Of a stretch of 64,000 nt of DNA, positions 1-64,000 are shown piece by piece. The notes beneath the pieces were generated by a model that saw nothing but the letters and a program-made list of their open reading frames with translations, had not been told where the DNA came from and ran no database searches. This stretch comes from Candidatus Harrisonbacteria bacterium (GTDB taxonomy: Bacteria > Patescibacteriota > Minisyncoccia > UBA6257 > WO2-44-18): positions 9,298 through 73,297 of the forward strand of contig JACOXP010000006.1 in assembly GCA_016182295.1 (NCBI GenBank). Direction: 5' to 3'. Positions within the stretch are counted from its first letter, which is position 1, and every line of letters starts with the position of its first letter. The position numbers and the translations under genes were made by a program.

Positions 1-19
1 CCGTCACCCGAGCCGATGG

Positions 20-1120
20 ATGATCGTCGGATCATTTGGAGCTTCGATCTTGGCAGGATTGGGAGGAGAGAGAATTCTTGCGCGGGTTAAGGAAAAAGTT
101 AAAATTTCTGACCGAAAATGGTTGTTGATCGTTGCTCTTGTGATAATCTCAATCGTTATTGATTACAGAATCGTGTGGCAAAAAAAGTTTGCCATAGAAA
201 GTCCCAAAGCCGAGTTTTTGATTAACAATTCTTCGCCCAAACAATTAAAAGAATTAATTCAAACAAGAGAAGCGGGAAGAGTTCTTTCCGTTTTGCCCGA
301 TGACAGCGTGTCGGTTTTTTATTGGGCCTTAACAGGACAGGGTCCACCGAGAGACGCTGATTTGAAAGCAAAAATTGACGCGGCTTATCTTCACCCCAAT
401 GATCAGTTGTTTTATGGAATAGAGACGATTGAATTGACCGATAATTTGCCGCTTCGCATGGGTCGTTATCTCTCTCTTGTCGGGGCAAGAATTTCTGGGG
501 GCGATTATGGCGAGAGTAATTTGATAAAATATCCGGGAATGCCAATAGATCGGCTGTCTTTACTGAAGCAACGATCCAGTCTGCTTAATTTTCTCGGCGT
601 GCGTTACCTGCTTTCCGGTTTTGATTTGCGTGAAGTTGGATTCGATTATCAGAACCTTGGAAGAGTTCGGGTCGAAGGAGTGAAAGAAGCGGGTTACGCT
701 TTTGGTGTAAATGTTTATGAAAATACCGGCGCCAAACCTCTGGCTTATTTTTCTAAAATCACCGATTTTACTCAGAACGCGGACCAATCTTACGACACTT
801 TTAAAGCGAATGATTTTCGGGGAGTTTTTGTTGAATGCGCAGATTGCGGCAGTATTACCGAAGCTGGCGGCAAAATAGAAATTTTGGAAAAGACGAACGG
901 ACGAGCGATTTTACATTCCGAGTCCGATGGAGTTAGATTTCTGATTTTTTCTCAAAATTATATTCCCGGTTGGGGCGCTTGGATTGATAGCGTAGAAACA
1001 GAAATTTTTAGAGTGAACGCCGCTTTTATGGGAATTTTTGTACCCACCGGCGAGCATAAAATTAGATTCGATTTCAGATATAGCGAGCTTTTAAACCCAA
1101 AATTTTATTTTAATGAATAA
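20..1120 (+). CDS. C-terminal part of a membrane protein, YfhO-like GT-C candidate; may extend upstream of the window
   Basis: ORF starts 19 nt from the window edge. An N-terminal TM helix is followed by a large soluble domain whose C-terminus (NYIPGWGAWIDS...HKIRFDF) resembles YfhO-type membrane glycosyltransferase tails. A GT2 gene follows immediately. Confidence 0.4.
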   Translation: MIVGSFGASILAGLGGERILARVKEKVKISDRKWLLIVALVIISIVIDYRIVWQKKFAIESPKAEFLINNSSPKQLKELIQTREAGRVLSVLPDDSVSVFYWALTGQGPPRDADLKAKIDAAYLHPNDQLFYGIETIELTDNLPLRMGRYLSLVGARISGGDYGESNLIKYPGMPIDRLSLLKQRSSLLNFLGVRYLLSGFDLREVGFDYQNLGRVRVEGVKEAGYAFGVNVYENTGAKPLAYFSKITDFTQNADQSYDTFKANDFRGVFVECADCGSITEAGGKIEILEKTNGRAILHSESDGVRFLIFSQNYIPGWGAWIDSVETEIFRVNAAFMGIFVPTGEHKIRFDFRYSELLNPKFYFNE

Positions 1121-1838
1121 ACATTCCATCACTGTTCTTATTTCAGCGTTTAACGAAGAGCAGACGATCGCGGAAGCTATTTTGAAAACTGATGAAGCGT
1201 TGAGAAAGCATGTGATTGATTATGAGATCATTGTTTTTGATGATGGTAGCCGCGATGCTACCGGGAAAATAGCCGAGGACTTGGCTAAGAATAATAATCG
1301 GCTTAGAGTGGTGCGCAATAAAACCAATAAGAATCTTGGTTATAACTTGAGAATGGGCGTGTCTTTAGCTGGCAAAGAATATTGTATGGCTTTTGTTAAT
1401 GCCGACAGCTATCCGCTGGAAGAATCATTTCGCCAGTTTTTTTCAGTTTATGGCGAGAAAGATTTTGTATTAGGTTACTCCGTTAATTATGGAGACCGTC
1501 CTTGGCTGCGAAGGTTCCTCTCCTGGTTGTTTGTGAAAATTATGAATTTTTTGTTTGGTTTTAGGATTAAATATTATAACGGCCCCGTTATTATTAAAAC
1601 CGCATTATGGCGGACGGTGCCGATGACTATCGAAAGTTTCGCCTACATGGCTGAAGTAACCGCGACTCTTTTAAAAAGGGGCATAAAATATGACGAAGCG
1701 CAGATATTTTATATGCCGGAGCGTAAAGGCTTGAATATTTCGGTCTTGCGGCGTAATATTTGGGGTGTGGCTAAAGCGATTGCTTTAATGTTCTGGCGTC
1801 TGAATATAAAGCGTCAGCTTTACGTAAAACCAAAGTAG
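1113..1838 (+). CDS. Family 2 glycosyltransferase (GT-A fold)
   Basis: N-terminal VLISAFNEE...FDDGSRDATG is the classic GT2 nucleotide-sugar binding / DxD region. Start overlaps the upstream ORF stop. Confidence 0.8.
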   Translation: MNKHSITVLISAFNEEQTIAEAILKTDEALRKHVIDYEIIVFDDGSRDATGKIAEDLAKNNNRLRVVRNKTNKNLGYNLRMGVSLAGKEYCMAFVNADSYPLEESFRQFFSVYGEKDFVLGYSVNYGDRPWLRRFLSWLFVKIMNFLFGFRIKYYNGPVIIKTALWRTVPMTIESFAYMAEVTATLLKRGIKYDEAQIFYMPERKGLNISVLRRNIWGVAKAIALMFWRLNIKRQLYVKPK

Positions 1839-1854
1839 TCTACGGATTTCATTT

Positions 1855-2739
1855 ATGAATAAAACGGAGAGGGATTTCTTGAAAAATAAGAAAGTTTTGA
1901 TTGTCGGCGCGGCTGGTTCAATCGGTGGCGCGCTTTCCCGACGGGTGGCGGAATTTAAACCAAAATCACTGACGATTTTAGATCAAAATGAAAGTGAGTT
2001 GTTTTGGATTTGGGAAGAAACCAAAGAGACCTGCAAGACTAATATGGTGATTGCCGATATTCGAAATAGAGAGCGTATTGAAGAAATCTTTTTAAACTAT
2101 CGTCCGGATATAGTTTATCATTGCGCCGCCTACAAACACGTGATCTTAATGGAAATGTGGCCGCAAGAAGCCCATCGGACGAACGTTCACGGCACTCAAG
2201 TTATTGTGGATGCCGCTCTTAAATCGGGGGTTGATAAAGTAGTTTTTATCTCCACCGACAAAGCGGTAAACCCCACTTCCGTTATGGGAATGACCAAAAA
2301 AGAAGGGGAAAAAATTTGCCTCAACGCGAATAAATTAAAAAAAACTAAATTTATCGTAGTTCGTTTTGGCAATGTGATGGCTTCGCGGGGAAGTGTAATT
2401 CCAATATTTCAAAAACAAATTAACGAAGGCAAGCACCTCACGGTAACGGATCAGCGAATGGAGCGATATTTTATGGGAATTTATGAAGCGGTGGATCTTG
2501 TATTGGAGGCTTCCATGATTGGCAAAGCCGGAGACATCATGGTATTGGATATGGGCAACCCCATGCCCATTTATGAGTTGGCCAACTTGATGGTTAAACT
2601 TTCCGGGAAAAATCTTAGAGTGAATTTTACTAAAGCGGGCAAGGGAGAAAAGTTTTTTGAGGAATTGATGACTCCCGCCGAGAGAAAACGGGCTATCAAA
2701 AGAAACGGAATATATATTATTCGCTCGAAATCTCGATAA
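1855..2739 (+). CDS. CapD/PseB/FlaA1-like NAD(P)-dependent sugar 4,6-dehydratase (polysaccharide biosynthesis protein)
   Basis: Rossmann motif VLIVGAAGSIGGAL; characteristic FISTDKAVNPTSVMGMTKK motif of the CapD/FlaA1 family. Confidence 0.7.
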   Translation: MNKTERDFLKNKKVLIVGAAGSIGGALSRRVAEFKPKSLTILDQNESELFWIWEETKETCKTNMVIADIRNRERIEEIFLNYRPDIVYHCAAYKHVILMEMWPQEAHRTNVHGTQVIVDAALKSGVDKVVFISTDKAVNPTSVMGMTKKEGEKICLNANKLKKTKFIVVRFGNVMASRGSVIPIFQKQINEGKHLTVTDQRMERYFMGIYEAVDLVLEASMIGKAGDIMVLDMGNPMPIYELANLMVKLSGKNLRVNFTKAGKGEKFFEELMTPAERKRAIKRNGIYIIRSKSR

Positions 2740-2743
2740 AATT

Positions 2744-3700
2744 ATGCCAATAGCCACGCCAGTTTTGATTACTGGAGCCAGCGGTTTCGTTGGCGCTAAT
2801 TTGTTGCGGAGATTGGTAAATAATGGATTGGAGAAAAAAACCAACATTATTTTAAGAAAGAACTCCGACCCCTGGAGGATAAAAGATGTTTTAAAGAAAG
2901 CGCCTACCCACATCGTTGACTTGCGAAACGAAGAGGCCACCAGGGCATTGTTAAAAAAAATTAAACCCAAAACAATTTTTCATCTAGCCACTCACGGCGC
3001 TTACCCGCGCCAGCAATTTGAAGAAAAAGAAATAATGGAAACCAATATTACCTGCGCTTTTAATTTGATGAATAGCGCCGCGCGGACCGGCGTTAAATCG
3101 TTCATCAACACTGGAACTTCTTCAGAATACGGAATTAATAAAATGGCCATGCGCGAACAGGATCGTTTAAGTCCCGTTACCGCTTACGGCGCGAGTAAGG
3201 CCTGGGCCACGCTTTATGGAAATTATTTGGCCAATGACAAAAAATTCCCCGTAACTACATTGCGACTTTTTGGCGTGTACGGATATTACGAACCCCGCGG
3301 CAGGTTGATACCGAATATCATATTATCTTTTTTAGAAAATTCTCGACCAAAACTGACTAATCCGAAATTTATTCGAGATTTTGTTTTTATTGAAGATGTC
3401 GTTGACGCGTACATTATGGCCGCTGAAAGGAACATAGCCGGTTCTATTTTAAATGTAGGATCGGGAAGAAAAACGTCGCTTCAGGAGGTTTTTACTGTTA
3501 TAAAAGAAATTATGAACAGCGACGTTCGGCCAATTTTAGAGAAATCGAAAACCGGCATACCTGATATAAATAGGCGCGTTGCCGATGTGCAATTGGCTAA
3601 AAAGACTTTAAAATGGAAACCAAAGACGAATTTGCGCGATGGCTTGCGAAAGACCGTTAATTGGTTTAAAGATAACTTAGATTTATATGAACATCATTAA
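2744..3700 (+). CDS. NAD-dependent sugar epimerase/dehydratase (SDR family)
   Basis: VLITGASGFVGANLLRRL glycine-rich NAD motif; YGASK catalytic YxxxK; length typical of extended SDR sugar epimerases. Confidence 0.8.
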   Translation: MPIATPVLITGASGFVGANLLRRLVNNGLEKKTNIILRKNSDPWRIKDVLKKAPTHIVDLRNEEATRALLKKIKPKTIFHLATHGAYPRQQFEEKEIMETNITCAFNLMNSAARTGVKSFINTGTSSEYGINKMAMREQDRLSPVTAYGASKAWATLYGNYLANDKKFPVTTLRLFGVYGYYEPRGRLIPNIILSFLENSRPKLTNPKFIRDFVFIEDVVDAYIMAAERNIAGSILNVGSGRKTSLQEVFTVIKEIMNSDVRPILEKSKTGIPDINRRVADVQLAKKTLKWKPKTNLRDGLRKTVNWFKDNLDLYEHH

Positions 3701-4496
3701 GCTTAAAGAAATAGCTAAACAGATAAGACGCGACATTGTTACGATGACTGGAACAGCCCGCGTGGCTCATTCTGGTAGCGCTCTTTCGGCGGTTGACGCG
3801 CTTACGGCGCTCTATTTCAACTTTATGAAACTGAACCCGAAAAAACCAAATTGGCCGGGTCGGGACCGGTTTATTCTAAGCAAGGGCCACGCGGCCACGG
3901 CCTTATATGCCGCTTTGGCCAATCGGGGATTTTTTAAAAAAGAGAAATTAAAAACTTTCGCCCAAAACGGCAGTCATTTGACCTGCCATCCCAGTATTCA
4001 AAATGTGCCCGGGGTTGAGGCCACTACCGGCGCGCTGGGACACGGACTTTCAATTGGCGTTGGCATGGCTTTGGCGGGTAAGCGGGATAATAATAAACAC
4101 AATATTTACGTAATGATTTCCGACGGTGAATGCGATGAAGGTTCTGTTTGGGAGGCGGTGCTTTTTGCCGGCCATCACAAATTAAATAATCTTACGATTA
4201 TTGTTGATTACAATAAAATTCAGAGTTTCGGTCGAACCGCGGAAGTTTTGGATTTAGAGCCGCTAACCGAAAAATTCAAAGCTTTTAATTGGTGGACTAA
4301 GGAAGTTGACGGGCATAATTTAGGCGAACTTCTGTCAGTTTTAAAAGAAGCGAAAAAAATTAAAAACCAGCCGCAATGCTTAATCGCCCATACCGTAAAG
4401 GGGAAAGGTGTTTCTTTTATGGAGGATAGATTAGAATGGCATTATTGGTCGCCCAGCGGCGATTTGTTAAAAAAGGCGTTGGAGGAGCTTGCTTAA
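3687..4496 (+). CDS. Transketolase, N-terminal (thiamine-diphosphate binding) subunit
   Basis: SKGHAATALYAALA, HLTCHPS, GALGHGLSIGVGMA motifs of the TPP-binding half of split transketolases. Confidence 0.85.
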   Translation: MNIIKLKEIAKQIRRDIVTMTGTARVAHSGSALSAVDALTALYFNFMKLNPKKPNWPGRDRFILSKGHAATALYAALANRGFFKKEKLKTFAQNGSHLTCHPSIQNVPGVEATTGALGHGLSIGVGMALAGKRDNNKHNIYVMISDGECDEGSVWEAVLFAGHHKLNNLTIIVDYNKIQSFGRTAEVLDLEPLTEKFKAFNWWTKEVDGHNLGELLSVLKEAKKIKNQPQCLIAHTVKGKGVSFMEDRLEWHYWSPSGDLLKKALEELA

Positions 4497-4504
4497 AAAT
4501 TGAC

Positions 4505-5329
4505 ATGGAAAAATTTGATCCAATAAAAAATTTCAAAGAAGAAGAACAGGGAACTTTTTGGGACGAATATTCTAAAAATTTTATTTCGATTGAAGCGGCG
4601 CAAAGCACAAAATCTCTTTTAAGAGGTGAAATTAGATTGTGCGGAGATTTCTTAAGATCATCCGATCGATCAAACAAAGGAAAAATTTTGAAGTTGGATT
4701 TATGGAACGAAGCTCATCACACCGCGATTCTTACCTACATTCACCATTTTTACGACGAAGTTCATGCTATTGATATATCGCCGGACGTTGTTCGACAGGC
4801 GCTGAAAAAATTGGAAGAGAAAAATATAAAAGTTAAAGCGGTTATCGGCGATATGCGAAAGATGCCCTATCCGGACAATTCTTTTGACTATGTATACACG
4901 ATGGGCACCATTGAGCATATTCCGAGGCCACAGGACGCCATGGAAGAAATATTCAGAGTGCTGAAGCCGGGTGGGCGGGCGGTAATCGGTGTTCCCAATA
5001 AATATGAATGGTTTGGAAAATCTTTAATTTTGGACTTTTTTGCTCTTACCGGCATCAAGGAAGACGGCTACGAACATAGCTACGGTTGGCGGCAATTCAC
5101 TCGTGAGCTTGAAGATTCTGGATTGAGAGTTTTGCGCAAAACCGGCGCTTACTTTATGCCCTGGTTTATCCGGGCCGCCGATTGGTTCTTAGCTCAACGT
5201 TTGCCGAAAGCGGCAATCGTTTTATGGCCTTTCATAAAATTCTCCGACTATTTAAGCAATTCCAACTTCTTCCTTAAGCACGGCAGTGTTGTCGTGGCGG
5301 TTGTAGAGAAACCCCACCATGCGAGATAG
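4505..5329 (+). CDS. Class I SAM-dependent methyltransferase
   Basis: ILKLDLWNEAHHT...VLKPGGRAVIGVP (Methyltransf_11-like motifs I and post-I). Start chosen at MEKFD just after the transketolase stop; the tabulated longer ORF overlaps upstream. Confidence 0.7.
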   Translation: MEKFDPIKNFKEEEQGTFWDEYSKNFISIEAAQSTKSLLRGEIRLCGDFLRSSDRSNKGKILKLDLWNEAHHTAILTYIHHFYDEVHAIDISPDVVRQALKKLEEKNIKVKAVIGDMRKMPYPDNSFDYVYTMGTIEHIPRPQDAMEEIFRVLKPGGRAVIGVPNKYEWFGKSLILDFFALTGIKEDGYEHSYGWRQFTRELEDSGLRVLRKTGAYFMPWFIRAADWFLAQRLPKAAIVLWPFIKFSDYLSNSNFFLKHGSVVVAVVEKPHHAR

Positions 5330-6626
5330 CCAAGAAATAAAAAAAATTGCCGATCAGTATGGCACCCCTACCTTTATTGCTTGGAAAAACGTCATTATTG
5401 AGAATGTCAGGAGATTTCGGGAAGTTCTATGCCAATATCGAGGCGGTTCAACCTTGTGTTATTCGGCCAAGACCAATCCCCAGGTGGCAATTTTAAAAAT
5501 GATGGCCGAACAGGGAATATCCGCCGCCGTCTGTTCTGTTTTGGATACAACCGCTGCGTTCAGAGCGGGATTTTCTGGAGAAAGAATGATCTACGTCGGA
5601 TTAGTTAAAACGGATGAGGGTTTGGAGATCGCCGTTAAAAATAATTTTCGAATAATTAACGTTGAGTCTTATGACGAAGTTACGCGTTTGGCAAAAATTG
5701 CCGAGAAGCACAACAAAAAAGTTCCAGTGGGTATTCGACTTTCCTTTCCGTCCAAAACAGGCATTAAATCTCTATTGGGAGTCACGTATGACCGTTTTGG
5801 GGCAAGCGTTAAAAGTGGAGAAGCGCGGTCAATAGCCGAATTTATTGTTAAAAATCCCCATTTAGTTCTCGAGGGACTTCATTGCCATACCGGATCCAAC
5901 CAAACAAACGAAAAAAACTATCTGATAGGTATTAATCACTTGGTTGATTTCATGAGGTATTTAAAAGAAAAGCACAATGTTTCGATATCGATTTTGAACA
6001 TCGGCGGCGGAATAGGCGTCCCGACCATCAGGGCTTATTCGTTGGTAAATCTTGGCGTGAATTTTCTAAAAAACATGATTGGCCGGCCACTTCGCCACGT
6101 CAGTAACCTCCAATTTAGTCTTCCGGCAATGATGAAAAGAATTATCGATCATTTACATCAGACCTTGGATCGTCACAATCTTTCCCATCCCCATCTTATG
6201 ATGGAACCAGGAAGAGCGCTCGTCGGAGATGGGATAGATCTGGTAACGCGGATAGTCAACGAAAAAAGGACGGAGATTCGCAAGTGGTACATGATCGATG
6301 GGGGCACCAATCTCCTTCCCGCCCTTACCCTATTTTCAGAATCCCATGATATAACGGTGATAACTGATAATCGGGATTCCACTATGGAAAAACTTTCCGT
6401 CGCGGGGCCGCTTTTATACTCGGCTGACATAGTGGCGACCAACAGATTTTTACCAAAAGCGAGGATTGGCGATCTGATTGTGGTGCATGACGTTGGCGCG
6501 TATTGCGGCAGTCAGTCAAACCAGTTTCTTTACCCGAGAGCGGCAACCATATTGGTAAGTGGAAATACTTCAACCGTTATACAAAAACGGGAGTCGGTTG
6601 AAGACGTATTATCAAGGGATTTATGA
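5319..6626 (+). CDS. PLP-dependent decarboxylase, Orn/DAP/Arg decarboxylase family (fold type III)
   Basis: YSAKTNP (PLP-lysine region), HCHTGSNQ and a C-terminal beta-domain resembling diaminopimelate/ornithine decarboxylases. Confidence 0.75.
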   Translation: MRDSQEIKKIADQYGTPTFIAWKNVIIENVRRFREVLCQYRGGSTLCYSAKTNPQVAILKMMAEQGISAAVCSVLDTTAAFRAGFSGERMIYVGLVKTDEGLEIAVKNNFRIINVESYDEVTRLAKIAEKHNKKVPVGIRLSFPSKTGIKSLLGVTYDRFGASVKSGEARSIAEFIVKNPHLVLEGLHCHTGSNQTNEKNYLIGINHLVDFMRYLKEKHNVSISILNIGGGIGVPTIRAYSLVNLGVNFLKNMIGRPLRHVSNLQFSLPAMMKRIIDHLHQTLDRHNLSHPHLMMEPGRALVGDGIDLVTRIVNEKRTEIRKWYMIDGGTNLLPALTLFSESHDITVITDNRDSTMEKLSVAGPLLYSADIVATNRFLPKARIGDLIVVHDVGAYCGSQSNQFLYPRAATILVSGNTSTVIQKRESVEDVLSRDL

Positions 6627-7603
6627 AAAAAGTTCTCATTACCGGGGCAACCGGATTTATCGGAGGCGCGTTGGTTAAACGTCTTTTAAAAAATAAAAAT
6701 TACAAAATAATTTGCTTGGTGCGGGATTTGAGCAAAGCGGCCAAGCTTAAGGAATTGGGGGCCGAACTTGTTAAATGGGATATGACGGATTCCCAAAACG
6801 TTGAAGATGCTATGCGTAATGCATCGATAGTAATTCATCTGGCGGCGGTTTTGGCGAATAAACACGCGTCCAAAACGGAAATGCGCGCCGTTAACGTTGA
6901 TGGAACAAGAAACATTTTGAAAATTGCTAAACTAATCGGCGCGAAACAGTTTATTTTTTTAAGTTCGGCGCTTTTAAGCTGGCACAGGAGTATTGATTGC
7001 CCCAATGAAGAATCGCCGGTTCTTCCGACTACCGAATACGAAAAGACAAAATTAGAGGCGGAGCGTTTGGTCAAATCCGCTTCTTCTTCGGAGTTTCAAA
7101 CCACGGTAATGAGACCCGGAGTTGTTTACGGTCCCGGAGGCATCGGCTTTTCTCCATTATTCAAAGCTGTTAAAACGGGGAAGTTTTTCTATGTAAATAA
7201 TGGTTCTCACATTTTTGAGCTGACTTTTATTGATGATCTGATTGATGTTATTCTAGCCACCATCGGCAATAACAGCGCCTACGGAGAGACTTTTATTATT
7301 TCCGAACAAAATCCCAAGACCTTTCGGGAATTTACGGAACAAATCGCTAGAACTATCGGGGTGACTCCGCCCAAGCTTAGCATCCCGGCCCCTGTTTTTA
7401 AAATCGCCTGGATGTTTTTATATCCGCTTGAGCTTTTAGGTCTCCCGATTCCGATCAGCGAAAGCACTTTTAAGACCCTTACTTTGCGCCGCGTTTTCGA
7501 TACCACTAAAGCAAAAAAGATGTTAAATTATACAGCGCGAATTTCATTGGAAGAGGGCGTTAAGCAATCAGTCGATTACTATAAAAATATCGGAATTTTA
7601 TGA
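6623..7603 (+). CDS. NAD-dependent sugar epimerase/dehydratase (SDR family)
   Basis: VLITGATGFIGGALVKRL NAD motif; YEKTK catalytic YxxxK. Confidence 0.8.
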   Translation: MKKVLITGATGFIGGALVKRLLKNKNYKIICLVRDLSKAAKLKELGAELVKWDMTDSQNVEDAMRNASIVIHLAAVLANKHASKTEMRAVNVDGTRNILKIAKLIGAKQFIFLSSALLSWHRSIDCPNEESPVLPTTEYEKTKLEAERLVKSASSSEFQTTVMRPGVVYGPGGIGFSPLFKAVKTGKFFYVNNGSHIFELTFIDDLIDVILATIGNNSAYGETFIISEQNPKTFREFTEQIARTIGVTPPKLSIPAPVFKIAWMFLYPLELLGLPIPISESTFKTLTLRRVFDTTKAKKMLNYTARISLEEGVKQSVDYYKNIGIL

Positions 7604-8517
7604 GAAAAGCGTTTATAGATACTCTTTTTGAATTGGCGAGAAAGGACAAAAATATTTTTCTGTTGAATGCAGATTTAGGCTTTTCGGTTTTAGAAAAATT
7701 TAATCAAGCTTACCCCAAACGAGCTATTAACATGGGCATAGCAGAAGCCAATTCTATAGGAACGGCTGCTGGTTTGGCGTTATCCGGAAAAACAGTTTTT
7801 GTTTATTCAATTATTCCTTTTGTGACTTTCCGTGTTCTGGAGCAGATCCGTAATGACGTGGCTATGCAGGAAGCCAATGTTAAAATAGTCGGCATCGGTA
7901 GCGGTTGGAGTTACGGTTCCTTAGGCGCCACCCACCATGCTATAGAAGATATCGCCGTTCTTCGTTCAATACCGGGCATGCGAATTGTCTGTCCGGGTGA
8001 TCCGATAGAAGCGGCAGCGGCCACTAAAGCCATTACCAAAACCAAAGGGCCGTTTTATTTTCGTCTTAACAAAGCGGGAGATCCGATTGTCCATAAAACC
8101 ATTCCAAAATTCCGGATTGGCGAAGCAATTCAAGTTCGGCCCGGAAAGGATCTGACGATCATCACCACCGGCAATGCTCTACCCGGCGGCGCGATCGTCA
8201 GTGACATTTTGTCCGAAGATGGATTAAGCGTTCGATTGATTTCCATGCATACAATTAAACCACTGGACGAAGCCACCGTTAAAAAAGCGGCCAAGGAAAC
8301 CAAGGCAATTTTTACTTTAGAAGATCATAATATTCTTGGAGGATTGGGCAGCGCGGTCGCGGAAATTTTGGCGGAAAATCGATTCGGCGGAGTGTTCCAT
8401 CGCTTTGGCGCGAAAGACGCTTTCACTCATATTGCCGGCCCCCACGATTTTTTGCGGGAGCATCATGGGCTTTCTCCTAAAAATATTGCTAGAGTTATCA
8501 GGCGGAAAATCGCATGA
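7600..8517 (+). CDS. Transketolase, C-terminal (pyrimidine-binding) subunit
   Basis: NMGIAEANSIGTAAGLALSGK motif and C-terminal transketolase domain. Pairs with the N-terminal subunit at 3687-4496. Confidence 0.85.
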   Translation: MRKAFIDTLFELARKDKNIFLLNADLGFSVLEKFNQAYPKRAINMGIAEANSIGTAAGLALSGKTVFVYSIIPFVTFRVLEQIRNDVAMQEANVKIVGIGSGWSYGSLGATHHAIEDIAVLRSIPGMRIVCPGDPIEAAAATKAITKTKGPFYFRLNKAGDPIVHKTIPKFRIGEAIQVRPGKDLTIITTGNALPGGAIVSDILSEDGLSVRLISMHTIKPLDEATVKKAAKETKAIFTLEDHNILGGLGSAVAEILAENRFGGVFHRFGAKDAFTHIAGPHDFLREHHGLSPKNIARVIRRKIA

Positions 8518-9692
8518 AATTATCCGGCTTCAGAATCGGAGATTTTTTGGAATTGCGCGGCTGGAAGCTATTGGAAATCTCTAAGGAAATTCCTTTAATA
8601 ATAAATTTCAATTGTCCGGCGGACGACGGACAGCTGAAAACCATCGCTACCCTGGTCGGCAATTCCGGAAGACAAATACGTATTGGCTGCTGTCCAAACT
8701 GCGGTTATATCGGTTACATAGACAAATTGAGCAAAGATTGGATCAATCGTTTTTATTTGGAAACCTGGGATGATGCCGTAAATCAAGATGTTCAAAAAAA
8801 AGCTCAGAAACTCAAAGAAAAATTAAAAACCGGCTACAGCGGGAAAGAACAGCTTGCTATCTCCGCCATCAAAACTTTGAATATTGATAAAAGCCGTTAT
8901 GTATGCGAGATAGGATGCGGATTCGGCAAATCTTTAAATCAGCTTCGCCGATTGGGCTTTGAAAAATTGGTAGGAATTGAAAATTCTTCTCATCGCGCGG
9001 CAATTGCCGCCAAAGCTTATGGTTTGAAAACTATAGCCGCTCCTTTTGACGAAGCGGCAAAGAATTCGGAGCTTAGCAAACTGGCTCCTTTTAGCCTGAT
9101 TTATTCTCATCACGTTCTTGAGCATGTTTATAATCCGGCGGAGATGATTAGGATCGCTTCTGAATTACAGAAAGAAGAAGATTATCTCGTTACCGTTATC
9201 CCTAATTTTATTGGCGAGCCCTCGGTGGGTGTTCTTGGTTTCTTTCCGCATCTCCATTCTTTCACGGAAACCGCGCTCACCGGTCTTTTAAGGCGTTACG
9301 GATATAAAGTAATAAACAGATCTCTTACTAATGATAGAGAGATCTGTGTTGTCGCTCAAAAAACGCGAAAGGCGATCGCGGCAACGGTTTTGAGGGGAGC
9401 TTATAATCTGGCTTTGGAAAAACTTAAACGCGGATTGGCGTTAGACGGAAATCACATTTCTTTTCCGGCTAGATTTTGGTGGTACGCGAAAAAATCAGAT
9501 CAAGGCGGCTGGAAGAAATACTTTAAGAACCGGTTCTTGGATAAAATTTATTGGAAACTAGCTTCTTTTGGGAGAAAATATAAAGGAACCAGAGTTTTGG
9601 TTGTTGAAAATCTCAATGGTCGCTATAATTCGGAACAAGCTTCGCCTATTGAGATTCAATTTAATGGGGAGATAAAATTATTTTATAAATAA
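8514..9692 (+). CDS. SAM-dependent methyltransferase with N-terminal zinc ribbon (TylC3-like sugar C-methyltransferase candidate)
   Basis: Cys4 ribbon (CPADDG...CCPNCGY) followed by class I MT motif CEIGCGFGKSL and a long C-terminal domain. The architecture matches sugar C-methyltransferases. Confidence 0.6.
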   Translation: MKLSGFRIGDFLELRGWKLLEISKEIPLIINFNCPADDGQLKTIATLVGNSGRQIRIGCCPNCGYIGYIDKLSKDWINRFYLETWDDAVNQDVQKKAQKLKEKLKTGYSGKEQLAISAIKTLNIDKSRYVCEIGCGFGKSLNQLRRLGFEKLVGIENSSHRAAIAAKAYGLKTIAAPFDEAAKNSELSKLAPFSLIYSHHVLEHVYNPAEMIRIASELQKEEDYLVTVIPNFIGEPSVGVLGFFPHLHSFTETALTGLLRRYGYKVINRSLTNDREICVVAQKTRKAIAATVLRGAYNLALEKLKRGLALDGNHISFPARFWWYAKKSDQGGWKKYFKNRFLDKIYWKLASFGRKYKGTRVLVVENLNGRYNSEQASPIEIQFNGEIKLFYK

Positions 9693-9693
9693 A

Positions 9694-10602
9694 ATGAAAA
9701 AATATTTTTGGATTTTCCGGTATTGTTGGAAACACTTCAGCAGATTTTTAATGAGACCGTACTATTCAATTAGAACATCTTGGCCTGTGTGGTTCGGCAT
9801 TTTAAATAAAGAGGGGCGGCTATTATACGATCGACATCCCAAAAACCACGATTCTGTTTTGGAAAAAATCATAAAAGAAATAAAAGAAAAAGGCATCGCC
9901 GTTACTCATCTTGACGAATTATTTCCCGGAAGAAATCTTTTGCCGGAATTGCAAAGTTACACAAAAAAACTTGCTGAAACCGCTCAAATAAAAAAAGGCA
10001 AGGAATTTCTAATGGCTCTTTGGGAAACGGCTGGGGTTTTGGATTTAGATAATAGTTTAGTTAAATTATCCCTACAATCAAGATCGCTGGAAGTAGTAAA
10101 CGCTTATATGGAGATGTTTTCCAAGTTCCGCCACGCTTCTTTAAATGTAACAATACCGATGCCGGAGGGATCGTTGGCGATAAAATCACAGCGCTGGCAT
10201 CGCGATCCGGAAGACAAACGGATGTGCAAAATGTTTGTTTATTTAAACGATATTGATGAAGATGCCGGCCCGTTTATTTACATTCCCAAATCTCACCAAG
10301 GAGGAAAATGGAGAGAAATTTTCCCCCAGCGTCCGCCAGTCGGCTACTACCCTCCGGATGGAGCGGTGGAAAAAGTTATCCCCTCAGCCGAAATAAAAGT
10401 TTGTACCGGCCGCGCCGGTACGGTAATATTTGGCGATACCAGCGGTTTGCACAAAGGAGGCTACGCCAAGTCCAAAGAGCGATATATGTTTACGGCTACT
10501 TATTCATCGAAAGCGTCTCTTTGGCAAACATATTATGCGCTGCCGTCAGCCGGTCAATTAACCGAATTAAACCTATTGGCTCGCTACGCGGTTACAAAAT
10601 AG
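9694..10602 (+). CDS. PhyH-like Fe(II)/2-oxoglutarate-dependent dioxygenase
   Basis: WHRDPED ... FIYIPKSH ... GLHKGG resembles the HxD...H facial triad region of phytanoyl-CoA dioxygenase family enzymes. Confidence 0.55.
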   Translation: MKKYFWIFRYCWKHFSRFLMRPYYSIRTSWPVWFGILNKEGRLLYDRHPKNHDSVLEKIIKEIKEKGIAVTHLDELFPGRNLLPELQSYTKKLAETAQIKKGKEFLMALWETAGVLDLDNSLVKLSLQSRSLEVVNAYMEMFSKFRHASLNVTIPMPEGSLAIKSQRWHRDPEDKRMCKMFVYLNDIDEDAGPFIYIPKSHQGGKWREIFPQRPPVGYYPPDGAVEKVIPSAEIKVCTGRAGTVIFGDTSGLHKGGYAKSKERYMFTATYSSKASLWQTYYALPSAGQLTELNLLARYAVTK

Positions 10603-10607
10603 AAGAT

Positions 10608-11966
10608 ATGAAGACAGTTTTTTTGTGCGTGCCCAATTACGTTTTTTCAACAGATCTTCTGCGCACGCGTTATATCGGTTATCTAGCATCCAAATACAAA
10701 GTAGTGGTTTTTATGCCGATGATCGGTCCAGAAGAAGCGAAGCGCGTCGGTTATTTTCATTCTACAAATGTCCAGTATGTAAAGTGGGAATTGGAAGTGC
10801 CAAAATTTTGGAGCATTTTTAAGTTATTCAGAATAGCGGCAATGACCGAGTTCGATTATCTCGAATCGGTCCGACACTTCTATAAACGACCCACTTTCAA
10901 AAACAATTGGCAGAGACGTTTGGTCCGTTTTTTCGCGAAGCCGTTTGGGCAGTTATTGACGGCTGATTTTTTTACAAAACTTGAAAGCCGTTTACACCCT
11001 CGATCTCTTCAATTTGATAAATATCTCAAGCAATTCCAGCCAAGTTTGGTAATCACGGCCACGCCGGGTTTTAATCCTTTTGAAGCAGAAATGATTTTAT
11101 TGGCTAAACGATCGAAACTGCCAACGGCGGCTGTTAATTTTACTTGGGATAATTTGACAACCAACTGCAACCATATTAGAAAAACTGATTATTTGATTGT
11201 TTGGAACGATATTGTTAAAGAGGAAGCGAAGAAAATTCATCACTACGATCTGGCTAAAGTTTTCGTCGCCGGTGTTAACAAGTTCGACCATTATTTTAGA
11301 AAAGAAGGCAAACTTAGTCGTGAGGAATTCTTAAAAAGTAAAAAATTAGACCCCAAAAGAAAGACAATAGTTTTTTGTAGCAAGCCGAAAACCTACGTCG
11401 AGCAATTAGATCACGTTCGCGGCATATTGGAAGCGCGCGAAAAAGGACGTCTAGCCGCCCCCGTTAACCTATTGATCAGGCCTCACCCGCTGGATAATCG
11501 AGATAATTATAAAGAATTTATAAATTTACCGAATGTTTATGTTGATTATTCTGGTAAATCAATGAAGTTTTCCGCCGAATCAGTTTCCAATAAAATTGAG
11601 ATGGACGAGGAGGATTTAATGAATTTGAAATACACCTTGCAATACGGAGATGTGCACCTTCAATATGGATCAACCCTGGCGCTGGAAGCGGCAATTTTTG
11701 ACAAACCAATGGTTAATATCGGTTTTTTGAAAACCCTTAATCATGACACAAGCTATAAGGTAACTCATTTTTGGCCGGTTATTGAGACGGGCGCTTCTCC
11801 AATAGCTAAAACGCCAGAGGAACTTGTTGATTTAACCAATCAATATTTAAAAAACCCGATGTTGCATAAAGAAAATCGCCGACAGCTTTTGGAAAAATTC
11901 GTGGTCCTGCGCGACGGTTTTGCTTATAAACGGAATGTGGATTTCCTGGGAAACGTTTTATCCTAA
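10608..11966 (+). CDS. GT-B-like transferase with HP motif, uncharacterised family (paralog 1 of 3, plus a divergent fourth)
   Basis: Start taken at MKTVF immediately after the upstream stop (the tabulated ORF extends out of frame into the upstream gene). Shares TPGFNPFEAE..AKR..PTAAVNFTWDNLT, RPHPLD and C-terminal GSTLALEAAIFDKP blocks with 19406-20737 and 24358-25743. Confidence 0.6.
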   Translation: MKTVFLCVPNYVFSTDLLRTRYIGYLASKYKVVVFMPMIGPEEAKRVGYFHSTNVQYVKWELEVPKFWSIFKLFRIAAMTEFDYLESVRHFYKRPTFKNNWQRRLVRFFAKPFGQLLTADFFTKLESRLHPRSLQFDKYLKQFQPSLVITATPGFNPFEAEMILLAKRSKLPTAAVNFTWDNLTTNCNHIRKTDYLIVWNDIVKEEAKKIHHYDLAKVFVAGVNKFDHYFRKEGKLSREEFLKSKKLDPKRKTIVFCSKPKTYVEQLDHVRGILEAREKGRLAAPVNLLIRPHPLDNRDNYKEFINLPNVYVDYSGKSMKFSAESVSNKIEMDEEDLMNLKYTLQYGDVHLQYGSTLALEAAIFDKPMVNIGFLKTLNHDTSYKVTHFWPVIETGASPIAKTPEELVDLTNQYLKNPMLHKENRRQLLEKFVVLRDGFAYKRNVDFLGNVLS

Positions 11967-11993
11967 AAACAGGTTTAATTTAGAAACGGGGAT

Positions 11994-13571
11994 ATGACTT
12001 TTCGAGAAATTCAGAATTCTGTTTTTCGACTGATGGAAAATCCGGGCGCGACCGTATCCGATCACTTGTCGATCGCGAATCAGCTGGAAGACAGCAAAAA
12101 AGAAAAACCGGAATACTTCCGCGGCATTAAAGCCGCTTTTTTGAGCAACTTTACCATTAAGGGATTGCCGGAGATTTTTAGAACGCGGGCAATTTTCCAC
12201 AATGTCTGGGCGGATGTTTATCTTGGCCCCTATGATCAATGCGCTCAGGAAATTCTTGATAAAAAAAGCGGCCTGTATAAATTCCAGCCGGATTTAATTT
12301 ATTTTCTTTTCGACGCCGACGGCGAAAAGGCAAATCATTACAAAGAACTAGCCAGCCAACTTTCTGGCAAGGTGATGCTGATGGACAGTAATCAAATAAA
12401 AGCGGTCGTCGGTAATTATTGGCAAACCAAATATAAAGAGATGGGAGATTTCAGCGTGGCGCCAGAAGGATTTTCTACACTAGCCGATTATTTAATGAAA
12501 GAAACAATCGCCGTGAGCGGCGCTACCAAAAAATGTTTGGTGTTGGACCTTGATAATACGTTGTGGAAAGGAGTAATTGGTGAAGACGGCCTTGAGGGAA
12601 TAAAACCAGATCAAGATTTTCAACGTCAGGCCCTTTATCTTTATGAGACTGGAGTAATTCTGGCGATAAACAGTAAAAATAATTCAGAAGACGTGCTGGA
12701 AGCAATTGAAAAGCATCCGAAAATGATTCTACGAAAAAATCATTTTGCCGCTTGGCGGATCAATTGGCAGGATAAGGCAACCAATATGAAAGAATTGACG
12801 GATGAGTTAATGCTGGGGGCCGACAGTTTTGTTTTTGTCGATGATAGTCCGTTCGAGAGGAATATCGTGGCCAATAAATTTCCGGAAGTAGCCATTCTAA
12901 GCCCTGAAAGCCTGAAAAATTATCCCGGCTTCCATAAATTAAAAATTACCGATGAAGATCGACGTCGCGGTCAAATGTATGCCGAGGAGCAAATCCGCAG
13001 AAGCGCCCGATCTTCATTAAATAACGTGGAAGATTTTATAAAGTCATTGAATTTGGAAGTTACTATTCGAGAAATAAAATCGGACAGTCCCATTATCCCG
13101 CGTATCGCCCAAATGGCTCAAAAGACCAACCAGTTTAATATGACGACCAAGCGTTGGAGTGAAGATGAAATCAGGACTCTGCTTAATGAACGGCACAATT
13201 ATAAAATGTGGGCTGTTGAGGCAATGGATCGTTTTGGCGATTACGGTATTATAGGTTTCTTGGCCGCAAAGCCCGTAGTTGATAAAGTTTGGGAAATTGA
13301 TAATTTTTTAATGAGCTGCCGTATTCTGGGACGAGGAATAGAAAAGACGCTGTTGGCTCGCGTGATTGAAGAAGCGAATCGGAGCAAAATCAGCAAACTT
13401 ATAGGGGTTTTTATTCCGACCAAAAAAAATAAGGCGCTTTGTGAAGATTTCTATCCAAATAACGGTTTTAATAGTGGGCTTGTCTACAAATCCGCCGATT
13501 CTGTAAACTTTATTCATCACCTAAACAGCCCCTACCCATATCCAGAAAACATAAAAGTAAATTTCTCTTAA
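11994..13571 (+). CDS. FkbH-like HAD-superfamily (subfamily IIIC) phosphatase/acyltransferase
   Basis: LVLDLDNTLWKGVIGEDG (HAD motif I DxDxT), FVFVDDSPFERN, and a C-terminal GNAT-like region. Architecture of FkbH-type glyceryl-ACP loading enzymes. Confidence 0.7.
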   Translation: MTFREIQNSVFRLMENPGATVSDHLSIANQLEDSKKEKPEYFRGIKAAFLSNFTIKGLPEIFRTRAIFHNVWADVYLGPYDQCAQEILDKKSGLYKFQPDLIYFLFDADGEKANHYKELASQLSGKVMLMDSNQIKAVVGNYWQTKYKEMGDFSVAPEGFSTLADYLMKETIAVSGATKKCLVLDLDNTLWKGVIGEDGLEGIKPDQDFQRQALYLYETGVILAINSKNNSEDVLEAIEKHPKMILRKNHFAAWRINWQDKATNMKELTDELMLGADSFVFVDDSPFERNIVANKFPEVAILSPESLKNYPGFHKLKITDEDRRRGQMYAEEQIRRSARSSLNNVEDFIKSLNLEVTIREIKSDSPIIPRIAQMAQKTNQFNMTTKRWSEDEIRTLLNERHNYKMWAVEAMDRFGDYGIIGFLAAKPVVDKVWEIDNFLMSCRILGRGIEKTLLARVIEEANRSKISKLIGVFIPTKKNKALCEDFYPNNGFNSGLVYKSADSVNFIHHLNSPYPYPENIKVNFS

Positions 13572-13575
13572 AATT

Positions 13576-14016
13576 ATGAAATCCAATCCTACTTTACAGT
13601 TAAGCAATTTGAATTACGAAGGCATAAAGATCGATCAGGAATTTTCCTTCGAACGCTTGGTGGACAAGCAATTAGTCGATGAATTTGCCAAATTAAGCGG
13701 CGATTTCAGTCCTCTGCACATGGATGATTCTTACGCCAAAACGACTAAATTCGGCGAACGGATCGCCCATGGGATGCTTTTGGCCAGTTTTTTCTCTGCT
13801 CTGGTGGGGATGTTGTGTCCCGGGAAGAAAGGTTTATATTTATCCCAAACAGCAAATTTTAAAAACCCGTGCCGTTTGGGAGACAAACTTATTGTTATGG
13901 GCAAGATAAAATCAAAATCGGATTCAACCAGAACATTGGAATTAAGCACAATAATTAAGAATACTAACGGGAAAATTTTGGTGGACGGGTCGGCAATGGT
14001 AAAATTTTTAGAGTAA
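13576..14016 (+). CDS. MaoC-like (R)-specific hotdog-fold dehydratase
   Basis: FAKLSGDFSPLHMD...AHGM is the MaoC dehydratase signature; about 146 aa single hotdog. Confidence 0.75.
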   Translation: MKSNPTLQLSNLNYEGIKIDQEFSFERLVDKQLVDEFAKLSGDFSPLHMDDSYAKTTKFGERIAHGMLLASFFSALVGMLCPGKKGLYLSQTANFKNPCRLGDKLIVMGKIKSKSDSTRTLELSTIIKNTNGKILVDGSAMVKFLE

Positions 14017-14019
14017 TTT

Positions 14020-14721
14020 ATGGATCTTAAATTAAAAGGCAAAGTAGTTCTTATATTGGGAGGAACCGGAGGGATCGGCTCTGCGATAACGGCGGAATTC
14101 CAGAAAGAAGGCGCTTCGGTTTGCGCCCATGGGCGTTCGGGCAATTACGCTACTGATCTGACGTCTGAAGACGCGATGGCTGGGCTGGTGGAAAAGGCAA
14201 TGAAACAATTTGGGCGGGTTGATACGGTGATCAATTCTCTATCGACTCCGGTAAAACACGGAGCTTTAGAGTCAAAAAAATGGTCCGATTTTCAGGACCA
14301 AATTGATGTTCAAACACGCTCGTTTGTTGATTTATTGCCGCTGGTTGTGCCGACGATGAAGAGGCAGGGTGGCGGCCGAATAATAAATATTTTAACCACT
14401 TACGTGATTGGGCAGCCCCCGTCCGGGTTGGCTGATTACGTAACTGCCAAATACGCGCTATTGGGCCTGACTAAAGCGGCAGCCAGAGAATTGGGTAAAT
14501 ATCACATAACGGTAAACGCCGTTTCCCCGAGTTTTATCCGCAATAAATTTACCGATCGGATACCGGAAAAATTTGACGAATTGTTAATCAGCCAGACTCC
14601 GCTTGGTCGTTTAGCAACTCCGGAAGATGTGGCGAGAACCGTTTTATTTCTTGCTTCAGAAAAAGCCGAGTTTATTACCGGTGAGAATATCATTGTTGCC
14701 GGTGGCCAAACAATGGATTAA
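14020..14721 (+). CDS. Short-chain dehydrogenase/reductase (FabG-like ketoreductase)
   Basis: LGGTGGIGSAI cofactor motif; YVTAKYAL catalytic YxxxK. Confidence 0.85.
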   Translation: MDLKLKGKVVLILGGTGGIGSAITAEFQKEGASVCAHGRSGNYATDLTSEDAMAGLVEKAMKQFGRVDTVINSLSTPVKHGALESKKWSDFQDQIDVQTRSFVDLLPLVVPTMKRQGGGRIINILTTYVIGQPPSGLADYVTAKYALLGLTKAAARELGKYHITVNAVSPSFIRNKFTDRIPEKFDELLISQTPLGRLATPEDVARTVLFLASEKAEFITGENIIVAGGQTMD

Positions 14722-14732
14722 TTTTAATTTTT

Positions 14733-14960
14733 ATGAAGACACTTGAAGAAATAATTGCCGGCGTTTTAACGATTGATGTCAAATCGGTCAATGATCAGAC
14801 CAGTCCGGAAAATACTCCCGGCTGGGATTCTTTTAACAGTATTCTTTTGGTTAGCGAAGTTGAAAAAAATTTCAACGTCAAATTTGAATTGGATGAGGTA
14901 GTGGGATTGAAAAATGTCGGGGATTTTCGGGCTCTCTTGAAAAAACGCGGCGCTTTTTAG
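14733..14960 (+). CDS. Acyl carrier protein
   Basis: 75 aa, acidic, with GWDSFNSILLVSEVE containing the DS(F/L) phosphopantetheine attachment serine context. Confidence 0.7.
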   Translation: MKTLEEIIAGVLTIDVKSVNDQTSPENTPGWDSFNSILLVSEVEKNFNVKFELDEVVGLKNVGDFRALLKKRGAF

Positions 14961-14962
14961 GA

Positions 14963-16066
14963 ATGAAAATCGAATTTCTGGATAAAAAGGATCGGAGCTT
15001 GCTAGAACAATTTTATCGGGAAAGCTATTCTCCAAAATATATTTTGCTCAGAAAAGATTTTTTTGATTGGTACACGGTTAAAAATCCGAATTACCGAGAT
15101 CGATTCCCGGATGGACAACTTCCAGTTCTGGTTCTTAGAGACGATAAAAGGATCTTGGCTCATTGGGTTTGCGGAGCGCAAAAATTCAATTTTTTTGGGA
15201 GAAACTTTTCTATGTTCTGGACTTCTAATTGGATGGTTCATCCGGATTTTCGCCATCGTGGTTTGGGTGCTCTTATAACTAATTTTTTGCAAAAGCTGCC
15301 GGTGGATGTATTGGCGGCAAATATGGTGACCAAAGAATCAAGGAATGTCTTAGAGCGACTTAATTATCAATATCAAGACCTTAATCGTTATTTAGCGGTT
15401 TTTTCTGACGAAGCTTTAAATTTAGTTAACCACCGAAATGATCCAAGAGTTCGGGATCGTTTGCGGGAAGTTATTATCCCCGCTAAGAATGGCGATTTTG
15501 CCAATATTGAGCCGGTTTCCGCCTTTGCAGAAGACTATAACGAGTTTTGGCACAGCGGTTTCGCGCCCGTAGCGCAAGGCGGAGCGCGCGACGCCGATTT
15601 TTTAAACTGGCGATATCCGCAAGCTCCGTTTTTTGAATATCGCTGTTTTGTGGTTAAAGACAATCAAAAAAAGATAAAAGGGGTGATTGTTTTACGCATT
15701 GATGAGATTCGAAACACTAACTACCGAGCTTGTCGGATGTTGGAATTTTTTACTGATCCGGAATGGGCAAAACTAGCCGCCGAATTTGTAATCAGCTATG
15801 CCCGGCGGGAAAAATGCGTTTTTCTTGACTATTACAATTTGTTTTCCGGTTTTGATTCATTTTTCGCGGAAGCCGGAATTTTAAAGAATGATTCCGTATT
15901 ATCAACGGAAATTCCAAGATTGACTCAACCGGTAGCTCATGAGAATTGGTTTATTAACGCGGTTTTTTGGAAGAGGAATCCTGAAATTTCCAACGAAACT
16001 TTCTTTAATTTCGACAAATGGTATACTACCTCCGGCGATTCAGATCAAGATCGAAAAAATTTTTAA
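14963..16066 (+). CDS. GNAT-fold-like putative acyltransferase, paralog A (candidate carrier-protein-dependent transferase)
   Basis: Paralogous to 27807-28892: shared N-terminal block, the GNAT-like HPDFRHRGLG versus KKDLRSLGYG, and a near-identical C-terminal WYTT.SD.DQDR tail. Sits directly after an ACP gene. Confidence 0.5.
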   Translation: MKIEFLDKKDRSLLEQFYRESYSPKYILLRKDFFDWYTVKNPNYRDRFPDGQLPVLVLRDDKRILAHWVCGAQKFNFFGRNFSMFWTSNWMVHPDFRHRGLGALITNFLQKLPVDVLAANMVTKESRNVLERLNYQYQDLNRYLAVFSDEALNLVNHRNDPRVRDRLREVIIPAKNGDFANIEPVSAFAEDYNEFWHSGFAPVAQGGARDADFLNWRYPQAPFFEYRCFVVKDNQKKIKGVIVLRIDEIRNTNYRACRMLEFFTDPEWAKLAAEFVISYARREKCVFLDYYNLFSGFDSFFAEAGILKNDSVLSTEIPRLTQPVAHENWFINAVFWKRNPEISNETFFNFDKWYTTSGDSDQDRKNF

Positions 16067-16972
16067 ATGATTTCAAATAGCGATCAGTATATTGTCGTCA
16101 ATTATCATTTCGTTTTAAATCCCGAAGATCGTCCGGATTTAGGCGGAATTTTTCCGTGCCTGCCGGAGACTTTTTCTAATCAGCTAAAGTGGCTTAAAAA
16201 GAATTTTACTTTGACAGCCGTGGATGAAGTTTATAGAGCCGCCCGTGAAAAACGGTCCGGCCGTTTTTGCGCGTTAACCTTTGACGATGGCACTCGAGAC
16301 CATCTGGAAATAGTTTTCCCGTTGCTGCGCGAACAGCGAGCGCCGGGAACATTTTTTGTCATAACGGGTCCGTTTGAGGGGAAAATGCCCACTTCGCATA
16401 AAATCTATAGATTAAGATCAGAGCTGACAATCCCCGAATTAATAGATCATTATAACAATTTTTCTAGAAATCCTATGCCCACCGACAAATTTATCGATCC
16501 AACCGAGCGGTATGATGATTTGCTTACATCAAATTTTAAAACCACGATAGCGCGTTTGCCGCACTCCGTGGCGAATGAATTTATGAACGTGCTATTTTCT
16601 CAATTGGGGTGGGACGAAAATCTTGAGGCCAGAAAGCTTTTTTTAATGCCGGAAGATATTGTTAAAATGAAGTCGGGAGGAATGAAATTCGGAGCGCACG
16701 GTGACAGTCACAATCCCTTTCCGGTTTTAAAAGATGATGAAGTGGCAAACGAACTTAGGAATTCAAAACGAATACTCGTTGATCTTTTAGGAGAAGAAGT
16801 TCATTTATTTTCTTATCCGCATGGACAGTATCGCCGCCAACACCCAAAATTAATAGAGGATTTCGGTTTCCACTATGCCGCCACGACCGAAAGACGATCA
16901 ATCAACGGAATCGAAAATAAATTTTTGCTGCCTCGTTTTGACGCCAACGATCTAAAAGATATTCAAAAATGA
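16067..16972 (+). CDS. Polysaccharide deacetylase (CE4, NodB homology domain)
   Basis: TFDDGTRD and HGDSH motifs of CE4 deacetylases. Confidence 0.8.
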   Translation: MISNSDQYIVVNYHFVLNPEDRPDLGGIFPCLPETFSNQLKWLKKNFTLTAVDEVYRAAREKRSGRFCALTFDDGTRDHLEIVFPLLREQRAPGTFFVITGPFEGKMPTSHKIYRLRSELTIPELIDHYNNFSRNPMPTDKFIDPTERYDDLLTSNFKTTIARLPHSVANEFMNVLFSQLGWDENLEARKLFLMPEDIVKMKSGGMKFGAHGDSHNPFPVLKDDEVANELRNSKRILVDLLGEEVHLFSYPHGQYRRQHPKLIEDFGFHYAATTERRSINGIENKFLLPRFDANDLKDIQK

Positions 16973-17904
16973 AGTACTCTATAAACGATAAACATATAGT
17001 AATTAATTATCATTACGTGGAAAATCCCAGTCGAAACTGGTCCGGTATCCATCCCTGCTCAATTGATGAGTTTAATCGCCAAGTCAAATTCCTATCCGAA
17101 AACTACAAATTTGGCTCTCTGGTTGACGTTTTTCAGGCGGCCAAAAATAACAACGCGGAAAGGGTATGCGCGATAACTTTTGATGACGGTTTACGCGATC
17201 AATATGAAAATACCCTCCCGATTCTTAAAAAAGGCTCAGCTACGGCGACTTTTTTCATCATCACCGCGGCTCTAGAAGGCCGCTTGCCGCCCGCTCACCG
17301 CATTCATGTTTTGTTATCAAAAATCGCGATAAACGACCTAATTAACCTTTTTAATGAATATTTAAAGGAATTTTATTCGGATCTCCAAAAACAATATTTT
17401 ATTCCGAAAGATCGGCGTTTAACTCAACGCCGCCTTCATGAGGACATTCCAACGGCTAATTTTAAAGAAACGCTAATAATGTTGCCGGAGGATATCAAAG
17501 CCCAGTTTTTACGGTATTGTTTTAAAAAACAAGGACTGGATTCGGAACGGCTTTCTCGTCAAATATTTATGGGGGCGGGAGAGATTCGGGAATTACAGAG
17601 AGCGGGTATGCAAATTGGCGCTCACACCCATCAACATTACGCCTTAGACACAATGAATCCGGAAGCAATCAAAAATGACATCAATCTTAATAAAGCCGGC
17701 TTGGACTCGGTTTTGGGATTTGTGCCAGAGGTGTTTTCCTACCCTCATGGGCGCTATCAGCCGGCGGCCGTATCTATTTTGCGAGATGAAAAATTCAAAC
17801 ACGCTGTCACAATAGAGAAACGTGGAGTATCCGGTTCAGACGACCCGTTGTTAATGCCTCGGTATGACACGAACGATCTCCGAGACTTTTTAAATTTACG
17901 ATAA
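16969..17904 (+). CDS. Polysaccharide deacetylase (CE4), tandem paralog
   Basis: ITFDDGLRD, HTHQH motifs; clear paralog of the preceding gene. Confidence 0.8.
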   Translation: MKYSINDKHIVINYHYVENPSRNWSGIHPCSIDEFNRQVKFLSENYKFGSLVDVFQAAKNNNAERVCAITFDDGLRDQYENTLPILKKGSATATFFIITAALEGRLPPAHRIHVLLSKIAINDLINLFNEYLKEFYSDLQKQYFIPKDRRLTQRRLHEDIPTANFKETLIMLPEDIKAQFLRYCFKKQGLDSERLSRQIFMGAGEIRELQRAGMQIGAHTHQHYALDTMNPEAIKNDINLNKAGLDSVLGFVPEVFSYPHGRYQPAAVSILRDEKFKHAVTIEKRGVSGSDDPLLMPRYDTNDLRDFLNLR

Positions 17905-17907
17905 TTT

Positions 17908-18603
17908 ATGAAAAAGGAAGCAAACAAAATTTTTGAACGCAATAAATCTGTTTGGGATAATCTCAAAATTTCTTCCATGAACTTGGACGTCAATTTCGTG
18001 CGATGCCAAAAATATCTTTTCCCGGAGGGCCGAAAGAAAAAACTGCTTTACATCGGTTTTGGGGAGGGACAGAATCTGGAGTATTTGGCAAAAGCGGGAT
18101 TTGATGTTTATGGCACGGAGATCGCGGAGAGCCGCGTCGGAGAAACCAAAAAACGACTCAAGAAAAATAAGCTCAAGGCGCGTCTGTATCTTGTTAAATC
18201 CAGCGCGTTGCCATTCCAGGACGGATTTTTCGATATTGTTGTGGCTTGGCAATCCATTTACTACAACGATGAAAACGGACTTAAAGCAATCCTTAAGGAA
18301 ATTAACCGAGCGTTAAAGCCAAAAGGGCAATTTCTTTCATCAATGATATCCACAAAGCAAAATCTTCTTTGTAGTAAAAAAATTGGATTGTCTACTTATC
18401 GTCCCGCAAAAAAAACTGGGCAACAGAACTGCACAATTTTTTGCTTTAAGAACAAGAACCAAATACGCAAACTCTATGGCGACTTTGCGAGAATTAAAAT
18501 AGGTTTTTACAGCTCCTATTTATTCAAGAGCCGAAACTTTCACTATGTGATTTATTGCGTCAAAACAAAACATTCCCTAAAGGAGTTACATAATTTACAA
18601 TGA
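17908..18603 (+). CDS. Class I SAM-dependent methyltransferase
   Basis: LLYIGFGEGQNLEYLAKAGFDVYGTE (motif I) and ALKPKGQF (post-I). Confidence 0.7.
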   Translation: MKKEANKIFERNKSVWDNLKISSMNLDVNFVRCQKYLFPEGRKKKLLYIGFGEGQNLEYLAKAGFDVYGTEIAESRVGETKKRLKKNKLKARLYLVKSSALPFQDGFFDIVVAWQSIYYNDENGLKAILKEINRALKPKGQFLSSMISTKQNLLCSKKIGLSTYRPAKKTGQQNCTIFCFKNKNQIRKLYGDFARIKIGFYSSYLFKSRNFHYVIYCVKTKHSLKELHNLQ

Positions 18604-19409
18604 GTAAATTAGAATCAGACATTTCACTGGTTATTATTACCGCCAATGCATTGAGGCATAAATTTGTAACCAATCAGTTAATTAAAGATTTTCAGGTTAA
18701 AGGAGTTATTTCCGAAATCAAGCGTCCATTAAGGCAAGGCGACACGGTGGAGGAAAATGAGATTATTGCTAAGCACAGCCGTGAGCGTGATGAAAAAGAA
18801 ATCGAATATTTTGGCGCTGAGAAAGACTTTAATCTTCCGACAGAGAAAATAATGAGGGTAGACTATGAGGAAGCTAATAGCCAAAAAGTATACGACTGGA
18901 TTAAAAAATTGAATCCCAATTACGTAGTTCTCTTTGGCAGTGGCATCGTGCGCGATCCGCTTTTAAGTGAATATAAGGGACGAATCATCAATATGCACCT
19001 TGGCCTCTCTCCCTATTATCGTGGTTCGGCGACCACCTTTTGGCCATTTGTGGAAAAAGAACCGGAATGTATCGGCGTTACCGTCCATTTAGCGGTTTTG
19101 AAAGTAGACGCGGGATCAATTTTGGGGCAATCTCGGCCGGAAATTAACCCTGACGACGGCGCCCATGATATAGGCTACAGAAATATTATCGCCGGGGCCG
19201 AACTTCTAACGAGATGTATCCGCGAATACAGCGCTGGAAAAATTCAACCGAAACCCCAGCGTCTCGATATCGGAAAGGTTTTTAAACACAAAGATTTCAA
19301 CGCGCAATCGGTGTTAAAGATGAAAGAAAATTTTTCAAACGGGATGATTGAGCTTTATTTAGAAAATAAACCCCAGCGTGACGCTCAATACCCGATTATT
19401 GAGGCATGA
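18600..19409 (+). CDS. Formyltransferase-domain protein (sugar N-formyltransferase candidate)
   Basis: VVLFGSGIVRDPLL...IINMHLGLSPYYRGSATTFW matches the N10-formyl-THF formyltransferase core (Fmt/PurN/ArnA-N-like). Confidence 0.7.
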   Translation: MSKLESDISLVIITANALRHKFVTNQLIKDFQVKGVISEIKRPLRQGDTVEENEIIAKHSRERDEKEIEYFGAEKDFNLPTEKIMRVDYEEANSQKVYDWIKKLNPNYVVLFGSGIVRDPLLSEYKGRIINMHLGLSPYYRGSATTFWPFVEKEPECIGVTVHLAVLKVDAGSILGQSRPEINPDDGAHDIGYRNIIAGAELLTRCIREYSAGKIQPKPQRLDIGKVFKHKDFNAQSVLKMKENFSNGMIELYLENKPQRDAQYPIIEA

Positions 19410-20737
19410 AGACGATCTTTCTTTTTGTCCCGCCGAGTCTGATTTCGGATCTTTTACGCACCCCGTATTTGAAGCATGCGGCAGAAAAATTTCGGGTTAT
19501 AGTTTTTACTAGAACAGTTGATCAAGAAACCGGCGAGCGGGAATATCTTAAATCGCCAAACGTGATTTACCATCGTTGGAAAACCCATAACTCCAAATTG
19601 CTGGGAAGGTTCAAGTTTTTCCGAATAGACGGAATCCACCAATTTAATTATTTGAGGGGAGTCGCCCAGTATTATCAAAAAAACATTTTTCTTTCCGATC
19701 GCCGGGCTCGACTAATTAGATTTTTGACCAGGCCTTTTGGAAAAATTTTGACAACCGATTTTTTTACCACGGTTGAAAAATTTTTAATAAAAGTGCCGAG
19801 GGAATTTCGAGACGCCGTAAAAAAATATCAACCATCCGCGGTAGCCGTTTCCACCCCGGGAATGACTGTTTTCGAAGCCGAAGCGATCTTGATGGCCAAA
19901 CGATTGGGGGTGCCGACCGCGGCCGTTAATTTCAATTGGGATAATCTTACTTTGCAGAAAGCCCACTTAATGCGGAGATGTGATTTCTTGCTGGTTTGGA
20001 ACGATATCATCAAGGAACAGGCGATCAAAATTCACAAATATCATCCGAATAAAGTGATGGCAACAGGCGTAATGCGTTTTGATCACTACTTTCAGAAAGG
20101 AAAAGAAGAAATTAGCCGTGATGAGTTTTTGAAAACCAAAGGTTTGAATCCTAATTTGAAAACCATTCTAATTATTACCGAAAGCAAGAATTACTCATTT
20201 CAGTTAAAATGGTTTCGCAAATTGTTCGAACTCCGCGAGAGAGGGAGTATTCCCTATGCCAATGTTTTTATTAGAATTCATCCCCACGATACGCCAGAAG
20301 CTTATAAAGAGTTCTCTGGGCTACCGGATGTTAATGTGGAATTAGCCGGGCAACCGATGGTTAATCAAGCTGACCGAATTGAAATGCGCGTTTCCGATTT
20401 AGAAAATCAAAAACTGACTATTAAACACACGGATATTAATTTCAACTATTGCTCTACAATGTCCTTGGAATCGATGATATTTGACAAACCGGTAGTGATT
20501 TTTTATGAACCAGGTCATTACGACACCGAAAAGACTCATTTCAAACCCATTCTGGACGTTGGTTCTGCAAAACTGGTTAGAAGCCCAGAAGAGCTTGCTT
20601 TAACTATCAAACAATACTTGACTAATCCGGGGTTAGATAGAGAAAAACGCAAGCTCGTCCTTGATCGCTATATGCCATTTAGGGATGGTCAATCCCCAAA
20701 ACGCAGCGTCGAAGCGCTGGCAAAAATACTAAAATAA
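19406..20737 (+). CDS. GT-B-like transferase with HP motif (paralog 2)
   Basis: TPGMTVFEAEAILMAKRLGVPTAAVNFNWDNLT, RIHPHD, CSTMSLESMIFDKP; paralog of 10608-11966. Confidence 0.6.
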   Translation: MKTIFLFVPPSLISDLLRTPYLKHAAEKFRVIVFTRTVDQETGEREYLKSPNVIYHRWKTHNSKLLGRFKFFRIDGIHQFNYLRGVAQYYQKNIFLSDRRARLIRFLTRPFGKILTTDFFTTVEKFLIKVPREFRDAVKKYQPSAVAVSTPGMTVFEAEAILMAKRLGVPTAAVNFNWDNLTLQKAHLMRRCDFLLVWNDIIKEQAIKIHKYHPNKVMATGVMRFDHYFQKGKEEISRDEFLKTKGLNPNLKTILIITESKNYSFQLKWFRKLFELRERGSIPYANVFIRIHPHDTPEAYKEFSGLPDVNVELAGQPMVNQADRIEMRVSDLENQKLTIKHTDINFNYCSTMSLESMIFDKPVVIFYEPGHYDTEKTHFKPILDVGSAKLVRSPEELALTIKQYLTNPGLDREKRKLVLDRYMPFRDGQSPKRSVEALAKILK

Positions 20738-20742
20738 CGCCG

Positions 20743-22626
20743 GTGCTGATTTACAGTAGAAAAATTTTTGTTCTTGTTGTGCTGGCAGTGGCGGTTGGAT
20801 TGTTTTATACACTACCGCCGTTTTTGGTTTGGCGGGATTTGGCGAGCAATGGCGAACCATTTCTGTTAGCAAACCTCCAATCCTACAAAGATGAAATGAC
20901 CGTGTATTTGCCAAAAGCGAGAGAAGTGTACGATGGTCATTTTCCTCCAACAGACGTTTATTCCGGAGAGACTGGGCCATCAGTTCTTGGTATCGTGCCG
21001 AGCGTTTTATTCGCGCCATTTCTTTTTCTTTTTGATGGCGATTTGAATTGGGCTTATTTAGCCGCGCAGTTTTTCTTTTCCGGATTGATATTTTTGATTT
21101 TTTTCTGGCTGGGAAATTTATTTTTCAAATCAAGAAGATGGGCGCTAACCATTTCTTTATTGGGCGTTTTAACCCCGCTGGCAACCATTTATTATGGGTG
21201 GAGCTTGAGCGGAACGGCAAGTATTTTGAAAACAATTGTTAAACAATTTGTACCATTGGTAAGAACCGAAATTCATAAATTGTATTTAGTAAGAATTGAC
21301 GATCCAATGCTAACTTTGCCGGTTTATCTTTTAGCAATTGGCGGTCTTTATACATTTTGGATGTCGCCTAAGCGGCGGACGGCTGTTTTTGCCGCTCTGC
21401 CAATGGGATTTCTTTTTTATACCTATTTTCATTATTGGATTTTGTGGTTGATAATAATCGGAGTTTTAACTTTATTTGGTTTGTATTCAATATGGCGAAC
21501 CCCTAGTTGGTTTAACAAAGATAAGTTAATTTATTTCTTTGTTTTGTTGGTGATTATTGGATTGATGGCCGTTCCTTACGCGATGAATTACCTAGAAACT
21601 TTGCAAATACTCGGAGGCCAGGATCATGGATTGAGATTGGGCGCTACTTACGGCCGGGATGTCTGGCCGATACAGCAATTTGCCTTCAGGCATTATATTG
21701 CGTATTTATTTTTAGTCGGCGCTGTTTACTGGCTTTATTTTCGAGGCGGAGATCAAAGGCGGGGGATATTTTTTTTAAGCTGGCTTTTAGCTTTCTTTGT
21801 ATTCTGGAACATTCAGACAATAACTGGATTTATGGTGGAACAAGTTCTGGCGCCAAGAGCCATAGCCCCTCTAATGTATGTGCTTCTATTCGTCTTACTT
21901 TTCGACCTGATAAAAAAAATCTCAATTCGGAAACCCTTATGGGGCCATTTAACGATTTGGTTTCTAACAGCTGTAATTGTTTTAATTCCACTCAAGAAAG
22001 CCGTCAATGTTTTAGCGATTATAAACCCGAGTTCGGAAACCAAGGACTATTACCGTTTTTCCGGAGAATTAATTGACTCCTGGAAATGGATTAACGCCAA
22101 TTTGAGAAAAGAACCGAAAATCGTTGCCTCTTCATTAGTGACGTCTTTTTATCTTACTACTTATACCTCAGCCCGCCCCTACGTAGCTACTGGATTTGTT
22201 TCTGCTCTGCCAACAATAGAGCTGGAACAAAGATTTCTAAACGCGAATAAATTATTCCAAGTCCCAGAAGATGTTTTTCGTCATCGGATTATTGGCGATC
22301 TGATTCTTAAATGTGGAGAAAATTGCCCGCCGGACGCTGTGTTTAATTTGGACAAAACTCGTCGTTTTCTCTTTGTCGCGGATTCAGCCAAAGTTTCTAA
22401 AATGGTTGGCCGCGAGAGCAAAACAATACTTGAATACGCCGATTCTGTAACGGCGTCATATAAGGCATTAAATTTGAATTGGGATGATATTGATGCGGAA
22501 TACGTTTATCTGGGGCCGCTAGAACGAATGTTTAGTAGCCCTAATTTTCTTGCCGTGCCTAATCTAAGTTTGATATATCAAAATCCTGAAGTAGAAATCT
22601 ACAAAATCGACAAAATTGATTTTTGA
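20743..22626 (+). CDS. Large polytopic membrane protein, GT-C-fold glycosyltransferase candidate (paralog 1)
   Basis: About 12 predicted TM helices; first extracytoplasmic loop carries KDE..YLPKAREVYDGHFPPTD, conserved in the paralog at 32416-34329; C-terminal soluble domain. Confidence 0.5.
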   Translation: MLIYSRKIFVLVVLAVAVGLFYTLPPFLVWRDLASNGEPFLLANLQSYKDEMTVYLPKAREVYDGHFPPTDVYSGETGPSVLGIVPSVLFAPFLFLFDGDLNWAYLAAQFFFSGLIFLIFFWLGNLFFKSRRWALTISLLGVLTPLATIYYGWSLSGTASILKTIVKQFVPLVRTEIHKLYLVRIDDPMLTLPVYLLAIGGLYTFWMSPKRRTAVFAALPMGFLFYTYFHYWILWLIIIGVLTLFGLYSIWRTPSWFNKDKLIYFFVLLVIIGLMAVPYAMNYLETLQILGGQDHGLRLGATYGRDVWPIQQFAFRHYIAYLFLVGAVYWLYFRGGDQRRGIFFLSWLLAFFVFWNIQTITGFMVEQVLAPRAIAPLMYVLLFVLLFDLIKKISIRKPLWGHLTIWFLTAVIVLIPLKKAVNVLAIINPSSETKDYYRFSGELIDSWKWINANLRKEPKIVASSLVTSFYLTTYTSARPYVATGFVSALPTIELEQRFLNANKLFQVPEDVFRHRIIGDLILKCGENCPPDAVFNLDKTRRFLFVADSAKVSKMVGRESKTILEYADSVTASYKALNLNWDDIDAEYVYLGPLERMFSSPNFLAVPNLSLIYQNPEVEIYKIDKIDF

Positions 22627-23606
22627 GCTATAATTTTCCCATGCGCATTCTAGTTACTGGAGGGGCCGGGTTTATAGGCAGTCATTTAGTTGAACGTTTA
22701 TCCAGAAATGGAGACCGAGTTATTGTTTTAGACGATTTTTCAACCGCCAGCCGGGAAGTAGTTAACTGGGTCGAAAAATTACCCGGCGTAACTATTGTTA
22801 AAGGATCAGTTTTGGACAAATCGCTCTTGACAAGAACAATATCCGGCTGCCAACAAATTTATCATTTGGCCGCGGCAGTTGGGGTTAAATTGGTTGTAGA
22901 AAAACCACTGCAGTCTTTTTTAACAAATGTTTCCGGTTCTCATAATGTTTTAGAACTGGCAGATAAGAAAAAAATCCCAGTTTTATTAACTTCTTCATCC
23001 GAAGTTTATGGAAAAAGCGACAAATTGCCGTTTCGAGAAAATGAAGACCGAGTTTACGGATCTGTTTACAATGAGCGTTGGGGATATGCATTATCCAAAA
23101 CATCGGATGAATTTTTAGCCCTAGCGTACTGGAGAGAACGGGGGTTACCAGTTGTGGTGGTCCGCCTTTTCAATACAGTCGGTCCTCGTCAGGTTGGAAC
23201 CTACGGAATGGTGGTACCTCGGCTAGTTCAACAAGGATTGCGAAATGATGATCTTACTATTTATGGCGATGGTCTTCAGATCAGATCCTTTAGTTATGTA
23301 GGCGATGTGGTTGACGGAATGCTAAAACTTTTAAATTCTAAAAAATCACATGGAGAAATTTTTAATCTTGGATCACCGGAACCGATAACTATTCTCGATT
23401 TAGCCAAAAAAATCAAAGTATTGATGAAGAGTCAGTCTAAGTTAAGAATGATTCCTTATCGGAAAGTTTACGGAGAAACTTTTGAAGATATGCGAGTAAG
23501 AGTCCCCGATATTTCTAAAGCTAAACGAATTGTTGGGTACAAACCTAAATTTACCCTTGATGACACTCTCAAAGCCGTTATCGATTACTACAGAAAATCT
23601 TTATGA
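22623..23606 (+). CDS. NAD-dependent epimerase/dehydratase, UDP-glucuronate decarboxylase (UXS/ArnA-C)-like
   Basis: ILVTGGAGFIGSHLVERL; SSSEVYG; YALSK catalytic pair; overall resemblance to UDP-xylose synthase type SDRs. Confidence 0.7.
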   Translation: MSYNFPMRILVTGGAGFIGSHLVERLSRNGDRVIVLDDFSTASREVVNWVEKLPGVTIVKGSVLDKSLLTRTISGCQQIYHLAAAVGVKLVVEKPLQSFLTNVSGSHNVLELADKKKIPVLLTSSSEVYGKSDKLPFRENEDRVYGSVYNERWGYALSKTSDEFLALAYWRERGLPVVVVRLFNTVGPRQVGTYGMVVPRLVQQGLRNDDLTIYGDGLQIRSFSYVGDVVDGMLKLLNSKKSHGEIFNLGSPEPITILDLAKKIKVLMKSQSKLRMIPYRKVYGETFEDMRVRVPDISKAKRIVGYKPKFTLDDTLKAVIDYYRKSL

Positions 23607-24349
23607 AATTAGAACTTTTATCAGTGATCGTCCCTGCTTACAATGAAGGGCCGTCAATTGAAAAGGCGCTAGAAGCAGTTTTTGCCGTGCCGGTTAAAAA
23701 GGAAGTGATAGTAGTTGATGATGGTTCGACTGACGAAACGGCGGAGATTGTTGAGAAACTTAGTAAGGTTTTGACCAAGCAGAATAAATATTCTTATCTC
23801 AAAGAATTGAAATTCGTGAAAAAAGAAGAAAATTCCGGTAAAGGATCTGCCATTAGATCTGGATTGTCTTTAGTGTCCGGCGATGTTGTTTTAATTCAGG
23901 ACGCGGATTTGGAATTGGACCCAAATGAATACCCCAAATTGCTGGCGCCATTTAAAGAAATGGAAGCAGATATTGTTTTTGGTTCTCGGTTTCGCAGAGA
24001 AGGAATTATTCGAGTTCAACAAACATTTCACTTTTTGGGCAATAAGGCGTTAACCTGGTTTTCTAATTTGTGCACCGGGTTTTATCTCACCGATATGGAA
24101 ACTGGTTTTAAGGTTTTCCGTAGCGATTTAATGAAGGGTTTTAAGTTGATCTCTAATCGTTTTGGCATAGAACCCGAGCTAGCTGCTAGAGCGGCTCAAG
24201 CCACTAGAAAGAAACGGTTGAATTTTTATGAAGTTTCTGTTTCATATCGACCGCGAACCATAGCCGAAGGAAAAAAAATGCGTTTTTTCCGAGGTGGAGT
24301 AATAGCATTATTAGCAGTTATCTACTTTAATTTTATTAATAAGTCCTAG
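23603..24349 (+). CDS. GT2 polyprenol-phosphate sugar synthase-like glycosyltransferase (DPM1/ArnC/GtrB-like)
   Basis: LSVIVPAYNEGPSIEKAL...VDDGSTDET GT2 N-terminus; hydrophobic C-terminal tail. Confidence 0.75.
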   Translation: MKLELLSVIVPAYNEGPSIEKALEAVFAVPVKKEVIVVDDGSTDETAEIVEKLSKVLTKQNKYSYLKELKFVKKEENSGKGSAIRSGLSLVSGDVVLIQDADLELDPNEYPKLLAPFKEMEADIVFGSRFRREGIIRVQQTFHFLGNKALTWFSNLCTGFYLTDMETGFKVFRSDLMKGFKLISNRFGIEPELAARAAQATRKKRLNFYEVSVSYRPRTIAEGKKMRFFRGGVIALLAVIYFNFINKS

Positions 24350-24357
24350 TCCTTAGT

Positions 24358-25743
24358 TTGAAGAATTTTTGGCTTTCTAGGAGTTTTAAGATAATAAGTA
24401 TGAAAACCGTATTTATAGCCGTTTTTCAAGGAACGGAATTTCGGAATATTATCCGGACAGACATTTATAAAGAATTGATCAATCAGCCGAATGTCCGCTT
24501 GGTTCTATTTACTGACAATGAAGTTAAGCGTGATTATTTCCAATCACAATTTAACGCTCCAAACGTTATTTATGAAATAGCCAATGATTATCGGCCGCAC
24601 TGGTCGGCGCCGATTTTTGGTTTTCTAAAATATAATCTGATCAAAACCGGCACTTTAGACATGAAACGCCGCAGAAAATTGGAACAAAATGGCAACTATT
24701 TTAATTATTATTTCCGATGGCTTACCAATCGCCTGTTGGCTAATCGATTGTCAAGAATTATAACTCGCTGGGCGGCGTTTCATTTAGTGCGTGACGATTT
24801 TTTTGCCTCTTATTACGATAAATACCAGCCACAAATGGTTCTATTAGCTCATCTTTTCAGCGATATCGAGACGTCAATGCTAAGAGAAGCAAAACGGCGA
24901 AAAATAATTTCTGTTGGATTGATAAACTCCTGGGACAAGTTAACTTCCAGAAATATGCTTTTGCTTTTGCCGGACAAAATGCTGGTCCATAATCGGATAG
25001 TGAAAAATGAAGCTATTCGTTTGGCTGATATGTCGAAAAAGGATATAACAATAGTCGGCATACCGCATTTCGACCATCATTTTAAAACGCCAAGGTCTTC
25101 CAAAAAGGAATTTGCTAAACGATTTGGCTTGGATCCTAACAAGCGATACGTAGTTTTTTGTCCGGAGGGAAAGACCTATATTGATTCTGATGGGCAAATG
25201 GCCAGCTTAATTGATGAAATGATTGCTAGCGGAGAATTGCCGAATGACCTCCAACTAATAATCCGCTTGCCGCCAAATGATATCATTGATATTTATCCAT
25301 ACAAAACAAAAGTGGTCATTCAGCAAGCTGGCAAGCGTTTTTCCAAGAAACGCGGAGTAGATTGGGATATGGACGAAGAAGATTTTCGGTTATTGGCTGA
25401 TACAATGCGTCATGCTTCGGTGATAATTCTTTATGCCTCAACGGTAGCAATGGACGCGGCGGTTTTCAATAAACCTCTTATCAGCGTGAATATTAAATTT
25501 CCAAATTATCCTTCCACTGATTGGGTTTATGAATATGAACATTGCGGCACTCTTTTGCGAACCGGTGGTTTGGATTACGTAAGGACACGCGCCGATTTGG
25601 CTAATTCTATCAAGCGATATCTTGAAAATCCTCAATTCAATGACGACGGTCGGAGCAGGATTCGAGAGGAGCAGTGTCATTATTTAGACGGCAGGTCAGG
25701 GAAACGTGTGGCCGAATACATCCTCGATTTGTTAAACGTTTAA
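24358..25743 (+). CDS. GT-B-like transferase with HP motif (paralog 3)
   Basis: MKTVFIAVF N-terminus (an alternative start at 24400 matches the paralog N-termini better) and C-terminal ASTVAMDAAVFNKP block; the HP position is degenerate (LPPND). Confidence 0.55.
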   Translation: MKNFWLSRSFKIISMKTVFIAVFQGTEFRNIIRTDIYKELINQPNVRLVLFTDNEVKRDYFQSQFNAPNVIYEIANDYRPHWSAPIFGFLKYNLIKTGTLDMKRRRKLEQNGNYFNYYFRWLTNRLLANRLSRIITRWAAFHLVRDDFFASYYDKYQPQMVLLAHLFSDIETSMLREAKRRKIISVGLINSWDKLTSRNMLLLLPDKMLVHNRIVKNEAIRLADMSKKDITIVGIPHFDHHFKTPRSSKKEFAKRFGLDPNKRYVVFCPEGKTYIDSDGQMASLIDEMIASGELPNDLQLIIRLPPNDIIDIYPYKTKVVIQQAGKRFSKKRGVDWDMDEEDFRLLADTMRHASVIILYASTVAMDAAVFNKPLISVNIKFPNYPSTDWVYEYEHCGTLLRTGGLDYVRTRADLANSIKRYLENPQFNDDGRSRIREEQCHYLDGRSGKRVAEYILDLLNV

Positions 25744-25746
25744 TAA

Positions 25747-26088
25747 ATGGTCATGAAAGGAATCGGAATCGATATAATCAAAATAAATCGTTTTAGAAGA
25801 ATCCCTTATAAGAAGCGACCGTCTTTTTATAAAAATATATTTACTAATCTCGAAATTGAATATTGTCTTGGTAAAAAAGATCCTTACCCGAGTTTTGCCG
25901 CGAGGTTTGCCGCAAAGGAGGCAATCGTCAAAGCGGTTGGTGGGACTATTTATAAAGCGAGACAAATCGAGATTCGTAAAGGCAGTTCTGGCCGGCCGAT
26001 GGTGAAGCTTCAAGGTCGAAAAAAGATACTGCTCTCTTTATCTCATGACGGAGAATACGCCGCCGCTATTGCTCTATGGTTAAACTAA
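25747..26088 (+). CDS. acpS: Holo-[acyl-carrier-protein] synthase (4'-phosphopantetheinyl transferase)
   Basis: GIGIDIIKINRF...FAAKEAIVKA is the canonical AcpS signature; 113 aa. Confidence 0.8.
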   Translation: MVMKGIGIDIIKINRFRRIPYKKRPSFYKNIFTNLEIEYCLGKKDPYPSFAARFAAKEAIVKAVGGTIYKARQIEIRKGSSGRPMVKLQGRKKILLSLSHDGEYAAAIALWLN

Positions 26089-27608
26089 TACAAGATTATT
26101 TTTCTATTTCCGCCAAAAACGACCCTGGTAAGTTAGCTGTTGATGTCGGAGAAGATGCCTTATCTGAAAAAGAGAAAGAAGTTTTTAATAAATCTTTTGG
26201 CTGGATTGATAATTTCAGCAACCAATTTGCCAGATATTTAAAAGAAAAAAGCGTCAAGAGGGGCGATCGCGTTGCTTTTATATTCAAGAAACAGAATCTT
26301 TCGTATTCGATCGCCTCAATCTTAGCAATACTTAAATGTGACGCTATTTATGTTCCGATACATTACAAATTGCCGCCAAAGCGAATTATCAAAATTTTAA
26401 GCGATTCGGACGCTAAATTTCTAATTTGCTCGTCTTTGTTTGCGAAAGACCTTAAAAAACATGCCGTGCTGTCCAATTTTCCGTTTTTTGAGATAGATAA
26501 AGAAAAAATAAATATTGAGAAAAGAGGCGCGGGAGCTTTGAGTTACGCCAACAACAGTGACGATGCCGCTTATATTATGTACACCTCTGGATCAACCGGC
26601 AATCCGAAGGGCGTGGTGATAACTCACGGAAATATTATCAACGCGACCGAATGGGCAGTAGAAGAATTCGGTATTACCAGCGAAGATCGAATGTCTCAGC
26701 ACCCCCCGTTGAATTTTGATCTTTCAACTTTTGATTTATATTGCGCCTTTAAATCCGGAGCTAGTTTGCATCCAGTGCCTGAAGACGCATCAATTTTCCC
26801 CGGAGAGTTAGTAAGATTTATTGAAAACAATAAATTGACCATCTGGAACTCGGTCCCTTCGGTGATGGTTCAAATGGCGGTTGCCGGATTAGTCAAACCA
26901 GACAGGATGCCGACGCTGAAAAAAATATTTTTCAATGGCGAGGGATTTCCAACAAAATTTTTGGCGGAATGGATGAAAATTTATCCGGATAAAGAATTTG
27001 TTAACATGTATGGGCCAACGGAAACAACCGTGCAATGCACTTTTTATCGCGTTCACGAACCACCGAAAGATTTGACTAGATTAGTTCCGATTGGCAAAGC
27101 TTGCCACAATGTTGAGGTTTTTGATGTAGACGGCGAGCTTTATGTCGGCGGACTTGGTGTCGGGAGGGGCTATTGGAATGATCCTCAAAGAACCTCTGAA
27201 TTATTTATCAATTATCCTGGCAGAGGTCGGGTATATAAGACGGGGGATTTGGTTCGTTTGTTGCCGGACGGAAATTATGAATTTATTGGACGGAGGGACA
27301 ATCAGGTGAAAATTCATGGTAATCGCATTGAGTTGGGAGATATTGAATCGGCAATTAATTCCCTTCCATATATCAGGGAAGCAGGCGTGATTGCTGTAAC
27401 TGCTTCTGAAATTGAGGATAAAAAAGTTATCGCTTTTGTAAGCGTTAATGAAGATAAAAAACCGGAGTCATTAAAATCTGATCTGAAAAAATTACTCCCG
27501 CTTTATATGATCCCACAGCAAATCGAAATCAGGGATAGTTTGCCAAAAACTGGCAATGGCAAAATAGATCGAGTTAAACTTAAAAATGAATATGGAAGAG
27601 AAAATTAA
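26076..27608 (+). CDS. Adenylate-forming enzyme (DltA-like amino/acyl-acid--carrier protein ligase)
   Basis: YTSGSTGNPKGV (A3 core), YGPTETT, GELYVGG..GRGY, YKTGD, and a terminal GKIDR lysine. A stand-alone adenylation domain of about 510 aa. Confidence 0.8.
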   Translation: MVKLIQDYFSISAKNDPGKLAVDVGEDALSEKEKEVFNKSFGWIDNFSNQFARYLKEKSVKRGDRVAFIFKKQNLSYSIASILAILKCDAIYVPIHYKLPPKRIIKILSDSDAKFLICSSLFAKDLKKHAVLSNFPFFEIDKEKINIEKRGAGALSYANNSDDAAYIMYTSGSTGNPKGVVITHGNIINATEWAVEEFGITSEDRMSQHPPLNFDLSTFDLYCAFKSGASLHPVPEDASIFPGELVRFIENNKLTIWNSVPSVMVQMAVAGLVKPDRMPTLKKIFFNGEGFPTKFLAEWMKIYPDKEFVNMYGPTETTVQCTFYRVHEPPKDLTRLVPIGKACHNVEVFDVDGELYVGGLGVGRGYWNDPQRTSELFINYPGRGRVYKTGDLVRLLPDGNYEFIGRRDNQVKIHGNRIELGDIESAINSLPYIREAGVIAVTASEIEDKKVIAFVSVNEDKKPESLKSDLKKLLPLYMIPQQIEIRDSLPKTGNGKIDRVKLKNEYGREN

Positions 27609-27816
27609 AAAATTTCTGGAAAAAGAAACTCAAAAGACAATTGTTGATAACAAAGCCAATCTTTTAGAGTTGGGAATCTTAGATTCTTTCACGATGATAC
27701 GATTATTGAATTTTTTGGAACAAGATTTAAAGATATCAGTAAAAATGGAAGAATTGTCGCCCCAAAATTTTTCTTCTATCAACAATATGATTAAGACCAT
27801 TGAATCATGGAAATAA
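27586..27816 (+). CDS. Carrier protein (DltC-like / peptidyl carrier protein)
   Basis: 76 aa; LGILDSFTMIRLLNFLEQ contains the conserved LDS(F/L) serine. Immediately follows the adenylating enzyme with start/stop overlap. Confidence 0.7.
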   Translation: MNMEEKIKKFLEKETQKTIVDNKANLLELGILDSFTMIRLLNFLEQDLKISVKMEELSPQNFSSINNMIKTIESWK

Positions 27817-28892
27817 GATTTATTAAAAAATCCGAATGGGAGCAATTGCGTAATTTTAATGCCGATCAGTATCGTCCCGATCACATCCTTACCAACAAGC
27901 AATACTATGATTGGCAATTCGACAATGTGTTTAATGAACAAAAAGATAGTTATACAACACTCGGCCTCTTTAGCAAGGGAGAGTTAATTGGAACTTTTGG
28001 AATGTTTACCGCTCCTTATAATTGTTTTGGCCGGCAAGTTACGGCAAATTGCTTGGCTAATTTGATAATTAAAAAAGATCTCCGCAGTTTGGGCTACGGC
28101 TATCGGTTATTGGAACGAGCTTCTAATTTCAACGATTTAGCTATCGATCATACCATCAATCAACAGGCTTGGCCGATGTTTATAAAATCTGGCTGGGTCG
28201 GCGAGAATTTGAAAAGATTTATTTATATTTTTAACCTCGAAGCAATGAGAAAATTGATAATTAATGATGATACACGTCAATTATCGGCCAGTCCCACGAA
28301 TCCGGTAATCGTTAGGCATTGGCGCTGGGAACCAGTAGAAAAATTTAATGAGAATTTCGATATTTTCTGGGAGAAAGTCAAAAACCGTTACCCAATTACA
28401 ATTAAAAGAAGCAGTCAGTATCTAAACTGGCGTTATGTAGATACGAATTTGATGAAATACCAAATATTCGCCGCTGTGGGTTCTGACGGAATTTCCGGAT
28501 TTGCGGTTTTTCGAACCGAAAATGTCTATCGAGACAATCAAGCAATCGGAGTAAAAATCGGCCGATTGGTTGATTTTGTCGCCGACGCGGCGGCCGAACG
28601 ATTTATTCTTGGAAAGGTGATCGAGTACGGTCGTCAATCTGGCTGGGATGGCTTAGATTATTTTTTCAGCGGTCAAAACCGCATAGAATCTCTAGAAGAT
28701 TTAGGATTTTTTGATGGCGATTCTGCCGGTTATGCATCCATTCCCATCCTTTTTCATCCTATCAGCACTAAGCGGATGCATCTGAATTTCGCGATCAAGC
28801 TGATTAATCCGGAATTAACAAAACAACCCGCCGATAAGTTGTATAATTGGTATACAACGAAAAGCGACGGAGATCAGGACCGTCCGTATTAA
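27807..28892 (+). CDS. GNAT-fold-like putative acyltransferase, paralog B (candidate carrier-protein-dependent transferase)
   Basis: Paralog of 14963-16066 (shared YYDWQF / FFDWY N-terminus and WYTTKSDGDQDRPY tail). Directly follows a carrier protein gene. Confidence 0.5.
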   Translation: MEIRFIKKSEWEQLRNFNADQYRPDHILTNKQYYDWQFDNVFNEQKDSYTTLGLFSKGELIGTFGMFTAPYNCFGRQVTANCLANLIIKKDLRSLGYGYRLLERASNFNDLAIDHTINQQAWPMFIKSGWVGENLKRFIYIFNLEAMRKLIINDDTRQLSASPTNPVIVRHWRWEPVEKFNENFDIFWEKVKNRYPITIKRSSQYLNWRYVDTNLMKYQIFAAVGSDGISGFAVFRTENVYRDNQAIGVKIGRLVDFVADAAAERFILGKVIEYGRQSGWDGLDYFFSGQNRIESLEDLGFFDGDSAGYASIPILFHPISTKRMHLNFAIKLINPELTKQPADKLYNWYTTKSDGDQDRPY

Positions 28893-28901
28893 TTAACAGA
28901 T

Positions 28902-30071
28902 ATGATGAAATCAAAACCCAAACGAAAGATTTGTTTTCCAATAATGAGTCGTATCCACTACGCTCGACAGCGTGGTCTGTTAGATTTGATTAAAAAGACT
29001 CCGGGCCTCGATCTGCAGTTGATAGTTGGCGGTTCAGTTCTTTTGGATAAGTACGGAGAAAGATTTTTGCCGGCTATAAAGTCCGCCGGTTTTCCAGTGC
29101 ACGAAATTCTTTATAATGTTATCGACGGCGGCAGTCATGTTTCAATGGCAAAGACCGCCGGATTAACCGCTCTAGAAGTGTCCAATTCTTTTCACAAACT
29201 CAATCCCGATATCGTTTTGATTCGTGGAGACCGCTTCGAGCAATTAGCAACCGCGATGGTCGCCGCTTATTTGAATAAAACAGTGGCGCATATTGAAGGC
29301 GGAGACGTTACCGGAACGATTGATGAAAGCGTTCGTCACGCTATTACCAAGTTATCTCATATTCATTTTGTTACCAATGAAGATTCTCGCAGACGTGTTG
29401 TCCAAATGGGGGAAAACCCCGATTTGGTTTTTAATGTCGGATCTCTTGATATTGAATTCGCAGCCAATGTTGATAAAAAAAATAACGGTCAAATAGTAAA
29501 TCAAACCGGCGTTGGAACGGTAATAAACACCCGCAAGCCATTTTTGATGGTTATGCAGCACCCGGTAACCACGGAAAAGAATAATCGTAAAAATATGGAA
29601 ATTACTTTAAAAGCCATAGATCGTTTAAACATGCCCACCGTGGTTTTTTGGCCGAACAGCGACGCTGGCACCAATGAAGTCGCGAAAGCTATCAGAGTGT
29701 ACCGAGAAGAAGGGAGGCTTAAGAATAAAAAAATTCGGTTTGTTACCGATCTTCTGCCGGAAGGTTTTATTGCTTTATTGCGTAGATCAAGCGCGCTTAT
29801 TGGAAACTCTTCGGCGGGCATCAAGGAATCTTCTTATTTAGGCGTTCCGGTGGTTAATATAGGCACAAGACAAAGCAACCGATTACGGGGGGGGAACGTT
29901 ATAGACGTTGACTATGACACTCGGAAAATAGAAAATGCCATTAGAAAACAATTGCGGCACGGGGCATATCCTAAGTCCGATATTTATTACAAACCCGACA
30001 CCAGTAAAAAAATTGTCGATATATTAAAAAAAGTCGATCTTTACAGCCAAAAGAAATTTCATGAAATCTAA
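28902..30071 (+). CDS. UDP-N-acetylglucosamine 2-epimerase, hydrolysing type (NeuC/LegG-like)
   Basis: LIRGDRFE ... AHIEGGDVTG ... HIHF match the NeuC-type hydrolysing 2-epimerase motifs (GDRxE, HIEGG). Confidence 0.75.
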   Translation: MMKSKPKRKICFPIMSRIHYARQRGLLDLIKKTPGLDLQLIVGGSVLLDKYGERFLPAIKSAGFPVHEILYNVIDGGSHVSMAKTAGLTALEVSNSFHKLNPDIVLIRGDRFEQLATAMVAAYLNKTVAHIEGGDVTGTIDESVRHAITKLSHIHFVTNEDSRRRVVQMGENPDLVFNVGSLDIEFAANVDKKNNGQIVNQTGVGTVINTRKPFLMVMQHPVTTEKNNRKNMEITLKAIDRLNMPTVVFWPNSDAGTNEVAKAIRVYREEGRLKNKKIRFVTDLLPEGFIALLRRSSALIGNSSAGIKESSYLGVPVVNIGTRQSNRLRGGNVIDVDYDTRKIENAIRKQLRHGAYPKSDIYYKPDTSKKIVDILKKVDLYSQKKFHEI

Positions 30072-30792
30072 AGTTTTAGGAGTAATTACGGCTCGAGGCG
30101 GTTCCAAAGGAATCCCCGGGAAAAATATCAAACCATTATTGGGCAAGCCGCTTATTGCTTATACAATTGAAGCGGCAAAAAATTCTGGAGTGATCGATCG
30201 GCTAATCTTATCGACGGACGATCCGGAAATCGCAAGGGTGGCTAAAGAATACGGTTGCGAAGTGCCGTTTATGCGTCCGGCGGAGTTGGCTCAAGACAAG
30301 ACTCCGCATTTACCGGTAATGCAGCATGCCGTTCAGTGGCTGAAAGAAAACGAAAACTATTATCCGGATTATGTCATGATTTTTCAACCGACTTCTCCGC
30401 TTCGGCAAGCGTTTCATGTCCGGGAAGCGGTGGAGTTGATCCAGAAAACCGGAGCCGATTCGGTATTGAGCGTCTCCGAAATACCTAATCATTTTACGCC
30501 GCACAAGGCGATGGTAGTGGATGATCGGGGAATGCTTTCTCTTTTTAGCGGAAACCCAATTCGCAAGAGAACCGCCCGTCGCCAAGACCTCGCGAAAACT
30601 TATTGGAGTGTTGGCTCAATCTACCTTTTTAAAACAGATTTGCTTTTTCATTCGGAAGATCCTAATTTTTTTGGCGACACGGTCGCCCGCTGCGAAATTA
30701 ATCCAAAATACGTAGTTGACATCGACGTTCCCGAAGACTGGGAAGAGGCCGAGCGGGCTATGAAAAAATTACAAAATGAGCAGTCACGTTAA
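30061..30792 (+). CDS. CMP-nonulosonate (acylneuraminate) cytidylyltransferase, NeuA/LegF/PseF-like
   Basis: VLGVITARGGSKGIPGKNIKPLLGKPLIAYTI is the hallmark N-terminal motif of CMP-NeuAc/CMP-Kdo synthetases. Confidence 0.85.
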   Translation: MKSKVLGVITARGGSKGIPGKNIKPLLGKPLIAYTIEAAKNSGVIDRLILSTDDPEIARVAKEYGCEVPFMRPAELAQDKTPHLPVMQHAVQWLKENENYYPDYVMIFQPTSPLRQAFHVREAVELIQKTGADSVLSVSEIPNHFTPHKAMVVDDRGMLSLFSGNPIRKRTARRQDLAKTYWSVGSIYLFKTDLLFHSEDPNFFGDTVARCEINPKYVVDIDVPEDWEEAERAMKKLQNEQSR

Positions 30793-31564
30793 TCATCAGA
30801 AAGATATTGACCGAGCTCTGTTTGACCGGATTGCCGTTGAATACGGAAAGAAAGATATACTGGCCTCGTCCAGGTTAGCCCGCCGTTACCAGCTCGAAAG
30901 AGCCGTTAAGCCGATCTTGAAAGAAAGGAAAAACTTGGGAACATTGATAGATTTGGGCTGTGGAATCGGAGCCCCGGCAAAATATTTGTCCGGTAAGTAC
31001 GAAAAATATATCGGTCTAGATTATTCGGAAAAAATGGTTGAGGCCGGAAAAATTTTTCATTCCGGAAACACTAAGGTTGATTTCTTTCCACAGGACGTTA
31101 CTAATATTCAATTGCCTGAAAATTCCGCCGATGTTGTTTTGGGGGTTGGCATTTTGCATCACATACCGATGGCGGAATTGGATAAAACGCTTCAATCGGC
31201 GAGAACGGTCGTTAAGTCCGGAGGCTTCTTGGTTTTTATAGAGCCCCAGCGCGGTAATCCGTTAATTCAGGCAACAAGATGGTTGCGTTCCAGGGTGGAT
31301 GCTTCCTATTCATCGGATCAACATTTCTTTTCCAAAAAAGAATTGGCAGATCTTTTAGACCGCAACGGTTTTACTGACTACCAATTGGAATTTCAAGGAT
31401 TTTTTTCCAAGCCATTAGCCCAAGTAGCGTTGCGTCCCCAGTGGTTAGCCACTCCGATTAGTTGGAAAATGGTAATGATTGATAAGGTTTTAGACAGATT
31501 TCTTCCGTGGCCGTTGAGGTTGCTTAGCTGGGACATTATTGTTCGCGCTCGAGTTTTTAAATAG
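30776..31564 (+). CDS. Class I SAM-dependent methyltransferase
   Basis: LIDLGCGIGAPAKYL (motif I); VVKSGGFLVFIEP (post-I). Confidence 0.7.
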   Translation: MSSHVNHQKDIDRALFDRIAVEYGKKDILASSRLARRYQLERAVKPILKERKNLGTLIDLGCGIGAPAKYLSGKYEKYIGLDYSEKMVEAGKIFHSGNTKVDFFPQDVTNIQLPENSADVVLGVGILHHIPMAELDKTLQSARTVVKSGGFLVFIEPQRGNPLIQATRWLRSRVDASYSSDQHFFSKKELADLLDRNGFTDYQLEFQGFFSKPLAQVALRPQWLATPISWKMVMIDKVLDRFLPWPLRLLSWDIIVRARVFK

Positions 31565-31583
31565 TTTTGCTATAATCAAGCCC

Positions 31584-32411
31584 ATGAAAGAACTCTCCGT
31601 AATTATACCGGCCTTTAACGAGGAAGCTGGAATCAGCGATGTGCTAGGACGGTTAGAGGAAGTATTGATGGGGAAATTTAAATATGAAGTAATTGTGGTG
31701 GATGACGGTTCTAGTGACAAAACTGGCGAGGTGGCCAAAATGGCCGGAGTGAAAGTGGTGCGGAATCCCGCTAATGCCGGCTATGGCCGGTCTTTGAAAC
31801 GTGGGATTGAGGCGGCAACCCACGAATACGTCGCTATTACTGACGCTGACGGGACTTATCCGCTTAATCGAATTCCTGATCTGGTGGAAAAACTTGATCA
31901 GGGTTTTGACATGGCGGTGGGAGCAAGGACTGGAAAGCATTATTGGGCTGGTCTATTCCTTAACCCCGCGCGCCTCGTTTTTAAATGGTTGAGCGAGTTC
32001 GTTGTTGGTCGAAGAATTCCGGATGTTAATTCCGGTTTGCGAGTTTTCCGAAGAAGCAAGGTAATGCCATTTTTTAACGATCTTTCCAACAGATTTTCTT
32101 TCACGACATCTTTGACATTGATTTTTATATTAAAAGGATATTTTGTGTGTTATCTTCCGATCGAATACCACGCCCGCAAAGGAAAATCTAAGGTGAGCTA
32201 TATCCACGATGCCATGAGAACCCTGCAGATTATCTTCACGATAATTGCCAAGTATAATCCGTTTAAACTGTTTTTTGCCGCCTCCTTGCCGATATTGGCG
32301 GCTACCATTGTCTTTTTAGTTTTTCAACTATGGCTATACGCCATGATCTCCTTATATTTTGTTATTCTGCTGTTACTGTTGGGATTTTTCTCCGCCATAT
32401 TTTCTAAATAA
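31584..32411 (+). CDS. GT2 polyprenol-phosphate sugar synthase-like glycosyltransferase (GtrB/ArnC-like) with C-terminal TM helices
   Basis: LSVIIPAFNEEAGI...VDDGSSDKTGEVA, DADGTYP, then two C-terminal TM helices. Start taken at MKELSV; the tabulated ORF begins 45 nt earlier. Confidence 0.75.
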   Translation: MKELSVIIPAFNEEAGISDVLGRLEEVLMGKFKYEVIVVDDGSSDKTGEVAKMAGVKVVRNPANAGYGRSLKRGIEAATHEYVAITDADGTYPLNRIPDLVEKLDQGFDMAVGARTGKHYWAGLFLNPARLVFKWLSEFVVGRRIPDVNSGLRVFRRSKVMPFFNDLSNRFSFTTSLTLIFILKGYFVCYLPIEYHARKGKSKVSYIHDAMRTLQIIFTIIAKYNPFKLFFAASLPILAATIVFLVFQLWLYAMISLYFVILLLLLGFFSAIFSK

Positions 32412-32415
32412 ATTT

Positions 32416-34329
32416 ATGACAATTTCCAAAAAGGAAATTCTTTTGGTAACGATTTTATCACTGGTGGTGGGATCGCTTTTTATCGCTCCGCCGCTCGCCA
32501 TTAAATATCACTATGAGCAAGATGGAAATGAATTCGTTTTAGCTCAATTGAAAACTTACCGCGATGAAGTCTACAGCTATCTTCCCCGCGCGCGGGAAGT
32601 TTACGACGGCCGTTTTCCGCCTACAGATTTGTCTTTGGAGGGTTATAAAGCGACTCCCTTTGGATCCGTGCCGCCGCTTTTGTTGGGAGGGTTAATTTAT
32701 GTTTTTCGGGGAGATATGAACGCCGCTTATCTTGCCGCTCAGTTTATCTTTTCGGCGATTATTTTCGCGCTATTATATCTCACCGGCCGATATTTGTTTA
32801 ATTCTTGGCGATGGGCGTTGTTTTTTTCCGCGGTTGGAGCGTTGACTCCCGCGTTGATCAACGTTTTTAATTTTGATTTTAAGGGAGATTTAAAAATTTT
32901 ATTCGATTATACCGTAAAACAGTTTGTACCCTTCGTGAGAACGCAAATTGATAAATTGCGTTTGGCTAGAATTGACGAGCCCCTGCTGACCTATCCGATA
33001 TATTGGGCGGCCATTTTAACCTTTTTAATTTTTTGGAAAAAACCTTCGGTCAAAATGGCATTATCAACGGCCGTATTGTCCGGTTTGCTAGTTTATACCT
33101 ACGTTCATCATTGGATTTATTGGACCATCTTTATAGGTTTGACCTTCCTTTACGCTTTTTGGCGCCGCGGCACGAATCAAAAACTATTTAAAAATTACTG
33201 CGTATTATTGGGATTTTTAGCAATTGTTCTTCTGCCGTTTTTTGTAAACTTTTGGCTGTTTAATCAAAATCCGGGGTCAGTCGACGCTTCTTACAGATTT
33301 ACGGTCTTTGAAACTAGAGAATTGGGTATAGGCCCAAGGCATTATAAGGATTATGTTGCCTATTTAATTTTGGCAATTTTGGTTTGGCTGGCTTTCTTTA
33401 AAAAGCCGAGGAAAATTGACGGAGAGGATTGGTGGCGGCCGAAAGAATGGGGGGTTATTTTCCTGGCATTGATCGGGGCAATTGTCGTTGCCAGAAATAT
33501 CCAGGTCGTTCTTGGAGAAACTATAACTCCCGCAAAATGGGACAATGCTTTTTCTCCAGCTTTTTTTATAATTTTTATCGCCTTAATTTACGATTTTTTT
33601 AAACGTTGGAGCCGGCAGGCGCCGGTAATTGGAAAATGGTCCGGGAGAATTTTGGTTTTACTAAGCGTTTTGGTTTTTGCCAAGTATGCCGTCAATCCGA
33701 TTTCCATTTATTCAAATCCCAACCCAGAAACCTTGGCTTATTATAAATTTCCCAACGAAGTGGTGGATTCCTGGCGGTGGATTAATAATAATCTGGAAAG
33801 CGAGCCGAAAATTTTAACCCCTTCCTACGTTACTTCTATGTATTTGATGAGCTACACTTCGGCTCGACCGTTCGTTCCAAGAGGACTTTTGTCGCTCGCT
33901 TCAAATTTTGAAATTGAGGAAAGATTCCTAATTGCCAATAAGTTTTTTCAAGTGCCGCCAGCCGATTTGAGAATGCAGCTAGCCGGTGAATTTGATCGGG
34001 GTTGCTCGGCATTTGATTGTTTTCCGGACACGGGAATAAACTTAAACAAACCGCTCTTCCAGCTTTATGGGGGGTGGTTCGAGAACCGTAAATTAAAGGA
34101 TTTTTTGAACGATCGTGATCTTACCGAAGCGCGCGATCGGAAGCTTGACGAATTGTTGACGCGGTATAAAAACTTGGAGGCCGATTGGGAGAAAGTGGAT
34201 ATTGATTATATTTATTATGGGCCGTGGGAAAAACAATTGAATGGTGGCAGAACCTTTTGGGGGAATCCCAGTCTGAAGCTTGTTTATGAAAACACCGAGG
34301 TGCAAATCTACAAGTTACTTAATAAGTAA
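32416..34329 (+). CDS. Large polytopic membrane protein, GT-C-fold glycosyltransferase candidate (paralog 2)
   Basis: Start taken at MTISKKEIL after the upstream stop. RDE..YLPRAREVYDGRFPPTD loop and overall topology paralogous to 20743-22626. Confidence 0.5.
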   Translation: MTISKKEILLVTILSLVVGSLFIAPPLAIKYHYEQDGNEFVLAQLKTYRDEVYSYLPRAREVYDGRFPPTDLSLEGYKATPFGSVPPLLLGGLIYVFRGDMNAAYLAAQFIFSAIIFALLYLTGRYLFNSWRWALFFSAVGALTPALINVFNFDFKGDLKILFDYTVKQFVPFVRTQIDKLRLARIDEPLLTYPIYWAAILTFLIFWKKPSVKMALSTAVLSGLLVYTYVHHWIYWTIFIGLTFLYAFWRRGTNQKLFKNYCVLLGFLAIVLLPFFVNFWLFNQNPGSVDASYRFTVFETRELGIGPRHYKDYVAYLILAILVWLAFFKKPRKIDGEDWWRPKEWGVIFLALIGAIVVARNIQVVLGETITPAKWDNAFSPAFFIIFIALIYDFFKRWSRQAPVIGKWSGRILVLLSVLVFAKYAVNPISIYSNPNPETLAYYKFPNEVVDSWRWINNNLESEPKILTPSYVTSMYLMSYTSARPFVPRGLLSLASNFEIEERFLIANKFFQVPPADLRMQLAGEFDRGCSAFDCFPDTGINLNKPLFQLYGGWFENRKLKDFLNDRDLTEARDRKLDELLTRYKNLEADWEKVDIDYIYYGPWEKQLNGGRTFWGNPSLKLVYENTEVQIYKLLNK

Positions 34330-34352
34330 TTCTGGAGTTGTAAATTAAGAAT

Positions 34353-35309
34353 ATGACTACTCTCATCGCAGAACCAAAGGATTACTCAGAAAAGGCCATT
34401 GCGGCTTATAAGTCGCTAGGGCCGGTTTATTTATTGCCCAAACTGGAAGGAAAAAAACGCGATGAGATTTTACGGCAAGCGAATATTATCGTTTTGCGTT
34501 TAGCTTACAAAATTGACGCTTCCTGGATGGATAAGATGCCGAATTTGAAAGTCATTGCCACGCCGACCACCGGATTAAACCACGTGGACGTGGCTGAAGC
34601 AAAAAAACGTGGCATTAAAATCATTTGCCTCCGCGGCCGCACCAGTTTTCTGAAATATATTCCCTCAACCGCGGAAAAGACAATGGCTTTATTAATGGCC
34701 TCGGTGCGAAAACTGCCGTGGGCTTTTGACCATGTTCGTGAAGGCGGCTGGGACAGGAATCTGTTTAAGGGAAATCAATTGTTGGGCAAAACACTTGGCA
34801 TTATCGGCTTCGGCCGTTTGGGGAAGATTGTCGCGAAATACGCCAGAGTTTTTGGAATGGACGTTGTTGCTTGCGATCCCCATCTCGCGCCAAAAGTTTT
34901 TTCACGTTACGGAGTGCGGCGAGTCAGCATGGAGGAATTATTCAAGAGGTCTGACATTGTTTCGGTCCACGCTTCGCTGACCAATGAAACCACCAACCTG
35001 ATCAAAGAAAAACATTTTCGTTTAATGAAACCGACGGCTCATTTAATCAATACGGCGCGCGGCGAGATTGTTGACGAAAAGGCGCTTTTAAAAGCCTTGA
35101 AAAATAAATGGATGGCTGGCGCGGCGCTGGACGTAGTGTGGAACGAAGCGGGTGATGGCTCTCACTTGAAGGGTAATCCGCTGCTTGCCTATGCCAGGGA
35201 AAATCAAAACCTTTTGATTGTTCCTCATCTCGGCGGAGCTACTTACGAAGCGATGCAAGTCACCGAGGATTTTATCGCCGATTTGGTAAAAAAATATATT
35301 AAGAAATAA
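34353..35309 (+). CDS. D-isomer-specific 2-hydroxyacid dehydrogenase (glycerate/phosphoglycerate dehydrogenase-like)
   Basis: LGIIGFGRLGKIVAKYARVFGM NAD-binding motif; catalytic R..E..H arrangement typical of the family. Confidence 0.8.
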   Translation: MTTLIAEPKDYSEKAIAAYKSLGPVYLLPKLEGKKRDEILRQANIIVLRLAYKIDASWMDKMPNLKVIATPTTGLNHVDVAEAKKRGIKIICLRGRTSFLKYIPSTAEKTMALLMASVRKLPWAFDHVREGGWDRNLFKGNQLLGKTLGIIGFGRLGKIVAKYARVFGMDVVACDPHLAPKVFSRYGVRRVSMEELFKRSDIVSVHASLTNETTNLIKEKHFRLMKPTAHLINTARGEIVDEKALLKALKNKWMAGAALDVVWNEAGDGSHLKGNPLLAYARENQNLLIVPHLGGATYEAMQVTEDFIADLVKKYIKK

Positions 35310-35310
35310 C

Positions 35311-35751
35311 ATGGAAAACTTAGCTAAATGTTTTCTGGTTCGTAAATCGGAAATTGATAAAACTTTAGCGACCGCTCCAACGCGGGGCAAGAAACTTTTG
35401 GAACCGCTCAAATCTTTGGCTGCGGCCAATAAGCTCCCGTTAAATATTTTGGAAGACAAAGAGGTTTTGGACAACGAAGCGGAGATTCACAAAAAGGAGG
35501 GTGATCTCTGGCTTTGTCTGAAGGGGGAGGTGAAATTTATTTACGGTGGCGAAATGGTTGATCCCTGGGTCAAAAAGAATGCCGACGGATCTTTGAACGA
35601 GAACGAAATTAAAGCCAAGCAAATTAAAAATGGCATTGAGTCAATTCTCAAACCCGGCGATTGGCTTTGGATTCCCGCCGGCCAGCCGCACCAACATTTG
35701 TGTGTTGGCACCGTTCGGCTTGCAATTATAAAAATTCCTGTTAAGCTATAG
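35311..35751 (+). CDS. Cupin-domain protein
   Basis: G..WLWIPAGQPHQ resembles cupin motif 2; small beta-barrel-sized protein. Function unknown. Confidence 0.4.
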   Translation: MENLAKCFLVRKSEIDKTLATAPTRGKKLLEPLKSLAAANKLPLNILEDKEVLDNEAEIHKKEGDLWLCLKGEVKFIYGGEMVDPWVKKNADGSLNENEIKAKQIKNGIESILKPGDWLWIPAGQPHQHLCVGTVRLAIIKIPVKL

Positions 35752-35784
35752 CCGTTCTTTCAAAAACTTTTAAAGGAGCTATAA

Positions 35785-36708
35785 ATGATTGGCGAACGCT
35801 GGATGCGTTGGACCTTTGCGGAAGCTGGAACCAAAACCGTTTCCAAATTGCTACAGAAAGTCGTGGGCAATGTCAGTACCACTCTGGCGCACACGTTCTT
35901 TGCGACACTGGTTATCGGATTGGTTCAGACTATCAGCGGCCTGATCGTTTGTCGCGTCGGTAAAAAACCGATTTTTCGGGATGGAACTGGCATTCTCGGC
36001 TCATGCCTTTTTGGCTTTTTTGCCGTAGTCTCAAGCGTGCTTTCCTTCTCGGTTTTCCTTTTAGGCGGCGAAGTCGGCATTAACACTTTTATTATTACGC
36101 TTTCCATCATTCCGGGCGCGCTGATTGACCGATTCTTTTTTGGGAAGCAGCTTTCCGGAAGGGAATGGTTTGGGATTTCTGTGGCGATTTTCGCCGGATA
36201 TTCCGTTCTCGGTTGGCCATCTCCAGCGACGGCGATGAAGTTGCCGCTTTGGGTTTGGTTGTCGTTCGGGATCGCTGTTTCAGTAGCGATTAACCAAGGC
36301 ATTACCCAGAAAGTAAAAAAAGTCGATCCATTTTTTAAGAATTTCTGGGGCGGTTTGACCACAATTGTTTTAAGCTTAGCAGCGGTGACCGTGCTTGGAT
36401 CGTTTAATTTATTTGCCGATTTTTCCAAACCTATGCGGAACCTCTGGCTGGTTTCGATAGTGATCGGCGCCATTGTGGTGGGTATGTGGTCGTTCAATTT
36501 ATTGAGCTATAAAGGAGGCGCTAGTATTGCTCTGAAAAAGCTCGTGATGAATGGTGCTTATCTTATTACCGCGATGCTGGCCGGCGTTTGGCTTTTCGGA
36601 GAATCTCTGACGATTTCGAAACTCGTAGGCATCGGCCTTTTCGTCATTGCCTTTGCTTTAATGGACAGGACGACTTGGGGGTTCATTACTCGGAAACTCC
36701 TCGCTTAG
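35785..36708 (+). CDS. Polytopic membrane protein (DMT/EamA-like transporter candidate)
   Basis: About 10 predicted TM helices with duplicated 5-TM halves. Confidence 0.45.
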   Translation: MIGERWMRWTFAEAGTKTVSKLLQKVVGNVSTTLAHTFFATLVIGLVQTISGLIVCRVGKKPIFRDGTGILGSCLFGFFAVVSSVLSFSVFLLGGEVGINTFIITLSIIPGALIDRFFFGKQLSGREWFGISVAIFAGYSVLGWPSPATAMKLPLWVWLSFGIAVSVAINQGITQKVKKVDPFFKNFWGGLTTIVLSLAAVTVLGSFNLFADFSKPMRNLWLVSIVIGAIVVGMWSFNLLSYKGGASIALKKLVMNGAYLITAMLAGVWLFGESLTISKLVGIGLFVIAFALMDRTTWGFITRKLLA

Positions 36709-36726
36709 GCGAGGAGTTTTATTTTA
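36694..36726 (+). terminator. Rho-independent terminator candidate
   Basis: Inverted repeat aactcctcgc / gcgaggagtt followed by a T-run, spanning the stop codon of 35785-36708. Confidence 0.55.
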
Positions 36727-36736
36727 TACTTTAATC

Positions 36737-37636
36737 ATGTTCATCTGGCTCTTGTTGGCGTTAGGTTCCGCCCTGACCAATTCTTGGGTGCAAGCCCTTT
36801 CCAAAACCGCTGTAGCGGTTAGCCGATACTCAAAAATCACAATCAGTTTTGTGGCGATGGCTTGCGCCTCGCTGATTCTCATCAGCATTTCATATTTTTT
36901 AATAGGCATTCCTGTTTTGCAAGAAGGATTTTGGTTCGCGGTTTTCGCGACCGGTATTTTAAATACCATCGCCTTTCCAACCCTACTTAGGGCTTATCAG
37001 CTCGGCGAATTTTCTTCGGTTTATTCGATGATTCTTCTGACGCCGGTTTTTATGATTCTCACTTCGTTTTTAATTCTTGGAGAAACTCCATCTATGATTG
37101 GCATAATCGGAGTTTTGCTGACGGTTTCCGGTCTTTGGTTTGTGTTTCGAGTTAGCCACAAACACGCCCAATCTCCTAATTTTACGATGGGTAATATTTT
37201 AGGAATAATAGTCGCTTTTATCTATTCCCTGTCGGTTAATTTTGATAAATTAATGATTCTTTATTCAGATCGGGTCTTTGCTCCGGGAATGGCCATAGCG
37301 ATAATGGCCGGCGGTTACGCGATTTATCTTTTATTGAAACACGGCACGCTTCTTGTGAAAATCACGGATCAAACGATGGATAATAACGCCCCAAGATTTA
37401 AAATCCCCGGGGTTTTTATTTTGCTCGCTCTTGGCGTATTGATGGCGGGAAGCAACGTGCTTCATGTTTCCGCGCTAGCGGTCGGCCTCGCTTCTTACAC
37501 CATTGCCGTTAAGCGGACGGGAGTTCTGTTTGGCGTTTTCTGGGGCTGGTTATTTTTCAAAGAGAAGAATATAGGCAAAAAGCTTGTCGGCGTGGCAATA
37601 GCTATTGCCGGCGTTGTGGTAATTTTATTCTCTTAA
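36737..37636 (+). CDS. EamA/DMT-family membrane transporter
   Basis: 10 TM helices, two EamA-like repeats. Confidence 0.55.
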   Translation: MFIWLLLALGSALTNSWVQALSKTAVAVSRYSKITISFVAMACASLILISISYFLIGIPVLQEGFWFAVFATGILNTIAFPTLLRAYQLGEFSSVYSMILLTPVFMILTSFLILGETPSMIGIIGVLLTVSGLWFVFRVSHKHAQSPNFTMGNILGIIVAFIYSLSVNFDKLMILYSDRVFAPGMAIAIMAGGYAIYLLLKHGTLLVKITDQTMDNNAPRFKIPGVFILLALGVLMAGSNVLHVSALAVGLASYTIAVKRTGVLFGVFWGWLFFKEKNIGKKLVGVAIAIAGVVVILFS

Positions 37637-37660
37637 TCGATAATCGTTAACCGCTGTCCA

Positions 37661-37697
37661 TATAAAGCAAAAAGCCCCTGTGAGGCGGGCTTTTTGC
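37661..37697. terminator. Bidirectional rho-independent terminator candidate between convergent genes
   Basis: aaaagcccc tgtgagg cgggcttttt hairpin with flanking A/T runs on both strands. Confidence 0.6.
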
Positions 37698-37767
37698 TAT
37701 GAGTACAATAGCTTTTACTTTTGGCTTCACTTCTATAACTTAGATGTTTCGGATTTGGTTTCGTAAG

Positions 37768-38085
37768 TTATTTTTGGAAAGTTTTGAGATAGCTAAACAT
37801 AGCTCTTCCTAAATCTCTTAAAATTAGCGCCCCAACGCTCAAAATGAGCATAATAAATATCTGAACGGCGATGTTGGTCTGCAGGAAAGCGCCTAAAAGA
37901 TACTTGGCAAATTCCCAGATATTGGAATCAGAGGCGATTGAGGCATTCTCAATAATTTTTCCAAGAAAGATTTTTCCGGCAAGCAATTTCAAAACGATAA
38001 TCAAAACCGCGACTTGAATCAGAATTAAGGGTAAGATGCGACGTAAAAACCAAATGGTATAAATTTTCCAGAGAAGTTTATTCAT
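37768..38085 (-). CDS. Small membrane protein, anti-sigma factor candidate
   Basis: 105 aa, 2-3 TM helices; start overlaps the stop of the ECF sigma factor gene (operon partner). Confidence 0.4.
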   Translation of the reverse strand: MNKLLWKIYTIWFLRRILPLILIQVAVLIIVLKLLAGKIFLGKIIENASIASDSNIWEFAKYLLGAFLQTNIAVQIFIMLILSVGALILRDLGRAMFSYLKTFQK

Positions 38086-38657
38086 TGTATTGAATCAGCG
38101 CTCAAATTCTTAAACAACCGTTTAGCCCTGAAAAGTCGCATTTTAAGGGTGGTCATGGAAATTTTTTCCAACTTGCAGATATCCTTATATGATTTGTCTT
38201 CAAGATAATAAAATCCGAGAATTCTGCCGAGGTGTTCTGGCATTTTTTCAATGACTGCCTTGACTGCCGCTTTGGCGTCGGAAACCGCGCCCAAATTATC
38301 ATCGTAGCTTAACGGTTTTTCTTCGTCGTAAAGAACGGGATCAAGATATTCCGTTGAATCAGATCGTTTTTTGACGTCTTGATATCGCGTAAAAGCGGTA
38401 TTCATTAAAATTTTGTATGCCCAGCTCTTGAATTCTATACCGGCTCTCTTTTGGAAGTTCTTGCCGTATTTATAAATTTTAACGAAGGTTTCTTGAACAA
38501 TATCTTCAGCGTCTTCTTGTCTTCGAACAATTCCCATCGCTTTGCGAATAAAAGGATCCTGATAGCGGGCAACCAGGAATTTAAATTGAGACGGATCGCG
38601 AAATGATTGGCGCAAAATCTCCTCGTCTGGGGCTTCGGGATTCATGGCCAATACCAT
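38082..38657 (-). CDS. ECF-type RNA polymerase sigma-70 family factor
   Basis: Region 2 (DIVQETFVKIYKY) and region 4 HTH (SYKDICKLEKISMTTLKMRLFRAKRL). Confidence 0.8.
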   Translation of the reverse strand: MVLAMNPEAPDEEILRQSFRDPSQFKFLVARYQDPFIRKAMGIVRRQEDAEDIVQETFVKIYKYGKNFQKRAGIEFKSWAYKILMNTAFTRYQDVKKRSDSTEYLDPVLYDEEKPLSYDDNLGAVSDAKAAVKAVIEKMPEHLGRILGFYYLEDKSYKDICKLEKISMTTLKMRLFRAKRLFKNLSADSIQ

Positions 38658-38720
38658 AACAATTTTTTATCAATTGGGCAACTTATTTACTTATAGTCGA
38701 GTTCTATTAAGATAAGTCAC

Positions 38721-39842
38721 ATGAACCCAGAAACTATTTGGTCAAAAATTCAAAAGGGAGTTTTTATAATCGCCGAGGCCGGGAAGAATTTTATTCAGAC
38801 AGAAGAGGACCGGCCGGTAGAGGAATATTTGAAAAACGCGATGCGATTAGTTGACGAAGCGGCGAAAGCCGGAGCGGACGCGATTAAATTCCAAACGCAT
38901 AATGTGGAAGATGAAGTGCTTAATATCGACTTTACCTCGCCCCATTTCAATAAAAAGGGAAGCGATCGATATACTTGGGTGACTCGCAATACCAAAGCGA
39001 CACCCGTGGATAAATTTTGGAGACCGCTTAAAGAATATTGTGATCAGAAAGGTATTGTTTTTTTCTCCACGCCGATGTCCAAGGGGGCGGCGAAGATTTT
39101 AAACGAAGCAGGCGTGAATCTTTGGAAAATCGGCTCCGGAGATATTTTAGATTTTGTGTTATTGGATTATCTGCGGCAAAGCGGAAAACCGATCATTATC
39201 TCATCGGGCATGAGTACCTTGGAGGAAGTGGAACAAGCGGTGAAATTTCTTCGCGAAAAAAACGATAAGGTGGCTTTGCTGCATTGCGTTTCCAAATATC
39301 CTTGCCCGCCCGAAGAACTTCATTTAAAGACGATTGATTTATACAAAGAAAAATTTGATATGCCTATCGGTTTTTCTGACCACTCTATTGGAATCGAGCC
39401 CGATTTGGTGGCGGTAGCGATGGGGGCGACGATTTTGGAAAAGCATTTTTCCATGGCCAGAACTTTATGGGGTTCTGATCATAAAGTTTCCATGACGCCT
39501 CAAGAATTATCGGATTTAGTCAGCGGCGTAAAAAAAGTTATTAACGACGCCGGCGAAAGGCAGAAAGTATTAAATGGCGATTTTGCTAAAAGGGGAATGG
39601 GCAGCAAAACCAAAGTTTTACAAGAAGGAGAAGCGGTCTTCCGGCCATTATTTAGAAAATCCTTGATGGCCGGTCAAGATATTCCGGCGGGAACGGTGAT
39701 TACGGCAGAGATGGTTTACGCGATGCGCCCCCAGCAGTATGCTGGCGGCTTGCCATCTGAAAGATATGAAGATGTAATCGGTAAAAAAACCTCCAAAGCT
39801 TTAAAAAAATTCGACCCTCTTATTCAGGGCAACTTGGCTTAA
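38721..39842 (+). CDS. N-acetylneuraminate/nonulosonate synthase (NeuB/LegI/PseI family) with C-terminal SAF domain
   Basis: FIIAEAGKNF...AIKFQTH N-terminal TIM-barrel motifs and a C-terminal antifreeze-like (SAF) domain typical of NeuB. Confidence 0.8.
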   Translation: MNPETIWSKIQKGVFIIAEAGKNFIQTEEDRPVEEYLKNAMRLVDEAAKAGADAIKFQTHNVEDEVLNIDFTSPHFNKKGSDRYTWVTRNTKATPVDKFWRPLKEYCDQKGIVFFSTPMSKGAAKILNEAGVNLWKIGSGDILDFVLLDYLRQSGKPIIISSGMSTLEEVEQAVKFLREKNDKVALLHCVSKYPCPPEELHLKTIDLYKEKFDMPIGFSDHSIGIEPDLVAVAMGATILEKHFSMARTLWGSDHKVSMTPQELSDLVSGVKKVINDAGERQKVLNGDFAKRGMGSKTKVLQEGEAVFRPLFRKSLMAGQDIPAGTVITAEMVYAMRPQQYAGGLPSERYEDVIGKKTSKALKKFDPLIQGNLA

Positions 39843-39931
39843 ATAAAAATCCCGACCTTGACCATTTTTTGTTTTTTTGGTATCTTCTTTGCGTTGCAGT
39901 TCTTTCCAAAATCTATTTTAATGGAGGTTGT

Positions 39932-41080
39932 ATGACCAGGGTTCTTTTCGTGGCGGAGATGGCGGGGACGGTCAATGCTTTGATGAAGCCGTTGGGGTCC
40001 TCGGATTTTGATGTGTCGTTCGTGGCGAACGACGTCGCGCTTTCGATGCTCCAAAAAAGGGACATCGTTTGCCATACGTTCGAGGATGATCCAAGCAAAG
40101 TGATTGCCGGAGCTCGTCCGGACATGGTGCTTACTGGCATCAGCGCTTTTGAGCGCGGCAATCCGAAATGGAGCGGCCTCGAACTGAAGTACGCGCTAGC
40201 GGCGATGGACGCCGGAATTCCGGTGGCGATGTATCGGGATTGGCTTGGAATTGCCGCTTGGGCGAAAGAAGCCACGCAGCATCCGCGAGCCGGACAATTG
40301 CTTCATTTCTTGACCTTTGATCGGGGCACGGCTTACGCCATTCGCAAAGCGGAATGGATTTATCGGGACGTGCGCGCGGTGGGGTCTTCGTACAACGAAG
40401 ACATTTTCCAAAAAGCGACCCGCATTGAGCGCGCAACATTGCGCCAGAGACTCGGACTAAAAGCCGATGACCTGCTGGTTGTTGTGAACAGCGGTGCGGA
40501 TTCCAAGCGCGTTTTGGAAATTTTGGAGCCAGCGGTTCAAGGCCTATTGGCTCAATCGAGTTCCCGCGTTGTGTTCGCGCCGACCTTTCATCCCAAAGAC
40601 AAAGACGCGCCGTTTTACGTTGATGATCGGAAAAACTTCGTCGCTCGCGCCTCGGCTCCGTATGATCCCGTTCTTCAGCGCTTGTCCGGCAAAGTTCGGA
40701 CGATTTTCGAGCCAATCATTCGCAGCTGCATTCAGGATCCGCAGGAACGAGTGGCGGCGGCGGATTTCATTGTGATGAACCCGCTTTCGACCGATGTGCC
40801 GACTGCCATTTTTCTTGGCATTCCGATGGTCATTCCGTTCCTGCCATTGACAGCCGAGTCAGCCCGCAGTGGCATGATCGATCCGGAGAAGTATGATTAC
40901 ATCTTGAACGGAATGGCGGATTCGGTTTTCACCGGCGAAGACCTGGAACATTACATGTCGGCTCTTAGTGACCGGTATGAGGAAATCGCGGTTCGTCAGC
41001 GGGCCGAGCAGAAAAAACTGAAACCGACCGCTGATACCGAAGTAATCATCCAGGCGATCAAGACAGTTGCCACCTCCTAA
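39932..41080 (+). CDS. GC-rich divergent member of the HP-motif GT-B-like family (candidate horizontally acquired)
   Basis: Markedly higher GC (roughly mid-50s %) than flanking DNA. GGAGG Shine-Dalgarno 5-9 nt upstream of the ATG. TFHPKD motif and overall length resemble the three HP-motif paralogs. Confidence 0.5.
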   Translation: MTRVLFVAEMAGTVNALMKPLGSSDFDVSFVANDVALSMLQKRDIVCHTFEDDPSKVIAGARPDMVLTGISAFERGNPKWSGLELKYALAAMDAGIPVAMYRDWLGIAAWAKEATQHPRAGQLLHFLTFDRGTAYAIRKAEWIYRDVRAVGSSYNEDIFQKATRIERATLRQRLGLKADDLLVVVNSGADSKRVLEILEPAVQGLLAQSSSRVVFAPTFHPKDKDAPFYVDDRKNFVARASAPYDPVLQRLSGKVRTIFEPIIRSCIQDPQERVAAADFIVMNPLSTDVPTAIFLGIPMVIPFLPLTAESARSGMIDPEKYDYILNGMADSVFTGEDLEHYMSALSDRYEEIAVRQRAEQKKLKPTADTEVIIQAIKTVATS

Positions 41081-41095
41081 TTCACAAGGGTTTAT

Positions 41096-41146
41096 ACCCC
41101 CGCACTAAACGGACAAAACCGTTATAGCGCGGGGGTTTATTTTTTA
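41096..41146 (+). terminator. Rho-independent terminator
   Basis: cccccgc ... gcggggg stem (with an inner aacgg/ccgtt stem) followed by TTTATTTTTT. Confidence 0.7.
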
Positions 41147-41214
41147 ACCTTTTTAATTTAAGCTTATTTGATACAAGAAACGAGTTTACAATAAATCAGG
41201 TTTTAGTAATAAAT

Positions 41215-42099
41215 ATGCAAAATCCCAAAATTGGCATTGTTGGAGTTGGTTGGGTGGGCGCCCAGCTCAAAAGATACTTTGAAGAATTTAGAGGATATAA
41301 ATCCGGAGAAGATCTTTTTGCTTATGATATTGATCCGAAAAAATGTGTTGGCGATCTCAATAAAGCCGACATTATTTTTCTTACTGTTCCGACGCCGCGC
41401 GATCCGCAGACCGGTGTTTGCGACACCTCAATTGTTGATAGCGCGATTAAAAAAATTCCAGGAGAAAAAATCATCGTTATCAAATCAACCGTTCCTCCAG
41501 GCACTACCGAACGTTTGCAAAAAGAACACCCGCAACATAAAATGCTTTTTAATCCGGAATTTTTGAGCGAAAAAACCGCCTGGCATGATATGTTGCGTCC
41601 CGATCGGCAGATTGTCGGTTTTACCGAAAAAAGCATGGACGCCGCTCATTTAGTCCTATCTCTATTGCCGAAGGCGCCTTTTATGTCGCCTTGGGGCGTA
41701 AGTACGTACCAGCAGACCAGAATCGCAGCTACTGAAGCGGAATTGATTAAATACGCCGGTAATGTTTATTTTGCCCAAAAAGTTAATTGGGCGAACGCCT
41801 TGGCCGCGGTATCCGAGAAACTCGGCGCCAATTATGAAAATGTGCGAAAGGGTATGTCAGCCGATCACCGGATTGGCGATTCTCATCTTGATGTCACTCA
41901 CGGCGGTTACCGAGGTTTTGGCGGATATTGCTTCCCCAAAGACCTTTCTGCTTTTATGGCGTTTGCTAAAGAGCAGGGGCTTCATAATGTCCACGATCTT
42001 TTAAAAGCGGCATGGGATTTTAACGGCAGATTGCTGGAATCACAGGGTTTGACTTATGATGATGTGAGTAGACACATCGATGAGTTCAAGCAATCTTAA
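41215..42099 (+). CDS. UDP-glucose/GDP-mannose dehydrogenase family protein lacking the C-terminal UDP-sugar domain
   Basis: N-terminal NAD domain (KIGIVGVGWVGAQL, KSTVPPGTT), central domain NPEFL and GGYCFPKD catalytic-Cys region, but only about 40 aa follow the Cys before the stop. Confidence 0.6.
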   Translation: MQNPKIGIVGVGWVGAQLKRYFEEFRGYKSGEDLFAYDIDPKKCVGDLNKADIIFLTVPTPRDPQTGVCDTSIVDSAIKKIPGEKIIVIKSTVPPGTTERLQKEHPQHKMLFNPEFLSEKTAWHDMLRPDRQIVGFTEKSMDAAHLVLSLLPKAPFMSPWGVSTYQQTRIAATEAELIKYAGNVYFAQKVNWANALAAVSEKLGANYENVRKGMSADHRIGDSHLDVTHGGYRGFGGYCFPKDLSAFMAFAKEQGLHNVHDLLKAAWDFNGRLLESQGLTYDDVSRHIDEFKQS

Positions 42100-44230
42100 A
42101 AATTACTATATTTGGGGCATTAAAGCCCTGGTTTTTATAATTCCATTTTTGTCCGTTTGGATTGCCACCTCAATGTATTTTCCATACATTACGGGACGGA
42201 ATTTTGGTTTTCGGATTTTAGTTGAAGTAGCGTTGGTTCTTTACATAGCCTTGGCGATTCTTGATAAACGATATCGTCCGCGAATGAATTTGCTTTCTTG
42301 GGCGATTCTAGTTTTCGTTGGCATTGTCGGCATCGCTGATTTATTCGGTGTGGATCCGATGCGTAGCCTCTGGTCTAACTATGAGCGAATGGAGGGTTAT
42401 ATTACAATTCTGCATCTCGGCGCTTATTTTTTTGTTTTGACTAATTTGTTCAGAAGCAAGAAAGAGTGGCTGGTTTTTTTTAGAGTTTTTTTAGCCGCCG
42501 GCCTATGGGTGGGTATATATGGAGTGCTTCAGATTTTTGGGGTTAAAGAAGCAATCCAAGGAAATGGCGCTCGTATTGATGGAACAATTGGCAATCCAAC
42601 TTATTTAGCAGTCTATTTAACCTTGATTATAGGCCTTAGTTTGATATTGTTTTTTAATACGCAAAGCCGCAGTTGGAAATATTTCTACGGGTCAATAATC
42701 GCCTTTCTGATTTCTATAATGTTTTTTACGGCAAGTCGAGGCGCCGCATTAGCTTGGGCAATTGCCGTGCCGCTCTTTTTAATTTTATATCTCTGGCTTT
42801 TCCGCAAGGAAAAAGGCGGCGAAAAAGTAAGAAAAATTATGATCGGTATTCTGATCGCCATGGTAATAGCGCCCCCTTTATTTTTGTTAATAAAAAACCA
42901 GTCGTGGGTTAGAGAGCACCCGGTTCTTTCTCGTTTCACTCAAATTTCGTTTCAAGAAAGAACCACCCGTTCTCGTTTTATGATTTGGGGAATGGGCGCG
43001 CAAGGGTTTTTAGAGCGCCCGCTTCTTGGTTGGGGGCAGGAAAATTATCTTCAAGTTTTTTCCAAATATTACAACCCAAGTCTTTATGATCAGGAGCCGT
43101 GGTTTGACCGCTCGCATAATATAGTTTTTGATTGGTTGATAAACGCTGGCATTTTGGGTCTGTTGGCTTATCTTTCGCTCTTCACGACTTACTACGTATT
43201 GTTTGCTCGCGGTTGGAAGTCCGGTAAAGTCGGCAAGAAAGAAGGACTTGTTTTATTGGTTCTGCCCATCGCTTATTTTATTCAGAATCTTTTCGTTTTC
43301 GACAATATCAACACCTATATCATCTTCTTTACACTTCTTGCCTACGTGAATAACTGGGAGTCCGAGTCGATTGTTGAGCGTAGGGATAGGGTAATTGCAG
43401 AAATTAAACCGTCCTTAATCGCTCTTGCTGTTAGCGGATTAATTGCTTTGCCTATCGTTTATTTAGCTAACGTCAAACCCGCTTTACAAGCGAGGTCAAT
43501 TATCAGTGGTTTAGCCGCTACTTCCAGCAGTAAAGATCCCGTTGGCGAAACCCTTAGCGCTTTTGAGAAAGCTTTATCTTACAACACTTTTGGCAATGGT
43601 GAAGCGCTTGAACAGCTCGGTAGAGTAACCAGAAACTTACTCGACCAAGACGTTCCCAATCAAATTAAAACCCGTTTTATTAATTATCTAGTCCCCAAAA
43701 TCGAAGAATATTTAAAAAAACATCCTAACGATATTCGAATTCATCTTTTTATTGCCGATATCTATCAATCAGCCATTAATATCGATGAATCTTATGTGCT
43801 TAAAGCTCGCGAACATTTTGAAGCGGCCTTAGCGCTTAGTCCCCAAAAACAGCAAATCCTTACGGCGCTCGCCAACAATTTTTTGTTTACCGGCGAAAGT
43901 GAAAAATCTTTTGAGCTTTTACGCAAAGCTATTGATGTTGAGCCATCCAACATAGAAGCTCATGGAAATTATGCGATTTATGCGGTTTTGGCTAGTCGCA
44001 ACGATCTCGTTGCGGAAGAAATCGCGGAAATGAATCGCCTCCAGAAAAACTTGGAGAAGCGAGGCGAATCCGCCTTCAACGATTACCTCGATCAACTTAA
44101 AAGAATCGCTGAAATTTATCGACGGGTTGATCAGATACAAAATGCCATTATTATTTATCAAGAATTGATTAGACTTTCTCCGACCAATGTTAATTTCCAG
44201 ACTGCCTTAAAAGAATTACAGTCAAAATAA
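42080..44230 (+). CDS. O-antigen ligase/polymerase-like (Wzy_C) membrane protein with C-terminal TPR repeats
   Basis: About 12 TM helices with FFTASRGAALAWAIAVPLF (Wzy_C periplasmic loop motif); C-terminal 250 aa of TPR-like repeats. Confidence 0.7.
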   Translation: MSSSNLKNYYIWGIKALVFIIPFLSVWIATSMYFPYITGRNFGFRILVEVALVLYIALAILDKRYRPRMNLLSWAILVFVGIVGIADLFGVDPMRSLWSNYERMEGYITILHLGAYFFVLTNLFRSKKEWLVFFRVFLAAGLWVGIYGVLQIFGVKEAIQGNGARIDGTIGNPTYLAVYLTLIIGLSLILFFNTQSRSWKYFYGSIIAFLISIMFFTASRGAALAWAIAVPLFLILYLWLFRKEKGGEKVRKIMIGILIAMVIAPPLFLLIKNQSWVREHPVLSRFTQISFQERTTRSRFMIWGMGAQGFLERPLLGWGQENYLQVFSKYYNPSLYDQEPWFDRSHNIVFDWLINAGILGLLAYLSLFTTYYVLFARGWKSGKVGKKEGLVLLVLPIAYFIQNLFVFDNINTYIIFFTLLAYVNNWESESIVERRDRVIAEIKPSLIALAVSGLIALPIVYLANVKPALQARSIISGLAATSSSKDPVGETLSAFEKALSYNTFGNGEALEQLGRVTRNLLDQDVPNQIKTRFINYLVPKIEEYLKKHPNDIRIHLFIADIYQSAINIDESYVLKAREHFEAALALSPQKQQILTALANNFLFTGESEKSFELLRKAIDVEPSNIEAHGNYAIYAVLASRNDLVAEEIAEMNRLQKNLEKRGESAFNDYLDQLKRIAEIYRRVDQIQNAIIIYQELIRLSPTNVNFQTALKELQSK

Positions 44231-44235
44231 CGCAA

Positions 44236-44937
44236 ATGAAAGCGATAATTTTAGCAGGTGGATTAGGAACGCGGCTTCATCCGGTTACTTTGGAAACTCC
44301 CAAAGCTCTTTTGACGGTAAAAAGGAAACCAATAATCAATTATTTAATAGAACTTTTTACCCGTCACGGCATTAAAGACATCGCTGTGCTTGCTAATAGC
44401 GCCCAAAAGGACGATTTCCATTGGTGGCAGAAGAGACATAAAAAAAACTTGCCAAAAACCCTAAAAATAAAATGGGAACCGCGGCTTCGAGGAACTTTTG
44501 GAGGTATTCGCGAGCTTCAGCGAGAATTGAAAGAGCCGTTTATTCTTACCAATGGCGACGAGATAAAAGATTTTGATTTGGAAAAACTTTTGAAGTTTCA
44601 CAAAAATCATCGCTATCAGCCGCACGCCACCATCGCCCTTGTAAAAGTTCCCGACCCCCGCGCTTACGGAGTGCCGGTTATGCAAGGCGATGAGATAAAA
44701 ATGTTTTTAGAGAAACCGGAGAATCCTCCGACAAAGTACATTTCCTCCGGCCTTTACGTATTAGAGCCAGAGGTCTTTGATTACGCCGATTGGAAAAAAG
44801 ATTTTTTGATGATTGAAAAAGATATTTTTCCGAAAATCGCCGAAAAAAGAAAATTGATTGGTTATAAAGTTCCAAAAGGCAAATGGCTTGATTGCGGCAC
44901 TCTGGACCGTTGGGCCAGCGCTATCCGAGAGCTTTAA
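44236..44937 (+). CDS. Sugar-1-phosphate nucleotidyltransferase
   Basis: MKAIILAGGLGTRLHPVTLETPKALL is the canonical NTP-transferase N-terminus. Confidence 0.8.
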   Translation: MKAIILAGGLGTRLHPVTLETPKALLTVKRKPIINYLIELFTRHGIKDIAVLANSAQKDDFHWWQKRHKKNLPKTLKIKWEPRLRGTFGGIRELQRELKEPFILTNGDEIKDFDLEKLLKFHKNHRYQPHATIALVKVPDPRAYGVPVMQGDEIKMFLEKPENPPTKYISSGLYVLEPEVFDYADWKKDFLMIEKDIFPKIAEKRKLIGYKVPKGKWLDCGTLDRWASAIREL

Positions 44938-46189
44938 TTTGGCGGGCTTTTCGCCAAATCAAGGCGTTGGTTAGCAGTTGCGTGATTATCGTGGAAACAG
45001 CGGCGCCTTCTATGCCGAACGGCGGAATCAGCAATAAATTAAAAGCCACATTGCCAAACGCCGCCGCGCCCACGAAAGTTACAAATGATTTTTGGTGGTC
45101 ATAGGCAAAAATGGCATTTCCCAAAAGTGTTGATGGGTAGACAACCGCCACCGTAAGAATTAAAAGCTGAAAAGTAACGACAGCCGGCAAATATTCCGCG
45201 CCGAAGAGCAAGTTAATAATTGGAGTCGCGAGCGCCACGCCAGCGATTACGATAGGAATAGAAAAAATAACTACCCTTTTGACATATTTTTTCAGAATTA
45301 TGTTTGCCTCGGCAATGTTCTGTTTAACCAGTCTGGTTAAAATCGGAAAAATACTTGAAGCGAGCAAACTAGGCAATATGTAAAGCAACTGTATTGGTTT
45401 CTGAGCGGCGGAATAAAAACCCACTTCCTCTGCTGTCCGGAGCCAACCAAGCATAATAATGTCCGTGTTGAGCATTATCGCCCCCATTAAACCCATCAGG
45501 CCAAATGGCCAAGCGGTGGAGATAATTGGTTTGATTAGTTCTTTTCTGAAGTTTCCTATAAGGTTGCGGAAATGCGATCGCAACACGAATAAAATCGCGA
45601 GCAAACCTATGCCGCTGCCGGCGGCATAAGCAAAAGCTAAAGAGTAACTGCTGGGATTAAGCGTTAGAAAAATAAATCCCAAGATGACAATGGCAAAATT
45701 GGTCAAGACGTGGATGCCCGCTTCAATTTCCATTTTTTCCAGAGCGCGGGAGACTGCCGATCCGAGATCCCGCAAAGTATCAAAAGCAAAAACAAAAATC
45801 AAAATCGGCATGATCATCGCTGCTTCCTCGATATTTGTTAGATAAGGGAAAAAAGCGATTACCCCCAAAACCAATATTAGAAGAAGACCCAATTTGGTGA
45901 AAAAAGCAGTGGAAAGATAACGATCTTTTAATTCCGGATTGCGCGACGCTTCTTTGGTAATAAGAGCGTTAATGCCGATGTCGGAAAAAATTGTCAGAAA
46001 AGCGGCAATTCCAAGAGCGTAAGAAAAAGCTCCCCAACCGGCGGCTCCCAACGCTCGAGCGGCGTAAATTACAATCGCCGCTCGCAAGAGACGGCCAACT
46101 ATTTGTCCGGAAAAAAGCCAAAAAGTGTTTTTAGCGATTGTTTGGGAAATCGTTTGGTTTTTAAAAAGCCAATCTAAAAAAAAGCGCAT
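44921..46189 (-). CDS. Wzx-like polysaccharide flippase (PST/MOP superfamily)
   Basis: 422 aa, about 12 TM helices, lysine/arginine-poor loops, family-typical N-terminus (TFWLFSGQIVGRLL). Immediately downstream of, and co-directional with, the sugar transferase. Confidence 0.65.
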   Translation of the reverse strand: MRFFLDWLFKNQTISQTIAKNTFWLFSGQIVGRLLRAAIVIYAARALGAAGWGAFSYALGIAAFLTIFSDIGINALITKEASRNPELKDRYLSTAFFTKLGLLLILVLGVIAFFPYLTNIEEAAMIMPILIFVFAFDTLRDLGSAVSRALEKMEIEAGIHVLTNFAIVILGFIFLTLNPSSYSLAFAYAAGSGIGLLAILFVLRSHFRNLIGNFRKELIKPIISTAWPFGLMGLMGAIMLNTDIIMLGWLRTAEEVGFYSAAQKPIQLLYILPSLLASSIFPILTRLVKQNIAEANIILKKYVKRVVIFSIPIVIAGVALATPIINLLFGAEYLPAVVTFQLLILTVAVVYPSTLLGNAIFAYDHQKSFVTFVGAAAFGNVAFNLLLIPPFGIEGAAVSTIITQLLTNALIWRKARQIKALG

Positions 46190-47524
46190 TTATTTATGTG
46201 ATGTAAAAAGATATTTAACGGTTCGAAGAAGAATCAAAAAGTCCAAGGCGAGCGACCGATTTTTTAAATAATACATGTCATATTGTAGTTTTTCGTAAGC
46301 ATCTTCGATAGAAGCGCCATACTTGTAGTTAATCTGCGCCCATCCGGTGATTCCCGGGCGGACCAACAAGCGCAATTCGAAGTAAGGCACATCCTTTTTT
46401 AATTGACTTACAAACTCCGGCCGTTCCGGGCGAGGTCCGACGAAAGACAATTCTCCTCTGATGATATTCCAAAGCTGGGGTAGTTCATCGAGGTGGCTCT
46501 TGCGTAAAATTTTACCGATAGTTGTCACGCGGCTATCTTTGGTCACAGCCCATTGGGGCCCGGATTTTTCCGCGTCGAACTGCATGGTGCGAAATTTGTA
46601 GATCATGAAATCATGTTCGTTTTGGCCAGAGCGAGTCTGTTTATAAATAATAGGGCCCCGCGAAGTAAGGGCGATTAGAATAGAAATCAAGATGCTTACT
46701 GGCAGAAGAACTACGGAAAATACTACCGCTAACAGAAACTCAATTGGCCTTTTGAAAAATTCGTAAATTTTGTGACTTTTGGAAAGATTTTCCAAAAACC
46801 AGACTTCTTCGAGTTCGGCGAGCGGCAGTTTCTGAAAAACTTTTTCGTAAAGCGCGGCGAGATCCCAAACCTCTATTCCCGATACCATATTTTTGTAGAT
46901 GAGCCGAGCCGCTTTGGAATTCTTCTTGATGTGAGCGGGGACGACAATTAAATTTATTTTACTGTTGAGAATTATTTGGGCCAGATGATCGAATTCTTTA
47001 TCTTGCAGTCCCTCCTTCATCCAAAAACTTATTTCATAGCCAAGCTGGGGATTTTTTCCGATGTGATCGGCCAATTCCTCAACGGTTTTATTGTAGCCAA
47101 TCATCAGAATTCGATTTACGGGTCCGCCGGCGCTTAGGATATTATTGTAAAAACTTCGCCAAATATAACCGCCCAAACCGGAAAGCAGCACAACGATGAA
47201 AAGATTTATTTTTGGCGTGATGACAAAGGCGGGAATAAAGTAGAAAAGAATGGTGGCGATTACACCGTTGATAAAAACCAAAGTGGTAAAGCTTCTGCTG
47301 AAAGCCAGGTCATTTTTGAGAAAGCTTAGATCGTAAAGCCCACCGATATAAAAACCCAAAAGCCAGATGCCGAAAATAATCGTGAAGGGAACAAAATGAG
47401 TTTCTAAAATAACATCAGGAATACCTTGGTAGCGGAGGGTTAATGTCAAAAAAAACGACGCGTATAAAACGGCAATATCTCCAAAAAGGAGGATGAGTTG
47501 TTTCAGCTTGACGTGGATGCTCAT
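46190..47524 (-). CDS. Polyprenyl-phosphate hexose-1-phosphate transferase (WbaP/WcaJ/PglC-like bacterial sugar transferase)
   Basis: N-terminal TM helices plus C-terminal catalytic domain with DELPQLWN...VGPRPERPEF...PGITGWAQI motifs. Confidence 0.85.
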   Translation of the reverse strand: MSIHVKLKQLILLFGDIAVLYASFFLTLTLRYQGIPDVILETHFVPFTIIFGIWLLGFYIGGLYDLSFLKNDLAFSRSFTTLVFINGVIATILFYFIPAFVITPKINLFIVVLLSGLGGYIWRSFYNNILSAGGPVNRILMIGYNKTVEELADHIGKNPQLGYEISFWMKEGLQDKEFDHLAQIILNSKINLIVVPAHIKKNSKAARLIYKNMVSGIEVWDLAALYEKVFQKLPLAELEEVWFLENLSKSHKIYEFFKRPIEFLLAVVFSVVLLPVSILISILIALTSRGPIIYKQTRSGQNEHDFMIYKFRTMQFDAEKSGPQWAVTKDSRVTTIGKILRKSHLDELPQLWNIIRGELSFVGPRPERPEFVSQLKKDVPYFELRLLVRPGITGWAQINYKYGASIEDAYEKLQYDMYYLKNRSLALDFLILLRTVKYLFTSHK

Positions 47525-47547
47525 TCTGGATTTATATTAAGTAAAGC

Positions 47548-48249
47548 ATGGAAGAGAGTCAAAAACCGGTTAAAGACGCGTTGTTGCCCGGCAGCATCAT
47601 TGTTGCGGCGCTTTTGATTGCCGGTGCCCTTGTTTATAACACCGGATTAAAGAACGTTGGTAACCAGGCCAGTCTTGAAGAAAACACGAATACTTTCTCC
47701 GCCGAAGATCTTATTGACGATGATGTGATTTTGGGCGATCCCAACGCTCCGGTAACGATCGTGGAATTTGGCGACTATCAATGCCCTTTCTGCGCCAGAT
47801 TTTTTGCTCAAACGGAACCGCAAATTCGCGAGGAGTATATCAAAACAGGGAAGGCGAAAATGGTTTATCGCGATTTCGCTTTTCTTGGGCCGGAATCGTT
47901 AGCCGCCGCCAACGCTTCCCAGTGCGCTGCCGAGCAAGGAAAATTTTGGGCTTATCACGACCGGCTTTTTGAAACCGAACTAGCCGATGGCCGCGAACAC
48001 AACGGCAATCTCAATGCCACTCTTTTTAAATCATTGGCGGCCGAACTTGGTTTAGATCAAACAAAATTTAATTCCTGTCTTGCTTCTGAAAAATACAAAG
48101 ATGAAATCCAGAAAGATTACGATGATGGAATTGCCGCCGGAGTTCGGGGGACGCCGCACACCTTCATTAACGGCAAGCCCATTTCCGGCGCTTTATCATA
48201 TTCAAGCTTCAAGCAACTAATAGAAGAATCTTTGGCCGCCGCTCGATAA
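47548..48249 (+). CDS. DsbA-like thiol:disulfide oxidoreductase with N-terminal membrane anchor
   Basis: FGDYQCPFCARF (CxxC thioredoxin-fold active site) after an N-terminal TM segment. Confidence 0.75.
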   Translation: MEESQKPVKDALLPGSIIVAALLIAGALVYNTGLKNVGNQASLEENTNTFSAEDLIDDDVILGDPNAPVTIVEFGDYQCPFCARFFAQTEPQIREEYIKTGKAKMVYRDFAFLGPESLAAANASQCAAEQGKFWAYHDRLFETELADGREHNGNLNATLFKSLAAELGLDQTKFNSCLASEKYKDEIQKDYDDGIAAGVRGTPHTFINGKPISGALSYSSFKQLIEESLAAAR

Positions 48250-48273
48250 AAATCTTTCTCTTCAATATACTTA

Positions 48274-49755
48274 ATGATAATGCTCAAGCTTCCAAAGGAA
48301 GTTCAACAAACCGCTGAAAAATTATCTAAAGCTGGTTTTGAAGCTTATCTTGTCGGCGGCTGCCTGCGCGATTTAATCCTGAGCGGAGTCGAAGGACTTC
48401 CTACGGTTCCAAAAGATTGGGATTTAACTACTAATGCTAAACCGGAGGAAATTCAAAAACTTTTCCAAGACAGCGTTTATGAAAATCAATTCGGCACAGT
48501 TGGAATTAAGATAGATACTGATGAGCCTACTCTTAAAATCATTGAGGTAACAACTTTTCGCAAAGAGGGTAAATATAGCGACAAACGGCATCCCGACGAA
48601 ATTACTTTTGCCAAAAATGTCGAGGAGGATTTATCCCGCCGAGATTTTACGGTTAACGCCATTGCCCTAAAACTACCCGAAGAGAAAGAATTAGTAGATC
48701 CTTTTAACGGACAAGCCGATTTGAAAAAGAAAATTATCCGCGCGGTTGGCAATCCGACAGAGCGTTTTGAAGAAGACGCCTTGCGGATTTTGCGGGCGGT
48801 GCGGTTCGCGGCCCAACTTGGTTTTAAGATAGAGGAAAAAACTATTGATGCCGCCAAAAAACACGCTGGCCATCTTGAATTTATTTCCAAAGAGAGAATT
48901 CGTGATGAGCTTTCTAAGCTTTTAATTGCCGACGGCGCCGCCGAAGGCGTTGATCTTTTGCAAAAACTTGGAATCTTAAAGATTATCCTACCGGAACTGG
49001 AAAAGGGGGTTGGCGTCGGGCAAAACAAGCATCACATATACACGGTGTTTGAACACAATCGTCGTTCTCTCGAATACGCCGCTCAAAAAAAATTCCCGCT
49101 TGATTTGCGGATAGCATCGCTTCTGCACGACGTTGGAAAACCAAAAACCAAGCAGGGCGATGGTCCGGAAAGCACTTTTTACGGACATCAAGTTGTCGGG
49201 GAAAGAATGGTTTTGCAAATTATGGATCGTTTGCGTTTTCCCAAAGAAATGACGGAAAGGGTAGCGCTTTTAGTGCGAGAACATATGTTCGTTTATGATC
49301 CGGAGACCGTTTCACTGAAGGGCGTACGTCGTTTGATTAGCCGCGTTGGTCAGGAAAACGTTGATGATCTCATAAAATTGCGCGAAGCCGATCGCATCGG
49401 TTCCGGAGTGCCGAAAGCTCAGCCATATCGCCTCCGTTATCTTCAGGCGATGATAGAAAAAGTAAAGAAAGATCCGGTCGGTCCAAAAATGCTTAAACTA
49501 AACGGAGGAGACGTGATGAAAGAATTAAAAATTGATCCGGGCCCGAAAGTCGGCGCTATCCTAGCCCTATTATTAGAAGAAGTATTAGATGATCCGAAAC
49601 AAAATACGAAGAAATCTCTGTTAGAAAGAGTGTGGGAACTGGGAAAACTCCCCGAAAAAGAACTTGCTAAGCTTTCCGAGAAAGCGAAAAAATCCGCCGC
49701 CGAAGCTCAGAATCGAATTGACGCGGAAATTAAAAGCAAGTATTTTGTGAAGTAA
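48274..49755 (+). CDS. cca: CCA-adding enzyme (tRNA nucleotidyltransferase) with HD domain
   Basis: GFEAYLVGGCLRDLIL head-domain motif, RRDFTVNA, and an HD domain (LLHDVGKP). Confidence 0.8.
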   Translation: MIMLKLPKEVQQTAEKLSKAGFEAYLVGGCLRDLILSGVEGLPTVPKDWDLTTNAKPEEIQKLFQDSVYENQFGTVGIKIDTDEPTLKIIEVTTFRKEGKYSDKRHPDEITFAKNVEEDLSRRDFTVNAIALKLPEEKELVDPFNGQADLKKKIIRAVGNPTERFEEDALRILRAVRFAAQLGFKIEEKTIDAAKKHAGHLEFISKERIRDELSKLLIADGAAEGVDLLQKLGILKIILPELEKGVGVGQNKHHIYTVFEHNRRSLEYAAQKKFPLDLRIASLLHDVGKPKTKQGDGPESTFYGHQVVGERMVLQIMDRLRFPKEMTERVALLVREHMFVYDPETVSLKGVRRLISRVGQENVDDLIKLREADRIGSGVPKAQPYRLRYLQAMIEKVKKDPVGPKMLKLNGGDVMKELKIDPGPKVGAILALLLEEVLDDPKQNTKKSLLERVWELGKLPEKELAKLSEKAKKSAAEAQNRIDAEIKSKYFVK

Positions 49756-49787
49756 AGCGGGCTTGCCCGCCGTAGCTTTAGCAGAGA

Positions 49788-49858
49788 CGGGGTGTAGTAT
49801 ACCGGCAGTACGCGCGCTTCGGGTGCGTGAAGACCGGGTTCAATTCCCGGCACCCCGA
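49788..49858 (+). tRNA. tRNA-Pro (anticodon CGG), no genomically encoded CCA
   Basis: Hand-folded cloverleaf: acceptor CGGGGTG/CACCCCG, D-stem GTAT/GTAC, anticodon stem CGCGC/GCGTG with loop TTCGGGT (U33, CGG, G37), T-arm CCGGG-TTCAATT-CCCGG; discriminator A followed by CA. Confidence 0.8.
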
Positions 49859-49863
49859 CATTT

Positions 49864-50748
49864 ATGAAGTATGTAGTAACCGGAGGAGCCGGATTTATCG
49901 GCTCTCATCTTACAGACGAGTTAATTAATCAGGGCCACAAGGTGGTTGTTTTAGACAATCTTTCAACTGGAAAAAGAGAAAACGTAAATCCCAAAGCTGA
50001 ATTTGTCAAAGCCGATATTACCAAGCTCGCGGAAATGCGTCCTCATTTTTCCGGAGCGGACGGCGTTTTCCATGTCGCCGCTCTGCCGCGCGTGCAAGTT
50101 TCCATTGAAGATCCTGATAAGACGCATGATGTTAACGTCAACGGCACTTTAAACGTTTTGATCGCGGCCCGCGACGCGAAAATTAAAAGAATTGTTTACT
50201 CCGCTTCTTCATCCGCCTACGGCAATGTTGAAGCCATGCCATTGCGTGAAGATATGAAGCCAAAGCCGATGAGTCCTTATGGTCTTCAAAAATATATCGG
50301 CGAGGAATATGGCCGGCTCTTTTCCCTGCTTTATGGATTGGAAACCGTTTCATTGCGTTATTTTAATGTCTACGGCCCGCGAATGGCGGAAGCGGGGGCG
50401 TACCTTACTGTTATGAGAGTTTTTCTGAATCAGAAAAATGCCTCAACGCCGATGACGATTGTCGGAGATGGCGAACAAACAAGGGATTTCACTCATGTCT
50501 ATGATGTTGTTAGGGCAAACCTTTTGGCAATGAACGGCGATAAAGTCGGTAAGGGAGAAGTCATTAATATAGGAGGGGGTAAAAATTATAGCGTTAATCA
50601 AATCGCGACTTTAGTTGGCGGTCCCAAGATTCACGTTGATCCTAGAATAGAACCAAGGCATACCCTGGCCGACAATTCCCTTGCTAAAAAATTACTTGGT
50701 TGGGAACCGAAGATGAATCTCGAAAAAGAAATCGCAACCCTATTGTAA
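49864..50748 (+). CDS. NAD-dependent sugar epimerase (GalE/WbpP-like)
   Basis: YVVTGGAGFIGSHLTDEL; SSSSAYG; YGLQK catalytic pair. Confidence 0.8.
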   Translation: MKYVVTGGAGFIGSHLTDELINQGHKVVVLDNLSTGKRENVNPKAEFVKADITKLAEMRPHFSGADGVFHVAALPRVQVSIEDPDKTHDVNVNGTLNVLIAARDAKIKRIVYSASSSAYGNVEAMPLREDMKPKPMSPYGLQKYIGEEYGRLFSLLYGLETVSLRYFNVYGPRMAEAGAYLTVMRVFLNQKNASTPMTIVGDGEQTRDFTHVYDVVRANLLAMNGDKVGKGEVINIGGGKNYSVNQIATLVGGPKIHVDPRIEPRHTLADNSLAKKLLGWEPKMNLEKEIATLL

Positions 50749-50799
50749 AGCCCTTGTTTTTGTAATAGTATCGGCAATAAGTTCTTTTAGAGGTGAATA

Positions 50800-51738
50800 A
50801 TGGTTTGGGTATCGGCAGTGGCGACTGCGATAGTGCCTTTGGTATTGGTTTATGTTTTTATCAGTGAAAAATTGAGGAGCAGGGTTGGTGAGTGGCTGGC
50901 TAAAGATTGGGCAAACCTGTTGGTTGTTTATTTTTTTGTAATCATCACTTACAGTCACTTCGCCTTCGTTAGCAACCAATTTGACCTTCGCGCTTATTTG
51001 AGCGTTTTATTGTATCTTGGCTTGCCGGTTTTTCTCTTTATGTTTTTAAGAAAAGAGGATATCCGGCGGTCTTCCCCAAGAGTTTTCTATTTTCTGTTGG
51101 CAATTTTTGTCTTAATGCTCTGGATCCCGATGGAATTAAAATGGGTTGAGCGAAAATGGGTGGAAGCGCCAATTAGAGATAAATCGTTCGGCCTTCCAAG
51201 CACGATGTATTGCGCCATTCTTTTGGGAATGTTTATTTTTACCGAATGGTTCGACCTCGATCTTAATTGTCGTTGGCGTTGGCGATGGAATCATTTGCTG
51301 TGGGTTTTGGGAACACTGGCCGTTTTATTGGTTGTTTTATTGCCGATGGCGGCCCGCGTTGATTTCGTGAAATTCGAAATCTGGGATGTTGTGGAACAAC
51401 ATCCTTGGGTGCCGCTGATGCTCTTCCCGCTTTTTTTAATAACTCCGGCCATTGGCGAAGAATTGATTTACCGCGGTGTTATTCAAAGTGTTTTGGAAAA
51501 GAAATGGGGAATCTGGATAGCGCTTTTTATCCAGGCGGGTATTTTTGGCTTCGCGCATATCAACAACAAGGCGGGCGGTTACAATTTTCCAAACTGGTCA
51601 TATGTTTGCTTTGCGACAATAGCTGGATTGGGTTATGGGATCGTTTTCTGGCGAACCCGTTCGCTTCTTGCTTCTGCCAGTCTCCACGCTTTAGTTGATC
51701 TTCTTTGGAAAACCTTTTTCAAAGGGGATGGTGGGTAA
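50800..51738 (+). CDS. CPBP-family (CAAX/Abi) intramembrane metalloprotease
   Basis: EELIYRGVIQ (EExxxR), FGFAHINN (FxxxH) and HALVD motifs in TM helices. Confidence 0.75.
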   Translation: MVWVSAVATAIVPLVLVYVFISEKLRSRVGEWLAKDWANLLVVYFFVIITYSHFAFVSNQFDLRAYLSVLLYLGLPVFLFMFLRKEDIRRSSPRVFYFLLAIFVLMLWIPMELKWVERKWVEAPIRDKSFGLPSTMYCAILLGMFIFTEWFDLDLNCRWRWRWNHLLWVLGTLAVLLVVLLPMAARVDFVKFEIWDVVEQHPWVPLMLFPLFLITPAIGEELIYRGVIQSVLEKKWGIWIALFIQAGIFGFAHINNKAGGYNFPNWSYVCFATIAGLGYGIVFWRTRSLLASASLHALVDLLWKTFFKGDGG

Positions 51739-52367
51739 TGAGTAATCGAAAATGGATTTTTCTGGAAGCGATGGGATTTTTTATTTTGGTAATGGCAATT
51801 ATCTGGTTTAGTAAATCAATTGTCAAAGAAGATTTTAAGTGGATTGCTGGCGCCCCGATTCTACTTTGGGTGATTATCAGCTGGAAACGGCGCGGCGATG
51901 AGTTTGATTCCATCGGCATTAAGAAAGAAACCGTCCCTTTTTGGATTTTCACTTCGGCATTGCTGGTCATTATTTTTACGTTAGCGTTTGGTGGAAATCC
52001 GGAAGTTTTTGGAAGGCCTGATCTTTGGAAGAAGGTGTTTGCCAAATTGGGTTATCCGTTCTGGGCTCTGATTCAGCAACTGTTGCTTCAAGGCTATTTG
52101 ACTAATCGGTTGAATCAATCTCTAGAGAAACATTGGCTTGCCTCTCTTGCTTCCGGCGCGTTTTTCGCCGCTGTTCATTTCCCGAACCCCCTTTTAATGT
52201 CCGGTTGTTTCGTGCTTGGCGTTGGTACCGCTTATTATTTTTTGAAAAGCCGCAACCTTTATGTGATCGCCTTTGCTCACGGAATTCTTGGAACGTTTCT
52301 GAAGTATTTGCTTTCCCAGGATTGGCTTGAGAATGGAATGCGTGTCGGCCCCGGATTTTGGAAGTAA
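51705..52367 (+). CDS. CPBP-family-like membrane protein with degenerate first motif
   Basis: AAVHFPNP and FAHGILG resemble CPBP motifs 2/3, but the EExxxR position reads QQLLLQGYLTNR. Confidence 0.5.
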   Translation: MENLFQRGWWVMSNRKWIFLEAMGFFILVMAIIWFSKSIVKEDFKWIAGAPILLWVIISWKRRGDEFDSIGIKKETVPFWIFTSALLVIIFTLAFGGNPEVFGRPDLWKKVFAKLGYPFWALIQQLLLQGYLTNRLNQSLEKHWLASLASGAFFAAVHFPNPLLMSGCFVLGVGTAYYFLKSRNLYVIAFAHGILGTFLKYLLSQDWLENGMRVGPGFWK

Positions 52368-52396
52368 AAGCCTCGTCTAATGACGAGGCTTTTTAT
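52366..52396 (+). terminator. Rho-independent terminator
   Basis: aaagcctcgtc taat gacgaggcttttt, a perfect 10-bp stem plus T-run, immediately after the stop at 52367. Confidence 0.8.
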
Positions 52397-52399
52397 AAC

Positions 52400-52428
52400 T
52401 TGACTTTGCTACATGAAGGGTATATAAT
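52400..52428 (+). promoter_or_regulatory. Consensus sigma-70-type promoter (TTGACT-N17-TATAAT)
   Basis: TTGACT at 52400-52405, a 17-nt spacer, TATAAT at 52423-52428; about 100-nt leader to the ATG at 52531. Confidence 0.6.
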
Positions 52429-52530
52429 ACGTACAAGTTTAGTTAGAGAAGAGGAGCTTAATCCCTTTTGCTCGACTAGGCGAAAGGGCGAAAAGCGTCT
52501 CCTTAAACAAGAGACAAAAATTAAAAATAA

Positions 52531-52722
52531 ATGGAATTTAATAATTCCGGACCTCGCAAGATGGTGCAAGGCAACTGGCACTGCGCCAAATGCAATGGCC
52601 CGATCACCGAACTTCCGTTCGAGCCTGATCCGGCCCGCTTGGACAAGCTCCTTTGCCGAGATTGCCATCGAGCGCGCGTCCAATCTTTTCGTGGCCCCCG
52701 CCGATTCGGCGGTGACCGCTAA
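52531..52722 (+). CDS. Small zinc-ribbon protein (CxxC...CxxC), function unknown
   Basis: 63 aa with WHCAKCNG...LLCRDCH; bracketed by its own consensus promoter and terminator; locally elevated GC. Confidence 0.45.
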   Translation: MEFNNSGPRKMVQGNWHCAKCNGPITELPFEPDPARLDKLLCRDCHRARVQSFRGPRRFGGDR

Positions 52723-52725
52723 AGC

Positions 52726-52760
52726 CAACAACCCCGCCAACTGGCGGGGTTTTGGTTTTT
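52726..52760 (+). terminator. Rho-independent terminator
   Basis: aaccccgcc aact ggcggggtt followed by TTGGTTTTT. Confidence 0.75.
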
Positions 52761-52953
52761 GACAAATTCTATTATGCTTTATAATAAGGTTATGAAATTA
52801 TTGTCGTTGGGAGTAACGATCGCCGGTCTTTGGTTAATCGTCTCCCCTTGGATTTTAGGCTATTGGAAAGTTTCGTCGGCGCTTTGGAGTCAGGTCGTAG
52901 CCGGCGTGGTAATAATGCTGCTGTCTATGTGGCAGCTGGCAGGAAAAGAATAA
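52759..52953 (+). CDS. Small two-TM membrane protein with SPW motif
   Basis: LWLIVSPWILGYW matches SPW-repeat small membrane proteins. Confidence 0.45.
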   Translation: MTNSIMLYNKVMKLLSLGVTIAGLWLIVSPWILGYWKVSSALWSQVVAGVVIMLLSMWQLAGKE

Positions 52954-52954
52954 A

Positions 52955-53191
52955 ATGACAAAAAACATTAAAATTTATTCAACCCCAACTTGTGTTTATT
53001 GCAAGATGGCTAAGGAGTTTTTCAAGAAGAACAATGTCGAATACACCGAATTCAACGTTGCCGAAGATGAGAAGGCGCGGGAGGAAATGGTGCAGAAATC
53101 ACAGCAACTCGGAGTGCCGGTGATCGATATTGACGGTAAAATTACCGTCGGGTTCAATGAATCGGAGCTTAAAAAAGCTTTAAACTTATAA
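52955..53191 (+). CDS. NrdH/glutaredoxin-like small redoxin
   Basis: IKIYSTPTCVYCKMAKEFF (CxxC thioredoxin fold, about 78 aa). Confidence 0.75.
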   Translation: MTKNIKIYSTPTCVYCKMAKEFFKKNNVEYTEFNVAEDEKAREEMVQKSQQLGVPVIDIDGKITVGFNESELKKALNL

Positions 53192-53259
53192 AATGTACGA
53201 TTTAGTAATTATTGGAGGCCCGCCCCGCCTCGGCGGGGCGAGGCTCGCCCGCTTACAAC

Positions 53260-54207
53260 ATGATGTATGATTTGGTGATAGTGGGCGGCGGTCCGGGCGG
53301 GGCCGCAGCTGGAGTTTACGCGGCCAGAAAAAAAATGAAAGTCGCTTTGATAACCGAATCCTTCGGCGGACAATCGGTTGTTTCAGCCGGTATTGAAAAT
53401 TGGATTGGCACGAAGTCCGTTTCCGGCCTGGATTTCGCCAAAATGCTGGAAGAGCATTTGCGAGCCCAGGAAGATATTGATCTTCTCCAGCCGGACTTGG
53501 TTGAAAAAGTTGAAAAAGCCAAAAACGGCTTTACTATTTCCACCAAAGAAGGAAAGAAACTGGAAACCAAAACAATTTTGGTGACTACCGGAAGTAGCCG
53601 GAAGAAACTGGGCGTACCGGGAGAAAAAGAGCTTGACGCCAAAGGAGTTTCTTATTGTTCCACCTGCGACGCGCCCATTTTTAAAAATAAAGTTGTAGCC
53701 GTCATCGGCGGCGGCAATGCCGGTTTAGAAGCCGTTGTGGATTTACTTGCTTACGCCACCAAAGTTTATCTGTTGGAATACGGCGATAAATTAAAAGGAG
53801 ATCCGATAACACAGGAAAAAATTGAAAAAGACAAAAAAGTGGAGATTATTCTCAACGCTCAGACCACAAAAATTTTGGGCGATAAATTCGTCGCCGGTTT
53901 TAAATACAAAGATTTAAAAAGCGGTCAGGAGAAGGAATTAAAGTTAGACGGTATTTTTGTTGAAATCGGCGCCGTGCCCAATATCAGTTTCGTCAAAGAT
54001 TTGGTTAAGTTAAGCGCTTACGGAGAAATTGCCGTTGATCACAAAACTCAGCAAACTTCCCAGCCGGGCATTTGGGCGGCGGGAGATTCCAGCGATGTCT
54101 TATACAAGCAAAACAATATTTCCGCCGGCGATGCCGTTAAAGCCGTTCTCAATATCTACGAAACTCTCAACAAAGAAGGCGGGACGAGGGGCGGCTATAC
54201 CAAGTAA
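53260..54207 (+). CDS. trxB: Thioredoxin-disulfide reductase
   Basis: YDLVIVGGGPGGAAAGVYAAR FAD motif; redox-active CSTCD; second GGGNAG dinucleotide motif. Start taken at the MMYD methionine; the tabulated ORF begins 48 nt earlier inside a GC-rich insert. Confidence 0.8.
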   Translation: MMYDLVIVGGGPGGAAAGVYAARKKMKVALITESFGGQSVVSAGIENWIGTKSVSGLDFAKMLEEHLRAQEDIDLLQPDLVEKVEKAKNGFTISTKEGKKLETKTILVTTGSSRKKLGVPGEKELDAKGVSYCSTCDAPIFKNKVVAVIGGGNAGLEAVVDLLAYATKVYLLEYGDKLKGDPITQEKIEKDKKVEIILNAQTTKILGDKFVAGFKYKDLKSGQEKELKLDGIFVEIGAVPNISFVKDLVKLSAYGEIAVDHKTQQTSQPGIWAAGDSSDVLYKQNNISAGDAVKAVLNIYETLNKEGGTRGGYTK

Positions 54208-54263
54208 CTTTTTCTAGAGACCCCTTTTACATCAAAAAATAAAAGGAGTAGTATTGAAACAAT

Positions 54264-54707
54264 ATGAATAAACTTAAATTATTGGGTATTGCCGGCATTG
54301 TCATTGTCATTGTCATTATTGGCGGAATTTTCCTTTTCCGGGGGTCGGAAAATTTGCCGATGGATATCGGAGCTAACAGCGCCGATGAAACAATGAATGA
54401 AGTTGTGGACGCGATTCGAGATGAGAATATTGATCGGGCCGAGCGTTATTTTGTTTCCGCCAACGAAGAGGGCAGGGCGACTTGGAAAGAAATTTTGCGG
54501 GTTAATAAAGACCGCGACCTTATGGAGGAAATGGCCAACGGAATCGGATCTTCGGAATTTTTCAAAAAGATTTCTGACACCGAGGAGCAGTATCTTATGA
54601 CTGACCAGCTTGGCACAGCCGGACTTTTAATCGGATTGATCTTCAATCCGGAAATTTCTGCTTGGCAGATCAACTCCCTTGTCAGAGTAGAAATCAGTCA
54701 ACAATAA
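54264..54707 (+). CDS. Hypothetical protein with N-terminal TM anchor
   Basis: ORF with a single N-terminal hydrophobic helix; paralogous in style to 55446-55925. Confidence 0.35.
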   Translation: MNKLKLLGIAGIVIVIVIIGGIFLFRGSENLPMDIGANSADETMNEVVDAIRDENIDRAERYFVSANEEGRATWKEILRVNKDRDLMEEMANGIGSSEFFKKISDTEEQYLMTDQLGTAGLLIGLIFNPEISAWQINSLVRVEISQQ

Positions 54708-54762
54708 AACGAAAAATAAATAGTATAGGATATCATCCATATGGGCAATAAATCATACCTTA

Positions 54763-55344
54763 ATGGCTAAAAGAAAATTTGCGGGGAAAATCGCTAAAGA
54801 AATTCTAATTGCCATGGCCGTTTTATCCGCGGCCGCTGGAATTACGATCACTCTGGCCGTTATGCCAGGATTGGGACGCGTTGGTAAAGAAATATTTGAT
54901 TGGTATTACAAACAAAATAAATCTCGTCGCCAACGCATTCGTAAAACTTTTCAAGATTTAAGAAAAGAACGACTTATTGAAGAAAAACATTTACCTGACG
55001 GCTCAACTCAGTTTATTCTTTCAGAAAAAGGAAAAAACAAAATTTTACATTATAATTTTGACGATCTTAAAATAGCAAAAACTACCAAATGGGACAAGAT
55101 ATGGCGGATAGTGATATTCGATATCCCGAATAATTTTGAAAAGGAACGCAGACTTTGGCGATTTAAATTAAAAACCATCGGATTTTATCAATTACAAAAA
55201 AGTGTTTGGGTTTACCCCTATCCTTGTAGGAAAGAAATAGATTTTATTGCGGAATATTTAGGCATCAGCCCACATATACGGATAGTAGAAGCAGTTTCAG
55301 TGGACGGATCCGAAGAATTAAACGATTACTTTTTCAAAGCATGA
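54763..55344 (+). CDS. PaaX-like transcriptional regulator candidate (N-terminal anchor, winged helix, PaaX_C-like domain)
   Basis: W.KIWRIVIFDIPNNFEKERRLWRFKLKTIGFYQLQKSVWVYP resembles the PaaX C-terminal signature; wing-like SEKGKNKI upstream. Confidence 0.4.
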   Translation: MAKRKFAGKIAKEILIAMAVLSAAAGITITLAVMPGLGRVGKEIFDWYYKQNKSRRQRIRKTFQDLRKERLIEEKHLPDGSTQFILSEKGKNKILHYNFDDLKIAKTTKWDKIWRIVIFDIPNNFEKERRLWRFKLKTIGFYQLQKSVWVYPYPCRKEIDFIAEYLGISPHIRIVEAVSVDGSEELNDYFFKA

Positions 55345-55355
55345 AAAAATATAAA

Positions 55356-55393
55356 AGTATTACTTATTGCCCATATGGGCAATAAGTAATACT
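55356..55393. repeat. 38-bp perfect palindrome (candidate operator or hairpin)
   Basis: AGTATTACTTATTGCCCATATGGGCAATAAGTAATACT equals its own reverse complement. A degenerate copy sharing CCATATGGGCAATAA and AGTAT lies at 54722-54756 upstream of the same gene. Confidence 0.8.
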
Positions 55394-55445
55394 TTGGGGG
55401 TTGACAGGGGGGTTTGAAGATGTAGAATGAGGGGCATTATATTTT

Positions 55446-55925
55446 ATGGAGAAAAATTCTTATTTTAAGTTTGTCGCGGTTTTTTTGGTTATTATCGCTT
55501 TAGGCGTTGGCGGCTATTTTATTTTTCGGGGAGAAAATCAGACGGAAAAAGCCGAGCGAGGGTTCCGGCAGTATGAAGAAGCGATGCGCGCCGACACTTA
55601 CGGAGGAAAAACTCCGCAGGAAACGCTGGATCTTTTTATTGAAGCCCTTCGCGCGGAAGATATCGAACTAGCGAGTAAGTATTTTTTATATGACGACAAT
55701 TTAAGCAAACAAAAATGGGTTGATCGCCTTAACGAAATAAAAAATAAAGGACTTTTAGAAATTATGGCGAATGATATAGAAACGCGCGCAAAAGAAGACG
55801 TTAAAAATAAAATTAGCGAAAATGATTTTAAATTTGTTCTATATGCCGACAACGAGCAGGTCGGTGCTCGGATCGATATGCAGTTTAATACTTATTCCGG
55901 AGTATGGAAAATAGAAAGCTTGTAA
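55446..55925 (+). CDS. Hypothetical protein with N-terminal TM anchor
   Basis: ORF; single N-terminal TM helix; charged soluble domain. Confidence 0.35.
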   Translation: MEKNSYFKFVAVFLVIIALGVGGYFIFRGENQTEKAERGFRQYEEAMRADTYGGKTPQETLDLFIEALRAEDIELASKYFLYDDNLSKQKWVDRLNEIKNKGLLEIMANDIETRAKEDVKNKISENDFKFVLYADNEQVGARIDMQFNTYSGVWKIESL

Positions 55926-58900
55926 TTTTAATCCCGGTTATACTGGGATTTTTCTTTGCTACTCAACCTGCGAGTGCGTACAGTACCAAAACCCACGCTT
56001 TTTTAACTAAAGCGACCTTGGAGTCGTATAACAAGCATTTTGAAAGTAAAATAGACGAAGAACTATGGCCGTATTTGATTGACGGCACTCGGAAAGAAGA
56101 TGAGTTTCCAAGATATTGGAATCATTTTTATGACCCCGTAAACGACAGGGGTCTAGAATCGGGGATTTATGGAAACGGCTATAAGTCTAAAAAATGGGCA
56201 ATGGACGACAAAGCCCAGAAGAGCAGCCTTTATAGAAACGCGGCAACCATCGGGTCAATTTTGACAGCCATTCAGCAGAGAAGCTTGGAAGGTTTTACGA
56301 TTCAGTCAGATTACACGTGGCAACAGGCAGTCAAACAATACATTGCCGGCGATGAGGAAAAAGCGTTTTACGCCCTAGGTCACGTTTTGCATTTGATTCA
56401 GGACGCTTCAGTGCCCGACCATACCCGCAACGATCCCCACCCGCCCATAGAAGGCGGCAGTCCTTACGAGGATTGGACCGAGCGGTTTAATTTGGAAAAT
56501 CCGGATAATGCCGTGCGGCTCCAAGTTTTATATAAAAAACCAGTTATTTTAGAAACTTTGGAGGAATATTTTGATTCCATAGCCAATTATTCTAATAATA
56601 ATTTTTATAGTCGAGATACAGTCGGATTAACTCATGGATATAAAATGCCAGAACCAGATTATTTTGCTCTATACGATGGTGAAAGTTACGGATTTAAAAC
56701 AGATAAAGAATTTGGCGATTACAAACTTTTATGGGGCAACGGAATTTTTGAATGGTCATCTGGAGGAGGAGCGCTTTTAATTGGTTTAGATCCAGTACTG
56801 AATGACTACTGGAACCGCCTTTCTGTAAAAGCGGTTCAGCATGGGGCGGGAGTGATTGATTTATTTTTTAAAGACGTTGAAAAAACGCGCAAAGAATTGG
56901 CAAATATTGAAGAAAAGAAATCCTTCTTCGCTCAAATTGTTGACGCGGTGAGAAATCTTTTTGGCGGTGACTCGGAAGACGAGCCGGTGCTAGAAATTGA
57001 AATTACCAGTTCGGATTTGATCAATGATTCCAAAACAGATCAAACAAATCAAATTGCCCAAATTGAAGAAGCGTCTAGCGTGATTGATAGTATAGAAATT
57101 CTTAATGAACAATTTGAAACCATAGTTGAGCAGGAACAAGTCCAATGGTGCGGATTTACAACTAGCAAATCGCCGACCAAGCAAAATTTAATAATCAACG
57201 AAGTTGCCTGGATGGGCTCAATTTCGAGCGCCAATGCTGAATGGATTGAATTGAAAAACATTTCCGGTTCCGAATTGGAGGTTGCTGATTGGCAAATGTT
57301 TGACGCAAAAGAGGATATCAAAGTAAAACTTTCGGGAAAAATTCCGGCTGGAGGATTTTACCTGCTTGAGAGAACTGACGACGACTCCGTTCCCGGCGTT
57401 TCGGCTGACCAAATCTACACAGGCGCTCTTTCCAATACTAGCGAGGGATTGCGGCTGTTTAATACAAGCTGTGATTTATTGGATGAGGTGATAGCCAATC
57501 CGAATTGGCCGGCTGGAAGCAATAACAATAAACACACGATGGAGCGAATGAATAATTTTTCCTGGAGAAATTATAGCGGCGGACAACAAAACGGTATTTA
57601 TGGAACTCCTAAAGCGGAGAATAGCTCCGGAGAAAATCCAGATAGCGCTAGTTCGGGATCGCCGACTCCCAAATCTGACCCGCAACCAACTTTGACGCCA
57701 ACTCCTACTCCGACTCCGACTCCTACTCCGACTCCTACTCCGACTCCAACACAAACTCCAACGCCAACCCCCACACCGGAGCCAGGACCGACTATCCAGA
57801 AAGTTTTAATAAGCGAATTTCTTTTTGACGCCGAGGGAAGCGACAGCGGCAAAGAATTTATTGAGCTTTACAATCCCGGGGATCAGGCCGTTGATATTTC
57901 CAATTGGTCCGTTCAGCATGTTTCCGGAAGCGGTTCTATAAGCAAGAAAAACTTTGAGACGGGAAATTCTATCGCGCCTAAAAGCTTTTTTCTTATTTGG
58001 CTTGGCAATTCGCCGGGTTCGCCACAAGCGGATATGGTTTGGGCGAGCGGAAGTTTAAATAACACAAACGCCACTATTTATTTGGTTGGCGATACCTCGC
58101 AAATTTCCACCACCAGCCCTGTTTCAGTTGACGCTGTCGGCTATGACGTCAATAATATTTCCGGATTTTCCGCGGGAATGAGTTTAGAAAGAAAAGCACT
58201 TTCTGGAAGCGATTGTGTTTCGGCTCAAAACGCCGGCGAATACTTGGGAAATGGTTGCGATACTGATCAAGCGAACGATTTTGAATTAAGAGAAACACCG
58301 AATCCGCAAAACACCCAAAGCTTGCCGGAGCCGCGCAATTCTCCGGCAGCCGCGGAAGACTTCAATGCTGAGGCGAACAAACTCAGCGTTGATTTTAGTT
58401 GGACTGCCGAATCGAATTTAAATTACGAAATTTACGCGAAAATCAATTCCGATTATTCGCTTCTTGGATCAACCCCGGATAGCGGTTACTCAACCTTAGT
58501 TAAAGAGACCAGTCGGGATTATACCTTTGTCATAAAATCCATAGACAAAGACGGCCTTTCTTCGGAAACCTTGCCAGAAACCATCGTTGAAGTCCCCAGC
58601 TTGATTACCGGAATTGATTTTCACGGAGACCCGAATGTCGCAACCAGCACAAGAATTCAAATCAACTTTGCCGAATATCCGTTCGTGCCGACTATTTTCA
58701 ACAAGCCGAACACCTGGAAAATTTTAGTTTTCTATCTTAATCAAGTTCCGGACAGCGCCCCGAATTACTTAAATACCGCTATTAGTTGGCAGCCCGAAGA
58801 TTTGTCAGGGATATTGTATATAAAATACCCCGGTTGCGCCGGCGGAAATTCTCATCATTATTCTTTGATAATACCGGATGTCGCGGAACGTTGCGGAACC

Positions 58901-59104
58901 GGCGGAGGAGTAATGAACAGAGCTTTTTATTTCGATAAAATAAATGAAAATGATTTAGAACTTGAGGTAATTTCAGAAACGGGATTTTCGGACACTGATT
59001 ATCTTACCGTGGCTTATTATGATTTTTCCACATCTGGGGGAGGAAACCAGGGGTTTAGTTTAGCGGCAATTGATAAGACAAAATATTATTTTCAGGCGGA
59101 TTGA
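55904..59104 (+). CDS. Large secreted multidomain protein: S1-P1 nuclease / zinc phospholipase C-like domain, two lamin-tail domains, Pro-Thr linker
   Basis: Signal peptide. HLIQDASVPDH fits the HxxGDxxxPxH zinc-site pattern of the S1-P1/PLC fold. Two LTD-like segments (LIINEVAWMGS..AEWIELKN; VLISEFLFDAEG..EFIELYNPG). (PT)n linker. Confidence 0.5.
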   Translation: MENRKLVILIPVILGFFFATQPASAYSTKTHAFLTKATLESYNKHFESKIDEELWPYLIDGTRKEDEFPRYWNHFYDPVNDRGLESGIYGNGYKSKKWAMDDKAQKSSLYRNAATIGSILTAIQQRSLEGFTIQSDYTWQQAVKQYIAGDEEKAFYALGHVLHLIQDASVPDHTRNDPHPPIEGGSPYEDWTERFNLENPDNAVRLQVLYKKPVILETLEEYFDSIANYSNNNFYSRDTVGLTHGYKMPEPDYFALYDGESYGFKTDKEFGDYKLLWGNGIFEWSSGGGALLIGLDPVLNDYWNRLSVKAVQHGAGVIDLFFKDVEKTRKELANIEEKKSFFAQIVDAVRNLFGGDSEDEPVLEIEITSSDLINDSKTDQTNQIAQIEEASSVIDSIEILNEQFETIVEQEQVQWCGFTTSKSPTKQNLIINEVAWMGSISSANAEWIELKNISGSELEVADWQMFDAKEDIKVKLSGKIPAGGFYLLERTDDDSVPGVSADQIYTGALSNTSEGLRLFNTSCDLLDEVIANPNWPAGSNNNKHTMERMNNFSWRNYSGGQQNGIYGTPKAENSSGENPDSASSGSPTPKSDPQPTLTPTPTPTPTPTPTPTPTPTQTPTPTPTPEPGPTIQKVLISEFLFDAEGSDSGKEFIELYNPGDQAVDISNWSVQHVSGSGSISKKNFETGNSIAPKSFFLIWLGNSPGSPQADMVWASGSLNNTNATIYLVGDTSQISTTSPVSVDAVGYDVNNISGFSAGMSLERKALSGSDCVSAQNAGEYLGNGCDTDQANDFELRETPNPQNTQSLPEPRNSPAAAEDFNAEANKLSVDFSWTAESNLNYEIYAKINSDYSLLGSTPDSGYSTLVKETSRDYTFVIKSIDKDGLSSETLPETIVEVPSLITGIDFHGDPNVATSTRIQINFAEYPFVPTIFNKPNTWKILVFYLNQVPDSAPNYLNTAISWQPEDLSGILYIKYPGCAGGNSHHYSLIIPDVAERCGTGGGVMNRAFYFDKINENDLELEVISETGFSDTDYLTVAYYDFSTSGGGNQGFSLAAIDKTKYYFQAD
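57696..57778 (+). repeat. Tandem 12-bp (ACTCCGACTCCT-like) repeat encoding a Pro-Thr linker
   Basis: Direct tandem repetition visible in the sequence; encodes PTPTPTPTPTPTPTPTPTPTQTPTPTPTP. Confidence 0.8.
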
Positions 59105-59158
59105 TCCCGCAATGGTTGACGAAATGAGATTTGCGTGATAGAATTGCCGCATTGAACC

Positions 59159-59812
59159 TTGATTTTAATTTTTAAGGAGGAAAGTATGCCGATCAAACAG
59201 GTGGCGTGCGCGTACTGCAATCAGCAAGTCAACAAGGCGCAGACTTACCACATCGGTGGGGGAAGACGCGCCTGTAGAACACACGAGGGTGTTCTACAGA
59301 AAAAGGATCAGTTGGAGCAAAGCCAGAAGGCAAGGATCCAACAAGGGATTGAGCGACTAAACAGAAAAAAGGAAAGAGGGTTCGCGCCGTTACCGCCCCA
59401 AACCAATCCCACGAAACCGAATTGCTGGGTGTGTGGCGTAAATGGCTTACGGCAAGACGAGTTTTTCCTTCGCCTCTTAATGGATCGCGAAAAGGCGCGC
59501 AAAATTTACGGATATGTCAATCCTCTTGACCTTTCTCACCCCGCGAACCATCCTATCAAAGAGCCATGTATTTTTGTCGTGCCGAAGGAAAAGTGCGCAG
59601 ATGTGATTGGGCATTTACCCTGGTACCTTCGGGAGCTTCCCGAAATGTCAGGAGTTGTGGCGATCTGCGGGCTGTGCGCCTATAAACACAAAGTAGACGC
59701 GTTGCCGGAGATTGACGCGGATCAACTGATGAAATTTTCCGTCATATACGAAACCTTCTTCAAGCCGATGCTGCAGAAAGCGGCCTCACGGGAACTGACC
59801 AGAGATAACTAG
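59159..59812 (+). CDS. Hypothetical protein with N-terminal zinc-ribbon-like Cys cluster
   Basis: CAYCNQQ...CRTHEG near the N-terminus; preceded by a GGAGG SD (59175-59179). Confidence 0.4.
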   Translation: MILIFKEESMPIKQVACAYCNQQVNKAQTYHIGGGRRACRTHEGVLQKKDQLEQSQKARIQQGIERLNRKKERGFAPLPPQTNPTKPNCWVCGVNGLRQDEFFLRLLMDREKARKIYGYVNPLDLSHPANHPIKEPCIFVVPKEKCADVIGHLPWYLRELPEMSGVVAICGLCAYKHKVDALPEIDADQLMKFSVIYETFFKPMLQKAASRELTRDN

Positions 59813-59814
59813 TT

Positions 59815-60240
59815 TTATTGCCCGACTTCAGATGGAGTCGGGCAAATTTTTTCTTTGTTGCTTAAAAGTTTTTCGGTGACGGCGGCGGTGATTTGATTGA
59901 TGACGCCCGGGTCGTCGTTTTGCTTCAGCACTTCCTCAACTATTTCCTTGGTGCGGTCGAGAGTTTCGACCGCCGCTTCGGGATTATCAAGATTGGCTTC
60001 GACAATTTCACGGAGAGTAAAAAGATTATTATCTAATTCGCCGAGGAGCTTTTCCCGCCTGTAAGCGGGAGTGGCGTAGATGTCTTCGGCGGTTTTTTTA
60101 ATTTCGCCGGGCAGGAAAGAGATGCCGCTGATGTAGTCCAGCCCCCTTTCTTTTATATTGTTGGGGGCGAAATAAAAGGCAACCCCGGCGATTCCAGTCA
60201 AAACGGCCAGGACTACTAATAAGCGTATTGCTTGAAACAT
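59815..60240 (-). CDS. Hypothetical membrane-anchored protein
   Basis: ORF with N-terminal TM helix. Confidence 0.35.
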   Translation of the reverse strand: MFQAIRLLVVLAVLTGIAGVAFYFAPNNIKERGLDYISGISFLPGEIKKTAEDIYATPAYRREKLLGELDNNLFTLREIVEANLDNPEAAVETLDRTKEIVEEVLKQNDDPGVINQITAAVTEKLLSNKEKICPTPSEVGQ

Positions 60241-60264
60241 CCTTTTTATTATAGAATATTGACT

Positions 60265-60876
60265 ATGAATACCAAATTTATTTTACCGGCAGTATTAATG
60301 CTGGCGCTGGCCATCGGCGGAGTTTATTTCTTTTCCAAAGGTTCGAATTCCGGAATGGACAGCGAAGCAAATCAGGCGAATTTGAACGGCCGATTTGCCG
60401 GAGACGTGTTCGCTGTTTTGGATACCGATCACGGGACGATAAAGATAAAATTTATGCCGGGAGTCGCTCCGAAAACCGTGGCCAATTTCGTGAATTTGGC
60501 CAAGGAAGGATTTTACGACGGTCTTATTTTCCACCGCGTCATTAAAAATTTCATGATTCAGGGCGGCGATCCCAACGGCAATGGGACCGGCGGGCCGGGC
60601 TATGATTTTGAAGATGAAATAAATCTTGAATCGGAATTGTATGCTTCGGGTATTTATAAAAAGGGAATGATGGCGATGGCTAATCGCGGACCCAACACCA
60701 ACGGCAGCCAATTTTTCATAATGGTTGACGATTTGCCGTTGCTTCCGAATTACACGATTTTCGGGCAGGTAGTTGATGGGCAAGACGTCGCGGACGCTAT
60801 CAGTTTGGTTGATACTGACGAAAAAGACATGCCGTTGGAGCAAGTTGTCATCAATAAAGTGACAATTTTGGAGTAA
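60265..60876 (+). CDS. Cyclophilin-type peptidyl-prolyl cis-trans isomerase, membrane-anchored/secreted
   Basis: FHRVIKNFMIQGGDP, GGPGY, MANRGPNTNGSQFFI cyclophilin motifs; N-terminal signal/anchor. Start taken at MNTKF. Confidence 0.85.
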   Translation: MNTKFILPAVLMLALAIGGVYFFSKGSNSGMDSEANQANLNGRFAGDVFAVLDTDHGTIKIKFMPGVAPKTVANFVNLAKEGFYDGLIFHRVIKNFMIQGGDPNGNGTGGPGYDFEDEINLESELYASGIYKKGMMAMANRGPNTNGSQFFIMVDDLPLLPNYTIFGQVVDGQDVADAISLVDTDEKDMPLEQVVINKVTILE

Positions 60877-60929
60877 ATTTTTTTTTAATTGACTTTTAAA
60901 AATTTTTAGATAGAATAGGGGGTAGAACG

Positions 60930-61325
60930 TTGCCATTACTATTGGAGGCCCCGATGAAATATTGGGAAGAAATAGCGGGCTGGATCGAAAGGTTCATTTC
61001 TTTAATAGACAGGCGAAAGGTATTTTGTTCAATAATTAGTTTCCCCGTTATTTCCGCAATCGCCATTATTCTTATTTGCGGACGTCTCGGAGAGGTTAGC
61101 GTGTCCGGTTTTGCTCTTGGGTTCGCGCTCGCGATGGCGGTGTTGTTTTTTTTACACGGTGTTCTTTCACTCATCAAAGAAGCGCTGTTGAGACGTAGCA
61201 TTCGGAGAGGCGTTGCCAGAGCTAAAGGAAAAAGCGAAGATTTTCATCCGACCTTTTTGGCGAAGGGAAGCTTGGACGATATGGATGACGACGAAATTAA
61301 CCGTCGTTTCAGGAGGTCAAAATGA
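60930..61325 (+). CDS. Hypothetical membrane protein
   Basis: ORF with two TM helices. Confidence 0.3.
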   Translation: MPLLLEAPMKYWEEIAGWIERFISLIDRRKVFCSIISFPVISAIAIILICGRLGEVSVSGFALGFALAMAVLFFLHGVLSLIKEALLRRSIRRGVARAKGKSEDFHPTFLAKGSLDDMDDDEINRRFRRSK

Positions 61326-61576
61326 ACGACGATATGGATTTGCCCGTTTACGTCGGCAATCAGGAGAGCTGCGTGTATTGCGGAAAAAAATTTCTTATTA
61401 ATGAAGTTATCGTTGCCTGCATGAAAGAAACTAGAACGTCCTCAGATTTGGAAGAGCGCATTTTCTGTTATTTCAGCCCGGATGATTCTGACGAGTGTTG
61501 CAGTGTTCAGTACTGCAACATTAATAACGATTACTTCACCCGTTTTAGAATTATGTGCTTCCACGGAAACACCTAA
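61322..61576 (+). CDS. Hypothetical Cys-rich small protein
   Basis: ORF with CVYCGKK...C...CC motifs; start overlaps the upstream stop. Confidence 0.3.
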   Translation: MNDDMDLPVYVGNQESCVYCGKKFLINEVIVACMKETRTSSDLEERIFCYFSPDDSDECCSVQYCNINNDYFTRFRIMCFHGNT

Positions 61577-61595
61577 TTCTAAAGAAAGAGATTTA

Positions 61596-61630
61596 AAACT
61601 CCCCATGGTTAGTGGGGAGTTTCTTTATTT
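61596..61630. terminator. Bidirectional terminator candidate between convergent genes
   Basis: aaactcccca tggttag tggggagttt hairpin followed by TCTTTATTTCTT. Confidence 0.55.
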
Positions 61631-62229
61631 CTTAGAGGTTTGATAAATTCCTGATAAAACTGTCGCGCTTGGATTTTATAACCGTCAATCGTGCAGTTAT
61701 TGTCAATCTTGAAATCAGTTCGGCATCCGATTTCGTGAACGTGGATTTCATTCGGCGCCTGGTCTTCTTTCAAAAATTCTTCCCAAGTTTTGCTTTCATC
61801 GCTTTCTTTCTCTCTTCTTGTTTTAACGCGCTCATAACGAAGAGCCGGATCGGCCATAATATAGACCATAATCCCGCCCATTTCTCTGATCGCGGTTTCG
61901 TCGGGAAGCCAACGGACTCCGTCGGCGATTATGATTTCGTAACGCTTGCGGGGATTCTCTTCCGTTTCCCTCATTTTATTGAGGAAGCCGACAGTTACGG
62001 CGTCGGCTCTTTTTGATTCAAGCTGCTGTCCGAGCCACTGCAGATTTTCTCTGGTGGTCGGAATGCCATAATGCTTCAGAGTTTCAAACAAAGAGTCAGA
62101 AAATTTTACCGTTCCTACGCTTGGCCAGAAATCATCTTCGCGCATTACCGCTTCCAGGGTCGATTTGAAAGTGCTTTTGCCCGCGCCTGGCTTTCCAACC
62201 AAACCGATGATCACGCGTTCTATTCCCAT
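61609..62229 (-). CDS. P-loop NTPase / nucleotide-kinase-like protein
   Basis: VIIGLVGKPGAGKST Walker A motif near the N-terminus; about 206 aa. Confidence 0.5.
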   Translation of the reverse strand: MGIERVIIGLVGKPGAGKSTFKSTLEAVMREDDFWPSVGTVKFSDSLFETLKHYGIPTTRENLQWLGQQLESKRADAVTVGFLNKMRETEENPRKRYEIIIADGVRWLPDETAIREMGGIMVYIMADPALRYERVKTRREKESDESKTWEEFLKEDQAPNEIHVHEIGCRTDFKIDNNCTIDGYKIQARQFYQEFIKPLRNKETPH

Positions 62230-62882
62230 GGCCGTTCTCCTAAAGGTTCAACTTTAAAAAGAATTCTTATCACTTCGAAAAGATTATCCGCCAGATAGTC
62301 CGGCTTGGATGAAGCAAGCTTAGCTTTGGAATTGTAGCCATGAGCCACGCCGATACTGGTCACGCCCACTCGTTTAGCGGCGAGAATGCCGTCGGCGATA
62401 TCATCCACGTAAAAGGCCTCTTCGGGTTTGCATTGGAAAGTATTCAATACTTCCCGAATCTTTATTTCTTTGTCATAAGCTTGGGCGAAGTACGCGTCGA
62501 AACAGTCATGAAGATTAAAATTTTCTAAGCATTTTTCCAGTAGGTCTTTTTGCTCCGCACTAACAATTACTCTAGCGGCGCTGTTTTTCTTGCAGGCCCA
62601 GAGCAAGGTTCTGGCTGTTGAGTAGAGACCTGCCTGGCGCCAACGACGCTTGATGAATTTCTTGCGGATTGCCCGCAGGTCATCAGGATTTGTGTCAGCC
62701 GGAATGCCATGCTTTTGATAAAATGGCATGAAATTCAAGCCGACTTCATCGCAGAAACTTTCCCAGGAAGGCGTCGGCAGTTCGTAGCGCCGGAAGATTG
62801 CTTGAAGGCAGCCCTTCATTAAATCACGGTCATCAAGAAGAGTGCCGTTCCAATCGAACATCCCGAGTTTCCAGTCGGGCAT
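62220..62882 (-). CDS. HAD-superfamily hydrolase (phosphatase)
   Basis: LGMFDWNGTLLDD (HAD motif I DxxGT) and a later D-containing motif (YVDDIADG). Confidence 0.7.
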   Translation of the reverse strand: MPDWKLGMFDWNGTLLDDRDLMKGCLQAIFRRYELPTPSWESFCDEVGLNFMPFYQKHGIPADTNPDDLRAIRKKFIKRRWRQAGLYSTARTLLWACKKNSAARVIVSAEQKDLLEKCLENFNLHDCFDAYFAQAYDKEIKIREVLNTFQCKPEEAFYVDDIADGILAAKRVGVTSIGVAHGYNSKAKLASSKPDYLADNLFEVIRILFKVEPLGERPWE

Positions 62883-62959
62883 TTAACAACCTCCTAAATA
62901 TAGAATTGTAAATGAGCAAACCCTTCGATTCTATTTAGGGCAAGCTATATAATAGTGGA

Positions 62960-63439
62960 ATGGTCGTGATTTTGCAAAACATCAGAAGCCTGCACAACGT
63001 CGGTTCTGTTTTCCGCACCGCCGACGCCGCCGGTATAGAAAAAATTTATCTTTGCGGCATTACGCCGGAGCCGGTTGATCGCTTCGGGAAAATCCAGCCA
63101 CAATTCGCAAAGGTGGCGCTGGGGGCGGAGAAAAGTGTCGCTTGGGAGAGGTGTGGTTCCGCAAACAAGTTGATTGATCGTCTGAAAAAAGACGGCTACA
63201 AAATCTGGACTATTGAGCAAAATAGGAAATCTGCGGCGTACTATAGCTTACGCCCCAAACCCCATACCCTCGCGCGCGCGGCGCTTATTCTTGGTAATGA
63301 AGTGCGGGGTATTGCGTCATCTATACTTAAAAAGGCCGATAAAATTTTAGAAATACCAATGAGGGGCAGAAAAGAATCGCTGAACGTCGCGGTGGCGTTC
63401 GGCATAGTCGCTTTTCATTTGGTATATTGTAGAAAATGA
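62960..63439 (+). CDS. SpoU/TrmH-family RNA 2'-O-methyltransferase
   Basis: NVGSVFRTADAAGI (motif 1) and ILGNEVRGI...LNVAVA (motifs 2/3) of the SPOUT class. Confidence 0.8.
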   Translation: MVVILQNIRSLHNVGSVFRTADAAGIEKIYLCGITPEPVDRFGKIQPQFAKVALGAEKSVAWERCGSANKLIDRLKKDGYKIWTIEQNRKSAAYYSLRPKPHTLARAALILGNEVRGIASSILKKADKILEIPMRGRKESLNVAVAFGIVAFHLVYCRK

Positions 63440-63897
63440 AGAAATTTTTAATAGCGTTGGGAATTTTCGCTTTAATGATAATCGCTTTTTTGGGAGTGAG
63501 TTTTGTTGGACAAAAAGGCGCTGAAAGCAATCTTCCAAAAAAGGCGTTGTTGGTTGGCAATCAATTTATCCAGGTAGAAATCGCCGGTGATCCAATTTCC
63601 AGATCGCGGGGACTTTCCGGCCGTTCCGGATTGGAGGAAGGCGCGGGAATGCTTTTTGTTTTTGAAGCATCCGGATTGCCGCAGTTTTGGATGAAGGGAA
63701 TGCTTTTCCCCATTGATATAGTTTGGGTAGGCGATGGGAAAATAGTCGGCGTGGAAAAAGAAGCCCCGCCGCATTATGGTTTCGGAGACCCGGAAATTTA
63801 CATGGCTCCGAAGCCGGTGGATATGGTGCTTGAAATTGGAGCCGGCGAATTTGACCGGCTTGGATTGAAAATCGGGGATGCGGTTGTGATACAATAG
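63436..63897 (+). CDS. DUF192-family protein
   Basis: Signal/anchor plus PIDIVWVGDGKIVGVEK...MVLEIGAG motifs characteristic of DUF192 (COG1430). Confidence 0.65.
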   Translation: MKKFLIALGIFALMIIAFLGVSFVGQKGAESNLPKKALLVGNQFIQVEIAGDPISRSRGLSGRSGLEEGAGMLFVFEASGLPQFWMKGMLFPIDIVWVGDGKIVGVEKEAPPHYGFGDPEIYMAPKPVDMVLEIGAGEFDRLGLKIGDAVVIQ

Positions 63898-63902
63898 TCA
63901 GT

Positions 63903-64000
63903 ATGAAAGCGCGGATAGCCATAAATGGTTTTGGTCGTATCGGGCGGCTGTTTTTCAGGCAGGCCTATGGCCATAAAGGTTTGGATATAGTCGCTATCAA
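63903..64000 (+). CDS. gap: Glyceraldehyde-3-phosphate dehydrogenase, N-terminal fragment (continues beyond the window)
   Basis: MKARIAINGFGRIGRLFFRQA is the canonical GAPDH NAD-binding N-terminus; no stop before the window end. Confidence 0.75.
   Translation, partial: MKARIAINGFGRIGRLFFRQAYGHKGLDIVAI

Follow-up and report, generated by a model that had tools for sequence, protein, structure and literature searches.

A very large, operon-like gene cluster in Candidatus Harrisonbacteria that may build a modified nonulosonic acid into a surface glycan

Results

The window, the whole stretch of 64,000 nucleotides analysed here, comes from a MAG of Candidatus Harrisonbacteria (Parcubacteria/CPR), an ultra-small uncultured bacterium, and it holds a real, very large, operon-like gene cluster (Table 1). 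The region from 1113 to 47524 contains 47 protein genes (the ORF list plus two small carrier-protein ORFs), with 43 on the forward strand and four, for the anti-sigma-like protein, the ECF sigma factor, Wzx and the PGT, on the reverse strand. Between 20 and 37636, 39 genes are co-directional, with overlaps at 19 of 38 junctions and a largest gap of at most 33 nt, in agreement with a preliminary description of about 45 consecutive, tightly packed and almost exclusively forward genes. The start given there, 1113, had to be abandoned: the forward run extends ~7.6 kb beyond the window on the same contig, or 8.4 kb if a divergent methyltransferase gene is included. This part was read from L007 (no mismatches to the window over 3891 nt) and encodes two more TagF-like proteins, a methyltransferase, a GT4 and the full-length YfhO (PF09586), giving a cluster of at least 56 kb. 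The GC content was 0.38-0.49 with no clear compositional island, and promoter and terminator scans gave background level only. For NeuB (MBI2024702.1), AT2 (HYT03_01175), GTC1 (MBI2024683.1) and the short UGDH-like protein (MBI2024704.1), the MAG proteins of Ca. Harrisonbacteria include counterparts with 100% identity.

Table 1. Genes of the cluster, with positions in the window and the supporting matches
Feature	Coordinates	Strand	Evidence
YfhO-type GT-C glycosyltransferase, C-terminal 366 of 714 aa	20..1120	+	YfhO 25.8 bits; cut by window start
GT2a glycosyltransferase, YfhO partner	1113..1838	+	Glycos_transf_2 77.8 bits; overlaps YfhO stop by 8 nt
CapD/PseB-like NDP-HexNAc 4,6-dehydratase	1855..2739	+	Polysacc_synt_2 325.8 bits
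Extended SDR epimerase/dehydratase SDR1	2744..3700	+	Epimerase 150.9 bits; no NCBIfam cut-off reached
Transketolase N-terminal (ThDP-binding) half	3687..4496	+	Transketolase_N 167 bits
SAM methyltransferase MT1	4436..5329	+	Methyltransf_11 77 bits
PLP-dependent Orn/DAP/Arg-type decarboxylase	5319..6626	+	Orn_Arg_deC_N 114.7 bits; lysA 263 bits, just below cut-off 298
Extended SDR2, HpnA/thioester-reductase-like	6623..7603	+	Epimerase 122.9, NAD_binding_4 99.7 bits
Transketolase pyrimidine-binding + C-terminal half	7600..8517	+	Transket_pyr 117, Transketolase_C 86 bits
SAM methyltransferase MT2 (392 aa)	8514..9692	+	Methyltransf_23 56 bits
PhyH-like Fe(II)/2-oxoglutarate dioxygenase, weak	9694..10602	+	PhyH 26.2 bits, cut-off 22
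TagF-like GT-B paralog 1, candidate CMP-NulO transferase	10608..11966	+	Glyphos_transf 23.5 bits; BFO_1060 family 73.5 bits, below cut-off 200; no TM segments; true start ATG 10608 (ORF listed at 10308)
FkbH-like HAD-IIIC loader (glyceryl unit onto ACP)	11994..13571	+	TIGR01686 275.9 bits, above cut-off 146.65
MaoC-type (R)-hydratase/dehydratase	13576..14016	+	MaoC_dehydratas 63.6 bits
FabG-like classical SDR ketoreductase	14020..14721	+	adh_short_C2 159 bits
Acyl carrier protein ACP1	14733..14960	+	PP-binding 29.4 bits; WDSF serine motif
Double-GNAT acyltransferase AT1	14963..16066	+	Weak GNAT matches; paralog of AT2 (23% identity, full length, E 1e-25)
NodB-type deacetylase DA1, predicted cytoplasmic	16067..16972	+	Polysacc_deac_1 75 bits
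NodB-type deacetylase DA2, predicted cytoplasmic	16969..17904	+	Polysacc_deac_1 83 bits
SAM methyltransferase MT3	17908..18603	+	Methyltransf_25 59.7 bits
Formyltransferase (sugar N-formyltransferase-like)	18600..19409	+	Formyl_trans_N 52.8 bits; best NCBIfam formyltransferase/ArnA-like, below cut-off
TagF-like GT-B paralog 2	19406..20737	+	Glyphos_transf 47.4 bits; BFO_1060 74 bits, below cut-off; 43% identical to paralog 1
GT-C-fold membrane glycosyltransferase GTC1	20743..22626	+	AF2 pLDDT 85, pTM 0.88
Extended SDR3, NDP-sugar dehydratase/epimerase-like	22623..23606	+	Epimerase 182.5, GDP_Man_Dehyd 182.3 bits
GT2b, polyprenyl-phosphate hexose synthase-like	23603..24349	+	Glycos_transf_2 115.6 bits; C-terminal TM; best NCBIfam AglJ/ArnC/Dol-P-hexose transferase, below cut-off
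TagF-like GT-B paralog 3	24358..25743	+	Glyphos_transf 45.2 bits
4'-phosphopantetheinyl transferase (PPT)	25747..26088	+	ACPS 60.8 bits
Stand-alone NRPS-type amino-acid adenylation enzyme (A)	26076..27608	+	TIGR01733 346 bits, above cut-off 317
Peptidyl/aminoacyl carrier protein (PCP)	27586..27816	+	DltC-like 34.9 bits, below cut-off; LDSF motif
Double-GNAT acyltransferase AT2	27807..28892	+	AF2 model pLDDT 93.7
NeuC, hydrolysing UDP-HexNAc 2-epimerase	28902..30071	+	TIGR03568 362 bits, above cut-off 235.9
CMP-NulO synthetase (NeuA-like)	30061..30792	+	CTP_transf_3 91.5 bits
SAM methyltransferase MT4	30776..31564	+	Methyltransf_23/11 67.7 bits
GT2c, polyprenyl-phosphate hexose synthase-like	31539..32411	+	Glycos_transf_2 104 bits; Dol-P-hexose transferase 108, AglJ 94 bits, both below cut-off
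GT-C-fold membrane glycosyltransferase GTC2	32359..34329	+	At least 9 TM segments
D-2-hydroxyacid dehydrogenase (PGDH/glyoxylate-reductase-like)	34353..35309	+	2-Hacid_dh_C 190 bits
Small cupin	35311..35751	+	Cupin_2 30.6 bits
EamA/DMT transporter 1	35785..36708	+	EamA 34 bits; 8 TM segments
EamA/DMT transporter 2	36737..37636	+	EamA 67.5 bits; 9 TM segments
Small 2-TM protein, probable anti-sigma factor	37768..38085	-	No family match in profile searches; 4-nt overlap with ECF sigma gene
ECF-type sigma-70 factor, divergent from neuB	38082..38657	-	Sigma70_r2 + r4_2
NeuB-family NulO synthase	38721..39842	+	NeuB 254.9 bits + SAF
382-aa soluble protein, possible GT-B	39932..41080	+	hhalign vs TagF-like profile: probability 5.6%
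Short UDP-sugar dehydrogenase (UGDH)-like protein	41215..42099	+	UDPG_MGDP_dh_N + central domain only
Wzy_C membrane protein with C-terminal TPR	42080..44230	+	Wzy_C 63.9 bits, cut-off 31.7; TPR matches; 11 TM segments
Sugar-1-phosphate nucleotidyltransferase	44236..44937	+	NTP_transferase 137 bits
Wzx-type flippase	44921..46189	-	Polysacc_synt 135.7 bits; 12 TM segments
Initiating polyprenyl-phosphate glycosylphosphotransferase (PGT)	46190..47524	-	Bac_transf 215 bits; TIGR03025 352 bits, above cut-off 295.6

The earlier NeuB-, NeuA- and NeuC-like calls held under profile search: NeuC exceeded its equivalog cut-off, and NeuB and NeuA passed Pfam. NeuC scored only 56 bits with the wecB model, and its PDB matches were the GNE epimerase (217 bits) and LegG (188 bits). 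The PDB entries nearest to the NeuA-like protein are CMP-Neu5Ac synthetases, and the metal-binding His motifs of NeuB (SDHS and EKHF) are invariant across its clade. At the family level, these matches show a complete predicted three-step route from UDP-HexNAc to a CMP-activated nonulosonic acid (CMP-NulO). Neither NeuB (283 bits vs a cut-off of 400 for NeuB_NnaB; 228 vs 340 for PseI) nor the NeuA-like protein (198 vs 205.7 for PseF) reached a subtype-specific cut-off, and the type of NulO is therefore not fixed by the models. It could be of the Pse/Leg type if the aminotransferase were located elsewhere in the genome, and the cluster does encode a CapD/PseB-like dehydratase (191 bits vs a cut-off of 408 for the PseB equivalog). 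However, the aminotransferase and N-acetyltransferase that had been expected, possibly upstream, were not found: DegT-type aminotransferase, PseG and PseH are absent from -8.9 kb to +64 kb, and also from ~10 kb around the query gene in the four comparison contexts with called-gene Pfam tables (L003/L093, L005/L006, L091 and L092). Domain searches detected no aminotransferase at all in the 47 genes or in the called genes upstream. A Neu-type, UDP-GlcNAc-derived NulO is therefore favoured as the more parsimonious route.

Related genomes share the recurrent order NeuC-NeuA-2-hydroxyacid dehydrogenase-(cupin)-EamA-NeuB-short UGDH-like-Wzy_C/TPR-Wzx-PGT. Members of the NeuB clade occur in 414 GTDB species representatives, the great majority of them CPR. 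Among 32 NeuB-clade loci with full flanks, NeuC and NeuA are kept beside NeuB in 27. Of the same 32 loci, 20 have the 2-hydroxyacid dehydrogenase, 17 a TagF-like gene, 17 the short UGDH, 15 Wzy_C and 12 the PGT. Judging by these numbers, the core of the cluster is a common feature of these bacteria and not, as previously proposed, unusual for a small low-GC genome. Conservation as a block applies to the 3' ~23 kb, where L016 matches 24358-47524 gene for gene with 49-78% identity; it does not apply to the 5' 10 kb (CapD, SDRs, transketolase halves, decarboxylase and two methyltransferases), which are species-specific.

Several accessory genes accompany this core. The 2-hydroxyacid dehydrogenase is a conserved partner of the NulO genes and also occurs in the Verrucomicrobiae locus L091, and the cupin is 63-81% identical to its counterparts in related loci. 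The ECF sigma factor has a 79% identical counterpart at the same position in L011, where the sigma/anti-sigma-like pair is kept. The short UGDH-like protein has no C-terminal UDP-binding domain, carries a GGYCFPKD motif, and aligns over residues ~73-304 of 400-480-aa UGDHs. It lies together with Wzy_C/TPR within ~10 kb of NeuB in 20 loci, directly adjoining Wzy_C/TPR in the loci with coordinates examined.

Profile matches were obtained for all three proteins reported at the far end, namely the PGT, the Wzx-type flippase and Wzy_C/TPR, the last being a candidate ligase, O-oligosaccharyltransferase or polymerase. At the family level, they show a predicted lipid-linked assembly and export set. 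The three GT2/GT-C pairs are likewise present. GTC1 and GTC2 match no Pfam family, and GTC1 no NCBIfam family either; their GT-C fold comes from structure prediction and Foldseek. The top 26 PDB matches of the GTC1 model are all GT-C enzymes, and GTC2 shares 37% identity with GTC1 across 640 aa (E 3e-128). Two GTC1 homologues (P0127 and P0129) are fusions with GT2.

The inventory of tailoring enzymes was largely borne out by profile searches. Matches were found for the CapD/PseB-like dehydratase, the decarboxylase, four SDRs, of which three are extended and one is FabG-like (four or five had been counted), four methyltransferases, one formyltransferase and two Polysacc_deac_1 deacetylases; the dioxygenase match was weak. 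In L090, too, a homologue of the dioxygenase (48% identical) immediately precedes TagF-like genes. Both transketolase halves were confirmed, and the N-terminal half is 43% identical to a transketolase half in a housekeeping PPP operon (L051). Because a related genome has the split transketolase as its ordinary housekeeping enzyme, the split does not count as evidence of sugar tailoring.

Both carrier-protein modules were recovered, one with FkbH and one with the PPT and the A domain. Core motifs A3-A10 of the A domain are present, including FDLS, and the PDB structures closest to it are A domains of NRPSs; with the DltA equivalog it scored 292 bits, below the cut-off of 560. The AT2 model contains tandem GNAT folds of the N-myristoyltransferase type (Foldseek, E 2e-14). 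AT-family homologues occur fused to PP-binding domains, and AT2 presumably depends on a carrier protein. DA1 and DA2 have neither predicted TM segments nor signal peptides and are therefore considered cytoplasmic.

These modules recur next to NulO genes. AT2 adjoins NeuC not only in the window but also in L015 and L016, and DA2 homologues adjoin NeuC in L011, L012 and L072. The order TagF3-PPT-A-PCP-AT2 is kept in L016 and L093, and in L069 NeuB is preceded, at a distance of ~1.7 kb, by PPT-FkbH-ACP-MaoC-FabG. In a Verrucomicrobiae MAG (L091) and on a 1.87-Mb contig (L092), NeuB/NeuC/NeuA occur with FkbH, ACP, a double-GNAT protein and a NodB deacetylase and with no aminotransferase; MaoC, the 2-hydroxyacid dehydrogenase and a TagF-like gene are additional members of this set. 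By gene content, FkbH/ACP, double-GNAT and NodB deacetylase with NeuBCA are a cross-phylum cassette, which suggests de-N-acetylation followed by carrier-dependent re-acylation. The N-acyl group of the NulO is probably swapped by this locus. On which substrate and at which stage the deacetylases, the acyltransferases, the formyltransferase and the methyltransferases would act is inferred from gene neighbourhood alone, and the division of the tailoring enzymes between the NulO and other sugars is likewise an inference.

Discussion

That a surface glycan contains a decorated NulO is the best reading of these genes, because synteny elsewhere ties carrier-protein acyl modules, deacetylases and TagF-like genes to NulO genes. 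The heavily modified sialic-acid-like sugar proposed earlier is consistent with the NulO genes, the assembly set and synteny; the 5' module did not stand as part of the block. We consider it rather likely that this is a cell-surface glycan locus of mosaic make-up, in which cassettes surround a conserved NulO core and a modified NulO is built into the glycan.

In such a pathway, UDP-GlcNAc would be converted via ManNAc and a Neu5Ac-like sugar to CMP-NulO. The two deacetylases would strip the NulO or its hexosamine precursor of the N-acetyl group, and AT1 and AT2 would re-acylate the freed amine with carrier proteins as donors. One acyl donor may be glycerate-derived, either glyceroyl or, after MaoC dehydration and FabG-like reduction, lactyl; the other may be an amino acid that the A domain has activated. 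Further variants could be added by the formyltransferase and methyltransferases. Cytoplasmic TagF-like/BFO_1060-like GT-Bs would use the CMP-NulO(s) to extend an undecaprenyl-PP-linked oligosaccharide begun by the PGT, which Wzx would flip and Wzy_C/TPR would polymerise or attach to an acceptor, either a surface protein or the wall. With polyprenyl-P-monosaccharides as donors, the GT2/GT-C pairs may add side-branch sugars on the outer side of the membrane, and the 5' module (1855-10602) may make another modified sugar or supply precursors.

The transfer step would fall to the GT-B-like paralogs, of which four had been counted. Three lie in the range; the candidate fourth (39932-41080) has the low hhalign probability given in Table 1 and no Pfam, NCBIfam or PDB match. 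Against a role as CMP-NulO transferases, the TagF-like proteins formally belong to the Pfam family of CDP-glycerol glycerophosphotransferases, and with the BFO_1060 model they score ~73 bits, well under its cut-off of 200. In favour of that role, BFO_1060-family proteins are needed for the transfer of Pse/Leg derivatives in Tannerella (PMC5420450).

Overall reading and gene content of the locus

The best reading of the locus is that it builds a decorated nonulosonic acid (NulO) into a surface glycan. In this respect the preliminary description stands, whereas its expectation of pseudaminic/legionaminic (Pse/Leg) pathway genes is not borne out, only part of the cluster is a conserved unit, and its claim of unusualness does not hold. 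Profile scans (Pfam and NCBIfam) of about 60 proteins, combined with the ORF list, placed 47 genes within the originally delimited cluster, 43 of them on the forward strand. Every functional class that had been named was recovered: a CapD/PseB-like dehydratase, SDRs, NeuC, a cytidylyltransferase, NeuB, four methyltransferases, a formyltransferase, two deacetylases, a PLP decarboxylase, a PhyH dioxygenase (weak match), a split transketolase, two carrier proteins, three GT2 genes, a Wzy_C protein with TPR, Wzx and a phosphoglycosyl transferase (PGT). The cluster itself was confirmed; its gene counts and borders needed correction.

The first 39 genes of the window are co-directional, overlap at 19 junctions and are separated by gaps of at most 33 nt. 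The only two apparent gaps in this run are filled by ORFs of 75 and 76 aa, which encode the carrier proteins. A metagenome contig that matches window positions 1-3891 exactly was used to read the sequence further 5'. The run begins 7.6 kb upstream of the window, so the locus spans at least 56 kb. The additional forward-strand genes encode two TagF-like proteins, two methyltransferases, a 330-aa unassigned protein, a GT4 and a full 714-aa YfhO; just 5' of the run, in divergent orientation on the reverse strand, there is a third methyltransferase gene. Database records 100% identical to window proteins were found for NeuB (MBI2024702.1), the acyltransferase AT2 (HYT03_01175), the membrane protein GTC1 (MBI2024683.1) and the short UGDH (MBI2024704.1). 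All four records belong to a Candidatus Harrisonbacteria MAG, so the window falls in Parcubacteria, within the CPR.

GC content varied from 0.38 to 0.49 along the window, with no clear compositional island, and tRNA and Rfam scans revealed a tRNA-Pro as the sole RNA gene. Promoter and terminator predictions between 34 and 50 kb were at the shuffle background (31 vs 24.8 and 29 vs 23.9) and gave no operon boundaries. Within the co-directional run, only one structure convincingly resembled a terminator or attenuator: a strong, GC-rich hairpin of 12 bp with a T-run behind it, where the first EamA gene has its stop codon. The region 3' of the glycan locus encodes a DsbA-like oxidoreductase, a CCA-adding enzyme, the tRNA-Pro(CGG), an SDR epimerase, two Rce1-like CAAX proteases, a thioredoxin reductase, a PaaX_M-like protein, two small secreted paralogs (27% identical) and a 1066-aa secreted lamin-tail-domain (LTD) protein. 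Two of the fetched loci (L005/L006) also keep the DsbA-TrxB-LTD order, and glycosylation of the LTD protein is conceivable.

Positions of the features discussed (window coordinates)
Feature	Position	Strand	Remarks
Cluster as originally delimited	1113-47524		47 genes
Co-directional run in the window	20-37636	+	39 genes
YfhO	20-1120	+	
5' module	1855-10602		CapD-like, SDR1, TK-N, MT1, decarboxylase, SDR2, TK-C, MT2, PhyH-like
CapD-like dehydratase	1855-2739		first gene of the 5' module
PhyH-like gene with TagF-like gene	9694-11966		
TagF-like	10608-11966		ORF listed as 10308-11966; true start is the ATG at 10608
Carrier protein ACP1	14733-14960		
Acyltransferase AT1	14963-16066		double GNAT
Deacetylase DA1	16067-16972		NodB type
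Deacetylase DA2	16969-17904		NodB type
TagF-like	19406-20737		
GTC1	20743-22626		GT-C-fold membrane protein
Block syntenic in relatives	24358-47524		
TagF-like	24358-25743		
Carrier protein PCP	27586-27816		
Acyltransferase AT2	27807-28892		double GNAT
GTC2	32359-34329		GT-C-fold membrane protein
2-hydroxyacid dehydrogenase (2HADH)	34353-35309		
Hairpin with T-run	36693-36720		
ECF sigma factor and 105-aa protein	37768-38657	-	
ORF proposed as a fourth GT-B paralog (unassigned)	39932-41080		
Short UGDH	41215-42099		overlaps the Wzy_C/TPR gene by 20 nt
Wzy_C/TPR	42080-44230		
PGT	46190-47524		
Region 3' of the glycan locus	47548-59104		
tRNA-Pro(CGG)	49788-49859		
Small secreted paralog	54264-54707		
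Small secreted paralog	55446-55925		

Nonulosonic acid core enzymes

The preliminary description had made its reading depend on the NeuB, NeuA and NeuC calls, and these did not fail in profile searches. NeuC scored 362 bits against the NeuC/NnaA equivalog model TIGR03568 (cut-off 235.9), far from WecB; this model does not separate NeuC from LegG, and the PDB comparison gave 217 bits for GNE and 188 bits for LegG. The NeuA-like protein exceeded the CTP_transf_3 cut-off (91.5 vs 22.6 bits) and in the PDB it comes closest to CMP-Neu5Ac synthetases (E 9e-41). NeuB was recognized by the Pfam NeuB model (254.9 vs 22.1 bits) and has a SAF domain; it fell below the equivalog cut-offs for Neu5Ac synthase (TIGR03569, 282.9 vs 399.65) and PseI (228 vs 340). 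In an alignment of 27 clade members its SDHS and EKHF histidine motifs were invariant and 21 residues apart, the spacing of N. meningitidis NeuB. None of the Pfam or NCBIfam matches belonged to the sialyltransferase families GT38, GT42, GT52 or GT80.

For a Pse/Leg pathway a DegT aminotransferase and an N-acetyltransferase had been expected, perhaps upstream. Pfam scans of all ORFs of sufficient size, from -8.9 kb to +64 kb, found no DegT or other aminotransferase, no PseG and no PseH/PglD, and the same held for four other contexts with the recurring NeuB, NeuC and NeuA (NeuBCA) set, to a distance of about 10 kb from the query gene. A DegT gene was sought as a positive control in a locus with a second NulO set (L086) and was not found in the fetched stretch, so the evidence for the absence of an aminotransferase in the window is the Pfam scan of every gene. 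PseC was likewise lacking in the window and in the 8.9 kb upstream, and from the legionaminic set (4,6-dehydratase, LegC/PglE, LegH/PglD) the same -8.9 to +64 kb yielded only the sub-threshold CapD-like dehydratase.

NulOs carrying N-formyl, N-hydroxyacyl, N-glyceroyl or N-alanyl groups are known, and they are Pse/Leg derivatives. It could be argued that the sugar is a 5,7-diamino Leg/Pse-type NulO, with the CapD/PseB-like dehydratase starting the pathway, the aminotransferase and N-acetyltransferase encoded elsewhere, and formyl, acyl or aminoacyl groups on N5/N7. N-glyceroyl and related NulOs are indeed documented as Pse/Leg derivatives (PMC5378307). A Polysacc_synt_2 dehydratase is present and has PseB as its best NCBIfam match, that of NeuA is PseF (198.1 bits, narrowly below the cut-off of 205.7), NeuC is also close to LegG, and the scores of NeuB are equal for solved structures of Neu5Ac-, Leg- and Pse-type synthases (NeuB, SpsE/LegI-type and PseI). 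We nevertheless consider this reading unlikely in view of the missing aminotransferase, PseG and PseH/PglD, both between -8.9 and +64 kb and in the ~10 kb around the query gene in the four other contexts. The dehydratase scores 191 bits against PseB (TIGR03589, cut-off 407.75) and lies 27 kb from NeuC in a non-conserved part of the locus. Elsewhere, a CapD homologue near NeuB goes with a second, divergent NeuB/NeuC/NeuA set (31-37% identity), and a hydrolysing epimerase of the NeuC type rules out the PseG-dependent Pse route. A Neu-type, i.e. UDP-GlcNAc-derived, NulO is thus more likely than a Pse/Leg type.

Conservation across genomes and the assembly set

One genome per GTDB species was scanned with motifs of this NeuB clade, which was found in 414 species, and 80 loci were fetched. 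Far from being unusual for such a genome, as had been proposed, a NulO locus is the norm in Parcubacteria. The submitter names of the fetched loci include Harrison-, Yanofsky-, Sungii-, Giovannoni- and Magasanikbacteria, Paceibacterota, Minisyncoccia, 'Patescibacteria group' and a few Woesearchaeota/Nanoarchaeota. All window proteins were searched by tblastn in these loci; of the 32 with complete 10-kb flanks, NeuC and NeuA were found near NeuB in 27, the 2HADH in 20, the TagF-like and short UGDH-like proteins in 17 each, Wzy_C/TPR in 15, PGT in 12 and a deacetylase in nine.

Gene order was well kept in the locus L016 (49-78% identity to the window): TagF3-PPTase-A domain-PCP-AT2-NeuC-NeuA-2HADH-cupin-EamA-NeuB-short UGDH-Wzy_C-NTP transferase-Wzx(-)-PGT(-). 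The closest relative (NeuB 83% identical) retains TagF-PPTase-A-PCP-AT2 and the core, and has SIS_2, TAL_FSA, GFO_IDH_MocA and HAD genes as its 5' content. On this evidence the 3' ~23 kb forms a conserved block and the 5' part consists of variable cassettes. Conservation as a block, which the preliminary description had made a test of its reading, therefore holds for the 3' part and not for the 5' part.

Six contigs binned as Woesearchaeota/Nanoarchaeota, i.e. DPANN archaea (L038, L041, L042, L064, L075 and L077), encode a NeuB 55-64% identical to the CPR clade, often together with NeuC and NeuA. This could reflect inter-domain transfer between ultra-small symbionts, or mis-binning. In five other loci (L021, L062, L063, L081 and L086) a second, divergent NeuB/NeuC/NeuA set (31-41% identity) lies in tandem with the first, indicating two NulO pathways in these genomes; a CapD-like dehydratase occurs in three of the five (L063, L081 and L086).

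The PGT (TIGR03025, 352 vs 295.55 bits), Wzx (Polysacc_synt, 135.7 vs 28.2) and the Wzy_C/TPR protein (Wzy_C, 63.9 vs 31.7) form a lipid-linked assembly set. The short UGDH (about 300 aa) consists of the N-terminal and central domains only, the whole C-terminal UDP-binding domain of the three-domain enzyme being absent. It aligns to residues ~73-304 of full-length enzymes and scores below the TIGR03026 cut-off (147.6 vs 189.8 bits), yet it retains the catalytic Cys motif GGYCFPKD. Relatives keep this form at 302-311 aa. Its gene adjoins the Wzy_C/TPR gene in the loci with coordinates listed (L003, L005, L011, L015 and L016), and in 20 loci both are found no more than about 10 kb from NeuB. Other conserved partners are the PGDH-like 2HADH, a small cupin and one to three EamA/DMT transporters. 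The PDB matches of the 2HADH are generic PGDH/glyoxylate reductases and give no functional clue; a YhcH/NanQ-like sialic-acid enzyme was considered for the cupin and rejected, as the DUF386 match is sub-threshold (17 vs 26.5 bits) and there was no PDB match.

Just upstream of neuB, an ECF sigma factor and a 105-aa protein with two TM segments, likely its anti-sigma factor, are encoded divergently. A pair 79% and 64% identical to these occupies the same place in L011, which suggests that the genes from neuB to wzy_C are under envelope-stress control.

Acyl modules with carrier proteins, and deacetylases

Two carrier-protein modules were recognized: FkbH-MaoC-FabG-like-ACP1-AT1-DA1-DA2 and PPTase-A domain-PCP-AT2. 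FkbH exceeded the cut-offs of TIGR01686 (275.9 vs 146.65 bits) and TIGR01681 (60 vs 35.75), and ACP1, three genes 3' of it, that of PP-binding (29.4 vs 20.8). The A domain scored 346.4 bits against TIGR01733 (cut-off 317.4) and contains all core motifs (SGSTG, FDLS, YGPTE, YKTGD, GRRD and NGK), the aspartate of FDLS being typical of alpha-amino-acid activation. AT1 and AT2 are paralogous to each other and match GNAT models weakly, and the predicted structure of AT2 (pLDDT 93.7) has a tandem-GNAT fold resembling N-myristoyltransferase. At least eight AT homologues are fused to a PP-binding domain, a Rosetta-stone argument for carrier-protein donors. DA1 and DA2 had neither a signal peptide nor a TM segment.

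Gene neighbourhood suggests that these modules belong with the NulO pathway. AT2 abuts NeuC in three genomes, and PPT-FkbH-ACP-MaoC-FabG lies ~1.7 kb upstream of NeuB in L069. Two loci outside the CPR, with proteins 23-45% identical to those of the window, show the same association: a Verrucomicrobiae MAG (L091, DATJBF010000027.1) with NeuB-NeuC-NeuA-2HADH-GT2-FkbH-[ACP::AT]-MaoC-deacetylase...TagF-like, and a 1.87-Mb contig (L092) with ACP-FkbH-AT-deacetylase-NeuB-NeuA-NeuC...TagF-like. In neither was an aminotransferase found in the ~10 kb around the query gene.

Beyond family assignment, the mechanistic steps proposed here are read from gene neighbourhood. The NeuC/NeuB/NeuA route would make a Neu-type NulO; a NodB-type deacetylase would de-N-acetylate this sugar or its hexosamine precursor in the cytoplasm, freeing the 5-amino group; and the carrier-dependent tandem-GNAT acyltransferases would re-N-acylate the freed amine. 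One donor may be an FkbH-derived glyceroyl or lactyl unit and the other, in this genome, an NRPS-activated amino acid. De-N-acetylation followed by carrier-dependent re-N-acylation appears to be the simplest chemistry consistent with the module and neighbourhood evidence. The products could be bacterial analogues of Neu5Gc-like sialic acids.

TagF-like transferases

The three soluble TagF-like paralogs within the cluster are 43% and 28% identical. The preliminary description had counted four GT-B-like paralogs; the fourth ORF had no Pfam, NCBIfam or PDB match, and hhalign against the TagF-like profile gave a probability of 5.6%, so that it is left unassigned. For each of the three paralogs, the best NCBIfam match is the BFO_1060 domain NF046086, whose cut-off of 200 bits lies well above their scores (73.5, 74.1 and 52.8). 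A PhyH-like gene lies directly 5' of TagF-like genes both here and in L090 (9027-12161, 48% identity), which hints at a functional pair.

CPR bacteria are monoderm-like, and the TagF-like proteins might be true polyol-phosphate transferases that build a teichoic-acid-like polymer, with the A domain and carrier performing a Dlt-like D-alanylation and the NulO being minor or separate. All three paralogs exceed the Glyphos_transf cut-off of 22.1 bits (47.4, 45.2 and 23.5), the first two scores counting in favour of such an activity; the carrier's best match is DltC and the A domain matches DltA models. However, profile scans of the window and upstream sequence found no CDP-glycerol or CDP-ribitol synthesis (TagD, TarI, TarJ), no DltB (MBOAT) and no DltD, and both matches are below their cut-offs (DltA 292 vs 559.85 bits, DltC 34.9 vs 68). 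The A domain is nearer to NRPS A domains than to DltA, the enzyme beside the carrier is a soluble double GNAT and not an MBOAT, and the TagF-like genes stay within about 10 kb of NulO genes in the 17 loci already counted. A teichoic-acid-like polymer is therefore quite improbable, and we favour a role of these proteins in the NulO glycan.

The 5' module and the unity of the cluster

None of the genes of the 5' module reached an equivalog cut-off, and the module is left as serving another modified sugar or precursor supply. Its split transketolase had been taken as part of the tailoring repertoire. The two halves are present, but among the 80 fetched loci they recurred only in L051 (1530-8544), in an RpiB-Rpe-TKn-TKc-PfkB-FBA-PfkB-2-hydroxyacid dehydrogenase operon immediately 5' of a SET-domain gene and NeuB. 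This pentose-phosphate/glycolysis context indicates an ordinary CPR enzyme and not evidence of tailoring. QncN/QncL is a split transketolase that makes glycolyl-ACP (PMC6335953), and it too is divided into a ThDP-binding and a pyrimidine/C-terminal protein in a locus with ACPs. A generator of this kind was rejected: the window has no lipoyl or E2 acyltransferase domain, and together with the L051 operon this makes the likeness probably superficial.

These findings bear on whether the '46-kb supercluster' is instead a glycan island of independent systems (one for the NulO glycan, one for side chains added by GT2/GT-C enzymes and one for a rare sugar such as a 6-deoxy-hexosamine) packed in a gene-dense streamlined genome, most tailoring enzymes acting on non-NulO sugars. 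Synteny in relatives is confined to the 3' block, the closest relative has other genes in place of the transketolase and decarboxylase genes, and cassettes are shuffled among genomes. CPR genomes are also generally co-directional and tight, and the housekeeping genes downstream in the window are likewise on the forward strand with short gaps. Against this, the FkbH, ACP, AT, deacetylase and TagF-like genes travel with NeuBCA across phyla, and AT2 directly abuts NeuC. We regard an island of independent systems as possible though doubtful; for the 5' 10 kb it overlaps with the decorated NulO glycan, which we retain as the best explanation.

GT-C proteins and their GT2 partners

GTC1 and GTC2 are 37% identical and have at least nine TM segments each. 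Neither matched a described GT-C family (YfhO, PMT_2, ArnT etc.) in Pfam or NCBIfam, even at E<=5; among the GT-C proteins of the window, only that encoded at its 5' end is YfhO. The AF2 model of GTC1 (pLDDT 85) had GT-C enzymes as its top 26 PDB matches in Foldseek, including PglB, STT3, DPY19, AftA, ArnT, AftD and AglB (E 2e-7 to 1e-3, TM ~0.45). After TM1, D50 is near-invariant and E61 and D64 are invariant. GTC1 is accordingly predicted to have the GT-C fold, a polytopic N-terminal module with acidic residues in the first external loop. An exhaustive HMMER search collected 1594 cluster representatives of the family (317 at E<=1e-30), many with N-terminal extensions of 200-380 aa; the two checked were GT2 fusions. 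GT2b and GT2c most resemble polyprenyl-phosphate hexose synthases (for example AglJ, Dol-P-hexose transferase, PpgS and ArnC), with no score reaching the cut-off. The three GT2/GT-C pairs reported earlier are thus supported, one being of the YfhO type, by predicted fold and by the GT2 fusions of homologues. GTC1 and GTC2 define a sizeable GT-C family not covered by current Pfam.

Implications

CPR/Patescibacteria are ultra-small and for the most part episymbiotic, and to our knowledge next to nothing is known of the chemistry of their surface. A single surface glycan system would take up 56 kb or more of such a genome. The NulO core is conserved in hundreds of Parcubacteria species, which points to sialic-acid-like sugars as a standard feature of their surface; these might play a part in host attachment, phage defence or immune-like recognition. 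The system NeuC-NeuA-2HADH-cupin-EamA-NeuB-short UGDH-Wzy_C/TPR-Wzx-PGT may decorate surface proteins or pili of episymbiotic cells. The FkbH/ACP/double-GNAT/deacetylase cassette, found with NeuBCA across phyla, is a candidate for the genes that provide NulOs with N-acyl groups other than acetyl (glyceroyl, lactyl, aminoacyl).

In the literature searched, no report linking NulOs to Patescibacteria was found, the exception being sialic-acid genes mentioned in passing for Peregrinibacteria, and a large NulO-synthase phylogeny makes no mention of candidate phyla. The enzyme families are familiar and nothing is categorically new. Their combination, i.e. an aminotransferase-free NeuBCA set with deacetylase, carrier-dependent tandem-GNAT acyltransferases, FkbH/A-domain donors, TagF-like transferases and an unannotated GT-C family, was not found described in that literature. 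From Parcubacteria/CPR, one Verrucomicrobiae MAG and one further contig, we tentatively put forward, as a proposal that may well prove wrong, an undescribed aminotransferase-free diversification of sialic acids by deacetylation and carrier-dependent re-acylation in at least two lineages, including a lineage-wide Parcubacteria NulO glycan system on surface proteins or pili.

Comparison with known systems

The core resembles the Neu5Ac pathway of E. coli K1 and N. meningitidis in having the NeuC, NeuB and NeuA families in one locus, with no need of an aminotransferase, a NeuC above the equivalog cut-off and conserved NeuB histidine motifs. It differs in that NeuB (283 vs 400 bits) and NeuA do not reach the equivalog cut-offs and make up a CPR-specific clade, and classical kps/neu loci lack the 2HADH, cupin, EamA transporters, deacetylases and carrier-dependent acyltransferases that accompany NeuBCA here.

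In Wzx/Wzy-dependent assembly, as here, PGT, Wzx and a Wzy_C-domain protein are found side by side, and the O-oligosaccharyltransferases WaaL, PglL and PilO/TfpO belong to the Wzy_C family. In contrast to Wzx/Wzy and WaaL/PglL systems, the host is without LPS, the Wzy_C protein has a C-terminal TPR, there is no chain-length regulator and, in relatives, a truncated UGDH-like gene is usually beside the Wzy_C gene or within about 10 kb of NeuB. Three-component extracytoplasmic glycosylation combines a GtrB/CsbB-like GT2 with a GT-C protein (YfhO, GtrC or ArnT). The window likewise pairs or translationally couples small GT2s resembling polyprenyl-phosphate hexose synthases with polytopic GT-C proteins, one pair containing a genuine YfhO; for the family of two of its GT-C proteins Pfam has no model, and no GtrA-type flippase was seen in the window.

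FkbH-type enzymes form glyceryl-ACP in methoxymalonyl-ACP and tetronate pathways, and in bryostatin an FkbH-DH-KR loading system leads to D-lactate. The locus shares an FkbH above the curated cut-off, a discrete ACP, a PPTase and a dehydratase/ketoreductase pair. It has no PKS/NRPS assembly line, and a GNAT-fold enzyme presumably delivers the unit to a sugar amine. The proposed de-N-acetylation and re-N-acylation follow the logic of Nod factors, in which de-N-acetylation by NodB precedes N-acylation by NodA from acyl-NodF: a cytoplasmic NodB-family deacetylase, a carrier and an N-acyltransferase share one sugar-modifying operon. Here, however, the acyltransferase is a tandem GNAT and not NodA, the donors would be glycerate-derived or aminoacyl and not fatty acids, and the presumed acceptor is a NulO or hexosamine and not a chito-oligosaccharide.

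The general O-glycosylation system of Tannerella forsythia ends in a Pse5Am7Gra/Leg derivative and uses the Tanf_01245/BFO_1060 transferases (PMC5420450, PMC5378307). Knock-out and complementation demonstrated that BFO_1060-family members are needed to transfer Pse/Leg derivatives onto the S-layer O-glycan (PMC5420450), and the genetic basis of the N-glyceroyl group has been called unsolved by those working on it (PMC5378307). As in Tannerella, soluble TagB/TagF-like GT-B proteins adjoin NulO genes here, with BFO_1060 as their best match; the non-acetyl N-acyl groups of its NulO (glyceroyl, possibly glycolyl) and the attachment to surface proteins are counted as further likenesses. The window paralogs remain at 53-74 bits against the cut-off of 200, and Tannerella uses Pse/Leg routes with aminotransferases, whereas the locus described here encodes an FkbH/ACP/acyltransferase set.

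Follow-up and report, generated by a model that had tools for sequence, protein, structure and literature searches.

Three GT2/GT-C gene pairs, probably transmembrane glycosylation modules, in a surface-glycopolymer cluster of a Patescibacteria bacterium

Gene pairs and their surroundings

The window analysed here, a 64,000-nucleotide stretch of DNA, was described in an earlier note as holding three GT-C/GT2 gene pairs with adjacent partners. All six open reading frames were recovered where the note had placed them, on the plus strand:

Pair 1: 2..1120, plus strand, YfhO-family GT-C, C-terminal part (372 aa: last transmembrane (TM) helix and extracytoplasmic beta-rich domain)
Pair 1: 1113..1838, plus strand, GT2a, soluble GT2 of 241 aa in which NAD replaces DxD (Pfam Glycos_transf_2, 77.8 bits); 8-nt overlap with the GT-C gene (1113 vs 1120)
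Pair 2: 20743..22626, plus strand, GT-C paralog A, 627 aa; prediction gives 11 TM helices, a cytoplasmic N-terminus and an extracytoplasmic C-terminal domain of ~200 aa
Pair 2: 23603..24349, plus strand, GT2b, 248 aa, DAD motif, single weak C-terminal hydrophobic helix
Pair 3: 31584..32411, plus strand, GT2c, 275 aa with a DAD motif; like GtrB and ArnC it ends in two TM helices
Pair 3: 32416..34329, plus strand, GT-C paralog B, 637 aa, a member of the family of paralog A; 4-nt gap after GT2c (32411/32416)

Direct adjacency holds for pairs 1 and 3, while in pair 2 a single SDR epimerase/dehydratase gene intervenes; paralog A, the SDR gene and GT2b are consecutive, with a 4-nt overlap at each junction. 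Pfam scans of window ORFs and our own GT2 HMM, applied to every ORF of at least 80 aa, returned these three GT2 genes only, each at most one gene away from a GT-C gene. A crude simulation of random gene order gave p ~1e-3 for this arrangement. An alternative start of paralog B at the upstream TTG 32359 was rejected; from ATG 32416 the N-terminus aligns with those of the family.

The first gene is cut by the window start, its reading frame (20-1120 in the note) being open already at base 2. Only the last 372 residues of its product can be seen, and the polytopic character ascribed to it is therefore not visible within the window, where it shows one TM helix and a soluble domain of ~310 residues. 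The fragment itself scored 25.8 bits against Pfam YfhO, under the gathering score of 28.5, and over all its 372 residues it is 33% identical to residues 347-723 of P0173, a 744-aa protein with a Pfam YfhO match. A further match is P0174, annotated as 'YfhO family protein', and the homolog at locus L021 (729 aa) reaches 49.8 bits for YfhO. The AlphaFold model of the fragment (pLDDT 75) has as its best fold match, a weak one, the soluble part of the GT-C enzyme AftD. Judged by these homologs, the first membrane protein is a YfhO-family GT-C.

Other genes of the cluster bear on the interpretation:

19406..20737, plus strand, TagF-like enzyme (Pfam Glyphos_transf, 47.4 bits), ending 5 nt upstream of paralog A
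22623..23606, plus strand, extended-SDR NDP-sugar epimerase/dehydratase (Pfam Epimerase and GDP_Man_Dehyd, 182 bits each)
24358..25743, plus strand, second TagF-like enzyme (Pfam Glyphos_transf, 45.2 bits), directly after GT2b
35785..37636, plus strand, two tandem EamA/DMT-superfamily membrane proteins (Pfam EamA, 34 and 67.5 bits)
42080-44230, Wzy_C/O-antigen-ligase-like protein

The cluster also encodes a phosphoglycosyl transferase, Wzx, a formyltransferase and two polysaccharide deacetylases. The SDR at 22623..23606 scored below the cut-offs of the NCBIfam LegB-like, RmlB, GalE and UDP-xylose-synthase models. The search for a small GtrA-like flippase suggested by the earlier note found none in the window. 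The EamA proteins could fill the role of the missing lipid-sugar flippase but are weak candidates for it. Their pair co-occurs with the family of the paralogs in 1 of 36 loci (L004), preceded there by NeuC, a cytidylyltransferase, a 2-hydroxyacid dehydrogenase and a cupin, and more probably belongs to a conserved nonulosonic-acid module.

Fold, topology and conserved residues of paralogs A and B

Paralogs A and B are 37% identical (E 4e-130). In Pfam and NCBIfam neither had a match at E<=0.1; the proposed HMM comparison thus gave no hit to PMT_2, YfhO or any other GT-C profile, and a profile search of PDB sequences with their family was likewise without a match. The AlphaFold model of paralog A (pLDDT 88.2, pTM 0.90) was compared with the PDB using Foldseek. 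All 27 matches at E<=1e-3 were GT-C enzymes (the oligosaccharyltransferases (OSTs) STT3, PglB and AglB, together with DPY19, AftA, ArnT and AftD), each at probability 1.0 with modest TM-scores of about 0.36-0.48. The OSTs led the list with E about 2e-6; DPY19, AftA and ArnT followed within about 100-fold, ArnT with E 1.8e-4 and a TM-score of 0.46-0.52. Transporter structures appeared only at E>=0.01, with probability <0.5 and TM-score about 0.1. The claim that the two long paralogs are GT-C enzymes is thus borne out by predicted fold, and not via any existing sequence family.

An acidic motif after TM1 had been noticed in both paralogs and is indeed present, in the first extracytoplasmic loop of paralog A and at the same residues of paralog B:

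20887..20955, plus strand, acidic loop motif of paralog A, residues 49-71, KDEMTVYLPKAREVYDGHFPPTD
32560..32628, plus strand, acidic loop motif of paralog B, residues 49-71, RDEVYSYLPRAREVYDGRFPPTD

Among 168 family members, D50 is kept in 89%, E51 in 60%, E61 in 70%, D64 in 66%, G65 in 93% and D71 in 87%. Further conserved positions are Y226 and Y228 (93 and 97%), an acidic residue at 294 (97%), R298 (96%), N356 and Q358 (94%), G362 (99%) and W449 (100%), the last lying with T475, R497 and E594 in the conserved C-terminal domain. Conservation is concentrated on the external side, the conserved polar residues being located in external loops and the soluble C-terminal domain and not in the membrane core.

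The side of the membrane on which the acidic loop lies was assessed in two independent ways. Averaged over 137 members, the six loops predicted to be cytoplasmic have 0.22-0.42 lysine or arginine per residue and the external ones 0.00-0.11, and the acidic loop is net negative and falls on the external side. Moreover, ten relatives carry an N-terminal cytoplasmic enzyme domain (7 GT2, 1 GT4 and 2 methyltransferases) with no TM helix between this domain and TM1 of the family; in a fusion to GtrA, four TM helices precede TM1. Because the positive-inside rule and the ten fusions agree, we place the loop outside the cytoplasm. The analysis shows a predicted GT-C fold and an outward-facing conserved acidic loop, and within this loop D50 and D71 may take part in catalysis or metal binding. 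Together with D/E294, R298, N356 and Q358 they likely form the donor and catalytic site, and the C-terminal domain probably binds the acceptor.

GT2 partners and coupling to the GT-C family

The three GT2s had been described as DPM1/GtrB/ArnC-like, which fits GT2b and GT2c well and GT2a less so. The best PDB matches of GT2b were DPMS (5mlz, E 3.5e-14), ArnC and GtrB, and it aligned nearly full-length, below cut-off, with the NCBIfam models for AglJ, ArnC and Dol-P-hexose transferase. For GT2c, whose TM helices span residues 229-273, the matches were DPMS (E 2e-16), ArnC (over residues 2-232) and GtrB, as well as the NCBIfam Dol-P-hexose transferase model (108 bits, positions 3-207 of 213). GT2a, with no predicted TM helix, had chondroitin synthase and GtrB (~32-35 bits) as best PDB sequence matches and DPMS at 27 bits. 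All NCBIfam matches of the three lie far below the equivalog cut-offs. From sequence, GT2b and GT2c are candidate polyprenyl-phosphate sugar synthases, and GT2a is the weakest candidate of the three.

Functional coupling of the GT-C family with GT2 enzymes is supported by gene fusions in other genomes: among 167 relatives we found seven GT2::GT-C proteins and one GtrA::GT-C protein. In P0038, a single protein, the N-terminal domain is 55% identical to GT2c and the C-terminal part 53% identical to paralog B over its full length; P0007 is 40% identical to paralog A and has a GT2 domain 43% identical to GT2b. The GtrA fusion, P0150, has a GT2 gene three genes upstream in its operon. As fusions to GT2 and GtrA recur, they point to a monosaccharide linked to a lipid monophosphate as the donor. 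The fetched flanks of 22 of the 36 related loci contain a DPM1-like GT2, which is adjacent or fused to the family gene in 8 cases; the flanks of the other 14, several of which are short contigs, have none. SDR homologs lie near the family gene in 15 of the 36. TagF-like homologs, as frequent a neighbour as any, occur at most 6 kb away in 23 loci and directly adjacent in 7. The close relatives all come from Patescibacteria (CPR) assemblies, except for two short contigs binned as Nanoarchaeota.

Proposed mechanism, alternatives and known systems

We consider it probable that the three pairs are 'multi-component transmembrane glycosylation' modules of the GT-A/GT-C type, all within a single large cluster for a surface glycopolymer. 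At the cytoplasmic face GT2b and GT2c, and less certainly GT2a, would by homology load polyprenyl phosphate with a single sugar taken from a nucleotide sugar. For pair 2, this nucleotide sugar probably comes from the translationally coupled SDR enzyme encoded between paralog A and GT2b. The polyprenyl-phosphate sugar would then be flipped to the outer face, where the GT-C enzyme (paralog A, paralog B or the YfhO-family protein) would transfer the sugar onto an acceptor. To judge from the neighbourhood, this acceptor would most likely be the polymer made by the same cluster with its TagF-like and Wzx/Wzy-type genes. The reading of the earlier note, extracytoplasmic glycosyl transfer from a lipid-linked monosaccharide, finds support in the fold, the side of the loop, the GT2 relatives and the fusions.

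The best structural matches of paralog A count against a phosphate-linked monosaccharide donor: OSTs use diphosphate-linked oligosaccharides, whereas DPY19, AftA and ArnT use phosphate-linked monosaccharides. Paralogs A and B could accordingly be OST-like: a glycan already assembled on a polyprenyl-diphosphate carrier would pass as a whole to a protein (a pilin or an S-layer protein) or another acceptor, and the neighbouring GT2s would be ordinary cytoplasmic glycan-building enzymes. Diphosphate-linked glycans would be made by the phosphoglycosyl transferase, Wzx and Wzy_C/ligase-like gene of the cluster. Like OSTs, the paralogs have an N-terminal TM domain, an acidic first external loop and a conserved soluble domain past the last TM helix, in which W449 (motif S-[WYF]-x-W-[LI]-[NDE]) lies ~22 residues beyond that helix, presumably close to where OSTs carry WWDYG. 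However, neither WWDYG nor WWDxG was found in the family, which shares no sequence similarity with OSTs in the profile search of PDB sequences, and the E-values of DPY19, AftA and ArnT are close to theirs. The recurrent fusions to DPMS/GtrB-type GT2 and GtrA are expected for users of phosphate-linked monosaccharides and not for OSTs, and we judge an OST-like activity unlikely.

The frequency of TagF-like genes around the family, and their presence on both sides of paralog A, would also suit an extracytoplasmic polymerase, ligase or anchoring enzyme of a TagF-type, teichoic-acid-like chain instead of a side-chain glycosyltransferase. We hold this to be very unlikely: the strong fold matches are all glycosyl-transferring GT-C enzymes of the PglB/ArnT kind, the fusions indicate a lipid-monophosphate sugar, and the window already has a Wzy_C/O-antigen-ligase-like protein; we know of no GT-C enzyme acting as a polyol-phosphate polymerase. 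Transporters or flippases, conceivable for polytopic proteins lacking a family annotation, are close to excluded by the poor transporter matches and by the placement of the conserved polar residues.

Glycosyl transfer from a lipid-linked monosaccharide has several known counterparts. In the GtrA/GtrB/Gtr(type) systems of Shigella and Salmonella phages, an Und-P-Glc synthase, a small flippase and a serotype-specific GT-C glucosylate the O-antigen. GT2b and GT2c have GtrB among their closest relatives of solved structure, and P0150 unites GtrA with a member of the family; unlike there, the GT-C sequence family is a different one, GtrA is missing from the window, and the genes lie in a chromosomal biosynthetic cluster and not in a phage cassette. 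The ArnC/ArnE-ArnF/ArnT pathway resembles the window through ArnC and ArnT, and the formyltransferase, SDR, two deacetylases and EamA-family proteins recall ArnA, ArnD and ArnE/F. The analogy with lipid A aminoarabinose modification was considered and not adopted: Pfam scans of window ORFs found no ArnB-like aminotransferase, and the scores of the SDR and formyltransferase against ArnA lay far under the cut-off and did not exceed those of generic matches. To our knowledge, Patescibacteria have no lipid A.

CsbB/GtcA/YfhO glycosylation of teichoic acid is described in Bacillus subtilis, Staphylococcus aureus and Listeria (PMC8035078, PMC5836110). There too, a GT2 polyprenyl-phosphate sugar synthase works with a multi-spanning GT-C, which decorates teichoic acid outside the cell. 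The window has teichoic-type TagF-like genes nearby, its first gene belongs by homology to the YfhO family proper and overlaps a GT2 gene, and its host is probably monoderm like those bacteria. It differs in that paralogs A and B lack a Pfam YfhO match and that no GtcA/GtrA gene is present; a profile-profile comparison of the family with YfhO relatives was marginal (probability 41%, E 2.9e-4). The three-component pentofuranose systems of GT136, a family founded on a GT-C enzyme outside all earlier families, follow the same post-polymerisation logic, with a synthase that makes the lipid-linked donor, a small flippase and a GT-C, but use a PRPP-dependent polyprenyl phosphoribose synthase instead of a GT2 and an SMR/EmrE-like flippase (PMC11127046). 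GT-A/flippase/GT-C systems, and several GT-A/GT-C pairs with one common flippase, have precedent (PMC8035078, PMC11127046). Several pairs in one genome are also known, three each in B. subtilis and L. lactis.

The glycosylation mechanism itself is thus of a known kind, and the enzyme family of paralogs A and B is undescribed in the sources searched and absent from Pfam and NCBIfam. As the earlier note suggested, the three pairs of this Patescibacteria bacterium may each modify a surface polymer or glycoprotein in a different way.

Gene arrangement and fold of the membrane partners

The window is almost wholly one co-directional run of genes on the plus strand, with a GC content of about 42%. 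An earlier reading of the sequence had picked out six ORFs, three polytopic membrane proteins and three family-2 glycosyltransferases (GT2) each adjoining one of them, and all six are present:

2-1120: C-terminal fragment of a membrane protein (pair 1)
1113-1838, plus strand: GT2a (pair 1)
20743-22626: paralog A, 627 aa (pair 2)
22623-23606: SDR epimerase/dehydratase
23603-24349, plus strand: GT2b (pair 2)
31584-32411, plus strand: GT2c (pair 3)
32416-34329: paralog B, 637 aa (pair 3)

The proposed adjacency holds for pair 1, whose genes overlap by 8 nt, and for pair 3, whose genes are separated by 4 nt if paralog B starts at ATG 32416, the point where the N-termini of its family align. In pair 2, however, the SDR gene is inserted between paralog A and GT2b, with a 4-nt overlap at each junction. 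The three GT2 genes are the only ones in the window, as judged by Pfam on the scanned window ORFs and by our own GT2 HMM on all ORFs of at least 80 aa. Each lies no more than one gene from a GT-C gene (p of about 1e-3 in a crude random-order simulation), and a GT2 synthase next to a GT-C gene is an element of three-component, Gtr-like systems.

Paralogs A and B share 37% identity along their entire length (E 4e-130). At E ≤ 0.1 no Pfam or NCBIfam model matched either of them, the YfhO profile (PF09586) included, and the profile of their family (hereafter the A/B family) found nothing relevant among PDB sequences, the lone match being a chance one at E 3.8. A word-indexed search of 5.8 billion proteins yielded only 22 relatives; a full HMMER search with a profile against 1.84 billion cluster representatives gave 1,620 (E ≤ 1e-3), of which 321 remained at E ≤ 1e-30. 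An AlphaFold2 model of paralog A based on an alignment of 23 sequences (pLDDT 88.2, pTM 0.90) was compared with the PDB using Foldseek. All 27 matches at E ≤ 1e-3 were GT-C enzymes, each with a probability of 1.0 and a TM-score of 0.36-0.48: the oligosaccharyltransferases STT3, PglB and AglB, the C-mannosyltransferase DPY19, AftA, ArnT and AftD. The polytopic membrane domain thus matches solved GT-C folds. A transporter identity, the alternative set against GT-C in the earlier note, is rejected on the fold, transporter structures appearing only from E 0.01 upwards with TM-scores of about 0.1. A marginal alignment between the A/B family and YfhO relatives (hhalign probability 40.7%, E 2.9e-4, about 190 columns) hints at a remote kinship, short of membership.

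Three distant members (P0115 at 674-702, P0160 at 424-443 and P0091 at 796-817) gave weak, sub-threshold matches to the 61-residue Pfam DUF6798, located just after the last transmembrane (TM) helix at an S-W-x-W motif. DUF6798, which matched neither of the window paralogs, may be a partial model of the C-terminal domain of the family.

With an hhalign probability of 0.1%, the membrane protein of pair 1 is no relative of the A/B family. Since its frame is already open at base 2, its gene extends beyond the window edge and is represented by its 3' part only. ORF 20-1120, which had been described as polytopic, is a real ORF, but the portion inside the window amounts to a single TM helix plus some 310 aa of soluble domain. 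Its direct match to Pfam YfhO stopped at 25.8 bits, short of the 28.5-bit gathering score, for lack of the N-terminal half. Neither a word-indexed search nor a metagenome scan returned homologs of the fragment. A 729-aa homolog (E 6e-54) was found by chance at L021, one of the loci related to the window; it scores above threshold for YfhO (49.8 bits), and 25 of its 30 relatives carry PF09586. The fragment is also 33% identical over all its 372 aa to residues 347-723 of the homolog P0173, a carrier of PF09586, and a further match is P0174, which bears the name 'YfhO family protein'. This clear homology places the fragment in the YfhO family, and the window therefore begins near residue 347 of a GT-C of this family, some 740 aa long. 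An AlphaFold model of the fragment (pLDDT 75) has a C-terminal beta-sandwich; among solved folds the model most resembles, though weakly, the soluble part of AftD, a GT-C enzyme. At L021, the sole related locus, the YfhO gene has no adjoining GT2.

Topology, acidic loop and split forms of the A/B family

From the helices of the AlphaFold model combined with hydropathy, we assigned 11 TM helices to paralogs A and B, with the N-terminus inside and a 200-aa C-terminal domain outside. The first external loop (residues 31-103) contains two short helices, which we interpret from the model as lying at the membrane surface; ArnT and PglB likewise have short loop-1 helices there. The orientation was supported by two independent tests. 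In 137 full-length members, the six predicted cytoplasmic loops contained 0.22-0.42 K+R per residue compared to 0.00-0.11 for the external ones, and loop 1 was net negative (8.1 D+E against 5.3 K+R). Moreover, 11 of the 167 fetched members carry N-terminal fusions: seven to a GT2, one to a GT4/GT1-type enzyme, two to a SAM methyltransferase and one to GtrA. The fused GT2, GT4/GT1 and methyltransferase domains act on cytoplasmic substrates, and in every enzyme fusion no hydrophobic segment separates the enzyme domain from TM1 of the family; the GtrA fusion has exactly four TM helices ahead of TM1. The positive-inside rule and the fusion architecture therefore place loop 1 on the extracytoplasmic side, as had been proposed.

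This loop carries the acidic motif, which occupies residues 49-71 in both paralogs. Its predicted conservation was borne out among 168 members: D50, G65 and D71 are the best-kept positions (89%, 93% and 87%), followed by E61 (70%), D64 (66%) and E51 (60%). The A/B family thus possesses conserved acidic residues in its first extracytoplasmic loop, as expected for the GT-C superfamily. Other near-invariant polar positions, all external, are Y226/Y228, an acidic residue at 294 (97%), R298 (96%), N356/Q358 (94%) and G362 (99%). W449 (100%), T475, R497 and E594 are near-invariant in the C-terminal domain.

Members of the A/B family occur as stand-alone proteins, as fusions to a donor synthase or to GtrA, and as two translationally coupled pieces split after TM3. 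Ten of the 36 related loci, which were taken from species-representative genomes, have the split form (L019, L020, L021, L023, L026, L027, L028, L029, L033 and L035; for example L020:5986-7891). Its N-piece, of about 150 aa, comprises TM1-TM3 with the acidic loop and ends in LTPIALRILNF(D/H)GA before the stop codon, which is overlapped by the ATG of the C-piece, of about 485 aa. The DNA of the junction is conserved (..TTTGATGGAGCTTAA..), and its identity in ten assemblies speaks against an error of sequencing and suggests, at the level of the genes, a genuine two-subunit GT-C. Paralogs A and B are both intact and unsplit.

Coupling to GT2 synthases and the proposed mechanism

GT2a, GT2b and GT2c all match Pfam Glycos_transf_2, and all three had been described as DPM1/GtrB/ArnC-like. 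GT2b and GT2c, each with a DAD motif, bear out this assignment: their closest solved relatives are Pyrococcus DPMS (E 2e-16 for GT2c), ArnC (residues 2-232 for GT2c) and GtrB, the top PDB entries being 5mlz, 9bhc/8vxh/9hwj and 5ekp. The assignment fails for GT2a, in which NAD replaces DxD and the matches are weaker: chondroitin synthase and 6p61 come on top, and the scores of chondroitin synthase and GtrB lie at about 32-35 bits, GtrB being at 32. At the C-terminus two clear TM helices are seen in GT2c, a single weak hydrophobic helix in GT2b and none in GT2a; there are known cases of soluble GT-A enzymes that work with a separate partner in the membrane (PMC8035078). Among NCBIfam models, those of Dol-P-hexose transferase, AglJ, PpgS and ArnC align to the GT2s over nearly their full length, far below their equivalog cut-offs, none of which was reached by the three proteins (best 108 bits against 375 required).

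The coupling between the two kinds of enzyme is seen in the homolog P0038, a single polypeptide of 822 aa whose N-terminal domain is 55% identical to GT2c and whose remainder is 53% identical to paralog B over its full length; by sequence, P0038 is the fused equivalent of pair 3. Likewise, another homolog, the fusion protein P0007, is 43% identical to GT2b and 40% identical to paralog A. A DPM1-like GT2 was present in the fetched flanks of 22 of the 36 related loci, directly adjacent or fused in eight, and the operon of the GtrA::GT-C fusion, P0150, has a GT2 three genes upstream. Transmembrane glycosylation systems described as three- or multi-component have this arrangement of a GT2 with a GT-C (PMC8035078, PMC11127046). 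The function of the A/B family is in effect annotated by its natural fusions to GT2 and to GtrA, which together with the gene neighbourhood point indirectly to a polyprenyl-(di)phosphate-linked sugar as candidate donor.

No dedicated flippase, of the GtrA family or other, was identified in the window: PF04138 (GtrA) matched none of its hydrophobic ORFs in a Pfam scan, and the GtrA domain of P0150 used as a phmmer query found no match in it. Wzx is encoded in the window, without support as a candidate from conservation among the 36 loci. Two EamA/DMT proteins come after pair 3, with two other genes in between; this flippase candidate is unsupported, as such a pair accompanies the A/B family in only one of the 36 loci and there belongs to a block with NeuC, a cytidylyltransferase, a 2-hydroxyacid dehydrogenase and a cupin. 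The gene for the flippase of the pairs may lie at another site, which is the case in Listeria and L. lactis (PMC8035078), and there are precedents for several GT-A/GT-C pairs with one common flippase (PMC8035078, PMC11127046).

The principal rival explanation is that paralogs A and B are oligosaccharyltransferase-like enzymes transferring a glycan en bloc, which the fold ranking favours. However, STT3, PglB and AglB carry a WWDYG motif in the soluble domain past the last TM helix, whereas in the A/B family this motif is absent from the domain after the last TM helix, where the pattern is S-[WYF]-x-W-[LI]-[NDE] with only W449 fully conserved. The GT2 and GtrA fusions also speak against this rival. 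An Arn-pathway reading of pair 2 was rejected: although genes for a formyltransferase, deacetylases, an SDR, an ArnC-like GT2 and EamA proteins are all there, an aminotransferase is missing from the cluster, and the matches to ArnA models are weak and generic. The analysis demonstrates that the fold is GT-C, that the conserved acidic loop faces outwards and that these enzymes are coupled in evolution to GT2s of the DPMS/GtrB type and to GtrA. The mechanism put forward in the earlier note, that is extracytoplasmic transfer by GT-C enzymes from a lipid-linked sugar, is the best-supported explanation and in our judgement probably the right one.

The surrounding cluster and the A/B family in Patescibacteria

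The pairs lie among genes with similarity to those of surface-polymer synthesis, which also include SDRs, methyltransferases and two deacetylases.

Features of the surrounding cluster
10632-11966, 19406-20737, 24358-25743: three paralogous TagF-like (Glyphos_transf) genes
11994-14721: FkbH-like HAD/GNAT protein, MaoC dehydratase and SDR, together
25747-27608: adenylating enzyme (AMP-binding) beside a 4'-phosphopantetheinyl transferase
28902-30792, 34353-37636, 38721-39842 (also L004:7888-13171): nonulosonic-acid module
44921-46189, minus strand: Wzx, near the Wzy_C-TPR protein
46190-47524, minus strand: phosphoglycosyl transferase, near the Wzy_C-TPR protein

No type of neighbour is more frequent around the A/B family than TagF-like genes, found in 23 of the 36 loci and directly adjacent in seven; from this frequency we infer a teichoic-acid-like polymer as candidate acceptor. 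The first TagF-like ORF was listed as 10308-11966, which overlaps the gene before it, and its true start is probably near 10632. The nonulosonic-acid module comprises NeuC (above the NCBIfam cut-off), a cytidylyltransferase, NeuB, a 2-hydroxyacid dehydrogenase, a cupin and the two EamA transporters; at L004 the order NeuC, cytidylyltransferase, dehydrogenase, cupin, EamA, EamA is the same, directly after a family GT-C. Transketolase is encoded as separate N- and C-terminal genes (3687-4496 and 7600-8517), with a methyltransferase, a PLP-dependent decarboxylase and an SDR in between (4436-6626), a block that suggests the synthesis of an unusual branched or chain-extended sugar. The FkbH-like and adenylating-enzyme sets, for which no obvious carrier-protein gene was seen, may form an acyl or D-alanyl-like decoration pathway.

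Further downstream, a UDP-glucose dehydrogenase-like ORF (41215-42099) looks truncated, since it aligns only to model positions 73-295 of 413. It is preceded by a 403-aa ORF that no Pfam or NCBIfam family covers, at the point where the GC content of the window is highest (0.49), and the region 39869-42099 may represent a pseudogene or a rearrangement. The 716-aa protein encoded at 42080-44230 has a Wzy_C/O-antigen-ligase domain and C-terminal TPR repeats. The 1066-aa product of 55904-59104, in which a lamin-tail domain (LTD) is the sole Pfam family, is probably a large protein of the cell surface. ARAGORN and Rfam yielded a single RNA gene for the window, a tRNA-Pro(CGG) at 49788-49859.

With the exception of two short contigs binned as Nanoarchaeota, every one of the 36 related loci belongs to a Patescibacteria (CPR) assembly; the labels of these assemblies are Minisyncoccia, Parcubacteria, Saccharibacteria, Harrisonbacteria, Yanofskybacteria and Paceibacterota. 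One more distant member is labelled Patescibacteria too, and genomes often have two or three paralogs. By this distribution the window itself most likely stems from a CPR bacterium. The mechanism is already known, and the finding therefore extends an established paradigm and creates no new one; the A/B family itself is undescribed in the sources searched (literature on DUF6798, Patescibacteria GT-C enzymes and CPR teichoic acid). We tentatively propose, as a possibility that we hold with some reserve, that it is a new glycosyltransferase family, a GT-C lineage outside Pfam, NCBIfam and the sequences of solved structures, perhaps the main diversifier of the host-facing surface polymers of these episymbionts, with the split form as an unusual two-subunit GT-C.

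Patescibacteria are ultrasmall, mostly uncultivated episymbionts whose cell surface mediates attachment to the host, and to our knowledge their surface chemistry is almost unknown. At least 47 kb of the window is given over to surface-glycan synthesis, including three extracytoplasmic glycosylation modules, which would amount to several percent of the genome if its size is about 1 Mb, as is usual in the group. The A/B family comprises at least 1,620 sequence clusters without a name in current domain databases, so that routine annotation returns a 'hypothetical membrane protein'. Naming the family would improve the annotation of many CPR genomes and would flag testable genes in the few genetically tractable Saccharibacteria.
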